Assembly (NCBI GenBank): GCA_008632985.1
Contig: QPGO01000010.1
Span: 248,001-312,000, forward strand
From: Psammoneis japonica
Lineage: Eukaryota
Direction: 5' to 3'
Length of the DNA stretch: 64,000 nucleotides
Position 1 is the first letter of the stretch. Every line of letters begins with the position of its first letter. Under the pieces are notes generated by a model, which saw nothing but the letters and a program-made list of their open reading frames with translations, ran no database searches and was not told where the DNA came from. The position numbers and the translations under genes are program-made. Of the stretch, positions 1 through 64,000 are shown piece by piece.

Positions 1-225
1 ATATCCGAAATGTTTTGGAACTTCAGGAAAACGGTTGTCAGCCACGAAACGTCGTACGAGCAGTCAGATGCCAAGAAAGAAGACGCCATTCACTTCAAGA
101 TTTACCCGCAGAACAATGAGCTTCGGGAGTACTTGCGTCACGGTAGCAACTCGTATCTTACTGCGTACGCCGGCAATGCCACGGTCGTCTACCCTAGCTT
201 GGAAGAGACGCCGACCGAGGCTTAG
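1..225 (+). CDS. 3' end of a hypothetical protein (truncated by the window edge)
   Basis: Frame is open from base 1 (ISEMFWN...) to TAG at 223-225, with coding-like composition. No family recognised. Confidence 0.5.
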   Translation: MSEMFWNFRKTVVSHETSYEQSDAKKEDAIHFKIYPQNNELREYLRHGSNSYLTAYAGNATVVYPSLEETPTEA

Positions 226-2554
226 GATCGGCTTAGGATCGTTTCATTGTCCTTCCCCAACAAGATCTCTTGATTAAACGTCTCGAGAAATTTGCTTTTG
301 TCACGGACAACCTACCAAATGTGCCGGAGACGACGGGGGGACCACTATGTTACTGTAGCATATCCATAAAATACCGTAGACTACTTTTCATCGTCTAGTT
401 TGCAATGTTGCACAAGAACAGCATATTTTTCAAAAACGGACACACCTATAAAAGAAGCCTGACGGGGAAGGAGAATTGCAGTTGCTCTTCTACAAAAGTA
501 GTACCTAGGAAACTCACCGAGATGTTCGGTTGAGCAAGAAACGTCACCGTCGACGACATTTTAAGCAATAGCCGCGTTGTCGAAAGTAGAGTTCATGATA
601 GCGGCTTTCTGCTTCATGGTGCTAGGAGAAGTATCGATGGTAGCATCAACATCAGCGGCTTTTCTTTTTCAATTGACTTGGTATGGGACTATTTGACAAT
701 TGTACACAGCACCATCCAAATCTATAGGATGATCTTGAGTCTTTCCGAGCTCAGGTACATCGTTTATGGTATTAGATTTGGTCTTGACGGTACCGGCACC
801 AGAGCAGGAACCCCGACCGAAGCATTGGGATGTGTGGACCGCTACCGTCCATCGCAGTAGCTTTCGGCGTGATAGCGCCAGTAGAAACCTTTGTTCCAGT
901 TTGTACACTACCGGCATCTGTCTATTATTCTCGTTACAACCTACTACCTGAAGCCCTAGGACCTGTACTGTGCCTGTGGAGCTACGTTTGGTCGCTTTGT
1001 CGACCGCGTCTTTGGTCCATCTTGTACACAATCGGTCGATTACTCTCGTCTCGATCCACTACCTGAACACCTACAACTGTAACTGTGCCTGTGGAGCTCC
1101 GTTAGGTCGCTTTGTCGACCGCCTCAATTATCTCTGCTCCGCTCGAGTCCACATTTGGGCCCAAAATGGTAGCGTCCTGGTTGCCACGGCGGCTTGTTGT
1201 TGTCTACGGGAGCGGTGATTGCCACTAAGGCCCGCGAAAAGGCCAGAATCTTCGGCACCAAATCACAAGGATAGTCATTTTGCGACAACCAAGGACTATA
1301 AACGGCATAGGTACTGTTCACACCGGTAGCAGGCTCTGAGTCTGAGTCGAGAAGAGGAGCCTACTACTCAAAGATGTGTTAGACGCCGATTGCGGAAGAT
1401 TTATAGCCAACGTCAAGCGACTTTGCAATGGGAGCAGCAAGAGAAGCCTCCATCCGTAGTGGAGGCGACATCCTGGACGTGGGATGTCCACAAAACTCCC
1501 ACAATAGATCACAACAATCTCAAGAGACGGCAGAAGGTCAATCACACACAAAAGTAGAAGTAGCAACACCTAAGACCAACGACATGCATGCTGCAACGTT
1601 GCAATGAAGAATAATTCTCGACAACCCCGCGCAAAAATGACACACTTCCAACAAAGTATGGCCACGTAGCTTAATCTTCGTATCTTGTAATTTCCAGTGA
1701 TATCTATCCGGTGCACTTCGGTCATTGCTTGTCCCAGGCAGCCCTTGTGTTCCATTTTTCGACGGAGGCCTGAATTAACTTCGGGTTGATGTAGAGTTCG
1801 TGAGAGCGGTTGTATTCAGCAAAAGCGAGCATCGTGCTTGGAAATGTTAGGGAAATCTGAAGCTTGCTTCTTAGCGTGTATTAACGTGGAATGACAGAAA
1901 CTTCATCATGGATACGCTCCAAAAGACGATTGAACTTAACAGCTTCGCTCTTCGCGTTTCTTTCTTGTAGATCGTGTCGGAAGCTGTGTGGGCAAAGGAT
2001 GATGACGATTTCTGCTTGGAGAACTTCTCAACTGCTATTGCGCTTCGCGGTGAAGGAAATCATGATGTAGTTTGTCACGATTCAAGGGTATGGTGACTGG
2101 AACATTGCTCAGACCTACTCCGGTCTGGCGAGGATGTCGTTGAGGCAGCAGCTAGCTTCGAGCTCCGCCATTGCATACGACATTGGGGTCAGATTGGGAA
2201 CTCCGAGTAGTGCGTGGGAATAATGGAGCTTGTTGCTGTAAGTTGCTTGAGTGTTTGAAAAGAAGCACAACAGTACAGTTAGTGTCTGGTCCAATCAGAA
2301 GTATTGAGAGCATTTGCATACGGCTTGTACCTAAATCTGGGCTGGTGTCAACAGAAACGGAACAAGTTCGGACTGACTGTATCATCCTGAAACTCAAAAG
2401 CCAGTACAAAACACATCCTGCATAGTATGCAGCTCTACTAATCAGTTTACAAGCCTAGGAGGCAATCCAATCGCCAACGTTCCTCCTGTAGACCCTGTCT
2501 AGCAGAAACATACCGCAGCATACTCATAACTCACAAACTACCAATCGAAACGCC

Positions 2555-3048
2555 CTAATAATCTTGACTGGCAGACTTAGACTTGCTTGCCGACTTCTTG
2601 GGAAGAAGAACGGCATGAATGTTTGGCAAGACACCACCCGCCGCAATCGTGACGTTTCCAAGAAGCTTGTTGAGCTCCTCGTCGTTCTTGACTGCAAGGG
2701 TAATGTGACGAGGCACAATACGGCTCTTCTTGTTGTCACGAGCAGCGTTACCGGCAAGCTCCAGAATCTCGGCACAGAGGTACTCCAAGACGGCGGCAAG
2801 GTACACGGGAGCTCCAGCACCCATACGGGTAGCGTACTTGCCCTGACGGAGATAACGACCGATACGACCGACCGGGAACTGAAGGCCGGCCTTGGAGGAG
2901 GAACTTACGCTCTTGCCCGCTTTGCCTCCGCGTCCTCCCTTACCTTTACCTGAAGAGTGTGTAGAAGTGATACAATGTGCATAAGTTTACAGCAAAACAT
3001 AATTTATGGTGATAACAGCAACAATACCGTCTTACCTTTGCCAGACAT
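2555..3048 (-). CDS. H2AX: Histone H2A, H2A.X variant; 2 exons (3048-3036, 2949-2555)
   Basis: Spliced product [13 protein letters not shown]...[38 protein letters not shown]...LLPKK...SQDY. GTAAG..TTCAG intron at 3035-2950. The C-terminal SQ(D/E)Y motif defines H2A.X. Confidence 0.96.
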
Positions 3049-5824
3049 GATTGATACGGTTGTTTTTGCTGCTCTGCTTTTTACTTTCTCTGCGAGTTGC
3101 GAGTTGCGTTGTGAGAGAAGGAGATCTATCCGTCGCGTCGGCACGTTTCGTGTTGAGTTGAGCGAGGTCGTGGTGTGAAAAATTCGGGCGCGGCCAGTTT
3201 AAATACATTTCTAAAGTATGAATAAATGATATTCAAATTTTCGGCGCGATCGAAGTTTGACCGATATGATTTGGGGCTTCGTGCTGTAATCCAGAAACGA
3301 TTTTCAGATCGACGATGCCGCCCGCCGCCATGGCGTCGTTTTGTAGAGGTAGAACACCATTACGCGATAGTCAAATAGCCGCATTTGTTATCAGCATGCC
3401 ATGTCATCGCTGTAATGATGGTTTCATTTCAACCTGTGGCAGTAAGAGCGTGGAGTGACTTGAAGCAAGGCGATGTGCTTTCAACTTTCAACATAGTCTA
3501 CCTGCGCGACTTTGTTGTGGACTACTATGATGCTGCCGTTGGTCTCGCGACAGCCTTTCTCTTTTTCGAGCTCGGATGGAATCGAATCTACAATGTTGAA
3601 GAATGGAGACCACTTCTCATAGCGGGACTTTGTCATTTTCTATTGGATCAACGTGCATCATTATTTTGTTAAGTTCTCCGCTTCAGAAGAATTCACAGTC
3701 TTCCAGGTCTAGCTTGCTGCGTCCTTGTCGCTCGGATTGATTGTCTACCCCATGTCGCTGAATGCGTGGATCAACGGAGAAGAGAGCTTTCTGTACTACG
3801 TCGTCAACATTTAGATGTGCGTCGCTTGGTAGCGGCCCTATTGCCTGTGTTTGGTATTCCTTGGCCTTCCTTCTTGTTCAACGTTGCGCCTTTTCTGTAT
3901 GTGTCCTCTTGGAGCTGAACGAAAGACACCGGTCGAGAACAAGTCAGATTGAACGGCAGTAGAGGCGGAGTTTTCACATCAGAGCTACAGAAGTGAAGTA
4001 AATTCTATACCCTCTGCATAGTTTGATAAGAATTGAATCAAGGCAACGCTCTCGAGACCTCCTGCTGAAAGTGGCGAACTGCGATATCTCAGGAGAATAA
4101 TTCTCTTGCACAGCTCGTTGCTTCTACCATTCCTGTGTGAGCTGGGGAAAAGGGATATTTGACGTAAGCCGTTGCCGCAACGGATCATAGTTTTGTACCG
4201 TAACAAGCCCTCCATTCATGTTCACACCTTTGGGGGCGGAAGACTGCATTTTACAGGGGGTCGCTATTCTTGCGCAAGACTCCAGCTTCAGTTGGCTTGG
4301 TTTGAGCAATCGCGGCAGGCTCCCCGTACCGGCATCGTCTCTTGACTCTTGACCTCTACAGCGGAGCAACTTTTGGCGAAAGCAGCATTCTACTTTTACC
4401 GCATGAACGCAGCGTAAACAGCAGGGAGAAGCTTGTCGGCAGTTTGCTAGTCCTGCGATCCCGCCAATGACTGCTTTGGTGCTACTCAACAGTTGTGTCC
4501 TTAAGGCGGAGCAGGAAAGCAACATATTCGGCGAGCTCAGCCTTTCGTTGCAACGTGATGGGCAATTATTTCTCCAATGCCCATTCACACGGGGACTAAG
4601 TACTTGTACTGTACTGGGAAAGACGACGAGAATGGCTACGGCAAGGTCTGCTAAGCTTGCTCTCGTCTCCACCCGACGGACGACGCGACAGCATGAGCGT
4701 GCAGCAGGATTGCTGGCACAGTCGCATGGACTTGAGAATGGTGCACCTGACATTAGATACCATATTCCTGATAAAGCAAGCAAAATGATAACGACGATGC
4801 AATTCCTTTTCTGGGTCCTTGTGCTGTGAATGCTGGTGGCTAGCTTGCTTGTTGCTCGCATCATAGAAGTGCCGAGCATTCAGATTCAAGATGGGGTTCA
4901 ACTTTTCACAAGGCACGCAGTATCGATTCTTTAATTGATAGATTTTCAAATCTCTAGCTTCTAGGAACGCCTGTCACCCAACCACTAGAGATTGCCTCTC
5001 GACGTCAAACGTTTGACACGGAGCTTTGAACAAGTATAATAGAGCGCCCATAATTGAAATGCCAAGGTGTGGCATTGAGAGCGAACTTCGGGACTACAGT
5101 ACAGTAGTGAGGCCGACTAACGATACGGTACTATCCTCTGGAGTTTATGAGAGACGAAATCTAAGTGCCGCGTGATTGAAGAAAGAGTCCTAAATAAAAA
5201 TATGAACCAACGAAAACGAACATCGTTATGCAATTGCCTCTACTCTACTAGGCCCTACACTCTAGAGATAATTGAAGCGGGTAGGCGAAAAGTAAATACT
5301 GAAAAAAACAGAATAGAGGAAATAATGATGTTGAACTTTCCGCACGGTACCCCCACAAAAGATCCATCAAATCGTCAAAAAGCAACCGAATTGATCAAGA
5401 CGATGGGTATGGTGATTCCCGTTCGATGTCGGAATACGCATCAATTATCCAATGAGTAGATAATAACGCCGGAAGCGTTTGACTGTTGTTTTGTTGGTGC
5501 GTAGGCATATTGTAGCAACGACACCGTGTCGGAGCCATCAAATCATCACCAGGTACCAGGCAGTCAAAAGAGTCGAATACGTCACGAGCCTCGGAACCGG
5601 TACTGGCCATCTTTGGGGAAGGAGGAAACCATTCTCGTGAGGTTTCGATCACAAAATAGAAACGTGCCAAACCGAATTTCAAAATCTCGTACGTAGAACC
5701 CCTGTAGCCTTGGTACTGAACCATCAAAACTCGCAAAATCGGAACAGAAAATCTCCCACGCTCAAGCGCTCACAACACAGACTCCTGGTCTTTTGACAAC
5801 CGCAAGCACCAACCTACATCAACC

Positions 5825-8347
5825 ATGTCAGTTACCCTTTCGATCTTTATTGTTCTCTCTGCTGTCGTCATTGGCTGTGTCATCGCTTTGGTGAGCAACC
5901 GCGTCCTTGCCGCCTTTTCCGTCTTTCTCGCGTTGAAACCGATCTCGAAGAAGCTTTTCGACGATGAGGAAACGGGAAGGAGCCAACTCATTCTAACCCC
6001 GACAACCCAAGAGTCTCTGTCGATTGTTCCATACTCCAATGTCAACGTTGTGTACTTCAAGTCGCCCTACGCTTGGTTCAAATCGTCCATTGAGAAGCTC
6101 GTGCGCCTTGCCGCTAAAACTCGAGTCGAGCCGATTTTCAAGTTTCCGTCCACGACCTATCAAGGATCCACCCATGCTATCATGAACTATTTTCCATCCT
6201 ACATGACGAGAATGACCCCTACTTTTACTGGTGTAATCAACCGCGCGGGTGTTTTATTTATTACAAGCTCCGTTGTTTGCGCCGGCGTTGAACTCGTCTT
6301 CAAGCCTGGCTCGTGCGACGCCGATCCCGACGATTTTGAGACGGCTGTACTTGAAACTCTCAAGAAGTGGCAATCGATACTTCCAAGCGTACAAGCAAGC
6401 ATTCTAATGGAGCAAAATGGCACAACAACCGGTCCTTGTATTGTTGCCAAGGCGGTCCTCACGTTCCCGCGTCCAACCTCCTCGCGTTCGTTGACCACCA
6501 CGCAAATTCATCCCAGCAACGAGAACTCTACGAACACGCTTGCAAGTGGCAGGGTCGCACATTCTATGTCTTTGACTCTTCCTATCCACCAGAACTCTAC
6601 GAACACATTGGCAAGCATCAGGGTGGCACACTCTGTGTTGTTGACTATTCCCAGCTACGAGAACTCTGCAAACACACCGCCAACTGGCAGGGATGCGTAT
6701 CCCATGCCACTGACTACGTATATTGGACCCAACGTTTGTACCAATACCCGGCAGAACACTGATGGCTTCATGGAAGAAACGGAGGAGGATGTGCCCACCG
6801 AAACTCGAGCCAATGACAAACCGTTGTCTTTCAAGTGTCGACGGCTCCAACGTGCACACAGTCGCTGGGAATTGCACAAGGCTCGCGTGGAGGTGCAAAA
6901 GAGTTTGGACAACGCCGCGGAGGCACCAACAGAAGGTCCTTGTCTATCGACGGATGTATCAACCGGTCGGACAGGTCGGCCCAGTGACACGGCTTTGCTG
7001 GTTCCGTCAGATGCCCTACGCGAGGTAGAAAAAGAAAGTCGCGGCCCATCGTCGGATGCCTCAACAGTCCTGGAAGCTCAAGCTAGTGACAGCAAACCCT
7101 CATCGGTCCCGTCGGATGCGCCGAATGTGGTTCCAACGGCAGAGCAATCTTACGGGAATCCCGGTCCGGCTCTGATCAATGATCCGCAAGGTCTCTTATC
7201 TTCAGCGAATGACGGGGATACCCGCAAGCCTGTGAACAAACGAAAGCCGCGCAGGAAGGTTCACCCCCAAAAGCTAAACATGCTGGCCAGTGACGCGACC
7301 TTGAAAGAGGCCAACAAACGATGCGCAGAGGAGCGTCGCAAAAAGAAAAGGGCAGCAAGATGGTGCATGGGTCGTGAAAAGATCGGAGCAATTAAAACGT
7401 TCCAGCGTGACGGGAATCCCAGTCCCGCTCCGATCAATGATCCGCAGGGTCTCTTATCTTCAACGAATGACGGGGATACCCGCAAGCCTGTTAACAAACG
7501 AAAGCCGCGCAGGAAGGTTCGCCCCCAAAAGCAAAACATGCTGGCCAGCAACGCGACCTTGAAAGAGACCAACAGACGCATTGCAGAGGAGCGTCGCGAA
7601 AAGAAAAGGGCAGCAAGATGGTGCATGGTCCGTAAACAGATCAGTGCAGTTAAAACGATCCAGCTTGCCTTTCGATGCATCCTGAAACGTGTTGCTGCCA
7701 AGAACGCTGCTGCTGTGACAATCCAGAGTGCATTTCGAAACTTTGTGACCAAGAAATCCGCAGCTTTGGCAATACAAGTCACCTTTAAGCGCTTTAACAA
7801 GCAACGTCGCACGTGGGTTGTCGCCGCCACCAAGATCCAAATCACTTTCCGACAACACCGCATGCGCATCGAGGAGGGAAAAGCCTGTCTCCAGCAGATT
7901 GCGCACTCCAGTCGCGATGAGCAAGGTGTTTCCAATGATGCTGAATGCTCAACTCCTGGCTTGAATAACGTGGACGAAGAGAGTGAGAAGAAGAGCGCGA
8001 ATTTGGAATTGGCGGAGCAACTCGCAGAGCCTTCTAACGTCAACGATTCGTATTTGAACCAAGCGCAAGCATCGTACAATCCGTTTGCCCCTCACTTGCT
8101 CGTCCGAATGAAAGTACAAGCACCCCGCACCCGTCGATCGTCGCCCAAGTCGTGCGAAGCCATCCAAAGAGACATTGAAATTAGGAAACGGGTGTCCCGT
8201 GAAAAGCTCCGAAAGAAAAGAAGAGCCAAGAAAATGCAAAAGATTCGTGGCATCCACGTTCAACCGATGGGGATTGGCGATCCGATGGACGCTGAAGAAA
8301 CCACAGAAGTTGAGTATGAGGACAAAATGGAGATTGCATGGTTGTAA
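5825..8347 (+). CDS. Hypothetical 840-aa protein with an N-terminal hydrophobic segment, internal repeats and about 4 IQ-like calmodulin-binding motifs
   Basis: Long intact ORF. IQ-like motifs: KTIQLAFRCILKR, VTIQSAFRNFVTK, LAIQVTFKRFNKQ, TKIQITFRQHRMR. Contains an 86-aa tandem duplication. Confidence 0.7.
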   Translation: MSVTLSIFIVLSAVVIGCVIALVSNRVLAAFSVFLALKPISKKLFDDEETGRSQLILTPTTQESLSIVPYSNVNVVYFKSPYAWFKSSIEKLVRLAAKTRVEPIFKFPSTTYQGSTHAIMNYFPSYMTRMTPTFTGVINRAGVLFITSSVVCAGVELVFKPGSCDADPDDFETAVLETLKKWQSILPSVQASILMEQNGTTTGPCIVAKAVLTFPRPTSSRSLTTTQIHPSNENSTNTLASGRVAHSMSLTLPIHQNSTNTLASIRVAHSVLLTIPSYENSANTPPTGRDAYPMPLTTYIGPNVCTNTRQNTDGFMEETEEDVPTETRANDKPLSFKCRRLQRAHSRWELHKARVEVQKSLDNAAEAPTEGPCLSTDVSTGRTGRPSDTALLVPSDALREVEKESRGPSSDASTVLEAQASDSKPSSVPSDAPNVVPTAEQSYGNPGPALINDPQGLLSSANDGDTRKPVNKRKPRRKVHPQKLNMLASDATLKEANKRCAEERRKKKRAARWCMGREKIGAIKTFQRDGNPSPAPINDPQGLLSSTNDGDTRKPVNKRKPRRKVRPQKQNMLASNATLKETNRRIAEERREKKRAARWCMVRKQISAVKTIQLAFRCILKRVAAKNAAAVTIQSAFRNFVTKKSAALAIQVTFKRFNKQRRTWVVAATKIQITFRQHRMRIEEGKACLQQIAHSSRDEQGVSNDAECSTPGLNNVDEESEKKSANLELAEQLAEPSNVNDSYLNQAQASYNPFAPHLLVRMKVQAPRTRRSSPKSCEAIQRDIEIRKRVSREKLRKKRRAKKMQKIRGIHVQPMGIGDPMDAEETTEVEYEDKMEIAWL
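7152..7665 (+). repeat. Intragenic tandem duplication, 258-bp period (2 copies)
   Basis: gatcaatgatccgca..ggtctcttatcttca..cgaatgacggggatacccgcaagcctg starts at 7174 and again at 7432. Confidence 0.9.
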
Positions 8348-8834
8348 TGGGTCAGCTTGGAGCAAGTATTACTGAGTTTCTTTCCTCCCTCCGGATTTGC
8401 GGGAGATGTCTGAGAACTCAAAAGCGTTGGCATCTCTGATGCCCGAACCATTTAGGTGGGGTTACTGGCGGTAAAGGTTCTGTACTGACACGAACACCCA
8501 TTGGTTCCGAGAGTTCAAGTCATCCGCCACGGAGTCGCAGGGAGGGGGGAGAAAGCGGAGAAAGACAAGCTCCACAATCATTAGATTACAAAGAAGAATT
8601 CAGCATATAAAACAAAAATTCACAGAATGCACGCGCACCATTTGATAGGTTTCTAACTAGTCGTCCCATCACCACGTCGATCGTCGCTCAAGTCGTACGA
8701 GATATTCAATGTGGAAATTGAGATGATGAAAGGGGAGTCCCGTAATTCGTCGCATCAGTGTCAGACCAACTAGTTAAAGCTCAAATCGTCACCTTGAATG
8801 CCACACGGCTGTCACACCTCCCCGTGCAACAATA

Positions 8835-9600
8835 GTAAAGGCATTGAGCATGCTATTGGACCGGTCTTGGACCTTGAACAAGTCCATGAAACCATCATGG
8901 ACTCAAAGGATAACTATCGGATAATTGTGCTAACAAAACTAGAGCGAGACAAACGAGCAGTAGAAAAGCATGGGTTGAGGTATGACTTGTTCGAACGTAG
9001 ATACCATACCCCGCCCAATGAATATTACTTACGGAAAGGTCAAACTAAAAAAGGCTATACAACTCAGACTCATAAGCACATCAGCGCGGGAATGGTTTTG
9101 GAGAGTGAATCGATCAATCCCAAACTGGTGGCGCCAAAGGTTAAAACCCCAAACTCGCAATGGCGGCAAAGAGTCCAATGGAAATACTATAGCTCGTTTA
9201 CGTGACCTTGTTGCATCTTGCAATGGCATTGTCAAACCTCCCAGTAGACCAACCGTAAAGGCATTTAGTTTGCTATTGGACGGGTCCTTGATTTTGAGTA
9301 AGTCCATGACACCATCGCGGACTCAGAGATAAATGAGCGTGTGACTGTGTTTTGGAACAATAGAGTGAGACAAACAAAATAACAGTAGCAAAGTACGGGT
9401 TGAGATGCGAGTTGCTCAGACACAGGATACTATACCGCACCGGACCCAATACATAGTACTCACGAAAAGATCAAACTAACAAAGACGGCAATACAGCTCA
9501 CGCTCTAATGAGCGCATCGGCGTTGGAATAATTGTTGACAATGAATCCCGAACGGCGGCACCAAAGGTTAAGAACCCCAAACTCACGATGGCTGAAACTA
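8835..9600. repeat. Diverged tandem duplication, about 420-440 bp period
   Basis: tgctattgga...agtccatga.accatc..ggactca at 8851 and 9271. ccaaaggttaa.aaccccaaactc at about 9134 and about 9561. Confidence 0.7.
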
Positions 9601-10355
9601 GTGCAATGTAAATACCCACTAGTCCAATGTAAATACCAGCGCCCGTGGGTATTGTCCTTGAGGTTTGTATAAAACTTGGGAGCGTCAAAGTATGCCATGA
9701 ATGTCGGCAGAGACATGGGAACAAGTATAAAAGAATTGGGATCCAGTCTCGCCGGGGTGTTTAGAGACGAGGGCAACCTCGTTCGTCTGCCGCATATATA
9801 GTCTACACGGACTTTTCCAAAGGTTGTAGATTGTGGATCAGCAACCAACATAAACTGCACCCACAACCAACCCATCACCATACCTGGTAAATTCCATCAA
9901 ATCCAGAACTTGTGGTGCGGCCGCACTCAGCAACTCCAACAAGAACCCCGCCCTGAAGGGCCGCTCCGATGACTTGCACACCCTCGTCGACGGCGGGTGT
10001 ATAGTTGACTTGAACCAAAGGGCAACAAGACAAAGCAATGGCGTGAGAGATGTCATGACTGCTCAGAGTTAAAGGAGAGCTCTTCAATCTTACAAGAAAA
10101 AACTAAATTTGTAACGAAAGAGATGAGTGATACCGAGGCGTTTTTCATCCATTCTTGCATTTATCGTACCTCACTCTTCACAGATGTGATCAGAGAAAAT
10201 TAAAATGCGTGCTTTATTGGTTAATCGTCAGGACAAGTGACGGCGACAAAATCGACGACCAGCTCCCCCGCTCTTGCGGTTGTCCATCGATTTGCTTTGA
10301 CTTGGCATTCCGATCCATCATCCATCATTCCATCATCGTTGCCAATACGGTAATA

Positions 10356-12182
10356 TTAAAAGAACTCGACTTGATTGAGGAGTATCCCAAAGACAATCAA
10401 ATAAACAACGGGAATCACCACTCTACAAAAGTCATCGATGGATTTGGAAACAGCCTGCCAACGACGATTGTTCTCGGACTCTTGCACGTCTCGAAAGTCG
10501 TCAGCATCACGTCTTGGTTCACGCATCGATTGTCGAAAGAGAGCCCGAGTCGTATCTTGTCGAAGTGAAGCAAGAGAGTCAGCAAACTGCGGTTCGGTGC
10601 TCCGTCGCATGGCGAAACTACCGGGTCCATTCGGGCTGTTTGGAGGGTTGTCTATTCTTGGCGATCCCTCGTCAAATTCATCTCCCTTTTCTGACTCGTC
10701 ATGAGATTCGTCCGAGTTGCCAGAAGCAGCAGCAACATCTTTTTCTCCGTTACTGTTATCCGAAGCTTCCAACTCTGTTATAGCCGAGTGCCGATTTTCT
10801 CTTTGATCCGAATCATTCTTGTTTTTACGGTTTCTTGTACACCGCCAGTCTTTAGCCGACACTTTTGACCTCAACCACTTCCACCACTTTGGCACCAGGT
10901 CAGTTCCAGTATAATAGAAAAAGTAAATCACAGCCACGGACTCAAAGAGGGCAAAGGCTGCAAAAGAGAGAGAAAAGAGAGAAAACTCCTGAAACCAAGT
11001 CATCTCGGCTGCAGTCGGGAGACTCGCCGCCACCACCAGTTCCGATGCCACGGCTGCCAGCATGCTGGTGATCACCAGTCCCATGCGCTCTCCCGAATGC
11101 ACCGGTAACCAAAAGGCGCCAAAGCCACAGAAATTCAAAATGACTTGCATTAACACATAGCCACGTACGTACGGTTGCCACGATCGATGAAAGGCAATAT
11201 CGTACATTAGAACGGGCCAGTCTTCCTCCGGACTGTTTATAAATGGAGGGTCTGTAGATGGAAAGAGACGCACAAGAGGGAAAATGAGCCGAGACTGCAT
11301 CTTCGTACGCTTCGTAACAATCCGTATGTGATTGATGAACTTACAGACAACCTCCCTGCATTGAATTGCGTTATCATCGAACAACCGATACTCAGCAAAG
11401 GCCTCTCCAGCTGTATCAGATCCTCCAATGGAGAATCCCTCGTCCATCTTGACGGGACGCAGGTATAGCCCAGTGTACACCCAGGACCCAAACTCCATCG
11501 TACAGGATAAGGCGTCAAAAGGGAACGAATCCAATCCTTCAAATTTACAAGCAGGCCGCAAGTGACCAGGTCTTGACCAAAAGACAGTCCCACTCGAATC
11601 CACAGTCGCGTACGAGTCCGTTAAGGTGTCCTTCATGGCAACTTCCATGTTCCACAAGGTAATGTCTGGGGTCCAAATCTCGGAAGCCTCCGCCCCGCCC
11701 ACACCTTCTCCAATCCAGAAATAGGCAGTGTCAAGTCCTCCATACTCCTCAGGATCCCACGCTAATCGAGGATCGGTCCAACGCTGTCGGAACCAAACGA
11801 TTAAATCGGCAACACCCTTTTTAATGTCAACCGCAAAGACGCGATGAAAGTTGATTCCAACCTCTACATGCAATCCGGTGCGGTTCCCAACACCCGTTGT
11901 CTCATTCCAACCCGCTTGTGTCCATGCATACTCCCACGGAAACGCCCCTCGATCATAATTGCTCAACAAGTCACTGCGAAGTCTCGACGCTTCGCCTCCT
12001 CCATTCGACTGCAACATGCGAATCTGATCTTGATCGTGATAATTAAGCTGTGTTGTTGCTCCCGCCCAAGGTGCATGGCTTGTTCCTCGTCGCTGCATCG
12101 GATGTGTTGGTGATATTGCTGGATTTCGGCCATGTGCAATCGACGCTGACAGCACCGTTGACGCAAAGTAGAACAAGAACAT
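10356..12182 (-). CDS. Pentameric ligand-gated ion channel (Cys-loop, nAChR-like); in-frame 93-bp intron at 11344-11252
   Basis: Signal peptide; WFRQRWTDPRLAW; IWTPDITLWN; Cys-loop CKFEGLDSFPFDALSC; FGSWVY; four TM helices with SGERMGL before M2. Removing the GTAAGT..CAG intron restores VVYPPF. Confidence 0.92.
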   Translation of the reverse strand: MFLFYFASTVLSASIAHGRNPAISPTHPMQRRGTSHAPWAGATTQLNYHDQDQIRMLQSNGGGEASRLRSDLLSNYDRGAFPWEYAWTQAGWNETTGVGNRTGLHVEVGINFHRVFAVDIKKGVADLIVWFRQRWTDPRLAWDPEEYGGLDTAYFWIGEGVGGAEASEIWTPDITLWNMEVAMKDTLTDSYATVDSSGTVFWSRPGHLRPACKFEGLDSFPFDALSCTMEFGSWVYTGLYLRPVKMDEGFSIGGSDTAGEAFAEYRLFDDNAIQCREVVCKFINHIRIVTKRTKMQSRLIFPLVRLFPSTDPPFINSPEEDWPVLMYDIAFHRSWQPYVRGYVLMQVILNFCGFGAFWLPVHSGERMGLVITSMLAAVASELVVAASLPTAAEMTWFQEFSLFSLSFAAFALFESVAVIYFFYYTGTDLVPKWWKWLRSKVSAKDWRCTRNRKNKNDSDQRENRHSAITELEASDNSNGEKDVAAASGNSDESHDESEKGDEFDEGSPRIDNPPNSPNGPGSFAMRRSTEPQFADSLASLRQDTTRALFRQSMREPRRDADDFRDVQESENNRRWQAVSKSIDDFCRVVIPVVYLIVFGILLNQVEFF

Positions 12183-15100
12183 GGTTCATAGAGTGTTTGT
12201 CTTGCTCTGAAACAATCATAGCATCAACAATGAAAGAACAGCAACAGCAAGCGCAGTAGCGCAGTGTCCTTTGCCCCCACATATACGTAGAACCTACGTG
12301 GCGCCTGGTACAAAAAGGAAAGAAGGTAAGGTATTTTCTATCGATCAGTCTGTCCTGTCTTCGGTCCACGTCAGGGCAGAGGCTCAGAAGATGGCTGGCT
12401 GGAGCGACTGCGATGGCACCGGCAAGTGGGCCGGCAGTCGGTTTCAGCAGTGATTTGTCGAGTGTGAGCTTTGCACCTGCTGGTGATGGCTGGCTCACCT
12501 TCTTTTTCCTGCCAAGCCAAGACACTTTTTTTGCAGCCCAGCTGAAGTCTGCCAGTCTCTCTGCTGATGGCAGCTGTGCTGGTGATGCCTTCTCCATGGA
12601 CTCTGTCTCTGAAGCAACTGACAAAGTGGTGTGGATCATGTGAACAGCAACACGGAGTGTGCGGCACACAGACAACTGCCTCCCTCCCCCCCAAACTGAC
12701 AAGAAGGTGGTGCAAATCACATGAAGAACAGCATGTTGCACACAGGCAACTGCGCCCCAAGAAATGCACATGAGGTGCTCCCTGCCCCTGCTTCGTGGAG
12801 TCATTTTTCTTTTTTGTTTCAGGGAAGTTGTGCGCGCCCTTTTCCCATGCTGCTCTTTTGGCTGTGGTGTGCACGAACAAAATGTGGTGTGCAACAGCAA
12901 TGGCATTTTGCAACAAGTGGTGTTTGAGGGAGCTTTGCACCAGCCATCTGGCAGTTTCTGTCATGTCATGGATCAATGCTGAGATTTGCCAAGAGAAGGG
13001 TTTGCTGTTGTCATGCTTGCAAAATTGTGTGTTTGTGCTCCTTTCATCTCACAGCAAGAGGAGGTGGCACAAAAAGAGCATCAGAGCATGGTGTGGGACA
13101 TGTGCACACTGCTGCTCAACTGGCCCTCTAATTCCCACCTTCAAAGATGGGGCAGAATGAGCCATCTTGCCAGATCAATGGCAACCTTGGGTGCGTGTGT
13201 TCCCAAGTGCTCCCCCATGGACAAAATGGAGAGAGAGAGAGAGAGAGAGAGAGCTCAGTTGACAACTTCAAATCACCTGTCCCTTGCCCCTTGGATCGTT
13301 TTTACACAACAGCTCACCACACCTCACCACACGTTAACAACAGCAGCCGACCCTCCAATTCTTCTCCAACAACAAAAATTGAAACAAGTCTGAACCCTTT
13401 TTCAACAGTCTGTTGCAATTGCCAACCAATGCAGCAGGTGGTTTTTCCAAAGATTGGTTTCTCTGAAGCTTTCTCTGCCAACACTTCAACAACAAAAGAA
13501 CAAACTGCTGTTGCAAGAATTCCGTGGTTTCTTCCACTCCATGCAAGCACTTGTCAACAAACTTGACCCAATCATTGACACGTCTTCCTGAGCAGCACTT
13601 TGGATGAGCTTGGACATCATTCCCCACACCATCAACAAGGGAAGCCACCTCTGTTGCACAGCCATGTGATGTTCAAGGTGTCAGGTCTTCTTCATCCTGT
13701 TGCTTGACATGGGTGCTCAGCAACACAGCTGGCTTCAACTCCTGCACCCATCTCCAAGAACCCCTCCAGGGGTGAGCACACTCTGTTTCTTCCATTGTGT
13801 CATGGCAGGACTCCTGAGAACCTTGCAAGCCAGATCTTGAAAAACCACTGGAGCTCCTTGTCAGCACTTTGCTCTCATTTCTGCTTGTTGGTCATGCCTG
13901 GTTCTCAAACAGACCAAATGCTTCCACCCCAATTACTGAGAGCAACTTTTCCTGAAGATTGTTTGCTCATTGGTTTGTGAAGAAAGTTGTTGCTTCTGAC
14001 CTTGGTGTGGTGTGGCCAAGGACTTGTGGCTGCTTTCTTTTCAACCAGTTTTGCAGTTTTTGGGAGGTCCATGCATGGAAATTGGGTGTGGGGCAAGTGC
14101 TTTGCATTCTCCAGTCTATGAAAATTCCAGCCATCATTGTCACAGAGATTTTTGACATCTTCTTCTGTTTCTTGCTCATTTGTGTGTGTGGTGCAGTCTG
14201 TGCTGCAACAGTGCTTTGACCGCTGGCTGCTTCAACAGCTTTGGAGGCCAATTTTTTGCACTCTTCCCTCTCAGCTGCACTGTTGCTGGCATTCCAGCGT
14301 CCAGCATTGTCTTGCTTTGTTTGTGCACAAAATGACAGCGTCATCTTGAAAACCTGCACTCAGTTGCCAACAGCCAGTTGCTTGACATTGCCACATTTTG
14401 CCCACAACAAATCCTGGAATTCTTTGTTGGCTTTGAACGTCTTGGCGGCTCTTTGTGACACTTCTCACATTGGTTTTTTTAGTGTGTCTGTGAACCTCAT
14501 TTTGTTGCTGGTCCTGTCCTGAGGATGACAGAAATGTGGAAATGGGCTCCATTGTTTTCCATGATGCTGCCAGCAGTGTGGAGCTGCAAGCACAGGTTTT
14601 CCCATCTGCAACATTGCTGTGAGGTCAAACTGACAAGAGCTTTTCTTGGGCAGATTTCACATTGTTTTCACCACTGTGTGACATGGAGCTGGCCCTGATC
14701 TTTTGGGCTTCCCCCCTGCTGCTGCACACAGAGTGACCCCCCAGCACTGTGCACTTCAGTCAGTTTGTCAGAAGCAGAGCTGTTTGCTTCTCTGGTGCTT
14801 TGACAGCAAAAAGAAATTGGTGCTGACTCAGGGGCAGTTCCATTTTGCAAAGGATCTCAAAATGTTGATTTTTGACTTTGCTGCTGGGTCAAGAGGCTTC
14901 CTTGCACCTGGCTTGTGACAAACAAACTTGGTTTCTCTGCTGCTTCTCAGCTTTTTTCTCTTGCACATCTTCAGCTGTAATGTGCTGGATCTGCCGCACA
15001 CAACCAAGATTCAGATTGAGCATCACAGCCACCCTGCTGCACAGCATCATGCTTTGCAACTCAAGAGCATGGTGTCAGGAGCAAGGCATGCCAACAAGTG

Positions 15101-18100
15101 TGATGGGCAGCAGCTGTGAAACAAACATGCCCCAGGGTTGAGCATCTGCAAATGCTCTCTTTTGCAAACACCCATTGCCTCTCCCAAGCATTTTGGCACT
15201 CTCTGTCTCTGCTCAGGGACGTCCTTCACTAGAGAGCCACCATTGCCAGCAGATTTTTCTCCCCATTTTTTCTTCCTCTGGCACTTCAGCAACTTGATGG
15301 GACCACCAAGCTGGCTGAGAGTCAACAGGTGCATTTGAAAGAGCCTTCTGGGGAAGCTTGTTTTCAGCACCTGAGTTTTTGCCATCATCTTCTTTGCTGA
15401 TTTTGTCAATCATTTGTTGTGCAGGCTCTCATTGCGGGGTTTAAGTCTCTTCAACCCTTCTGGGATCTTTTCCACAAGGCAGGCTGCATTGTTCTCATGA
15501 TTGTCCCACCAGAGCCACACCAGAGCACACAATCTAAAACAATGAACATGCTGATGACTCTGCACTCCCAATGCAATCTTTTCCTCAACAAGATGTGTGC
15601 TCTGTTTGTTGTCTCCTCACCCCTCAATCAATGTTTTTCTTGTTCTTTTGCCATTCAATCTAGATTTCTGAACACCCCACTCTTGTGAAAAATTTTCTGC
15701 TTTGTCTTCACCAGTGGCTTGCACACCAACAATGGAACAACATCAAACATGTGCCCTGCATGCCACCCAAGGCCTCACCTGAGGGTGGGGGGAGCAGCCA
15801 GGAAGCTTTGTGTGGCTGCATTTCACACTGAAAATCCAAAGCTCTGTGCATCTCACATGTGCTTGCCAACCAAGTCAAGCTTCCACCAAAGAGTGTTTTG
15901 GCCCCACAGAGACATGTGTTTTCATTCCAGGGGAGAAACATTTGGACAAATCATGAGATTTTCTGTGTGTTCCCACATTGCACACACTCAGTGCCAAATC
16001 TGTGAAAGTTTGTTGAGCTTCAAAGCCCAGACATGTTTTTTTCATGTCTCCAGCCAGAAGTTCTTGTGGGTGCACACCAAGAAAATGGTGCCATGTGACT
16101 GCAACAAAACCACCTGTTCTTGCACCAATGGCTGTCATGTCAAAGAAGGTGCAGAACTGAGGCTGGTCAATGACAAGGCTGCAATCAATGTGGTGGTTGG
16201 TGTGTGTCTGAAATTTTGATTTTTGCATTTGTTGTGTTCTGTGGACATTTTTTGACTCATGAAGGTGTTTTTGATGTGCCTCTTTTTCTCAGCCTCAAAT
16301 TGTGACACAGGATTCTCCACAATGCCACCTGGCTCTGTTGACTTTGCACTGAACTCCTCCAAGCAATGAGAACAATGAATGGCTGGCACTTTGCACAATG
16401 AGCAGATCCAAGCCAAGGAAATGAGCAACAAAAAATCAGGCAAAAGTCCACCAGATTTGCTCCCACAAACCACATGGTGGCAGAAGAACATGGACAGATG
16501 ATGGGCTGTGCTCTCCCATGCCAGAGCTGCAGCAGCAGTGATTCACAGAAAACATGCCACCCACACAGTGACCACTTTTTCCCCTTTTTTGTCATTGTGC
16601 ACCACCAGCACAATTTGTTTCATTCAGCGTGCAGCAATGACCATGGGTGCACTTCAATCACTGTCTTAGAGACTGGTGCATGTTTGCTCTTCGGCTTTCA
16701 GTTTTCTTCTGTTTTTGTGCTGTTTTGCTGTCATGTTGGTGAGCATGCAATGGCAACAGAGAAAAGAGAACAGATGTGCAAGAGCAAGGATGAGAGGAAG
16801 AGAGCAAGGCCTTTCTTCACCTTTTCACTTGCTCTGTGCCACATCTTTTTGGGTGTTGGGTGACACAGTGTTGCAAGTCATTTCCAGCCCTCTTCAATCA
16901 AGAAAAAGAGTCCACCACTTCCACTGCTGTTCAAAACAAGAGGAAATGGGTGGCTGTGGGCTGTGCTGAGAGTCCACCCACCCCAGACATTGATTTTTGT
17001 TCAAGTGTTGTCCAGCCAAAGATTGTCACAGCAGGGTGCATTGGGTCAATGAGTGATGGCACAAGAGGTGGTGGTGACAGTGCACATGCTTGGGAGCAAT
17101 GTGCTTTTGTGTGGTGGCAAGTTTTGTGATTGCTCTTGAGGCACTCTCATGTTGCACAAACAACACAAAGGTTCACCATCTCAAGGTTTGGGGCAGGAGG
17201 AATCTTGTTGGCACTTGTGGTGGCCTCCCATCCAAGAATCAACAAAGTGTGCTGCTGCTGCAGCAACAGCTTGAGTGTTGCCCAGAGTGAGGTGTCTGTG
17301 AGGTTTTGGAGCAACACAGTGAGTTTTGTGGGGTTGCAAAAAAGCAAAAAGAAGTGCAGTGGCTGGTTTCCAGCTCCTCTCAAACAGCGCCAATGTTCTT
17401 GTGAGGCTGGCAGACTCCCACTCATTGCCAATTTGCCTGGCCAATCAATCATCACTGTCATTTGCAGGTGCTGCCTTTTGGCAAGAGAGTGGAGTTCAAA
17501 ACTGTGTGTGTGAGCTCTGCTGTGGCAACAAACCCAGTTAAAAAACATGCTTTTTCCCAGCTGTCTGTCTCAAGCTGGCATTGCAATGTGCACTCATTGG
17601 CACCTTTGAGTCAAAGCTGCATTTTCAATGGTGTTGATCTGAGCAGCAACTTCTTAGAGTGACCAGCTTGCAGTGGAGCCATGCCACAGGCCCTCACATG
17701 GTTGCTTTTGCACTCAGTCATCATTGTCCTGGTGTCATTTGAGCCACTCCAGGACAAAATGGAGCTTGTGCCACTGGCTTGTGTGCTGGACTCCTGACAA
17801 CCAAGCTGGTGGCTTTTCCCTTCAGCTTGCAAATCACTTTCATGGTTTTCATGCTGATCGCAGCTGCCATGTCAAATGTCAATTGGCTCCATTCTGCTGC
17901 CACTGTTCAAAACCACTGCATCAGAGGAATGGCACTGGCACCATCTTGGGCCATTTGCAGGGATGCTTCTCCAAAGAAAATCTTCCAGAGAGGATGACTC
18001 CTGCCATGATGCCAAACATGACTGTTGCAAGGGTGACATGGCCACCCAACAGGGCAGATGGACCCCCATCATCTCTCCACTGCCACCACCACTTCTTGGT

Positions 18101-20290
18101 GGTCTTGAAGAAGTTGCAGCTTTCCTGAGATGTGAGGTTGAACATGCAGAACACCTGCTCCTTCAAACTTGCAACACAGGCCCTCTCCATTTGTCAAATG
18201 TGAGTCAGAGAAACAAAGCCAGCTGAACAATCATGCAAACTGAGTGCCAATGTGGCTCTAAATGTGGTTTCTGCATGCCATGAGAGCAGAATTTTTCAGC
18301 TTTGTTTGCTGCCCATCAAGTTTGGGGCAGAAAGCAGAAACTGAACACTTCTGTGTGCACATTGATTTGCTGAAATGACAAGTTCAAAATCTTTAAAAGA
18401 AAAAGTGTCAGTGAGAGATGGCACAACTGACACTTGTCACTCAGAGGACAAACCTTGGCTTGCATGGCCATTCAGTGCAAAGATGCATCATGCACTGATG
18501 GTGCATGCATGGTCATCTTTGAAGTGCCCACCACCTGAGGACAACACAGGTGTCAACTCCCCTGCTGACAACAAAACAAAGGTGGTGCAACAGAGTGCAA
18601 GAGTGAAGTTGGAGCATGAGGCACAACTTTTGAAAAGATCTCACAAAGACAAATGGCTTGCCTCTGCTGCTGTGCAAGAGAGCCACTCCCAGGCAGGGTG
18701 CCAGAGATTGGTGTGTGAGGGAGCCCAGCTTCAAAACACAATGTCATCTAAGACAAGCAGTCTGCTGCACCTTCCCATGACTTTTGCATCATCAGTGCAG
18801 AGCTGGCTGCACTCAAGCAACAACAGTGCTTTTTGCTCATGCACAAGACTGGCCAGAACTTTCCCTTGTGCCCTGACTCAGTGCACTGTGCTTGACAAGC
18901 ATGAGCAAAAGTCTGTCACCCAAAAAAGTTGCCAAGGAGCTGCAGGCTTCTTTGTGGATTTGGAAACTCACCAGGGTGCAAAGCACCAAGCTGCCAGAAA
19001 GCACATGTGCTCCATGAGTTGCAGTCAGCTGTCGCCCAAAAGAGCCAGAGGATGAACACTTGCAGGGCAAAAAAATGGATGAGAGAGTGTGCAAGCATGC
19101 AGCTGGTGCTCACATTTTCAGTTGCTTTGTGCTCCTGGCACCTTTTTTGCTGACTTTGCAGTTGACTGGTTGGCTGTGACAGCAGCACATCAAATGACTG
19201 GGTGGAGCAAGATGTTGTTTGTCTTGCCTCAAAATCCCATGTCAAGCAGATTTGCCAGTTTCCAATCGCCTCCAATTCCAGGCTTGCCCAAGCCCTTGGC
19301 AAAGTCCATTCCTTGAAAATGCCTTTTAATGCTGTCAATTTGACCATGGACTTGAAGAAATTCTTTTGCAGTCATGCTCCAACCTTCGTTTGTGTGGGAA
19401 TTGAGTTCAAATCCTTCATGACCATTGTGAGCCAAATCAAGTCTTTCATTGCCAAAGCTCTCAAACACTTGTGCATGACCTCCAACATGAATGTCTGTAG
19501 AAAGCTTTTGCTTGAGCTTGACAACATGAGCTCCAGTCCCTGGCTTTGGCTGCAGCAATCTTCAAGCTCCTGCTTTCAAACTTTTTGAGCCCGGGGAACA
19601 TGCCAATGCCTCGTGCATGTGTGCATCAAAGCAATGACAAAAGAGGCTGCATCAAGGAACTTGTTCGTCTTGGCTCAAAATCCCAGGTCAAGTGGATTCA
19701 CCAGTTTCCAATTGCTTCCAATTCCAGACTTGACCATTTCCATCCAGCCTTTCCACTCCTTGAGGCACCCCCCATGGCGAACCTCATGTTGCAAAGAAGA
19801 CAATGGAGAAGAGTTGGGCAACCCAGTTGAAGAACATTTTGGCAAACAAAAATTTCATCCCAAGCAGAGCAAGACAAGAAAGCAATTGACAAGCTGACCA
19901 ACCTCATTGGATGCATGCAAATTGCAGCTGCACAACTGGAGGGGAACTGATTCTCAGTGGTGGGGCTGTCAGCAAAAAAAAAAAGGACGTTCAGCAGAAA
20001 AAAATGACTCAGGAACTGACCAAAGAAAAATTGAACAACCAAAGATTTGACTGCCATGATGGCATGACAGCTCCACCTCCAAATGAAACAGCTGAACCAA
20101 GCACCACTTTCTCAGAAGAATGACCCCAGCTGCATTTGTGCTTCACAGTTTCCTCAAAAACTCCAATGGAAAGGAGCAAAGAGGCTTCTGTCATGAAACA
20201 GCCCACCAAACTTGTGATGGCAAGAGTTGATTGTTGAGTCATGCAGCGTTGAAATTCAACAGCCCGTGCGCTCACTCTTGTGTCTGTCCA

Positions 20291-20540
20291 GGCCCATTTT
20301 GCTTTTCCATTGATCACTGTTTTCCCATTTGTGGTCAGGGAACCATCTTGACTGGCACAGTGTCAAACAGATCGACCGCCGTCAATGAAATGCTGGAATT
20401 CCCCACCTTGGGTTTGGAGGAGCCAAAATCAAGTCCATGCAATTGTTTCATCGCAAGGTGACAGTCATTTCACAGGGTGATCATGCAGGCATTTGCATGC
20501 CAATTTTGATTCCAAGCTTTTGGAACATGGTGTTGTGGGA
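20291..20540 (+). pseudogene. EEFSEC: Relic of selenocysteine-specific elongation factor (eEFSec/SelB) domain II
   Basis: Read across frameshifts: FSIDHCFPICGQGTILTGTV...LEFPTLGL..KIKSMQLFHRKVTVISQGDHAGICM.NFDSKLLEHGVV. Matches the eEFSec pattern VDHCF.IKGQGTV.TGT...KVKSMQMF...QGDR.GICV..FD.KLLERGLV. Confidence 0.85.
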
Positions 20541-23439
20541 GATCTGTCTGCTCTTGCTGCCACGTTCACAGAAGAGCAACTTTGCCACATTGGAATGGCG
20601 AAAATGTCAAACTGGGAGCTTGACAAAGTGGAGCGGTGTGCTGCACTTCAGCAGGAATGTCTCTCTCAAGGAAGAAAAGTGTCTGTTGCAAATGGACTCT
20701 TTGTGGGATTCATCAGCCCACCAAACTTGTCATTTCCTCAAAGATTGCAAACCTTGTGGCTGTCATGGAGCAGCTGATGCATGCTCCATGATGTGTCCAG
20801 CCTTCCCATGCCCAAACACCAGAAAGAGGCCATCAAGTGAGAGCCAAACAGATCTGGCAGAAACTCCTGCAAAAAGGCCAAGCAAACAAAATGGATGTGT
20901 TGACTGCCCTTTTAGCACAAACAATGATTTGAATTTGCACAATTCTCTGCATCAGGCTGCTCACCTTGAGGACTCAGTTTTGAGCAGCATCCAAATGTTG
21001 GATGCAGGAATTGAACAAAGATCATTTGCACTGCTGATGATGCACTGTGAGAACACATTGAGAACTGGAAAAAACAAAAAAAGACACAACAGCACACATT
21101 CACAATCCCATGCTGTGCCGTGCATTCCTCCTCATTCCTCAACAAAATGCAAGCTGAACAATCCACAAGTCAATGTGCTGGAAGATTGTCAACAACACAA
21201 GAAACTCAGAAGGATGGAGCGCTGCCAGCCAGCGCAACACTGTGTCAACTTTCATCACATCTGCAGCAGTGCCAGCTGCTGGAAGCTTGTTGGAGGATGA
21301 TGCAAGGCTCCCCAAGTCCCACAGCAAGCATCAACAATGATGCAACAAGCAGAGAATGTTGACAAGTTGACAAAATCACAGACTTGAGCCCACCTCCAGA
21401 TGCAATGGCACTTGAGATGCAGTTGCACAAGCTGCTGGCTTGCTCTACAAAAAAACCAACTTTTGCTTTTCATGAAAAGAAGAGGAGAACAAAACAACCC
21501 GCCCATCATGACAAAACATGCCAAACAGAATGTTGCAGTCAACATCAAAGTCAGAAGGCTTTCTCCATCAATGATCCAAGAATGTTGCCAAACCTGGGCC
21601 CTCATGTCATTTGGTTAGATCCATTGTTGCCTTTGGCCCACATTCATGATTCCAACAGAATCATTGTCATCATGACTGATGAAGGAGGCAACCATGGTTG
21701 GAGTCAATTCCAGTTGCTGTTTGTCAAATCATGTGAGAGCAATGATCAGGCTCAAGAAGCAACTGGCAACTTGTCTGGCAAGTCACAGTCAATTTGCACA
21801 TTGGAGTGGTTGCATTTCATTCCAAACTGGCACCACTTGCCCAACCCATTTCTTCTTCCTTTTCTTCTTGTTGCCTTTTGTTCGACTGGAACTTGGCAAC
21901 GACTCTTTAGATTCATCATTTGCTTCTGCACTTGAAGGTTGAGCAGATCTGCAGTTTGAAGCAACATGCGACAACATTTCATTGTTCAGCACACAAGAGA
22001 CAACAGTGCATGATTTGGCAATGGATTGGTTTCTTCTTGAAGTTCTTCTCCTTTTCAAACAGCCTTGTTCAGGGAGTCAGCATGGGCAGAAAGGCTCCAC
22101 AACTCTGTTCCATCATTTCCACCCACAGCAATCCAAGCCAAGTCACACCCCAGGTGCAAGGATGCAAAACCGTCCAGAATGATTTTGTGCTCTTTGTCCA
22201 TGGATTGCACCCAGATGGTTTCCGAAGCAAACTCCACACAAGTGCTGTCCCATCCCCCCCAACCAAGATGCTGCACCTTGAGCCATGCAGCAGCTCCACA
22301 CCATTTGGGTGGTGTGGCCTGATCCAGCCCACATCAACTTGTTGTTGTTGTTGTTGTTGTTGTTGTTGCTCTGTTCATTTCCACAGTTGTGCCACCCACA
22401 ATCATCTGAGGTCAGAGCTGCACACATTCTGCACTGAGTTGCTTCAACAGAGTGAACAACACCTTCATGACCTTTCAAAATGCAGTTGACTGCTTTGCAT
22501 TGCACAGGAGGATTGGTGCATCACTTCAGCCACTGTTTCTTCCGTGCTGCTGCTGGCAGTCTACAGCAGCATCTCATTTTCAACCGTCTCACCTGCCATG
22601 AACAAATCATCTGCAAAGGAATGATGGAGTGATGCACAGAGCATGTGGCACATCTCTTGGAACAGACTGTTCTTTTGACGGACACAATTTTGCAGCAGGC
22701 CTCTTGATTTTCAATCTGGAACATGTCATCAGCCACATTGTGAGCCATGGCAGCACCATTGTCAAGCCCTTGTTTCCACTGTTGCCACAAAGATTTGCAC
22801 CCCAAATCCAACCAGCAAAACAGCAAGAACAGACTGTGAAATGAGTCATCTGGCACAACAAGACACAAAGCAGCAAACCTCCTCTGCTTGTTTTTGGCAC
22901 TTGTCCCATTTAAATGAGTGCCACTGCTGCCCCCAAAACAGCCAAAACACAAACATTGCATCATCATTGGACAAATCATCTTCCTGCCCAAATCCAATGC
23001 CATGAATCATCCCTCCATTTAAAAAGCAAGCTCTGCCCAAAGCTGTTCACTCATTCTGACAAAGCAAGCAGCACAGCAGGTTGGGGGTCTTGTGCAGCAA
23101 GCAAAAGTCCACTCTCTCCATTTCAAAAGAACACAAGTGTGATGGACTGCTTTTCAAGAAAATGGTGATTTAGCAACAATGGCTCGAGCTTGTCCAGAGC
23201 TTTCTTCAGAACTGGCAACAGCACCAATCATGTTGAGAGGATTGTTCTTTGTTCTTTCGGCCTTGGCACTTCATCATCATTGCTCATTTTTGCCTCACAT
23301 TTCACACTTTTTGTGATGGAAAGCATGATGGCCATTTGCAATGAAGCAGGGTCAAAAGGTGACAATGACGACAGTTGTGAGAGCAGCAAAAACAACAACA
23401 GCAACAACAAACCCATCATCAACACAACACTCAAGAGGC

Positions 23440-23770
23440 AGAGCATTTGACAGTTGACCACAGCAGACCTGACAATGCACAAGAAGACCATCGCATTGAA
23501 AAAGCTGGTGGGTTTTGCATCAAGGGATGCATCCTTGGCATGCTGGCCATCAGCCAATCCTTGGGCAATCAAGTTCTCAAGCTGTTTGTCATTGGCGAGC
23601 CACGCATCTGCAAACGAAGAGCAGCAGCAGCAGCAACAACAATGCAGTCAGCAGCAGCAGCACCAGTGGAGGTCATCATTTCTCAGCTTCTCATTGTGAC
23701 ATGCAACGGTCTCTGGGATGCCATGTCAGATCAAGAAGCGCGGTCGATCTTGTTGTTGCTTTTCAAGGTG
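23440..23770 (+). pseudogene. Relic of a PP2C (PPM) protein phosphatase C-terminal half
   Basis: LTVDH.RPD...RIEKAGG..KGCILGMLAISQSLGN...EP...LIVTCNGLWDAMSDQEA, versus consensus LT.DH.P...RIE.AGG...GR..G.LA.SRSLGD...LI.ACDGLWDV.SDQEA. Confidence 0.85.
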
Positions 23771-24272
23771 ACAAAAGGAGATCGCACAAGCGCTGGTCAA
23801 GGAAGCTCTTCATCGCAGAACTGAAACAATTTGACAGTCATGGTCTCTTGGCCACAGTTGTTTCTTCGTGCAACACTCACAAAGATGTCATGAGTGAAAC
23901 AGTTCCTTGCCTGACATTCGCGATTGCAGCGCATGACAAAGCTGCAGTTCCACACCAATGTGGCCAACTGACAAATTCTTGCAGACACCAATGCTGACTT
24001 CTTGTTGTGTTTCCCATTCGTCTGTGACTTGTGCTGGCAGGCGGTCGAAACATGAATGTGCAAGGCAGTGGCAGCAGGGACAGTGTCAAAGCTGACAGCA
24101 CTCGGGAAGCGTCCGCGTTTGTCGCACTTCAACTTCATTCGTACTCCGTTTTGCGTCTTGCACGTCTGGACGCCCCGAGGCTGATGGTGTCGAGTGTCGA
24201 CGCTCCTCTCATAAAAAAGTACTGTATTAAAAAATACCTATCGACAGGAGCGCATCTTGACAGTGAACAATC

Positions 24273-25088
24273 ATGAATGCATCAAAACCGAAGAAAGAGC
24301 CTTCATCCACTCTGTTTAACCCCGATTTGCAGAAGGGTGAAAGGAAAGCGAAGAAAAAACTACTCAAAGCCGAGCGCAAAGCATTCCGTCTCCGCGACGA
24401 AGCAGCGGAGGCTGCCACGGTGAACAAGCTCAACGAAAGTATACAGAGAGTCGACTATCTTGCGATTCTCGACTTTGAAGCGACCTGTGACGACACTGTC
24501 AAGTTTGATGTTCAGGAAATCATTGAGTTCCCTACAGTCTTTGTGTCGACAGCTACAGGAGAGGTCGATTTTGTATTCCACACCTATGTCCAACCACAGA
24601 AACACCCGACGTTGACGGCATTCTGTACCAAGCTGACCGGAATCCAGCAGCAAGCGGTCGACGGGGGCATTTCGTTGCCAGAAGCTTTGAAATCGCATGA
24701 GGCTTTTCTGGTCGAGCAAGGGCTTGTTCCAGCGGCAAATGTGATGGACGAAGAACATGGCAACAAGGAGAGCAAAACCTTTGTATACGTGACCTGCGGT
24801 GACTGGGATCTCAGAACGTGCTTGCCTGCGCAGTTGCAGCATCTTCCCATTGCATGCCCACGGCCATTGAAAAGCTGGTGTAACCTCAAGGTTGTATTCC
24901 AACAAGTCTATGGCGTCAAGGCAAAAGGCATGACCTCGATGCTGGACCACTTGAAACTCGAGCTGGAAGGGAAACACCATTCGGGAATTGACGATTGCAA
25001 GAACTTGGCACGCATCGTGAAGGAAATGCTATTGAATGGCGGTTGGAAGCCTCATCGTGGCATAATCACAGGAACAGCATTGCGTTAG
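24273..25088 (+). CDS. ERI1-family 3'-5' exoribonuclease (DEDDh)
   Basis: Motifs ILDFEATC, EIIEFP, FHTYVQP..HPTLTAFCTKLTGIQQ, TCGDWDL, LEGKHHSGIDDCKN. Intact and intronless. Confidence 0.93.
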   Translation: MNASKPKKEPSSTLFNPDLQKGERKAKKKLLKAERKAFRLRDEAAEAATVNKLNESIQRVDYLAILDFEATCDDTVKFDVQEIIEFPTVFVSTATGEVDFVFHTYVQPQKHPTLTAFCTKLTGIQQQAVDGGISLPEALKSHEAFLVEQGLVPAANVMDEEHGNKESKTFVYVTCGDWDLRTCLPAQLQHLPIACPRPLKSWCNLKVVFQQVYGVKAKGMTSMLDHLKLELEGKHHSGIDDCKNLARIVKEMLLNGGWKPHRGIITGTALR

Positions 25089-25404
25089 GTTGCAAGAAGT
25101 TATAACATTATCACTACTCTAAATCTTAAGGATCACTGGGACGATAGTCGTTCCTACCGCTGATGACGTCCGCAAACGCCAGTGCCACGCACCTCCCGTC
25201 GAAGTAGAGAGCCCGTGGTAGTGTCTGCAACTTCTTTTCACATTCGCCACGCACCTTTTGGTGAAAACGGATGCCCCCCGTCCTTGCGCTGCTCCAGAGC
25301 TTCGCCCCTGTTGTTTCCGACTCTTCAACAAATAAAACTACTGCTTCTCACTGTGCTTTGTATCTTGCGCCAACTTTGGGGCTCTTTGTGTAATTGTTCT
25401 TACC

Positions 25405-28385
25405 AATCACACGAATGGTGATTCCAAGCGCTTCCAAATGCTGGTGGTGTGTGGGATCCAGCTTGTTCAACCGCCACAACTCCTTTTGCCGTGGCACACA
25501 CGCAGCGAGGGCGGCGGACCCCTTGTCATCCCGTTGGTTCTTTTGACTTTTTCAACACTGCCCATCTCATCATGAAACTCCTTCCATTGCTTGTGTTTGG
25601 CTTCCCATCTCTTTTCATCAAGATCGCATTGGACTCCAGGTGTGGCGACAAAGCTGATGCTCTCCAAGAGGTTGAGCTGGTCCTTGCGCAAAAACTGGTG
25701 ATGGCGACGTTGATTGGCCAGCCACCAGGCCAGCCACTCAGCCAAGTGGGGAAAATTGTGGGATCATGGACAACAGGGCAAAGAGTGGATCTAATCCTTG
25801 CATCCTTTTCAATGGTCCACAGTTAAAAAATGAATTCAACCTCCTTTTGTTCACATGCTTGTGTGTCGTCGGAGGACATGTGGGGAAAGGGATGAGTGAA
25901 GAGAGGCTTCTGCTTTGCGGGTGTGTGCCAACTGCTGAGAGACTGGAGACACAGAGACTTTTTCTGTTGCACACCACAAATTTGCACAAACATCTAACCT
26001 GCAAAGCATGTTGTGTGCTCAATCATGTCACAATTGCCAAAACAAACCCAACCTCACATCAACTTGATGCTGAGTTGCAGTGAATGCTGCTTCCTTCTTC
26101 AAGGTGACCCACCTTCCAACTGTTGAACCATTTGCATCCTACAAACTTTTTGAACGCGTGTGCTTCTTGGACAAAAGCTCTTGCTCTTTCTCATTCTCTA
26201 AAAGAGCAACCAACAGCAACAACAGCCACAAGTGACTGCCCCAAATGATGACTTTCTCAATTTTTCAAAGATGTGGCATTTTCTCCAAAGAAATGAGCAC
26301 ACTGCTTGTCAGAGCGCAGCCTTGGAGAGATGACTGCGATGACACATGACACGGCCATCATCACCGTCACATGTCTTGAAAGCACAGAGCATTGAAAAGC
26401 TCAGTGAAAGCCCCTGCCATGATTCTTCTACTGTCTTCCTCTCTGATGCAGATGACAACATTGCCCAAACCCCACATCAAGCAAAAAACTTTTGACACAG
26501 AATGAGAATTTGTTGTGGAAGTGGCAAGCCATCCCAAAAAGTCTGACACACCCCATCACTCTCAACAACAAAAAGAGCACACAACAATGGCAAGTGTGAT
26601 GGTGAGAAGCAACACACATTGTGGGAGAGGAAAAGACCTCTCATGCAGAGACCAGCCAGAAATTGGGTGGCCATTTTTTTTACGATGAGCTTTCTTGGTC
26701 CGAGCTCTTTGACACATGCTTTCTTGGTCTGAGCTCTGTGACACATCTGACATGATGAGAAAAGCAGCAACAAGAACAACACAACAAAACATCACCAGAT
26801 CCACATGATGCTGAAGGCAGTGAAAACACCAACAAGCTGACATTTTGTGGGAAGAAAAGACTTTGTGCACATGGCAGAGTTGAAAAATCAAGCCAAGAAT
26901 GCCTTGATGACATGTGATGATCTCCTGGCAGGCCAGCTCCAGGCTCACAAGTCCATGCAATCTCATGATCTCAATGACTCATCTGTCTGGAGCCAAGGAT
27001 GAGGACAGCTGTGCTTCCAAATCACCTCCTCCAAGCAGTGCGGGTGACAGTGATGATGACAATGAAGTTCTTTGTCAAGGGAGCAATGGGTGACTTTTGC
27101 CTGCACAGTTGCGATGAAAAATCAATCCAGGGAGATGATGATGAGAGTTCATGGCCCAGCCTTTGTGATCTGCAATTGCCTCTTAAGATGTGGACATGCA
27201 TGAGAGCAACAATGCCTTGAACTCACCTGGTTTGTGTGATGCTGACTCTGATGCTGACAACAAGAAAGGCTGCAGGAAAGCAGAGCCATAGATGGCTCAA
27301 TTGCCAAACACTCCAAAGTGACCAAGGAGGTTGGCACAACACCAAATTCTTGCACAGAACAGTCCTGCAGGCACTCAGACAGAAATGCAAGCCTCCTCAA
27401 AAACACAGCACCATGTCATGAGACTCATTTGCACGCTCTGATGGTGCCTGCATGCAGATCATACTTTCTTGTTGGGTTGTTGCAAACAATGTTGCACACA
27501 TGCAAATTTTCAGTTTGTCAAGATTTGCCAGATCTGTGTGGGACCATCCTGAGCTGCACTGTCAATGGAGCAAAGATCAGCTGGTGTTCAACCCACCCAC
27601 CATGCCAGGCCTGCACGTGCTCCTGTTGTGGGTGGTTGCAGCACAAATTGTCAATGAGCAGCTGGTTGAGAACACCTCTCAGTTCCCAACAAAGCTGTCA
27701 AAATCAAACTTGTCACAAAAGGCATCTCACACGACCAAGCCAGCACACATCAGAAGTGTGCCTTTGGCTCGTGGACCCCCCCAACTTGTTTGTCACAAAG
27801 TCTTCTTTGCAGTTTTTTGGAAGTTTTTTGTCTTCCTTGGAGCAAAGTGTGGAGGCATTGATGAACTGTGTCTTGGCTCATCATTGCTGCAACAACAGGT
27901 TTTTGCCATGGTGATCTCCTGCTGTGGGGCTTCCCACTTGAGCTGTCTCTTGTTGTTTGTTGGAGGCAGCAGGACAGCAGAGTTGTGGATTCTCTTTTGT
28001 TGCCAGAGGCAGAAAAAAGCAACCCATGCCTGCAGCTGGTGCATGGTCCATTCTTGCTTCCCCCCTGTCACTGGGTGGCAAGTTGTCACAGCATGCACCC
28101 TCTCAGAGCAGCATTCCTCTGGGACATTGTGCCCACTGCCATCAGACCACCACATGTGGGGTGGCCATCCCCAAATGCCCAGCACAAAAGCACAGCATTG
28201 CTGCTGCTGCTGCTGCTGCTGGCAACACACAGAACATGACAGCCGATGCTCTTTGCCAATTGAAAGATCCAAAAAAAGACATCCAAGATCAGCGAAAAAA
28301 AGTTGAAAAAGCGGTGAGTCGGGATCACGATCCAAACTGAACGCGAAGCGCGCATTGGACAATCACCTGAATGCTGCACTCCAGC
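25405..28385. other. TpA- and CpG-depleted hypermutated block 2
   Basis: TA nearly absent, TG/CA rich, Tyr-free Cys/His/Gln-rich spurious ORFs. Normal composition returns at about 28386. Confidence 0.92.
25545..25745 (-). pseudogene. Relic of a helicase-associated (HA) repeat protein
   Basis: WLANQRRHHQFLRKDQLNLLESISFV...RWEAKHKQWKEFHDEMG resembles the HA repeat WV..QR..Y..L...R...LESIGFVW...W...Y..L..F....G. Confidence 0.7.
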
Positions 28386-28903
28386 TTTAGTCTCTAGTAG
28401 AGTGAAAGGTGACGCTAAGCTGCGCTGTGAAGCTAAAACGTTTGTCAATGGATAATTATTAACACAGAAAAGAAAAGGCAAAAAACTCAGGCGGGCGTAA
28501 CCTATAACCAAGTGGCGGATACAACGCGTGCGGCCGAAGTGCTCATTGCTCACTCGATTGTTCAAGCCCATTCAAATTGCGATTGGGCTTTGCTCTTACT
28601 TCAATAGCTGAGGGTTGTTAGCCAAAGAAAGAAGCATGTTTCATGCAAAAAGGAACACACCGTAGAAAACAGAGTTTCTGACATTGCAATCTTTATCTGC
28701 GTGAAATTTATTCCGCACGTCCGTCAATGTACTAAGATGACGGTCGTAGATCTAGCGTGCTCTGATCCCGTCTTTATCCAGAGAATAGCAATGTCATACT
28801 GTGATCCTGCTACTCACTCGTAAAAAGTTAATTTCTTTTCTATTTGTGAAATGGTTAAACGTAAAAAGTAGTAGTATTGAATCAATGACAACGCGCTTCA
28901 TTC

Positions 28904-30068
28904 TCAGGTGTCGGCACGAGCGCGCTTCAACGGAGTCGACGCCGAGGTGGCTGCTCCATCCATATGGCTGCGCTTCCGACTAGGAGGCGAAGCACAACGT
29001 GCGGCTTCGTCCATGGTTTTTGCCTTTTTGGCAATCACAACCTCCGTGACGGAATCGGATCTAGTCCGTCTTGTGGAGGAAGGGGTGGTGCTGGGTTGTG
29101 ACGGTTCCTCGTCTTTGCGTTTCCGAGTATTCTGTATTTTATAATGATTCTTGGGTGCTCTCTTGTTGCCAGCGTGCTTTCCACCCTTTGGTGCCTTTCG
29201 ACTCGTCGACACCTTGCGTGAAACGGTTCCTCGAGAGGATGATGATGATGGTTCAGTAGTTTGTTTGTGTGTGCGCTGTTGTGCTTGGGCTTCTTGTGGT
29301 ACGTAAACATTAGCATTCGGTTGTTGTAGTAGATTCGAAAGGCTCATTCGGGAAGTCAATTCGTCAATGGCATCCGTGACAGAGAGTCCTCGTTCCTTGG
29401 TGGCTCGCTGAATAGCACGTGACACAACAAGTGCCTTGGATGCTTCATCCAAACCAATCCCATACTCTTTCATTACAGAGAGCAACTGATTCGAAAACAG
29501 AAAGGGTGAGAAACTAGCAACTTATCATTCAAAACCAATATACTACACGTGAATTCCTCGAAAGAAACCACAAACAGAACACAAGAGCTCAACGAACGCC
29601 AGCCAAAAAGATGAGAACTGGGGTGCGTGCGTGATCCCGTCATACCACAGTCTGTCCGTGACCAATCGTGGTTTGATCAAAGGCAGTTAACCGCCTGTAG
29701 AATTCTACATACGCAACTTCTGGTAGCCTTTCTACGCGATTTCCACAGGCCAGCGAAACAAGAGGCAATGGCGCTCAGCTTCGGAATTCACCGCCTCGGA
29801 CACCCGCCACCACTCCTTAATGGCCTCATAACGCTTTCGATACTCAATACAATCCATACGCATGACACTGCGGTCGTCTTACCTCAGCCTCGTGGTTTGT
29901 CGACTCCTTATCGCCTCGTTTCAATTCGTGCAAAAGTAGTGCCGTCGCTCGTTCGCGGCTGTAACCGTGTTGTCCCATAAGTTGTGACACACCATTCGAT
30001 ACCGCGTCCATAAATTTGGACTTTGCTGCTCTAGCGTTGCTGTTGTTTGTATTTTTGATTGCAGTCAT
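28904..30068 (-). CDS. Hypothetical protein; 2 exons (30068-29883, 29485-28904)
   Basis: Two ORFs join in phase 0 through a GTAAG..TCAG intron at 29882-29486. Basic low-complexity C-terminus. Confidence 0.65.
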
Positions 30069-30516
30069 GATTTTATCTGTCGTTGCGTGAAGCTGTGTAT
30101 GTTTGTCAGCCGTTCTTGATGTCGATGGGCTTTGTTTGACCGGACGCTATTTCCAAATCGCTAGTCGAATTTTCCAGACAACTAATATACACGGATCGGA
30201 TACAAGGAATGATAGAACGATTCGATAGGTCGCAAGAGGTCAATGTCAAGTGCTGTTGGTGGTGTCGCTGTTGTCTCTCGCGTTTCGTTGTGTCTGTTGT
30301 GCGAGTTTTCTCGCTCTGTTGGTGGAAGCACGATGACAACGGATTTTCTACGGTAGCACGTAGAACCCTCTACATTTCTACGGGCTGACGTGTGTGTATC
30401 AGAATGACCGTAGATTTCAACGTACGTATTAGTTGGTATTGAAATCACATAAGGACATTCATGCGCGATTTTTGCGCGCTTTCCATCACCATCACACAGA
30501 CACAAAATCCTTCACC

Positions 30517-32090
30517 ATGAGCGACGACAAGATACCGTCAAAACAGCGTCGCCCACCACCACCCCAACCCTTCGAAGTCACGGTGGCTCGTAAGCTAGAC
30601 TCATTGTCCAACAGTCTCTTGGAAACCTTTCTTCGTCTCGACGTGGATCGTGATGGATACGTGACTCGCAGTGATCTCAAAACAGCGCTGCACAATGTCT
30701 GTGGGATCGACCTGACCGAGTCTCAAATGGACTCTCTCTTTGTACGATTTGCCTATTTTGAGGACGATGCCAAAGTACAACACGGAATTCGTTATCAAGA
30801 GTTTGTCCGGTATATTGACGCGACTGCCAAACAGCGTCTTTCTTTGACACAGCCATTAGAAGGTACTTCGACTCTGTTGGATGCCAATCAGAACAAACGA
30901 GCGCTGGAGACCATGATGCCTATTTTGTTGGATCCCGATATGGAACGCTCGAGAAAACGACAAGCTCTCTTACGACTCCTTCAATCACACGAATCCAACA
31001 TGACGGCTCTCTTTTTAGAAATGGATGTGCATCGATCGGGACGAATCACGCCAGACGAATTCTGTGATTGGGTCAATTCAAAGATTGGGAAGGACAAGCT
31101 CTTGACGGTACAGCTCTTGAAAGAACTGCTTGGACAGAACATTACAAACCAGACGGTATGATGCAATCGGATTTCGTCAAGGCCATGGCTGATTTGGAAC
31201 GAGACACTCAGAAACTGGGTCTGGAGGAAATGCCATTTGAAGACAATAGTGTAACACACGACGACGATGATTCCTTTGCTGCACGAGAGCATTACCAAGA
31301 AGCTCTAATCGAGTGCGTAGACAATGGCAAGACGGACTTGGAACTTGTCCGGGAAGTGGCTAACCAACTCTTTGTCAAACGAGTCAAACTAGTGGATGCG
31401 TTTCGCAAGTACGATGTTGATGGGACGGGGAAGCTTTCGGCACAAGAATTGTGTCTTGTGTTGGAGGAAGCCGCCGGGCTGCATGTCAGTGTCGATCGAG
31501 CGCAGAGTTTAGTAGACAAATTTGATATAGACGGGGACGGACGACTCAATAAGGGCGAGTTTGTGCGATTGATTGCGTCGTCGTCGACCGCTTCCGATAC
31601 CGAGGAAGAGACACAACCACCTGTGCAGCAGCAGCAGCAGCAAGCGGGAGAAGACACTAATGATGGCGTGGACACATTACGACGGTCTTTAGTGGCAACC
31701 ATTGTGGGACACGAAGAACAAGGACAGCACGTTGAGATTTGCAATCGATTGGATGAGGACGACATTGCTCTTCTCCTAAGCTTTCGACAGGCGCTCAACG
31801 ATGAACACATCATGGCGAGCAAGATCTTTGCAAGCATGGATACGGATCGATCTAGATCCATTACAGCAGAGCAACTCAAGGCAGGCTTTGCGAAAATGGG
31901 GGTAAGTTGAGGAATACCCCTCGCATTAACTTGTGCGATAGTTGGGCTGACTCTTGTCGAATTCTTTTAATCGTTTCAGGTGGACATTTCTCAGGATCAT
32001 GTCGACCATCTCATGACACGTTTCGGAACAGAGGAGACTGGCAAGATGAAGTATCACCAGTTTGTAAAACTTCTCTCTGCCAATCTGTAG
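30517..32090 (+). CDS. Multi-EF-hand calcium-binding protein (frameshift at about 31135; intron 31902-31979)
   Basis: EF loops DVDRDGYVTRSD, DVHRSGRITPDE, DVDGTGKLSAQE, DIDGDGRLNKGE, DTDRSRSITAEQ. Last exon 31980-32090 ends in TAG. Confidence 0.85.
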
Positions 32091-32249
32091 TGGGGGTATC
32101 ATACAGCATAGATCGTTTTTTCACATTCTTGGACTGCTTTTGAAATTCCATCGCGTATTATCTTACAGAAAGAGTCATTAATAAAAAGATCAACCAGCGA
32201 AGAAAGACATCGTCACACAATTGCCTAGGTTGTGCCGCCTAAGGTAGAA

Positions 32250-35200
32250 AGATGTTTGTTGGTGTGCTCGTCGTGCGCCATGGCGTTGATTTGAATCTTG
32301 TTTTGGCGGACTCGTCTGTGATGAGTGCATGCTCTTGATCACAGGTTAAAACACGTCGTGGCAGAGGAAAAGACATGATGGGAAATGTTCAACTTCCCTG
32401 AACCACACAAAAATCCATCAAATTGAAGATCGTCAAAAAGCAACAAATTGATCAAGAGATCCGATGATTGATGATTCCGATTCCATGTCGGAACATGTGC
32501 CAACCATGATGTTTCTTTCGGTTTCGGCCAATGCACATCATTTATGCAGCCCAATGTTGGTGTGGTGAAACAGTGCCAAGACTTTCTTTTTGCCGGGATT
32601 CCTTGTACATTCTGTGTGTCTGACAACAGTCTGAGCCCCCTTCGAAAGGCATCGATTCAAGCTGTCACAATTTCATTGAAGGTGCAAGCAACAAAGACAT
32701 TGCATTGCCATCATCACCATGTTGTTCTCTGTCCTCTTTGTGAATGCTGTGATCAATGTCGCCCACTGTGACTTGATTGGAGTTGTGATTCAACATGAGA
32801 GCACAAGCGATTGGCTTCGTGCTGCTCTTTGGGTCGGACATTGCTTCTTGCCACACGATCTCGATGTTGTTCATGTCACAACATTCTTGGCATTTGTCCA
32901 GGGATCACACCAGGGAATGATGCTGCTCTTGGAGGACTTTTCCCTTGTCAAGCAGCAGTGGTTTCCAAATGTCACTGTCAAATTGATTTGGTCCTCCATC
33001 ATCGGGTCTCCAGTCTGGAGCAAACTCCATTTCATTGCCATCAAGTCCAAAACCATCTCATTGAAGTGTGCGGGACTCATTGTTGGCATGTCCAAGAGAT
33101 GCATCAAGTGTGTCAACTTTGCGAGTGCTGTGGCCTTCTTGAAGTGCTTCGATTTGGCTGTTGTTGTTGTTGTTGTTGTTGTGTTTCACTTTGGCACAGC
33201 TTTCAAGAATTTTGATGTCAGCAGTCTCATGGGATTTTTCTTCTGTCTCATGTTGTTAGTGGCACTTGCCTTTTTCATTTGCGTGCACATGACAGGATCG
33301 CATTTGCCATCAACCGAGGACGATCTGTCTTGCAATGGCAATGACCATGTCAATGAGCCTTGGCAGGTGCCGACGTCCATGTTCAAGAAGGGATTGTTCA
33401 TTTGTTGTTGCCATTCAAACAAGATGTTTGGGGCAACGATTTTAAGGGGCCATTTTGATGATGACCTTGTCCTGCACTGCAACGTGAAATTGGGCAACGG
33501 ACGCAAGAAGCAGATGACTGATGACCACCTTTCAGACCAGCTTGGCTCAGGTCACTTTCAGGTTTTCATTGACATCTTTGATGACCATCTGGATTGCAAC
33601 TTGCAAGATGCTCATTGGGGAAGCTCACCAGGGGATGTTGTCAGTGCAGTCTTTGTGATGATTGCAACTCCAACAAGATGTTTGATTGGGGAGGATTGCC
33701 GAGCATTTTTGTGGGTGTGGTTGTGATGTGCGTGCGTTTTGAATTTTTTGTTCAATTTGCGCTCTCTTTTTCCAAAAGAAGGCCTTTGCTGTCAAGATCA
33801 GAGGTGCAGTCATCTTGATGCTTTGTGGATGAGAGTTTGATGATTGCACTGGGTCTTGAATTCAAGCTCACATTGGATGCACATGTAAATTGAGCTGGTT
33901 CTGAAACACGCCATTGTTTTTGAACAACATGTGAACAAGAACAAGGGATCCACATTGCACTCAAACTCAAACTTGCACTGTGGACCTGCAAATCAAGTTC
34001 TTTCTAAAGCAAAAGTCCAAATGTGCACCTTCTTTTCAGAAGCAGAGGCATGACTGTCAAACAATTTGTGAAGGGAAACTGAAGTCAAGGAAGCCATTCA
34101 GCACATGAAATGCTTGTTCCCTCTGCATGAGATGCTTTGCCATTCTAGTTCAGCTGGCAATCTAGTTTGGTTTTCGGATCAGCATGTGCACCCTGCAGAG
34201 CATTGGGCTCACAGATCAAGATCATGAAAAACACAAAAAAAACAGAAAACGCATCATAAATCAGAACATCTCTTTTTGCGCTCATGGTGCCACAGCATGG
34301 TCGGGATCATCTTTGGGGAAGGCAACCAGTTTGTGTGTGAGACTGCCAACTCTGCTCCCAAAAATGCTTCATCCCAAGCACTCCTGCTTGCAGCACCTCT
34401 TCTCAAACAAAGACATCAGTTTCTCAGCAAGTGGGCCACAGAGAAATGCATGGGATTTGTCCGGCTGCCAATTGATTTGATTGTGCAGGATCTGGTGTGT
34501 TTTCCACTGTTTGAGCAGAAGTGCACAGACTTTTGCAGCATGGTCTCTGTCATCTCTAGACGACCCCAGGTGTTTTTCAACAAAGGTGATTCAGAGGAAT
34601 GTTTGCAATGGACAGATTGCTTGGATTCACATGCACAAAACATTGGGAAGCTGTGAGGCTAGATGGAATCCCTCTTGTTGTGCTTGTCACTTTCAATGTT
34701 TCTCAACACAGATGGATGAATTGAAGGCTCTGTCAATGGATCATCCTTGGGCAGGGGGACTTGTTGGTGTAAGAGGACTGGCAGGAGGAAGTGATGAAGA
34801 TGAGCTTGGCAAAATCAGTCCAAACAATCCGAGACAACCACGCTGCAGTGGAGAAATTGGGACAACAGATCGGGCGCAAGTTGACCCAGACTGCCACTGG
34901 TGCAAGCAGCAAATGTTGCAGCAATGTGGGCTGACCCCTGCTCACCCAAGGCAAAGGGATCAAGCAACCAAGGGCTGTTGTTAACACATGTGAAAGCTCT
35001 GTCAATTGGCTGAGTTGTCGAAGCCGAATCTTCTGACGGATGCTTTGTCGGGGTGAAAGTGGCGTGAGAAGGTGACAGGAGAACCCTGGGTGCTGGGCAA
35101 CAGAGGGTGCCACTGTCATCAATGAGGGCAGAGAGGAAGGGCTTTGGGTTCAAATGAGAGAGGACAAGAAAGAAACCGGCCCTGTGGGACTCACGCTTGT

Positions 35201-36440
35201 GAGAGTCGGTGCCATCATGCCTGCAACACCTGCGCGTCATCTGCTTTCATCTGCATTGAATGGCTCATTCACCAACTCTTCAACTGTTGTCATTGAGGCA
35301 CTTTCGGAGGCCTCAAACATGAAATTATGGTTGCAAGTGACTTTCAAAGAATCAGTGCAAATGAAATCATGCACAACTGTTGCGTCTGTTGTTTTCAAGA
35401 TGGTCTCCATGACTCTGCACACTGGTGTGGTCAGCAAACCACACAAACGCCTGAGACGACCACCAAAACAGTCCTCCAAAAATCCATGCAGCAGGTGCCA
35501 TTTCCCACAACTCAGAATCTTCATCATCAAATGCTGCATTCAGACCGCACCCAAAAAGCACTTCCATTCCTGACGCTGGTTCCGCGACAGTCTCATTTCC
35601 ACTGCCACCCATCAAGCCAACCAACAGGCAACGATGATGCCAGCAATGGTGACAATGGCATGTCTGACAATCAATGCACTTTGCTTTGCTGGCAATGGAC
35701 ATCCGCATCATGCCCCAACTCCAAATCATTTGTGATCACGAAATTCCAATGGTGTGGGGGCAGGAGTCGATTTCAGTTGGTCTGCTGCTGAAATTCAGCG
35801 CGCGTCCAACAACGTTCCTTTCCTCCAGCACATTGACATTAAAGCCATCGCTCTTCTCCAGGGAAGGCAAAATGACATCACATTTGGCATGAGTTTCACC
35901 AACACAAAGCAGCAAGATGTGTCTGGCTACTTCCAGGCCGGACTGCGCCACCGCACATCGTTTGGCTTCTCTTGCACTGCAAACAAGATGACATCTTCCA
36001 CTTGACCCGATGGACATGTTTTGACCACACGTTGGTGGATGATCATTTTGAGAATCTGTGACAATTGGCATTGAGAAACAGAGACGGGGCATTCAGCAAA
36101 GCAAAGTTGTTTCGCCATGGGGTGTGCTGGGTTCCTCAGCAGTCTCAAGAGAATCAATGTTGATGCCCAATCTTGCCAACAAGGAAGTGAGCTTGTGTGC
36201 AACACCAAGGTGGTTGGCTGCACTCAAGGCACACGCCCAGTGTCTGAAGATTCAAGCAGCCAATGGGCAGGTTAAAAATGATGAGATTGGTTGATGGCTA
36301 AATGGGCAGGGGCCCCATGCAATAACAACCGCGCGGCAAATTCCGGGTGATTTTTCAGCAAACAGTTGTCTCGCGACGACTCGAGAAAGATCGTCGCACG
36401 TCGCACGTCGCACTTCCGCCATGAGACTGCACAAGACCGT
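32250..36440. other. TpA-depleted, partly CpG-depleted hypermutated block 3
   Basis: TA rare across about 4.2 kb. Contains a decayed copy of the 5325-5450 sequence. Confidence 0.9.
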
Positions 36441-36551
36441 TGGCTTAGCTTCCTCTCTATGCATCGTAAGGTCTCCAAAGCAGTCGGTTGCTTTGTTCCT
36501 CGTCCGGTATTTGATTTCAGTCGCAGTCGTTTGCACAGAACTGCACTCAAC

Positions 36552-37319
36552 ATGACGACGTCACGAAAAGATCTGATTCGCAAGCTTCTGAAAGGCATTG
36601 AAACGGGAGATCCAGAATCAGCTGCTGTCGTCAATGAGGAAAAGTATATCCAACACAACCCTCAAACTCACGAAGGCGGAGAGGGTCTGGCTGCTCTATT
36701 TGCTCGCTTGTCGAAAACCAATCCTCGTGTCAACGTCGTGAGGGCTTTTGAGGATGGGGATTTTGTGTTTGGCATGACGGAGTACGAGTTCTCCACGTCG
36801 CGAGTAGGATTCGAAGTAATTCGATTTGAAGGAGATCAAGCGGTGGAGCACTGGGACAACATTCAACTTCGTAAAGGACCCAATTCATCGGGACGCTCCA
36901 TGGTTGATGGAACAATCGAATCGAGTGACATGGAAAAGACAGAGGAGAATCGAGAGTTTGTGAAATCATTCGTTCAAGAAGTGTACGTTGCTCGTAAGCT
37001 TGACAAGCTACCAGAATACGTCATTGATAGTTTGATACAACATGATCCACGTATGGGTGATGGACTGGCTGCCTTACAAAGTGCTCTGGAGGAAAGGAGC
37101 ACCGATGGTACATCGAGCATGATGAAGTATGATCGCATTCATCGCGTCCTGGCGGAAGGAAACTTTGTTTTGGTAGTAAGCGAGGGATTCCTCGACCAGG
37201 TGCATACGTCCTTCTACAACATGTTCCGAGTAGCAGATAGAAAGATTGTTGAACACTGGACTACGGTGGAAGCTGTGCCGCCCAAGAGTGAATGGAAAAA
37301 TAACAATGGAAAGTTTTAG
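36552..37319 (+). CDS. Tandem SnoaL-like/NTF2-fold protein, bacterial-type
   Basis: Two repeats with YIQHNP / LIQHDP, EDGDFV / AEGNFV and VEHWD / VEHWT motifs. C-terminus PPKSEWKNNNGKF. No introns. Confidence 0.85.
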   Translation: MTTSRKDLIRKLLKGIETGDPESAAVVNEEKYIQHNPQTHEGGEGLAALFARLSKTNPRVNVVRAFEDGDFVFGMTEYEFSTSRVGFEVIRFEGDQAVEHWDNIQLRKGPNSSGRSMVDGTIESSDMEKTEENREFVKSFVQEVYVARKLDKLPEYVIDSLIQHDPRMGDGLAALQSALEERSTDGTSSMMKYDRIHRVLAEGNFVLVVSEGFLDQVHTSFYNMFRVADRKIVEHWTTVEAVPPKSEWKNNNGKF

Positions 37320-37876
37320 AAGCTCCGCCTCGTGCTCAGTCTTGGCTTGTGGGTACGCTACCCGCTACCCGCCCCCGGAGCATTCTTTGCTTGGTGGACT
37401 ATGGTGTGTTGTAGGTAGAGGAGTGTCGTCATGAAAGCTACACTCCTAGGGCCCTAGCGACGGTCGTACTGTATCGCTTACTACCAGAGAAACAGATGGT
37501 TAACCCCTTCTACAACGCACTTTATTTTAACATGCAAACAAGCATTCAGTATTCGCTGATTCGCTGCCCTTCTCACCACCTCCCAATTTGAATAAAACAA
37601 AGCAGATTCACTCATGCCAATGACGGACGTCGCTATACCCAACGAGCGAATAAATATCCCCTTAGCCGTCAGCTCGCACCCCCGACTTGAGTGTGTTCCT
37701 GACGTACTTCAGAGTACCTATAGTAGCAGCTAAAAGACCACCCCGCTACTAAAATGATGGCACTCCATTTCGAGTGCATACGAATTCCTAAGGCATGATT
37801 ATTTTGTTGAGAAAGTAAGCCCGCATCATTTAAGACCAGAAAACTCTTGACGGCTTCTGCCTCCAATGCAGATACA

Positions 37877-40800
37877 TTAGTCCGCAACGTGATCTGTTTC
37901 AATGCCGTCTCCAGCTAAAATCTCTTGCTCCGTTGCACTAGCAGCGTGCGAAAGATCCAGCTTAACCGGCAGTGGGGGTGCTTGGTAGTGCATGTCGAGT
38001 TGTTTCGAAACCTCGAGACAATAGCTCGAGAGTTCTGCTTTGCTCTTAAGAATTTCTCCCACATCTTGCCAAGCAGACACATGTTGCAAAACAAGCTTGT
38101 ACTCCACAAATCCAAGGTCAGCTTCGACTCGCGTTGCACGAAAAGCAATCAATGCCAGCCATTCCTGGGTTCTACTCTTGACGAAGGCTTCAACAGTGGT
38201 GCGAAAAACTTCAATCTTGGCATATTCCACGTTGACACCGAATTTTAGATTGACGTATACTATTGCCTTTGGTGACCTTGCTCCATTGATGATTCTCTCA
38301 GCAGCAAGCGAACTATTTGAGTATGTAGCAACCTCATTGGTGGCGGCAAACCGCACAGTTGTTGAGTATAGGTCAACTTTTTCAACAAACCAGGCAGGTG
38401 ACCCATCGCTGACAGCAGTGCAAGAGCATATTATTAGGAAATGATGGAACGACAAACTTTGTGATACGTGCAGCCAAAAATGTAACCTCCTACTTACCTT
38501 CCAGTGTCGTTCCTTGGCGAAGAAATATGAATACGATCCCCGATATCATACGGCCGTCTCACTAAGATGAGAAGAATGCCCTTGATAAAATGTAGAAAAG
38601 CAACATGAGCATTGTAAATGATGAGTTCAATCGAGACCAAGAAATGCCCACTTCAATAGTACAATCGTACCTCGAAGAACTTGGACGACGCCGGGCCAAT
38701 CGCAAAGGCAAAACCGACAATCAGACCAGACAAAGATAGAATTAGCGCTAGGGGGTCAAGACCAATAATTGGCAACACGATGAATGCCAATACAATGAAG
38801 AAGAATACATTGAAGATACGCTCAAAGTTTTGGTCAATTTGAGAGGAGTTCGCAATTGAAGCGCGTAGAAGACGGAGACTTTTGTACACATTGTCAATTG
38901 ATCTGACGAAATCAATCAAGCTGAGCCGACCATCTGAATCAGGGTGAAATGTTCGGTACAGTCTCTTTAACCTAGCCTGGTTGACCACCCCCTTCTTGCC
39001 CGTTGCCACCTGAGCAATTGTTTCAAAAGGCAAGTCGATCTCTCCCGGGGTCTTCCTAAGCAGTCGTTCATAGAGCTGCTGACTTGATGCAACACAAAGT
39101 TCTCGAGTTCTTGCCGGTCCAAAAAGTGTCGAGAATGGCTCATCGTTATCAATGTATGAGAGAGCCTGGCGGAACTGGAGCATTGCCACGAGTGACGTGT
39201 CGGTCTGAAGAAAGCAAAGTTGAGTACAAAAGAGAATTCAAAATTAAGGAAACAGACAACAACAACGAATAATCTTACTAGGCTGTCCAAATCTTCTCGG
39301 TGGGGTTCGTCCCATGCTCCAAGTAACTGGATGACTTGAACTTTTGCTTTTCTCTTCAAAGATGACTCCAACACCGGTTGCGGTATATTTGGAGCGCCGC
39401 CGCTCTCTACATCAGTTGGGGAGCCTAAATCAGATTTTGAAATCGGGGATCCTGGGGCCTTGCTACCTGGACTACCATTCAAACTCATTCTCCGGCTCGA
39501 GTCCCCCTCCGGCTTGTTCGAAAAGCTACCTTCGTCTTCTTCTTCGGCGGAGGGACTCACTATTTCGTCCCATTTGAACATAGCGTCTGGGCGGCTCTTT
39601 GCACTCTTCGGCCCCCCTTCTTCAGTATCATCGTGACCGAGCCCTGCCAAAAGACTGACCAGGAGCATATCATTCATCACGGAAGCCAGCTGATGTCCGT
39701 ATTGTCTGTATGTCCTTTTCCCGAGGTACACACCCATCCACAGGCGCTTCACAGCATAGCGCAAGACACAATCACGGCAGCTATCAGTGCACTGAAGTAC
39801 CACTTATCCGTGAGCGCGTTACCAGAGGTATTCGCGGCATTAAATACCGGAATGACGTTTTGGTAATAAAGCCAATGATTTGCAAACTCCCCCTTCCCGT
39901 ACAACATTACAAAGTCCAACACAGCCCACATTAGAAGGGTGAATGGCCACCCTTTAGACTGCACCACTAAGAGCGTAAGTGTCGGCCCGATTATCTTGAC
40001 AGTGAATCGATTTCGAAGTGACAAAAAGTCAATAATGAGCAGCTCCAAAACCTTAGCAAGGGTAAAAGTGATTGTCTGCCTTATAAACAAAAATATGAAC
40101 AACCATGAGAACGATGCACATCCATCACTGCATGTGGTTGGGTTGCCAGCGTAGTATAAGGCGAACGAGACAATGAGTGTCGGTAAAAACATCCATTGAA
40201 GAACGTTTCTGCAGTAGCGAAAAATGGAATCTCTTCTGGGTCGAAGGAAATCTACAAAGTAGAAGAAGTCACCCACAATAAGATTCTTTGCTTTCTGTGC
40301 CTTTCGTGCGGCTTTCTTGCCAGTCGTTGCAACGGGAGATGTTGCTTTTTTCCTCATCTCTGACGCACGATTAGCGTCAGTGGTAGAAACTTCTTCCTCT
40401 TCTCCAGTATGGATTTCAAGGTCGTTTGTGCTCGATTGGTCACTCTTCTTTGGATGTTTCCGGAGAAAGGGGAAAAACCCCGCTTTGTCGTTTTGATTGC
40501 TTTCCTGTGCCTCGACGTCAGTATCTTGCTCACGAATTGGCTCTAAAACATTTGCCGTGGACCGGCGAAACAAGACGTTGGCATTTCTCACCAGGTTGTC
40601 TGTCTGAGTGATCGGTTCGTCCATACCCCCAAGACTGGGACTGTGATGCGTTTCTTTTTGAAATGAACCATCTTCTTCTTCCTGAAAGTCATGAATTTGC
40701 TCTGTTAGTACGACGAGCTTTTCTTGCACGTTATCGCTGCTCACAGAAGTGGACATTGCGTTGGCTAGCTCTAATGTTTCCGAAGTATTGACAATGCGTT

Positions 40801-41651
40801 GGGCCCTGATTTGTTCAGAGGCTGTGAACCAGCGACGGCGTGCTGTTGTGTTGGAGGATTGTGAGCTTCCACTCGTGGGCGAAGTCATTTTCGGAGACGA
40901 TCGCGGCGACATCCTTGCCGAATGAAACATGTCCACTGCTTCATCTGAGAGATTGGGTAGAAAAACAGCAGTTTCGTTTTCTGCTTGCTTTTGCTCAATA
41001 GCACGTAGGATGGCTGCTTCAGCTTCCGTCTCGAGAGGATCAGTAGCTTTCAAGTCCGAGAGTGTCTAAAGCAAGAGAGCGAACAATTAAAAAGCAGTGA
41101 AATGAAAGTATTTTCGTTGTGTGAGAAGCCTAGATCAAACAATCAATGTATTCTTGAAGCCCTCCAATAGCAACGAAACCGCTACTTACTATTTTCCATT
41201 TCGAAGAAGCTGACGACACCGATTTGGGGCTGAAGCTAGTTGGATCTAGCCTGCTGACATTCATTGTGTTAGATGCTTTGGAAGGGCTTTCATACTTTGA
41301 ATTGTTGTACTCCAGAGTATCAGAAAGAGCCGACAGCAAACTTTGGTCGCCTGTGCTAGCGGCTCGGCCGTGGATCGCAAACGGCCGAGGCAGCGACACC
41401 GGAACGCTCGCAGTTCGTCGATGTACTGCTGTTTTCCCTTTAGCGGTTTCCCGTTGAATGAAGGGTGGCTTATTCCTCATACCCGCACCGTTCTCAGGGT
41501 GGCGATCTTGAGGTGGAGATGGACGTTTCTTCTCCCCGATTTCAACATCTCCGTTGGGCGTAATCATTGACGATACTTCCGCTTCTTCGTCGCGAACACT
41601 CGAAGATTCACTTCTAGACTCCTGGATCCTGAGTCCCTCGTTCTTTGACAT
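37877..41651 (-). CDS. MscS-like mechanosensitive ion channel with EF-hand (multi-exon; probable frameshift at about 39755)
   Basis: Several TM helices; HPDSDGRLSLIDF EF-hand; FAFAIGPASSKFFE / GILLILVRRPYDIGDRI; VEKVDLYSTTVR...YSNSSLA..RIINGARSP, typical of eukaryotic MSL channels. Exon boundaries only approximately resolved. Confidence 0.88.
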
Positions 41652-42053
41652 GGTTAGCTACTGTACCGGTATCTTTATACCGTTGATTTGTTGAGAAAAA
41701 AAAAATAATGATCCGCATGAATGATGCGATGTTGTGTCGTTCGCCAAGAGCACACGGGAGCCAAAAAATAAATACCGTTTTTGCTTTGACGTTGCTTCGA
41801 GAATTTTCAAATTCAAAATTATTGAACTATTCAAGACTGAATATTTCAAATGTTAACAGAAACGGTGCGCAACGTACTGTACAGTACGCGAGCTGCGAGA
41901 CGGACACGAACTACATACCGCCCGCCCGGTACAGTAATGGCGCAGAGCACACCGACCTATCACGAAGCACAGCGCGACCACCAAACGCCCATGGCCATGG
42001 CCCGCTACTACTCTACCTAGAACAAGTCTATTGCTAGTTCGTATTCTTTCACA

Positions 42054-43532
42054 ATGGTTGCAACGCACCTTATGAGTCCATCGTCGCTCCCCGCGACGGC
42101 TTGTCAACTGTCTGTTTTGAGTTACAATGTGCTTCTGCCAAACAGCGTCGACGGATGGTGGAATTACAAAATGTACCACCCGCCTCTTACACCCGAGAAA
42201 CAGCATGTTGCATCATGGGAGTATCGACAGGAGCTTTTGTCAAAAAGAATCGGACTGATTGACGCCGACCTGGTTTGCTTTCAAGAAGTCAGTCCAGAGT
42301 CGTTTGAAGATGATTTCAAGTTTATGCAGGAGCTTGGTTATGACGAACATGTGTTATTCAAGAAAGGACGATTCCGACCCGCCAGCTTTTGGAAGTCGTC
42401 CAGGGTCGAGTTGGCAGCGCCACCAGTGCACAAAGATAGAACCCTCTTGACAGCCTTGAACATTATCAAGCAGCCGAAAACGGATGAAGATCCGAAAGCA
42501 ACCGACCACAGCAAGTCCAGGGCGTGGTATGTTTTGAATTGCCACTTGCAAGCTGGCCCACAAGGCCCACGGCGAGTAAGGCAAATAAACGAAGGTGTCC
42601 GTGCAGCCATGACACTTGCACGAAAGCTAAAAGGTAATTCTAGTCGGTTGTATGTGCATCATCTCTTCTTACCATCATCCAATTCACGTGTTCGATGCCT
42701 TTGTTCGTCCATGTCAGAGCCAAAGCCAGAATCCATGTTGAAACTGATTGTTTGTGGCGATTTTAACGGAGGCGACGAGTGTGGAGCTGTGCGGTACTTG
42801 GAGGACGGTTTCGTCGATGAGACATTTCTAGAAGATGGAGAGCCCGTATCATCAAAACGAAAAGCCCTGCCGCTCACTCAAACAATGACTGATGTGGCAA
42901 TGAGTGCAGGTAGAAGTACTGACAAAGAGGGTGTTCCACCTACTCTGGTTGTCCCAGAGTTCATCTCCATCATGGTGAAAGAAGGAAATGGATACGAAAC
43001 ACCGGAGTTGTCCGACGACGTCATTGATCGCTTGACAAGGATCTACTCAAAATTTGCTACTGGTGGAGAGAACGATAAAGTCATGAATATTAACGGTGTC
43101 GAGGAGTGGCTAGTTGCTATCAATGGGAAGGTGGGGCGTGGAAGTGAATTCAGAGCCGCAGCACGAGAAATGGGCTATGTCGACGATGAAGACGATGATT
43201 CAAGTGGCGGGAAGAGAAAGAGAATAGTTTTGCCGCCGGATGGAGTCTTGAGTCTCAGTGGTTTTTTGAAGGTCTATCAAGAAGAACTGAGGGGCGGCAA
43301 ATTCTGGGGTATCGCACATGACTTGGCGGTTTTGGGAGAACCCCTTCCTTACGTTGGATTATTCACGGCTCGGTTTGATCGAATGTACTGTAGTTCAGCT
43401 TCTCTGAGACCGTGCACCGTCTTAGATACTACGAGTTTGCAACCTTGTCCGAACGACAGTGAGCCATCTGACCACTTACCGGTAGCTGCAGTGCTGGAAG
43501 AGTTAGACCAAGGCAGCTGTTCTTCTAAGTGA
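42054..43532 (+). CDS. Endonuclease/exonuclease/phosphatase (CCR4/nocturnin/Angel-like); in-frame 84-bp intron at 42634-42717
   Basis: Motifs SVLSYNVL, DLVCFQEV, NCHL, CGDFN, FDRMY, PSDHLPV. Confidence 0.9.
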   Translation: MVATHLMSPSSLPATACQLSVLSYNVLLPNSVDGWWNYKMYHPPLTPEKQHVASWEYRQELLSKRIGLIDADLVCFQEVSPESFEDDFKFMQELGYDEHVLFKKGRFRPASFWKSSRVELAAPPVHKDRTLLTALNIIKQPKTDEDPKATDHSKSRAWYVLNCHLQAGPQGPRRVRQINEGVRAAMTLARKLKGNSSRLYVHHLFLPSSNSRVRCLCSSMSEPKPESMLKLIVCGDFNGGDECGAVRYLEDGFVDETFLEDGEPVSSKRKALPLTQTMTDVAMSAGRSTDKEGVPPTLVVPEFISIMVKEGNGYETPELSDDVIDRLTRIYSKFATGGENDKVMNINGVEEWLVAINGKVGRGSEFRAAAREMGYVDDEDDDSSGGKRKRIVLPPDGVLSLSGFLKVYQEELRGGKFWGIAHDLAVLGEPLPYVGLFTARFDRMYCSSASLRPCTVLDTTSLQPCPNDSEPSDHLPVAAVLEELDQGSCSSK

Positions 43533-43734
43533 CCTTGAATTAATGATAGTACGGTTGCACTCTAAAGAGCATAGACGTGACAAACATCCGGTACTCAAAG
43601 GAGAACAATAAACGAAGCCGTCCTCCTTGTCATTCATCACTCCAGTTCCTATATTGTTGCCTTGTGTAGTGGCACAGAAGTATTTTCGATGTGCCGGTGT
43701 CCTTTGCGGTTTTTTACCCAATTTATTTTGTTAC

Positions 43735-44300
43735 AATAGTACGACGCAAGGATGACGCCTTTGTGAGCAAGTGCACACCGGGTGTACAAGGACGGCACAA
43801 AGGTTCGAAAGCAGAACAAGAGAGTGATACCAGTCGTCTGTATCCATTTAAAATGGCAAAAGATATTCCCAAGATGTAATGTTGCCGTAGTACAACGCAA
43901 GGATGACGTCTTCGTGAGCAAGCGCACACCGGGTGTCCAAGGACGGCACAAAGGTTCGAAAGCAGAACAAGAGAGTGATGCCTGTCGTCTATCCATCTAA
44001 AATGGCAAAAGATATTCCCAAGATGTTATGTTGCCGTCGTACAACGCAAGGTTGACGTCTTCGCGAGCGAGCGCACACCGGGTGCACAAGGACGGCACAA
44101 AGGTTCGAAAGCAGAACAAGAGAAATTTACAATGGCAAAAGATATTCCCAAGATGTTATGTTGCCGTCGTACAACGCAAGGTTGACGTCTTCGCGAGCGA
44201 GCGCACACCGGGTGCACAAGGACGGCACAAAGGTTCGAAAGCAGAACAAGAGAGTGATACCAGTCGTCTGTATCCATCTACAATGGCAAAAGATATTTCC
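43735..44300. repeat. Tandem repeat, about 4 copies of a 130-151-bp unit
   Basis: aggttcgaaagcagaacaagag at 43801, 43952, 44101 and 44231. The sequence between these matches is also homologous. Confidence 0.93.
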
Positions 44301-44936
44301 AAAATCCCGTTACCTTATTGCTTACGCTTTGCTTATGAACACCGCACCAACTTGGATTCGTGACAAGGATTGGAAATCAAATAAAAGGCCAGACCCAACA
44401 CAATCGATTCGGATATACCGCAACGTCGTAGCTTGGCTACAGATAGATCCTTCATTGCCATTGTCGTCTCTTCCAATGACGGAAAGAACGGCGCAAACTC
44501 GGGACACGTAGGCGTTTTTGAATTATTTGTGGGAGGCCAGGAGAAGACAGGATCTTCAGCTGTCCCAGCTACAAAGCAGACTTTTGCCACCAGCAGAAGA
44601 CGGATTTTTGTTGCGGACGGGCTAGAAGCGAGCCACCTTGAGAGTTCTTGGTGAGTGACGACGTTCATCTCAAGGCTACTCGAGGAAAAGCCACGTGCAG
44701 CTCAGTCGTTTTGAGTCTGAGCTGCTGTCGCGGTGGAAGACGTGAAACAGAAAACGCTAGGCCGTTGTAGACAAATACCGAAGAAGCAGCCACCAACGAC
44801 CACGGGTGATGTACATGCCATACTCTCGTATGTCTAGAGCGTCGTTTGGGGGGGAGGTTGAGTTTGATGAAAGGAATGCATGCACCACAGGTACTTGTAT
44901 GGAGGATCGGCTATGGTCCTCGGCTCCTCGGCAGAA

Positions 44937-45539
44937 CTAAAAGTTTACCACTCGTTTCTTCTTTCGTTTCTTGACCATCGTATCATCGCCATTTTTTTCT
45001 CCAGAAACGTCTTCCACTGCAGCAGTCTCGTCGCGCTCCAGCAAATCTTGTACAGGCGTGTCATCCAACGATTTATCCGCCTTGTCTGTCTTGTTTTTGT
45101 TTCTCTCGGGACAATCGGTAGCACGATGCATTTTGGAGCCACACTCGCGACATTCCCCGCCATGGACATAAATTCCTTTTGTATTTGTCGGGCACGCCGA
45201 GGCCAAATGTCCCTTGTTGTGGCATAAGTAGCAAGTCGCAAACGGCAAATCGGTAAAGGTTTGGTTCGAAGCCTTGTGTTTTGGGCAGTTGTGCAGCGAG
45301 TGCTCCGTCGAGCCACACTTGAAACACACCACAGTGTCAGCGGCTTGTCGATGATGGTTCTTCTCTTGCTGCGGACAATCAGCAGCCACATGTCCGACAC
45401 TGCGACAAACAAAACACGTCAACCTCGAATGCTTCTCTCGTTGAATCTTGGAATGTCGGCGTTGACGAGCTAACTGCGTGTACTTTGCACGACGTTCCTC
45501 CTTCGTTAGTTTGGGCTTCGTTGTTTTCTTTGCTTTCAT
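44937..45539 (-). CDS. CCHC zinc-knuckle protein (ZCCHC9/AIR1-like), 4 knuckles
   Basis: CFVCRSVGHVAADC, CFKCGSTEHSLHNC, CYLCHNKGHLASAC, CRECGSKMHRATDC. KGIY..GG linker; C-terminal KKKRVVNF. Confidence 0.88.
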   Translation of the reverse strand: MKAKKTTKPKLTKEERRAKYTQLARQRRHSKIQREKHSRLTCFVCRSVGHVAADCPQQEKNHHRQAADTVVCFKCGSTEHSLHNCPKHKASNQTFTDLPFATCYLCHNKGHLASACPTNTKGIYVHGGECRECGSKMHRATDCPERNKNKTDKADKSLDDTPVQDLLERDETAAVEDVSGEKNGDDTMVKKRKKKRVVNF

Positions 45540-45619
45540 CCTGTCTGTTACAATGCTTTGTAGATGCACGTAGCCGTATTGACTTCTCAGTTTCCTAACA
45601 AGAGCAGGCAAAAGTGATA

Positions 45620-47900
45620 AAGCGAAGACGAATGAAAGACGAGTGGTGGTGGCTGCGATGGTGGAGGGAACTTTCGGTCGTGTTGGTGGTTGGTGGCGGA
45701 AAACAGTGCCTCATGACCTGATTGTCCTCACAGAATTCTGTGGTGAGCAACGACGACCTCCCGACGCATCTCTCTTGCATGTGCAGAAAGAGGTTGTCAG
45801 TTTCTTAGACTTGAGCTTCAACTTTGCAAATGGCTGGGAGTTTTGTCTCTTTGTGGAACACAAGTTTGTCTGAAACTGGATCCCATGAATGAGTTGCAGA
45901 GTTGAGCGGTGTTGTTGGCACACCTGCTTGTTGTTCTCTCCAAGCACTGCCAACAAAGTGGCGAGTTGGTCGCACTCACAAATGCCCTGTCAGGTGGTGG
46001 GGCATCAGATGACAAAGAAGAGGAACCCAACTCCAACAAGGAGGAGGCTTCTTAAGCTGCAGCATCTGCCTCCAGGGCCATGACATCTGCGGGTCGTTGC
46101 TTGGAAAATGCTGGCTCCGCCCATTTGCTTGTGCACCTCTGAGCTGATGAAGTGCTCGCAGTGTGCAAAGTTCTCCAAGCAAACTCAGAGTGCAGAGGTG
46201 CTGGTGCAGCTGGCAGAGGGGACAGGATTCCTTTGTGCATGATTCCTCGTGGTCCACATTGACCAAATGCAAATGCCTCCGATTGGTCGACACCTCTTGA
46301 AGTGCCCCTGTCAAAAAGACGCTCAATTTTCTTTGTTTTGCTGTGAAACCAGCTCCAGAGAAAAAGACTCATTCACACACAACACCAGAAGGTTGTTTTT
46401 GATTGGCATGTGTTTGAACTTGTTTGCTGCACTTCAACAGCAAACAAGGTGTGCTTGGTTCTCGTCAAGTCGCTCCCCAGCCCAACTGAGTGCAGATGAG
46501 ACAAAGCAGAAAGTTGACAATGCCTCCATCACAAATGCCCACAAGAGCAACCCCAGCCACCATGAATGTTTGAACCAGCTCATCCTCAGCATTGTCATGG
46601 TTGGATTGCTCCTTTGCTCCTTTGTCAGCTTCCATGTCATTCTTCTTTTGTTGTTGCAGAAATCATCTTTTGAGAAGCTTCGCAAGCATTTCACAAGTTG
46701 TGCTGTCCATGTCATGTCCAGTGTTTTGGAGCTTTTTGTGCACAACATCACATCCATGCTTGTCATGTGGTCCTCATTGTGCCTTGGTCTTGTTGGCTGA
46801 TGGTTCTGGGACATGCAGCGCAGCTGTCAGAACTCCCTGAACAAATCAGGAAAGTCCAGAGTCTTGAAGGTCTCCACTTGCATGATCAGTTTGGCACAAT
46901 CAGCTCCAAAATGGTGAAGAGCAAATTCTCCTTCCTCATGAGAGGGTGCAACTCTTGCTGTCTGTGCAGATGAGCAACTCACACACAGTGCCAGACTCTG
47001 CCGTTTGACTTTGAGGCCAGCGCACTCAAAATTGTCAGCAAGATCCAGTGGTGCCATGGCATGATCTTTGACTGAGAAAAGTTCATCCACTGGGAAATCT
47101 GCATGGAATGAATTGCAGAAAATGATGGAGGATGGGTGGCTCAACTCCTTCAATCTCAGTCGGCGGATCATTTTCTTGCTCGATTTGCAGCCAAGATTCT
47201 GGCAAAACCAGGAGCTCAATTTGCCAGAGTCACCTTGCACACCTCAAATGTTTTTCCTCCAACAGACAAGGTCACATGACAGCACTTTTGTGAAGTGCAG
47301 GTGTTTGACACATCATTCTGGAGCACGCTGCTGCTGCTGCTGCTGCTGCTGAAGGGAGGTGCCAGATCTGGGTGAGCAGCAGTTGGAAGAAGAATCTTCC
47401 AATGAACAAGACACCAAGATCCCCATTTTCTGAGAATGACCCAAAAGGATTGGGGTTCAAAATGAAGGGCCTTGGAAATTCCCAAACACTTTTGGCATCA
47501 CGTGCCTTGCAGATGCTCTGGTGCGCAGGAGCATGAGAGTTGTTCGGTGTCTTGTTGCCCCCCTGCAAAACAACCAAAATGATGAGACTTTCACTTGAAC
47601 TGAATCACCCCACTTGTCAGTGCACTCCAAAAAGATCAACACCTTGGTTGTGCTTTCATCAGAAATGATTTGCCCACGTGGGTGCAGCGGCAATGCCCAC
47701 ACAAGAAATGTCGACGATGGCAGGGAAGCGATGCTGGGCTGCGGACGAGGGAAGCTCTCCAGTCCATGATGTTTCTGATTGAGATTGTCAAAATCCTGAA
47801 ATGCAAAGCTGATAACTGGGAGTTTTGCAGCAGGCAATTTGTCCCCAACCCCCAACAATGACAGAAACTTTGATAAATTCATTCATGTCATTTGTTCCTT
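45620..47900. other. TpA- and CpG-depleted hypermutated block 4
   Basis: Very few TA in about 2.2 kb (for example cttaga 45805, cttaag 46051). TG/CA rich, with a (TGC)n microsatellite. Confidence 0.9.
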
Positions 47901-48046
47901 GTCGACTACTTTTTCTTGTCCTGTTGTGTCGCGCGTTCGCATCGCACATACCGTAGCCGTCTCGTGTCTCGGTACCGGCACGCTGCACCATGCACCATGT
48001 TGGCTGACCGCTCAGCTACATTACAGTAGGAATCCTAGTGAACACC

Positions 48047-50615
48047 ATGAAGAATCGGCCAAACAGTAGTAAGCGTCGAATCAAGAAGAAGAAGAAAAAG
48101 GACCTTCACGAGGCTGTATCAATTGTGGGTCCAGACTGCGTCCAGTTTCTCCAAGGAAAGCTTCAGTGCAGCGACAATCGAATCAAGGACGTTTCTCTCG
48201 TGCTTTGCGGCGAGACGCATTTCGATGCGATTGATGTTACACGAAAAGGGGGACGGTTCCATCCAAAAGATGGCTGGATAATACGTTCCAATCAAGAATT
48301 GAACTTTGATCCATGTTGGAAAGTCAAGCTGATGAAAGAATCACGAAAATTGCAGCCGCTCTCACAGGCTCAGAAATGGGCTGCCGAATGGGTGGAGGAA
48401 CGAGAGGACGAGAACGAGCCTGAATGGCATACGCTACATTGTCAGCTGCTGCTCTTGTGGTTTCCACTGGACACAAATGTAAACAAGTCCAATAAGGGCA
48501 AGTCGTTCATAGTGGAATTAAGGGATGGCGATGACGATAGCGATAGTGATTCGTCGCACGATGAAAGCAAGTCCGTACTTCCTACTCAAGTTGCTCAATG
48601 GATGCATCATCAAATTTCTTGTAACAGCGAAAAGAGAACCGTAGAAGAGACGTCACTGCGTAGCACAAGAAGTGTACCCAAAGTCTTTGAATGGGGCGAC
48701 CTAGATGACGAGGCGAGGGAGCTCAACAAGCGACGCTTGTCGGAAGTGGAAATCCCTCCGCAGGAACTTGATTCCATAGTCGACGGTCGTAAGTTGCTTC
48801 GAAAGCAAGAGAACATTTGGACCTTTGATGATTGGTTCTCATACCTTCAAGAGAATCACCAACAAGATGACAGCATTGATCTTCATTTGGTTTTTGAAGC
48901 TTCTGTGCCTCCTTGGGAGGTTGAGCTGGAGCGCACAAGCGACAGGAAGATTCAACCCGCTCACGACATTATTCGATGTGCGTCGTCTGACTCGGACCCC
49001 TCCACACTGGACGTTTTTGATCCATCAATGGATGGAGTGGGTTCTTACTGCGACTATTGTTATCGCAAGTTTATGAATCAAATGTTGGCAGAGCAACAGT
49101 CTACAACCGAGGCTGGATGCAAGGATGACTTTGTCAAAAGCACGTGGTTTCACTGCGTGACACACGAGACCTTGGTTGCGAGGCTGCCTGTCATGCGACT
49201 CTGTTAAAATCAAGTGGTTAGACCTCCTTAGTCACGCTGAACATTCTTTTCTGTTTGGTAAGGAGTCACTGCCGTACAACGTCGAGGAGATACAGGCCGC
49301 CACTTCAGAGCACCACTTTGTACCTGCATCGTTGATGAATCCCGAGCTCTGCGTGTTACATCCTTGATAGCAAATGGTGCAACCAAGCAAGATCTCCAAG
49401 ATGAAGGATCCTCCTCCTCTGACGACGGGACGAATCAAAACTCTCGATGGGAACGTCGCTCTCCGAAGAACTTTTGCTTGAATCAGATTCAAAGGATGAC
49501 CATGATTGCGATAACAAGGACAGAAAAGTAATGGAGGAAAATGCGTTTGATTTGACCTTTCCAAGTTTCGAAGGCTTCTTTGGGCTCTCTACCGATTTTC
49601 TTTATTATTCGCCACACGTCAAACTTTTGTTTTCGCCCTTTTTGGCAAAGTGTTGCAAGGACCTGCAAACATGGGAGGATTTTTTTACTCATCTTTTCTT
49701 TGGGGGCACGATATCTGACGCACTTGGGTTGCTCGATTTGGATGCAGCGGAATGTACGTTCATATTCGCAGTCCAATCCTCAAGGAATGGGATTTCGCTA
49801 CCGGCCAGTACATTTGGAAAGAGCGAGATGATACTGAGGAATACATCACTTCGCCATTCTTCCCACATGTGCATTACCTCAAAGCAAAGGATTCTAGTCC
49901 ACCTCGAACCTGGAGTGCACATTTGTACTCCAAGCTTGCTAGCATTGAGAGATGTAACGCCGCGAGCAGCACCCAGTCGGTTCCTCATGTCAAGACTGTT
50001 GCCAAAGAAGCGAGATCATGGACGATTTCGAGCATAAAACGTGCTTCTGCTGATCCAAAGGGTGCGGATGACCAGCATTGTGGTGGTGAGTGGTTTCAGG
50101 CGTTTTTGCGAGCAGCGCATTCGGATATCTACGAGGATGTGGACACGTCGGATCCTGTGGTTTTAATGCAGAAGAATTACGTTCCCAGTGAATCACAAGG
50201 ACGACGGAAAAAGTATAATGTGGGCAGGATCAGAATCCCTAACACAAAGGAAATGTTTGACGAGATTTCGTCGTTCTACCAAGACGGTAAATCATTTGAG
50301 GCGGGGTCAAAGACGACTTCACCTCGAGTGGAAGCTTGGCCAAGATTCTTATTGATATATGGATGTCCAGTCTCGTCGACTTTTCCACCATCCTCAAGGT
50401 TGCAGACCTTGTTAATTCGTCTGATCAAAACCGAGTGGTGATTGTATTGTACATGGGACAGTTCACGTTAAGAACGTTGCGGACTTTTACGAACAGCAGG
50501 CGGGTTTTCGGAAAAGATGCTTTGTTGGTAAATATTCTTGGGACGAACACGAAGTGAAGACGCTCAAGCTACCATCTTTGCTTTGGACCTTTCGGAGCAT
50601 AAACAAAAAATCTAG
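48047..50615 (+). CDS. Large hypothetical protein broken by several single-base frameshifts
   Basis: Overlapping coding-like ORFs (48038-49207, 49176-49367, 49447-50037, 49752-50441, 50336-50557) can be stitched together, for example HCV-DTRDLGCE. Normal dinucleotide content. The 3' end is approximate. Confidence 0.65.
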
Positions 50616-50713
50616 AGATACAGTAATTGTTACGTCTCTTGAAAAGTGTGCAAAAAAGCTTTGGCATGGAGCCGACTATCATTCCCATTCCGACATCACA
50701 CTGTAGATTACAA

Positions 50714-51206
50714 TTAAAGATTCCATCTCATGGTTGGTTCTGTATTTGGGCCACGGAGAGGTGGAACGCCTTCCTTTTTCGGTTTCTTTACACCCATATT
50801 TTGCTTCTTTATCCGCGCCTCGGCGGCCTTGGCTCGATCAGCACGAATTCGGTCGCGGTCGCTGTTTGTCAAATCCGGATTATGATACGGTTCTGGTGTT
50901 TCCTCGTATGTGTCTTTCTTTTCTGATTGGGGGGCCAACTGCTGTGTTTCATTTGCTGTACCCAATCGGTGGCCCTGTTTTGAGCGTTGAGCGATTGATT
51001 ATGAGGGGGAAATGAACGGGAAAAATGAGAAAACGACGAGAAAAGCAACACGTACTTACTTCTGCTACATGACACTACGCCACTATAAAGGTAACACAAA
51101 ACATTCTTTTAATTCTCACCTCTCCTTGGAATGCCTGGTTCCTCGACGGAGCTCCACTTGAGCCTCCTGTGTCATCGCCGTCTAAGCAACCACAACAATT
51201 CCCCAT
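50714..51206 (-). CDS. Small acylated protein, SVIP-like; 2 exons (51206-51120, 50974-50714)
   Basis: MGNCCGC myristoylation/palmitoylation N-terminus; AFQGE|GHRLG (SHP-like) across a phase-0 GT..AG intron; RAKAAEAR; C-terminal MRWNL. Confidence 0.72.
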
Positions 51207-51434
51207 GGTGAAATGTTGCGTTAGCGATTGAACCGCACCGCCCGCCCGCCCGATGACTACCGGACGCTGACGTCTGTGCCTGTGTCCTACGGTATCCAAC
51301 AGCGCCGGTCGCGCGCCGAATATCCATAGAAAGTCGCGATCACTTTTAGTCGTGCCGCCTTCCTTCACTCTTAGTCGTACCGCCACATCGAGCGAGCTTT
51401 GCGAGTCTCATTTTTTCCCGCTGTGACAAAGTAA

Positions 51435-52470
51435 ACGTTGTTTCTTTTTCATGTCGATGTCTTTCTACTTCAGCAAAGCGCACGTGTTGGCCGCCTTCAT
51501 GGCGGTGCAAATGCTTCCATTGGGAACGAGCAGCGGGTGAGTCCAATCTTTGAAGGTCCAGCACGCAAGCCGCACCACCCCCTGAGCAGTGCATTGTTGA
51601 CCCTTTTCTATTTCCAGTCACAGACTCCGCAGAAAAGTGGCAACAATCATTGAGGAATGGAAGGATGTTCCTCGCGAGCTGGGCCTGAGATGGGTCAACC
51701 CACTCCAATGCATCGACTCGCAACTGCAACAAGGACAACGTCTTCTTCCCGGTCAAGGCATCTGCTGGGGAAACAAATCCAACAATGAGGATCATGAGAA
51801 TCCAGCTTCAGGAGCTTGTGAGTTTGGCCTCAATGAAGATGGATCGCTTGTTTGTTCTGACCACTGCAGCCATGATCCAGATGGATCGCTCGTTTGTTTG
51901 GACCGCCACAACCATGATCCAGAAGTCATTGTTTGTGAACATGGTGCCATTGCAGGAGAGGTGTTGCTGTTGACAGAAGAGGGCAAGCTTGTCAACAGTG
52001 AGGATGATGGTGTTTGGCAGGCAGGTGGTTGCAACGGCACAGCCAAAAGCAAACCAACATTGGAGAGGGGGGCAAGGTGGAGCTTGAGCATGGCAAGCAC
52101 GGTCACCAACGAGCATGACCAGCATCCTTTTCAGAGGTGGCATTTCCACACCATTGCCAGCTAAAACTTGTGCGTTTTTCTGTCAGGAGCATTCGTGTTG
52201 GTGATTTCAGCCTGATGAGGAAGTTCATTTGCATGCTGCACCGAGGGCAGACTCACAAAATAAAAATCAGGGTGAACTGCAATTTCAAATTGTGCAATTG
52301 AAGCTTTGTTGCCTTCCTTTGCACAAGTGAACAGACCATGTGGCATTTTCACTGCATGTCAGTCAGTGTGACACTGTTTCAAGAGAAGAGCAAAATCTCG
52401 TCCTCACAACATCTGACAGCAACCGAGTGAGTTGCACGACTTGTCAAGAGAGAGAAAGAATGGTGTGGCA
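51435..52470. other. TpA-depleted block 5 (CpG largely retained)
   Basis: 0 TA and 13 CG counted in 51661-52140. Confidence 0.85.
51700..52080 (+). pseudogene. Relic of a bulb-type-lectin-like gene
   Basis: LQQGQRLLPGQGIC...GACEFGLNEDGSLVC...GEVLLLTEEGKLV...VWQAGGCNG parallels the neighbouring intact paralogs (GQALYPTEYLG...GGYRFGLDENGRLGY...GDYLKL...LWASDC.G). Confidence 0.65.
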
Positions 52471-53424
52471 ACATAGTGTCATGTTGATTGATAATCTTTT
52501 TACGCGAGACAGTCACGAATTTAGTGAAAATGACGTGCCATGAATCTCAACGAGAAGGAGCCGGCGAGGAGTGAGGAGTGAACTGGCGACGGCGCGCTTT
52601 ATCATTCTCCAGATATACTGTAAATGGCACTGTCAGTGAAGGAGAAAAGGATTCTGTATGCTCAGGATAGCTCGACGCAACAGCCAAAACAAGTTTGGGC
52701 GTCAGTCATTGCACGATTGCAACTGCGTTTTGTTCCAAGGACACATCAGTGTGCAGTGATCTCCTATCGAGACCAACGAAGCTTTTGCCGTCGATCTTCA
52801 AGTAAAAGTATCATAGCTCCATGGGCGGGTTTTTCGTGTCCTTCAAATCAATACATGGAAAAGTCGTGTTCCTTGACGTGTAGTCTTGCATGAGCGAGAG
52901 CAACATGCGTGTACACGCCACCTGAAGCGCTCCACTCTTGCAGCTCTGAATTCGCAGCTGCGCAAACAATGCCCTCTATGAAGAAAGTTGGGGTCCCTTT
53001 TTTTCTACGTAGCGTGAGAGGCCTTACGTTGAGCGGCCTAAGCAAAGTCACGAGAATTCAGCTTGAAAGACGACAAAGGACGATGTTTCCGGTACAGAAA
53101 CTGGACGTGGTCAAACCAAGATCTAGTGTGAAAAGTGGGAACCGACTTGCAGGACAATGAAGGAAATGCGCTTGTGCTGACTTTTTCATGAAAGACGAAG
53201 TGAAAAGCCAACTATAAGTGTGAGGAGGGATACGTCGCTATGGACAAGATCCCACCTCGCTCACGACACCAGGCACTGCCACAACCTCAAACGATCGATA
53301 CTAGAGGCTAAATAAGCGGGGCGCTACGTGATTAGTCACAGCTCGAGAGTTAGTCTTTTCATTTCAACTTAGCGATTGTTTGCTTCCTCCTTGAGCGAGA
53401 CTAGCTAGAAAGTTACGTATTAGA

Positions 53425-54780
53425 CTACCCAAAGTAGAACCATTCATAGATCAAGAACCAGATAAGATTCTTCCCGAAAGCAGTGCACGGGTAGTTATCA
53501 TCATAGACGAAGCTTAGCTGCGAGTTGTCTTCCATTTTGTATCTCTTAATCATCCCTGCGCAATTGATGCCGGGGACCCCAGCATCCATAGTAATTCTCC
53601 CGTTATTGCGGACCTCAACGGGACTATCCATTGACTTGACGGCGGGTTTGGGGTTGATCCGCAGCTGAGGAAGTTATCAGAGACGTTGAATTTGCCGTTC
53701 CCAAAAGCCTCCGCCCTAAATCCAACGTACCACCAATTCGCATTATCAATCATACGCACTTGGCAAATATTTCCTTTTGTCGATACTCGCGTGCAGTCGT
53801 CTTTAGGGATTGGCTGCTGCATGCCGCATCTCAATTCTTCCCCAAACTCATCAACAGTCCATATCAAAGCGCCCGAATTTCGTTTGGTAATCTTAACACC
53901 ACCGTTCTCAAAACTCAACAACGCTTGATTGCCCTTGCAGCCCGAGGCCCACTTTTTCACGGAGGACCCTTTTTCTTTCTTGACCAGAGCAATCTTGCCT
54001 TTTGTTTGCATCTGAAGAAAATCACCTTGGTTTCTTTTCCACGGAGGGGACCAAATGGCGCTGTTGCCATGCCATAGTGCGAGCCTTCCCCTAGCATTCA
54101 AGCCAAAGCGATGCATTTGACCGATAATACGGTCACAAATATACTCGTTGGGTTTCAATTTCGCGTTACTAGCCAAAATGTCACCTCTACATTTGATGGT
54201 CGGGGCGGGTCTTGAGCCTGGATAGCACGTTGATTCCTGTCCATTGGAATAGAGTCCCCACACCAATTTTCGTTTGTTGGTTTTTAATTCGACAAGAGTT
54301 TTCTTAAAATCGCCTGTGTAGCGTAGAGTCGAACCGACGCCGTTGCAATCACTCTCCCAAACTACTTCATCGCTTCCACCTTCAACCGACTTGAGCAATA
54401 CGAGGTTTCCGGAACCTTTAAGGTTCAATAGTCACCCTTGACACCGGGTGACCATTGGATCTGGCCGTCATCTGACCAAGCTCCTAGTTGCCCGACGCTG
54501 TTCAGGCCGAATCGAAACCCACCTTTTGGACAACGATAAGGAGGCCCGATATATTCAGTTGGTTTCAATGTGTCACCGGCTTTAAGGAATCGACCCTTGC
54601 AATTGAAAATCGACTCCTCCAAGGTCCGATTCGCATTTGATTTAGTAAAACTTTCTGCGAAAATAATGCCTGCTCGAAATCATCTTGAGTTTGATCTCTA
54701 GATGACGCAACAAGCATTTGCGTTGTCGCTGTGAGCAATGTCGCCATCTCGATGGCTAAGCAATTGACACAGATCTTCAT
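53425..54780 (-). CDS. Secreted bulb-type (B-)lectin-like protein (3 apparent frameshifts)
   Basis: Signal-like N-terminus; two repeats L.P.EY...RFGLN..G.L..W....WS...GD.L....G.L.L....W.S.C. Paralogous to 55135-56435. Confidence 0.7.
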
Positions 54781-55134
54781 TTTCCTTAGGGAAGGGGACT
54801 ACTCGAAGAGGCTTTTGCGGTTTGTTTCTTGTCTATGCTTTTCCTTCTTTCTTCTTTGCCAGGGGCAAGTGCTTTTTTCTTTGATTGATGTGTTTCGGAG
54901 CCTTCTCGCTCTGGAAACCTTCTCGTTCTCGTTTGCACACAGATGCGAACCCCAACTTACTTAAAGAAAAATTCGAGTCGTTAAGTAGAATCTAACACTT
55001 ATTGCCACTTTCTAGTTGACAAACACGTACATCCTACACAAATGACTCTGAGTGACACATCATTTTAAGTAACACAGAACATTTATGGGAGGACAACATT
55101 CCTCCACGACACAACATAAAACACTGAACACGCA

Positions 55135-56435
55135 ATGAATAAGATGAATCCGTCGGTTGCTGCTCTCTTGCTGCTTTTCATTTGGGCAGACCTTCAAGTA
55201 TCATTGGCCATAGATCTATGGTTTGACACCGGCACAAAATCTAAAGAAACCAGAGCATTAGCAGAACCAATCCTGCAGTGTAAAGGGACACGCTTTTGGC
55301 TGGACAAGCATTATACCCAACCGAGTATCTCGGCCCTGATTGGGCCTGTCCAATAGGAGGGTATCGTTTTGGTTTGGATGAGAATGGGAGATTGGGATAT
55401 TGGGAATACGATAACGTGATGGAATGGACGGCTGGAGTCCGCGGAGATTATTTAAAACTCTCCGAGACAAACGGAAACCTGGAGCTTTTCAAGACTGTTG
55501 AGAATGGCAATGATGAGTTGTTGTGGGCAAGTGACTGTTTTGGGGTTGGCGTTAAGCTAGTCATTGACTCTTCTGGGTCAAGGTCTCTTGCTGAAATTAG
55601 AGACAGCTCCGACAAACTCGTCTGGCGAATCCACGGCCCCAACGCCCAAGAGTCGCAATGCTATCCTGACAGTGGATGGGCTACGCCAAAGGTTACCTGC
55701 AGAGGGGACATTCTTGGTAGTGGTGCCAACCTCAGTCGGAATGAATACATATGCGATGAGGCTGGTCCACACCATCGATTCGGTCTCAATGCGAACGGGC
55801 GGCTTGGTTTGTGGCACGGTCGGTATCTCATTTGGTCGCCTCCATGGAAGAGCGCCAGAGGCGACTTTTTGCAGATGGTAGACAAGGGAAAGATCGTTTT
55901 ATTCAAGAGGGAGAAAAGCGGAACGTTGCTGAAGGTGTGGTCTTCTGGCTGCAACAGTTTAGGATCAGCACTAGCCATTGAGGGTGGCGAACTGAAAATA
56001 GAAAGCAAAAGCGGAGAGATAAAATGGCTCTTGAATGAGTTTGGAAACGAATCACGATGTATCTCAAATCCAAGTAGCACCAAGGGCTGCTCTCATGCGT
56101 CGACATTTGGTGCCACTTGCGAGATTCATATGATTGACCATGAGAACTTGCGCTATGTCATTATTCGAGTTTCGGAACTGGGAAACGACTTCAATGTTTC
56201 CGTGACCGAAAATAGTTGCAGTGGTGGCCACCCGACGGTTCCGGTCACGGTTTATAGTAACGGAGATATCAAGAACAACGTAGGAGCACCTATTGTCACC
56301 TGTGAAGATCTTGGAGCAAACTACATGATGAAGGCAAGCGGCAAACATAGCTTTACCTTCAACGAGTACCAACCCTGCTCATCGTTTGGAAGAGACTTGA
56401 CGTACTTTATGATAAAAGAGAACTCCTTGTTCTAG
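55135..56435 (+). CDS. Secreted bulb-type (B-)lectin-like protein (frameshift at about 55295)
   Basis: Signal peptide MNKMNPSVAALLLLFIWADLQVSLA; the same two repeats. Adding one T to cgcttttgg restores the frame. Confidence 0.75.
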
Positions 56436-56885
56436 AGGGCCTTCTCTTCAGATGTTAATCTAGTTCATGTCACCTAATCATCTTCTTTCGCCCAACCCCA
56501 CTGCTGCTGCAACTTACAGACCTCCGAACTTGGGAGTGATGCTGATGATGAACAATGCGCTTTATAAACCCTAAACCGTTGCTTCCGGTAAGGGATGCTT
56601 CATCTGCTGCTATCCTCAAGTAGCTAGTTACAGTAGAGCGCTTAGTAGAGACCCTCTAACAGTACTTACTGTAGCTTTATGAAGTCCGGTACCGGTAGAG
56701 AGAGACTACTAGCTAGTCCACTTCTAACGGTACTTACCGATACGTCATGACTGCAGTGTTATTGGCGCCGTGCGCGGCCAGCGGCAATCAAGAAGGCGCA
56801 AGGCTGAAGGAATCATCACCCTTCTTTTTTTTAGGGCTAGCTAGGTACTGCTGGTACCGGTAGGGACTTGGCAAAGCCTACGACA

Positions 56886-57760
56886 ATGGCGATGGCAAGA
56901 ACGGTCGTCCAAACGAACAACCTCAAAGGTTTACACCATCATTTCCTAGCTATTTCTGTAGCGCTGTTATGTTTCGTTGTTTCCTCGACTGGTTTTTCAG
57001 CGAACGACAACCGACTGCGTCATGTCGCTTTGTCAGCATCATCGAGCGAGAGTTGGAACAGCATAGATAGACCGGAAAGAGAATGTAAGACACGGCGAAA
57101 AGCGATTTCAACTTTGTTGAGTACAACGTTCTTTGTCGAAACGAAATCCTTCAGCCGAGCCGAGGCTTTTTTTGGATCAGGCAATCAGGACAGACGACAA
57201 CTGGAACTGTGTCTGGTGAATGTCTTGCGCGTGTTGTATTGGGCACAATCGGTATCCACCAAACTGAAATCTGGTAATGATGAAGATGCCATAAAGCCGG
57301 TTTACATGGAAGCGCGTTTGGGTGCCAAGGCATTATTGACAAAGAAGATTGGCGGTGGTGCAAATTCCAAAGTATACACTCTTGCAACTTTGGAGCTACG
57401 TGACTGTCTAAAAGACGCTACATGGTATGCTGGGCGGAAGGGAAGTGGCAGAAAAGCGGATGATTTGCAAACGGATCTGATTGAGTCACTGGCGGCTATT
57501 GTAGAGTTTGACGGATTAGAAACAACCCAAGATCCGTCGCCAAGGTCATCCTTGATGCTTTCCATGTACAATACGGAGAAACGAGTGTATGTCCAAAGGT
57601 TGCTGTCAGAACGGGTTGTACCTACGGCTCAGAATATCTCAATCAATTTGATGCAGACACGCGGCAAACCTGTGAAAGATATATTCAATCGACCTACCCA
57701 AACGAAGTACCATTGAAAGCATCAGGAAATACGAAAAGCACTAGTACAACAAACGTCGAG
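56886..57760 (+). CDS. Hypothetical protein, possibly plastid-targeted (probable frameshift near the 3' end)
   Basis: Hydrophobic signal ending SSTG-F, Ser/Arg-rich transit-like segment, RRKAI...AEA lumen-like signal, globular C-terminal region. Confidence 0.65.
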
Positions 57761-57964
57761 GCACCAATAGCATGACAATTAAAGGCACAACGCGTATGAG
57801 AAAGACGTAGCACACTGTCGCCTCATCAGATACATCAAAATGCACAACCTCATGGTATTGCGTTTTGACAGACAGGGAAGGCGGGGCAAGAAGAACTCCG
57901 CAAACTCGATCAGACGATTCTTCTGCACGGCCGTTCCACAGGATTTTAAAAACCGTATAGACTA

Positions 57965-58887
57965 TCATCCGCCTTTGGTTTCTCCATGATATTGCTTCAG
58001 TAGTTGTTGGGCGACATTGGATATGTGTGCAAATCTCTTTGGTCCCAAATGAATTCCACCAAACCATCTTGACACTACCACCAATACATCTTTTTCTTTT
58101 CTCATTTGCAATAGATGCGCCAATCGCGATCCAGCTCCATCCTCCCCGTCATCATCATTGTCATGCTTTTCAACAAAGCGAATTTTATCGCCTCCTTCGC
58201 CTTCCGTGGTAACTGTTTCCTTTTCAGTCACTCTCCAGGCGTACTGCCGAAACGATTCAAGCAGAGTGTGGATGAGAAACCAAACCGATTCGGGACGCAT
58301 TATTTCGGACTACGAGTACCTACCATGTTGTGTGATGCACGAGCAAGTTTAGAGTTTCCATCCAAAAGCTGTGACAGTGCCTCTCTCACTTGTGCTTCAC
58401 TCGTCACGTGACAAACATGAGCTACAAACACTGATTTTCGATCGTTGAGGGGTTCCCCAGTTATCCATTCTGCCTTGAAATCGATAGGTGAAGGTGTATT
58501 CGGTATCACATCTTCTTGAATACTTGCTTCTAATTTCTTCTCGTTCGATTCAATGCTATTCTGAAACGCTTCGATTGCGGCTGCGCAGCACACAAGGGCG
58601 TGTTCGTCACCAACGTTTGCTTCCTGTCTTACAGCTACCACTGCTGCATCAAGCGACAACTTTTCCTTGGACGAAGTACACTGTTGACTCGTCACTTTGA
58701 GTTCATTTTCATCGGGATATCCTGTTGGAAACGTTAACTCTATAAAGGCATTCGGGGAGAGCTTCAACTGGCATACTAACGTGTTGTCATCGCGACCTAA
58801 AGGTTTCACTTCGTCAGGGTAAGCTGCTTGCAGCAACTCAAGATCGCATGCAGCCCGTTCTTGGCAATCATCTCCTTCTTCTATCAT
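57965..58887 (-). CDS. IMPACT: IMPACT family protein (RWD + UPF0029); intron 58323-58244
   Basis: DLELLQAAYPD...FPTGYP (RWD); DRKSVFVAH, ASHNM|YAWR, DNDDDGEDGAGSRL, VVVSRWFGGIHLGPKRF. Confidence 0.92.
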
Positions 58888-59622
58888 TCTTTGCTGTACA
58901 CTAGCTGGGAGCAGCACTCTAGCTCTAGAGGCCTACGTTACTGTTTCGCCGCAGTTGAGTTGCCCAAAATGCAATGCATTCGTCAATACTACCGTACTCT
59001 CCGCCAATCCCCCACCCCGGCATGGCGAGACCATGAATGAAGGACGCACCGGTGAAAAGCGAAATTTCAAAATAAATCGCACTATCGCAAAAGTGTACAA
59101 ATCCATACAGTTTTTGCGACAGTAAGGGCAGAACTCCATCCAACGTCTGTCATGGTGCGTTTCGCACCTCGTTCAGAATGGAAAAAATGGAATGCCACAT
59201 GAACACACAAAAGGATGACGACCAAATGACAATGACAACCTCTCATCCCCCCAGCTCTCTTCTATCCTGGACGGATCAGAGGTTGCTTTTATCCTGTTTA
59301 TTCTCCTTGGGGATACATCATAGCTAGCTTCAATTTGGATAAACATGAGAGCCTTGATGTCTTGCACCTGAAGCGGGGCGGCGTGAGACAAACTGCGGCA
59401 GAGTGGACAAGGAAGTCAACACCGATGCGATTGAAATACAGGAAAACACCCGATGACCCAGTTCTACATTTTAACCACTCTTATGATACGCAGATTCTTT
59501 ATGGGAAGAGTATACCGTACCAGAAAAACACTTTTAACAGCCCCCATACCGATTTACTTCACAGTCTAACCAATCTATCCTCTTCACAATGCTTTTTGTT
59601 CATTTGCTGTCTTAGATTCCGC

Positions 59623-60693
59623 CTATAGCTCCGTTGGACCGTTGAAGCTCTCAGACGCCTGTTTGTATTCGTCGATATCTATAGGCGCTTCCTCTTCATG
59701 AGCGAACGACGATGATACATATTGCACTTGAGCTGCCTTCTTCTTCTCCACCACCTCTTCTACTTCTTCATCATCAGGACCATTGTCGCCTTCTAATTCA
59801 GGCACTGGGATCGTGATTGCTTCCTCTTCATCTACACCTACCTCATGTTTGGACGGCTCCTCTCCAACCTGATCGTCCTCAACTAATAAGTCTTCCACGT
59901 CGTGTTGCTGTTTGGGGAACACACGGATCGGGGGAGAAGTCTTTGTTGTTCTTGAATCAAATGTAACCTGCAGTCCATATCCCAAGCCAAAATACAAAAC
60001 ACTCAAAGCAGCCACCAAGGTTAAGGTTGTAAGAAACAATAATTCAAAGATTCTGCGACCACGAGGAGATGCCAATTTCGGCTTGGCCTTTTTCGTTGCC
60101 ACAGCTGGTGGCTTTAGGATACCCTGTGGTTTGCTTTCCGTTTGAGGGGCTTCCCGACCTTTTACTTCTCCGTTGCTGATCGGTCGTTGTCGGGGATCGC
60201 TGCCGGATTGAAACGACGATCCATTTTCAGAAAGACTCTGCTTTGGGTCGGGACTACTCTTTACCCGGCCGCCAGGAGGCGTGCCGTTGCAATTCATGAT
60301 TGCTCGAGCTTCTCGGCAGTCGTTAAGCGATTTCGCTGGTCAAGACATTAACATAGAGAGAAGCTTGTAAGTCTTTTCTTATCCAAATCGACGAACCAAA
60401 GCATCAAGGCAACAGATTTGCACTGCTTACCTTGCGGCGTACTGTTTCCGTCCGAGACAGTCACTTGATTGGAAAAAGATACTAGAAGTACGTTACTCGA
60501 GTGAGTGCCGTTACTTGCCAACCTTTGTTCGATACGTGTCGTCGTGAGACTTACCACTACGACGAACTACTCCAGGCTGAGCTGATGCATTCTCATCATC
60601 GTCCGAATCCTCGGCGTTTTCTTTGTTGGGATCACAAAATCCACCAAAGAGTTTGTTCCAAGGATTATTCTTTGGCTTCGGTGTTAGATCCAT
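59623..60693 (-). CDS. Hypothetical single-pass membrane protein (multi-exon; 5' structure uncertain)
   Basis: Main ORF 59623-60297 with one TM helix and an acidic tail. Upstream coding-like segments end at GTAAG donors near 60554 and 60429. Confidence 0.55.
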
Positions 60694-61160
60694 TTTTCTA
60701 TTTCGAAGAGCTACACTGATTAGATGTTCGTGGGAGCGTCCTCTCGTTTACTTGTTGCAGGAAGTGCACCACCCGCCGACCGCCGAGTTGAAGTCTGAAG
60801 TCTCCGTTGGAGCGAATTTGTGCGCATTGAGCATGAGCGAGCGTTGAGCGTGCCGGATGCATGATGTGATCGCTCATCACCCATCGTAGGGCCTCTCTCT
60901 AGAGTACCATAGACTAGATTGAACTGCAGTAGTGGATGCAACCCTACATTATGATACTTGAGGCAGCAAGTCTCGCCGGCAGAATAAGATTATAGAGAAC
61001 GGTACAGAGAAACGTGCTACTAAGAAATTCTCTCCACCTTGCGGAAAACACCGAATTCACTCAATCGTGGGCTGAAGCTAAATAGCAACTCTCTAGCTGG
61101 AAAGCAAACGCAGTATTTACAATTATCACGGAATCTACAAAAATATGTGGTACCAAGCTT

Positions 61161-62057
61161 TCAATCGTCAATTCGACGTGTCTTGGTCCACATTTTGATT
61201 TCCTTTTCTGTGTCGCTTCGCCTTGACAAAGGTTTCTTACACGCCTTCGCGGTTTGCTCCAGTAACAACCTTGCTCCATCTGCAAATTGGTATTTACAAG
61301 AATCCACTCTTTGCTTGTGTCCTTCACGAGCTTGCATCGATGCCTCTCGTACTTGCCTGTACGAAAATTCCCAGTCGTCAATCAACAAGTCTTCCCGAAC
61401 AGTTGCTGGCATTCTCATTTCCGCTTTTGTGCGTCTTTCACCGCGCAACTTTTCGTACTCATCAACTTTTGCTTCAGTCTCATGCTGGACTTCCCAATCC
61501 AAAGCTATCGGCGGGCCAGCATAAACTGACGGATTGTCCCCGAGAGTTAAGGTGTGTTCTCGAATTTGAATCTTGTCAAACGAAACACTGTTCCTTCTTG
61601 TCACAAAGTCATGTGACTTTGATTCAGTCCGCTTTAAACAGCCATCGGGTCTTAACGGTGCTGTGATAGATGTTCTGGCGGGGGCAGTGTGCCTCCGTTC
61701 CAACCTCTGATGGGAGTATGCTCTGCGTGATTCTCTTCTGACGTTTAAGTGGCCGAAGAACTTTCGTATTCTTCCTGTCTGGACTCGCATTGTCGAATCT
61801 TCAAAATTTCTATCACCTTGAGCGCCTTCTTCATTTATCAAAATAATATTGTCAGCTTCGCATTGAATCCTTTCAGGTTCGTCGTTGTGTGCGTTGCTCC
61901 CTTCTGTAGCTGTACTTGCTTCGGTCTTTGTCGATGAGTCCACATGCAAAACGAGAACTCCTTCCTTATCTTTCATCACCTCGTTCTCCTCGATTTCTTC
62001 CAGTTCGTCATCATCGTCTAAGGTTGGCAATTCGGAGTGTGGCATTGTTGTCGTCAT
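61161..62057 (-). CDS. Hypothetical protein of a family common in diatoms
   Basis: Motif SVSFDKIQIREH..TLGDNPSV..GPPIALDW...VDEYEKLR..RR...M...RE.LL. Confidence 0.8.
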   Translation of the reverse strand: MTTTMPHSELPTLDDDDELEEIEENEVMKDKEGVLVLHVDSSTKTEASTATEGSNAHNDEPERIQCEADNIILINEEGAQGDRNFEDSTMRVQTGRIRKFFGHLNVRRESRRAYSHQRLERRHTAPARTSITAPLRPDGCLKRTESKSHDFVTRRNSVSFDKIQIREHTLTLGDNPSVYAGPPIALDWEVQHETEAKVDEYEKLRGERRTKAEMRMPATVREDLLIDDWEFSYRQVREASMQAREGHKQRVDSCKYQFADGARLLLEQTAKACKKPLSRRSDTEKEIKMWTKTRRIDD

Positions 62058-62374
62058 GGTTATGCAAAATCACTTCTCGCCTTTCCCCGTCGGAGAAAGG
62101 CCATTGCTCATTGGGTGTGAGCAGTGAGCAGTATTTGGCAAGCAGAATTCGGATCGAACGATCGATGGCTCACAAATTCCGGAGGGGCAATTATCGATGG
62201 GACCCGTTTATTGCATTACCGAAGGCATATATAAAAATTTGATTATCATTCTTGTTCGGCATATATAAATTTAAATATAGTGCTGAACATAATTTATAAA
62301 CGTCACATTTGGCTTGTGTCCGTCAAAAGGCACTTGTGCTTCAACGCTTCGTTGCCGACATGCCGGTACGGTAC

Positions 62375-64000
62375 ATGCATGCTTCATGAAAAAAAAAAAA
62401 ACAAGAAACAGCCATTCAGTGCAAGTGAAGCGTGCAATTGCATTGATGTTGACGTGTGTGTGTGTGTGATTTATTTCTGTTGTTGCAGTGAAAAGTGTGC
62501 AAAATGCTGCTGTGAGTTGAGCATCGTCCCACGCTCGACTCATCAAAGCTCTGCCTGGCAAGGAGGTGTGGAGAGTGGAGGCACACACAGGCAGAAAGCA
62601 GAAGCTGATCCAGATTCAATCACAAACAAGAAAATCACAAGCGCAAAAAGCATCAATGCACCACAGGACAATTGATGCTTGTCCAACAAAAAGCGGAGAA
62701 GACCCAAATGTGTGGGAGCGAGGCAGCTCGCTGTGAGCAGCCCCCCCCCCCCCCCCCCCCCTTGGAAACATCACTTGCACAAGATGGTGCGTTGAACGAC
62801 ATGCGCAATTTGCAGCAGATTGTGCCCCATTGTTGGCAAAACATCAGGTGCTCTTTGGCCCTTGTTGTGACAAAGCATGGGCTGCAGAGATGCCAGCAAG
62901 AACATCCTGCTGTTGCTGAGAGCAGGCACACTGGCATGACTGCATGTCAGCTGCAAGTGAGCCTCGTGCATGTCAAAAACATCAAGCACTCAACTGCCCC
63001 CCAAATCATGCCCAGTGAGCAAACACTTTTGCTGCACAACATTGTGCGCTGTGAATGCAGCACCTGCACAAAGCTCTCTTTGTTTGTGAATGAAAATTCC
63101 TGGCGTGTGCACCCGAAGTGAGCCCACACAACTCATGTGACAAAACACTGTGCAGCAAAGTGTGAGCAGCAAAATCTTGGTCTCAGCCTCTGCCTTTGCC
63201 ATTTTTTGCAACCAAAGCTTCTGCTCAGCTTTGTGTGCCCCTGGGCATTTGGCTTTTTAAGACACACTGCCTTGCACAGCACCAATGGAGCAGCAATGGC
63301 AACTGGGCCTCTGCAATCAAACTTGCAGGCATGATGGAATCTGGCAAACAAATGAGCCATGCAGCTGTCTGCCTGAGAGCCACTGCCCTGCAAAATGCAC
63401 TCATGCACTGACAGCACTCCAAGCCAGCACCACCCAAAATGTTGCTTCTCTTAGAAACATTGCAGCAAGTGCAATTTGCACAAAATTGTCATTTTTTGTT
63501 CTCAACAACAGCTGCAAGTTGTGCATCAAAAGAGCAAAACACACAATGATGAAAGTGGGGCTCCTTTCTTTACAAAGTGAGGGGCAAGTGACACACTTTT
63601 TGAAGAGAAGAAGCACAAAAGCATGATGGCTGCCTGGCTGATGAATCATGTGCTTCTCTGTTTCTTTCATGTTCCCAACAAGCAGCTGCAACAAGGTTGT
63701 TGATGAAAACCAAACAGAGATGGGGGTGGACATGGCCCCAGCCAGGGCACCATGTTTCAAGCTGTGTGGTGGGCAGGGAAGGTGGGAAAAAGGGAAGAAC
63801 TTGGGGGCAACATTTCAAAAAAGGGGGGAAGTCATGTTTCATCTGGTGCAAGATGAAGGTCTTGGTTCCTTGGCACAAGCATGCTGGAGCATTGCACCAT
63901 TGAAATGCTGGCTGATGCAACATGCTCTTGCACTTGTTGCAGCAGGAGCACCCCCACTCCCTGGTGCATCCCAACAAAGGTTTTCCACATTTTTTCTGGG
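62375..64000. other. TpA- and CpG-depleted hypermutated block 6 (runs off the window end)
   Basis: TA-rich sequence at 62200-62300 gives way abruptly to sequence with almost no TA and enriched TG/CA. Confidence 0.92.

Follow-up and report, generated by a model that had tools for sequence, protein, structure and literature searches.

Six step-edged blocks, which together make up 23.5 kb or 37% of the 64-kb window (the whole stretch of DNA analysed), are nearly devoid of TpA and low in CpG. They are probably footprints of a DNA hypermutation that is restricted to chromatin domains, converts TpA to TpG or CpA and is of the same kind as the process in Bigelowiella natans. The host of the window is diatom-like and is not B. 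natans itself. Dinucleotides were counted over the six blocks as delimited in the original prediction (23,911 nt) and over the remaining 40,089 nt. TA occurs 71 times within the blocks (observed/expected ratio, o/e, 0.04) and 1640 times outside (o/e 0.60), and CG occurs 321 times (o/e 0.24) versus 2284 times (o/e 1.01). CA and TG are raised within the blocks (2711, o/e 1.78, and 2588, o/e 1.77, respectively) relative to the remaining DNA (2889, o/e 1.13, and 2782, o/e 1.14), and the similar TG and CA totals within the blocks make the signature strand symmetric. In 500-nt windows, TA o/e values of 0.00 to 0.12 are sustained over up to 11.8 kb, and CG o/e falls to 0.00 to 0.26 in the core of block 1, with GC in the blocks unchanged at 0.44 to 0.51. 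The predicted near-absence of TpA from six CpG-poor, TG/CA-rich blocks was thus borne out, and the counts given with it were reproduced on recounting: 27 TA in the 11.8-kb block, where about 26 had been found, and the same 10 TA in normal DNA at positions 301 to 420.

Block limits were set by a two-state HMM on TA positions alone, and CpG-poor cores by an HMM on CG positions; densities were added to describe each block.

12341 to 24140: TpA-poor block 1 (11.8 kb; TA 2.3/kb, CG 7.6/kb, TG+CA 226/kb)
12461 to 23580: CpG-poor core of block 1, starting 120 nt after the left and ending 560 nt before the right TpA-poor limit
25421 to 28380: TpA-poor block 2, with a CpG-poor core at 25721 to 28240
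32261 to 36260: TpA-poor block 3, with a CpG-poor core only at 32881 to 35000 (margins of 620 and 1260 nt)
45621 to 47800: TpA-poor block 4 (2 TA in 2180 nt), with a CpG-poor core at 45781 to 47660
51481 to 52460: TpA-poor block 5 (3 TA in 980 nt), without a CpG-poor core (CG 27.6/kb)
62381 to 64000: TpA-poor block 6, continuing past the end of the window, with a CpG-poor core from 62821

Nine of the 11 block edges originally proposed lie at most 46 nt from the HMM edges; for blocks 3 and 4, the HMM placed the right-hand limit 180 and 100 nt further inside. The edges are as sharp as had been claimed, every block having step edges: 13 TA fall in the 250 nt preceding 12341 and none in the following 790 nt, and at the right edge of block 2 the 926 nt up to 28388 are free of TA, with 15 TA following within 250 nt. 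Each of the five CpG-poor cores is enclosed by a TpA-poor domain that extends 120 to 1260 nt beyond it, and one of the six blocks has no core. This nesting and the coreless block 5 indicate that the TpA and CpG processes are separable. TpA loss extends further or proceeds faster than CpG loss.

Losses and gains in the blocks balance almost exactly. Relative to the DNA outside, 81.6 TA and CG per kb were lost and 80.1 TG and CA per kb were gained, and total YpR steps are nearly constant (239.4/kb outside and 237.9/kb in the blocks), as expected if only transitions within YpR changed. By flank class, RCAY and RTGY together gained 20.7/kb against losses of 12.0 (RTAY) and 8.5 (RCGY), classes A and B gained 45.1/kb against losses of 20.0 (mixed TA) and 24.0 (mixed CG), and class D gained 14.4/kb against a loss of 17.2. 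The balance, overall and per flank class, indicates that the blocks are footprints of transitions at TpA and CpG. A tetranucleotide NNLS decomposition (R2 0.68, CG coefficient 0) lacked the ancestral context and was set aside, the flank-class balance being used instead.

The flanks of the surviving sites and of the products are both biased. Among 69 TA surviving in the blocks, 42 (61%) are YTAR, 25 are mixed and two (3%) are RTAY, compared with 313 YTAR, 843 mixed and 484 RTAY among the 1640 TA outside. Products of the form RCAR and YTGY increased by 691 sites versus 387 for RTGR and YCAY (z about 5.7). An additive per-strand model fits all 10 flank classes (likelihood ratio chi2 74.7 on 3 df), with fitted kt values by 3' base of 2.69 for T, 2.22 for C, 1.00 for G and 0.57 for A, absolute rates being soft because the ancestral composition of the blocks was assumed to be like that of the flanking, mostly coding DNA. 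Survivor and product biases point to A-to-G change at 5'-TAY-3' or, equally, T-to-C change at 5'-RTA-3'; from sequence alone, editing of A and editing of T would look the same. For CpG, the surviving fraction varies little with the flanks (22%, 31% and 20% by flank class). TG and CA are no more clustered by strand in the blocks (runs test, z -2.39 to +0.32) than in normal DNA (z -3.96 to -0.5), and the runs test thus provides no evidence of processive single-strand events.

Having almost no TAA or TAG stops, the blocks hold long spurious ORFs, and such ORFs could mislead gene prediction in islands of this kind. The 217 block ORFs profiled against Pfam (76 of at least 110 aa and 141 of 62 to 109 aa) yielded one match above the cut-off, a PP2C fragment, and one further, sub-threshold hint of a helicase-associated (HA) domain. 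The claim that the blocks hold only decayed gene relics was not borne out, with just this one ORF recognizable at the cut-off. None of the 217 ORFs contains a viral or transposon Pfam domain, although heavy decay could hide their origin.

10359 to 12185, minus strand: intact Cys-loop ligand-gated channel gene in normal DNA (Pfam)
23435 to 23785, plus strand: PP2C phosphatase relic, C-terminal third, at the right-hand margin of block 1 (ORF 23381 to 23821 matches Pfam PP2C with E 5.4e-14)
24267 to 25085, plus strand: RNase_T-type exonuclease ORF (Pfam, E 3.1e-24)
25470 to 25763, minus strand: weak hint of an HA domain (Pfam PF03457, E 5.4e-5, 23.9 bits versus a 28.4-bit cut-off)

There is no TA within the PP2C relic. 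Column analysis with 60 homologues attributed nine of 18 deviations at conserved columns to single CpG>TpG/CpA changes, and CpG transitions altered the invariant residues in R50C, R59Q and D109N. No conserved TA-containing codon has changed to TG or CA, and the relic documents only the CpG half of the signature. The upstream two-thirds of the gene would be expected deeper in the core, but tblastn with 10 homologues matched only 23435 to 23785. The HA-domain hint sits in the left margin of block 2, where TA is absent and CpG is normal. No homologue was found for the block ORF at 20389 to 21297, and the 348-aa ORF at 32680 to 33723 had no usable match in the protein atlas. About 155 nt separate the 5' end of the Cys-loop channel gene from the start of block 1; this gene has diatom homologues at 43 to 55% identity and a 93-nt intron (11252 to 11344) that is skipped by a contig from a public run. 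Blocks 1 and 2 are separated by a 1.28-kb island of normal DNA (TA 31/kb, CG 59/kb) containing the RNase_T ORF.

Block-to-block blastn found nothing beyond one 76-nt pair, and a search in a purine/pyrimidine alphabet, chosen because transitions do not obscure it, turned up one 72-nt pair but no concealed LTRs, TIRs or duplicates. Signals of RT, integrase or LTRs were likewise not found in the blocks, even in purine/pyrimidine space. Elsewhere in the genome, related copies were seen only for about 19.0 to 23.7 kb. The suggestion that the blocks represent duplicated DNA was not demonstrable.

The blocks are reproduced in a public sequencing run, X1, which may come from the same sample as the window assembly. 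Seven listed contig pieces (9,618 nt) fall fully or partially within blocks and differ from the window by 89 mismatches and 32 gaps (98.7% identity); normal TA and CG density would require about 8% differences. The k-mer contigs of this run, at a depth of about 50 to 60, match an adjacent gene at 2196 of 2197 positions, and the greater difference in the blocks (about 1.3%, versus 1 in 2197 in the gene) is at most a hint of a raised mutation rate there. A second run, X2, is RNA-like in that it skips a GT..AG intron; it covers the flanking genes and gives no cover on 12336 to 19672 or 23675 to 28343, which is not taken as evidence of silence.

The same signature occurs in a diatom-like contig of an unrelated microbial-mat metagenome, L079, which shares no sequence with the window. 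Its blocks lie at 2101 to 4800, 7201 to 7800 and 16501 to 17700, and among the 35 matches listed for its MSS51/zf-MYND ORF, the two named are both diatoms (Attheya and Seminavis). The flank rule is also the same: 38 of 62 surviving TA are YTAR, 22 are mixed and two are RTAY; class A gained 19.0/kb versus 9.5 for class B; and the 3' bases rank C and T > G > A. Sites of the TTAA class are more numerous there (17) than the assumed ancestral composition predicts (10.4), which adds to the softness of the absolute rates. Of the remaining 79 metagenome loci (about 327 kb), none had a window that passed the strict threshold; a relaxed one admitted two isolated windows (L033 and L075).

The original prediction knew of no described system with this signature, a statement now superseded by a preprint on B. 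natans (Mettrop et al., 10.64898/2026.01.13.699255). According to its text, two regions of mutation-accumulation lines yielded 231 mutations, of which 230 were either A>G or T>C and hit TpA without exception; the rate was about 6e-7 per site and generation. The genome contains 124 TpA-depleted, CpA- and TpG-enriched clusters. Its authors found an ADAT2-like candidate, discuss deamination and cite activity of amphioxus and Trypanosoma ADAT2 towards A and/or C in DNA. TpA-only regional hypermutation has thus already been described, with the enzyme at candidate level only; added here are saturated footprints in a diatom-like genome, with nested CpG decay and a flank preference. The two cases share the long-term footprint, in which TpA is depleted and CpA and TpG are enriched in discrete, clustered regions, and probably also TpA>TpG/CpA change on both strands; the present case consists of footprints, and a rate was measured in B. 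natans. The present blocks pass the B. natans cluster thresholds (Rho_TpA <= 0.43, Rho_CpA+TpG >= 1.52) with values of 0.04 and 1.78 over many consecutive kilobases, and their TA o/e of 0.04 compares with a Rho of 0.45 in the giant-virus (NCLDV) region of B. natans. The host there is a chlorarachniophyte and here a diatom-like stramenopile, and the B. natans targets are foreign (giant virus, virophage, transposon and integrated viral DNA), whereas no viral or transposon identity was detected here. Nested CpG decay and the 3'-pyrimidine preference are seen here, whereas the preprint text does not contain the words "CpG," "flanking" or "trinucleotide"; "diatom" is also absent from that text. A literature search for the signature returned only this preprint as a match and nothing for diatoms.

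Other systems match in part. Like fungal RIP, the present process leaves region-limited, near-saturating transitions in sharp-edged compositional islands, destroys coding capacity and can leak into neighbouring genes. RIP, however, changes C to T mainly at CpA, which creates TpA and lowers GC, the opposite of blocks in which TpA is almost absent, CpA is raised and GC is unchanged; it also requires duplicated DNA and a sexual phase, and no repeats were found here by blastn or in purine/pyrimidine space, one 72-nt pair apart. Decay of methylated CpG, known from vertebrates, plants and diatom repeats, is a CpG>TpG/CpA change confined to silent islands and little dependent on flanks; it fits the cores, where CpG is depleted with TpG/CpA gain irrespective of flanks (survival 20 to 31%), but it explains only the CpG half and cannot remove TpA. 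In the Phaeodactylum genome, of which about 6% is reported as methylated, mutation accumulation gave an ordinary GC>AT bias, and the available text reports no such regions (PMC6604790). TadA/ADAT2 and the adenine base editors derived from TadA deaminate A following U, and action on DNA is reported for ADAT2 homologues (as cited in 10.64898/2026.01.13.699255). Natural TadA acts on RNA loops, and its consensus covers C at +1 but not an equally fast T. For mRNA editing by the TadA family, the core consensus, with A after U, is UACG in Escherichia coli and Klebsiella pneumoniae and UAMG in Streptococcus pyogenes, as given in PMC11472039. APOBEC3 and ADAR, which act on animal viruses and retroelements, likewise drive lethal mutagenesis by deamination in a dinucleotide context, but they act on replication intermediates or RNA, are strand asymmetric and do not erase a dinucleotide on both strands across a chromosomal domain.

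Composition and analogy point to a TA>TG/CA direction of change in this genome. In the proposed mechanism, discrete islands between intact genes would be targeted, with action ending a few tens of bases from genes, and TpA would be converted to TpG or CpA on either strand almost to saturation. The strands would be hit independently, at a rate some 3 to 4 times higher where a pyrimidine lies 3' of the edited A (5'-T-A-Y-3'). The agent would most likely be a TadA/ADAT-type adenine deaminase that acts on DNA and makes inosine, read as G on copying. In island cores, CpG would be removed by another process, deamination of methylated CpG, that is slower and does not depend on flanks. Together, the two would eliminate every Tyr codon, all TAA and TAG stops, most CGN codons for Arg and signals resembling TATA or AATAAA, and whatever occupied the islands would be permanently disabled. 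A region-targeted TpA process with CpG decay superimposed, as first proposed, is supported by the mass balance (overall and per flank class), the step edges, the CpG changes in the PP2C relic, the public-run contigs, the L079 signature and the de novo TpA>TpG/CpA mutations in discrete B. natans regions (10.64898/2026.01.13.699255). Silencing may be the targeting cue; no viral, transposon or repeat identity was found in the blocks, unlike in the B. natans targets, and defence is therefore a candidate role only.

The edited base could instead be T, with a TET/JBP-type dioxygenase or a thymine modification (5hmU or 5-formylU) at 5'-R-T-A-3' mispairing with G and giving T>C. 5-Formyluracil is mutagenic towards T>C, dinoflagellate 5hmU favours TpA, the signature is strand symmetric, and the flank rule can equally well be written as RTA>RCA. 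This variant is nevertheless unlikely: nothing in the analysis supports T specifically, the candidate reported for B. natans is ADAT2-like and deamination is what its authors discuss (10.64898/2026.01.13.699255), and U before A is a native requirement of TadA-type enzymes (PMC11472039). A single bifunctional enzyme behind both changes, on the model of some ADAT2 proteins that deaminate both A and C in DNA (activity on A and/or C is cited for amphioxus and Trypanosoma in 10.64898/2026.01.13.699255), would account for their presence in the same islands and for both being transitions at self-complementary YpR steps. It is distinctly improbable given that the domains differ (cores nested 120 to 1260 nt inside, block 5 coreless), that TpA loss depends strongly on flanks and CpG loss does not, and that 230 of 231 mutations in the B. 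natans regions were AT>GC, with almost no C>T (10.64898/2026.01.13.699255).

Miscalling of modified bases (5mC, modified T or A) over truly normal TA and CG, a concern raised in the original prediction, is a very slim prospect. The PP2C deviations do revert to consensus if CpG is restored, and the platforms of the window assembly and of X1 are not on record. Against this, X1 k-mer contigs reproduce the blocks and adjacent gene, an unrelated assembly (L079) carries the same flank-specific signature, independent-strand kinetics and the excess of A over B products are unexpected from miscalling, and Illumina data show real TpA mutations of the same type in B. natans (10.64898/2026.01.13.699255). 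Still less credible is an intrinsic or selected composition, that is, foreign or non-coding DNA in which TA and CG had been avoided all along. Joint suppression of CpG and UpA is known in RNA viruses (PMC3829696), but depletion to an o/e of 0.04 is extreme, the mass balance per class is near exact on an unchanged purine/pyrimidine skeleton, CpG transitions have damaged invariant residues of a host-type PP2C pseudogene, and no viral domain occurs in the block ORFs. ADAR-type hyper-editing at the RNA level, with edited retroelement transcripts then reverse transcribed and re-inserted, can practically be discounted. ADAR prefers a 3' G, whereas the preference here is for pyrimidines (T and C > G > A). 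TG and CA do not differ between the strands, so that no sense-strand bias is seen, RT, integrase and LTR signals are lacking even in purine/pyrimidine space, and the blocks include a cellular gene relic and end at step edges in place. What favours this route is the preference of ADAR for U before the edited A (Discussion of 10.64898/2026.01.13.699255).

To our knowledge, fungal RIP (C>T) was for a long time the sole known case of regional hypermutation serving genome defence. The first measurement of an A>G/T>C counterpart at TpA dates from 2026 and comes from a single alga; saturated footprints with this signature in diatom-like genomes would extend the process beyond one species. Chromatin-domain-restricted hypermutation at TpA, the reading preferred here, gains three testable properties: the 3'-pyrimidine rule, independent action on the strands and separability from CpG decay. 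A natural DNA adenine editor that is symmetric on both strands would interest the base-editing field. If two distant lineages carry the system, deaminase or dioxygenase genes common to carriers and absent from non-carriers such as Phaeodactylum would offer a comparative route to the enzyme, and diatoms are major ocean primary producers with genetic tools for some species. Tentatively, and with slightly less than even confidence, diatoms and a chlorarachniophyte may share a TpA-specific system that silences the genome by DNA editing with a 5'-T-A-Y-3' rule and that would be ancient or repeatedly acquired among marine protists. Such a system would mark whole chromatin domains and spread from a methylated core into host genes, as in the PP2C relic, faster than and independently of the decay of CpG methylation.

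TpA was nearly absent from six stretches of the window, in agreement with the original prediction. In a 500-nt profile, these stretches had observed/expected (o/e) ratios of 0.00 to 0.12 for TA, mostly 0.00 to 0.5 for CG, and 1.5 to 2.0 for TG+CA, compared with window background values of ~0.6, ~1.0, and ~1.1, respectively. The depletion held over the blocks as originally delimited (TA o/e of 0.04 within versus 0.60 elsewhere), and the TA counts made by eye were accurate, with 27 in the 11.8-kb block and 10 in positions 301 to 420.

Dinucleotide counts (o/e) in the six originally predicted blocks and in the rest of the window
Blocks, 23,911 nt: TA 71 (0.04); CG 321 (0.24); CA 2711 (1.78); TG 2588 (1.77)
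Rest of window, 40,089 nt: TA 1640 (0.60); CG 2284 (1.01); CA 2889 (1.13); TG 2782 (1.14)

A two-state hidden Markov model (HMM) with TA positions as its only input called blocks totaling 23,540 nt (37% of the window), and an HMM on CG called five CpG-poor segments:

12341 to 24140: TpA-poor block 1, with CpG-poor core 12461 to 23580
25421 to 28380: block 2, with core 25721 to 28240
32261 to 36260: block 3, with core 32881 to 35000
45621 to 47800: block 4, with core 45781 to 47660
51481 to 52460: block 5, without a CpG-poor core
62381 to 64000: block 6, with core 62821 to 64000

The edges are steps in TA density, in line with the sharpness predicted: the 250 nt preceding 12341 contain 13 TA and the 790 nt after it contain none, while the 926 nt before 28388 contain none and the next 250 nt contain 15. 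All five CpG-poor segments lie strictly inside TpA-poor blocks, with margins of 120 to 1260 nt, and block 5 retains only three TA in 980 nt but has 27.6 CG per kb. The nested cores and the coreless block indicate that TpA loss reaches further and is more complete than CpG loss, and is independent of it.

Losses and gains balance. Per kb, the blocks have 38.0 fewer TA and 43.6 fewer CG, and 38.9 more TG and 41.2 more CA (81.6 lost versus 80.1 gained), and pyrimidine-purine (YpR) steps number 239.4/kb outside and 237.9/kb inside. The purine/pyrimidine skeleton is therefore the same, and the blocks differ by transitions at YpR steps alone. The balance extends to flanking contexts: RCAY+RTGY gained 20.7/kb against losses of 12.0 for RTAY and 8.5 for RCGY, YCAR+YTGR gained 14.4 against a loss of 17.2, and the two mixed classes combined gained 45.1 against a loss of 44.0. 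As conversion of TA to TG/CA adds one G:C pair and conversion of CG removes one, GC content is held steady. We infer that TpA in this genome was the ancestral state and TG/CA the product.

TpA loss depends on flanking bases. Surviving TA in the blocks are mostly YTAR and almost never RTAY, unlike those outside (see the table below), and only 23% YTAR would be predicted if survivors had arisen de novo from block CA/TG. CpG survival is near uniform across flank classes (20 to 31%). A simple model that treats editing of the two strands as independent, with the rate on each strand governed by the base following its A on the 3' side, fits all 10 symmetric classes, with fitted kt values of 2.69 for T, 2.22 for C, 1.00 for G, and 0.57 for A, and is favored over a flank-blind model (likelihood-ratio chi-square of 74.7, 3 df). 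Survival by itself is blind to whether the rule is 3' or 5', and it is the products that distinguish the two: editing of A with a preference for a 3' pyrimidine should turn RTAR and YTAY sites into RCAR/YTGY, and in the alternative case they should become RTGR/YCAY. The gain in the blocks was 691 sites for RCAR+YTGY and 387 for RTGR+YCAY (z of ~5.7), so that the rule can be written as 5'-T-A-Y-3' for editing of A or, just as well, as 5'-R-T-A-3' for editing of T. Strand-coordinated runs in the order of TG and CA were no more evident within the blocks than in normal DNA.

Flank preferences in the window and in L079, a metagenome contig locus outside the window
Surviving TA as YTAR/mixed/RTAY: window blocks, 42/25/2 of 69; window outside blocks, 313/843/484 of 1640; L079, 38/22/2 of 62
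RCAR+YTGY gain per kb: window, +28.9; L079, +19.0
RTGR+YCAY gain per kb: window, +16.2; L079, +9.5
Ranking of 3' bases: window, T, C > G > A; L079, C, T > G > A

The DNA outside the blocks has the genes of an ordinary eukaryote, encoding histone H2A, RNase_T, EF-hand, SnoaL, and RWD/UPF0029 proteins. The best named relatives of an intact Cys-loop channel gene beside block 1 are solely diatoms (Triceratium, Seminavis, Odontella, Nitzschia, Pseudo-nitzschia, Thalassiosira, Stephanocyclus, Amphora, and Cyclotella; 43 to 55% identity), with Chloropicon and Emiliania ranking below them; the channel relatives included neither a near-identical protein nor any entry from Bigelowiella. Judged by these relationships, the window is diatom-like. 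Other features of this DNA were the following:

5720 to 8344 (+): 875-amino-acid open reading frame (ORF) without a Pfam family, local TA o/e down to 0.22 and normal CpG, containing tandem repeats of 258 nt (7152 to 7667, 90% identity) and 69 nt (6508 to 6714)
8810 to 9187 and 9230 to 9615: diverged direct repeat (72% identity), where sequencing-run contigs have alternative joints (a 423-nt skip and a 406-nt step back); these contigs also show several TA>CA/TG differences relative to the window (9428, 9454, 9692, and 10112)
42021 to 43529 (+): ORF of normal composition just left of block 4, weak endonuclease/exonuclease/phosphatase match (E value of 2e-5)
43717 to 44305: tandem array of four ~150-nt units, 67 to 87% identical to the reference copy
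44940 to 45710 (-): ORF of normal composition just left of block 4 with three zinc knuckles (zf-CCHC); this and the ORF at 42021 may be retroelement-like or cellular

The blocks themselves contain little that is recognizable. Only one of 217 block-overlapping ORFs passed the Pfam cutoff, a PP2C fragment (23381 to 23821; E value of 5.4e-14), and a helicase-associated domain hint (25470 to 25763) fell below threshold. None of the 217 ORFs had a reverse transcriptase, integrase, transposase, or capsid domain, no repeats were found within the blocks even in purine/pyrimidine space, and no relatives were found for the longest block ORFs. Long empty ORFs are expected here, because erasure of TAA and TAG leaves only TGA stops, and they are a trap for gene callers. 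One frame in block 3 (32680 to 33723, +) is open for 348 amino acids, with no Pfam match and no usable atlas match. Compared with 60 homologues, the PP2C fragment departs from the conserved residue in 18 columns. Single CpG-to-TpG/CpA transitions account for nine of these departures (R>H, R>C, R>Q, four times D>N, and twice V>I), among them those at invariant R50, R59, and D109. Only the C-terminal third of the gene, in the CpG-normal margin, is detectable, and the part toward the core is not. It looks like a host-type gene engulfed by the island, with decay rising toward the core. Contigs of a public sequencing run (X1) are 80 to 95% related to ~19.0 to 23.7 kb (19006 to 23674), with many internal skips, and some are in an RNA-like run (X2), which places this part of block 1 in a multicopy family. 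TA and CG content is normal at the loose ends of these contigs, so that less-mutated relatives of the segment exist elsewhere in the genome.

The signature recurs elsewhere. Among 80 metagenome loci (345 kb), fetched with an alignment of the channel protein and 26 relatives and scanned for it, L079 alone was flagged at a strict threshold and accounted for 24 of 26 flagged windows (1256 in total) at a relaxed one. This diatom-like locus (positions 1 to 17886), part of a 26.6-kb microbial-mat contig, contains two blocks depleted of both TA and CG (~2101 to 4800 and 16501 to 17700) and a third, 600-nt block (7201 to 7800) that lacks TA entirely but has near-normal CpG (o/e of 0.5 to 0.7). L079 encodes Ras, a Cys-loop domain, and an MSS51/zf-MYND protein, for which both named relatives among the 35 listed are diatoms (Attheya and Seminavis). 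L079 has no sequence in common with the window and is a second, independent occurrence of the same signature. At another locus, L075, a lone 500-nt window (2751 to 3250) had TA o/e of 0.14, TG+CA o/e of 1.53, and normal CpG and was too short to call.

A sequencing artefact is an unlikely explanation. X1 contains 75% of sampled words from 10001 to 20000, and its contigs (k-mer depth of ~50 to 60) match 2196 of 2197 positions in the gene adjoining block 1. Over the seven listed pieces that overlap blocks in whole or in part (9,618 nt), there are 89 mismatches and 32 gaps (98.7% identity), whereas ~8% of positions should differ if TA and CG were truly at normal density. X1 may be the source sample of the assembly, with its platform unrecorded, and its agreement alone is therefore not independent proof; L079, an unrelated contig, does provide independent support. 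The difference of ~1.3% between X1 and the window in the listed block pieces (12341 to 28380), versus 1 of 2197 in the adjacent gene, could be due to a second haplotype, to divergence between strains in DNA free of constraint, or to ongoing hypermutability; at two of the listed differences, 12965 and 13831, the window has TG/CA and X1 has TA. Selection and RNA editing are also unlikely to account for the footprint. The main rival is a thymine-directed chemistry, in which the edited base would be T rather than A, and sequence cannot distinguish between the two.

The literature searched contained one description of this signature, in the alga Bigelowiella natans (Mettrop et al., bioRxiv 10.64898/2026.01.13.699255). 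According to that preprint, an integrated giant-virus (NCLDV) region and a virophage region accounted for 231 of 302 nuclear mutations in mutation accumulation lines. Of these 231, 230 were A>G or T>C, without exception at TpA; they arose at ~6e-7 per site per generation, in some lines only, and an ADAT2-like protein was proposed as the enzyme. Its text does not mention CpG, flanking bases, or diatoms. Mutation accumulation in Phaeodactylum reportedly showed the ordinary GC>AT bias (PMC6604790). TadA-type deaminases are described as acting on A after U, with a core consensus of UACG, or UAMG in Streptococcus pyogenes (PMC11472039), which agrees with the rule found here at T(-1) and C(+1) but leaves the equally fast T(+1) unexplained.

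With A as the edited base, the most likely course is that a silent chromatin domain would recruit an enzyme that edits both strands, acting on A fastest in 5'-TAY-3' and at a lower rate in 5'-TAR-3'. Inosine would be copied as G, and TpA would be lost domain-wide within a short evolutionary time, while methylated CpG in the core would decay more slowly; such a system may serve in genome defence. The islands of the window belong to a kind reported in 2026 from a different lineage, that of B. natans, to which they add unreported properties, and the question of the enzyme becomes approachable by comparison.
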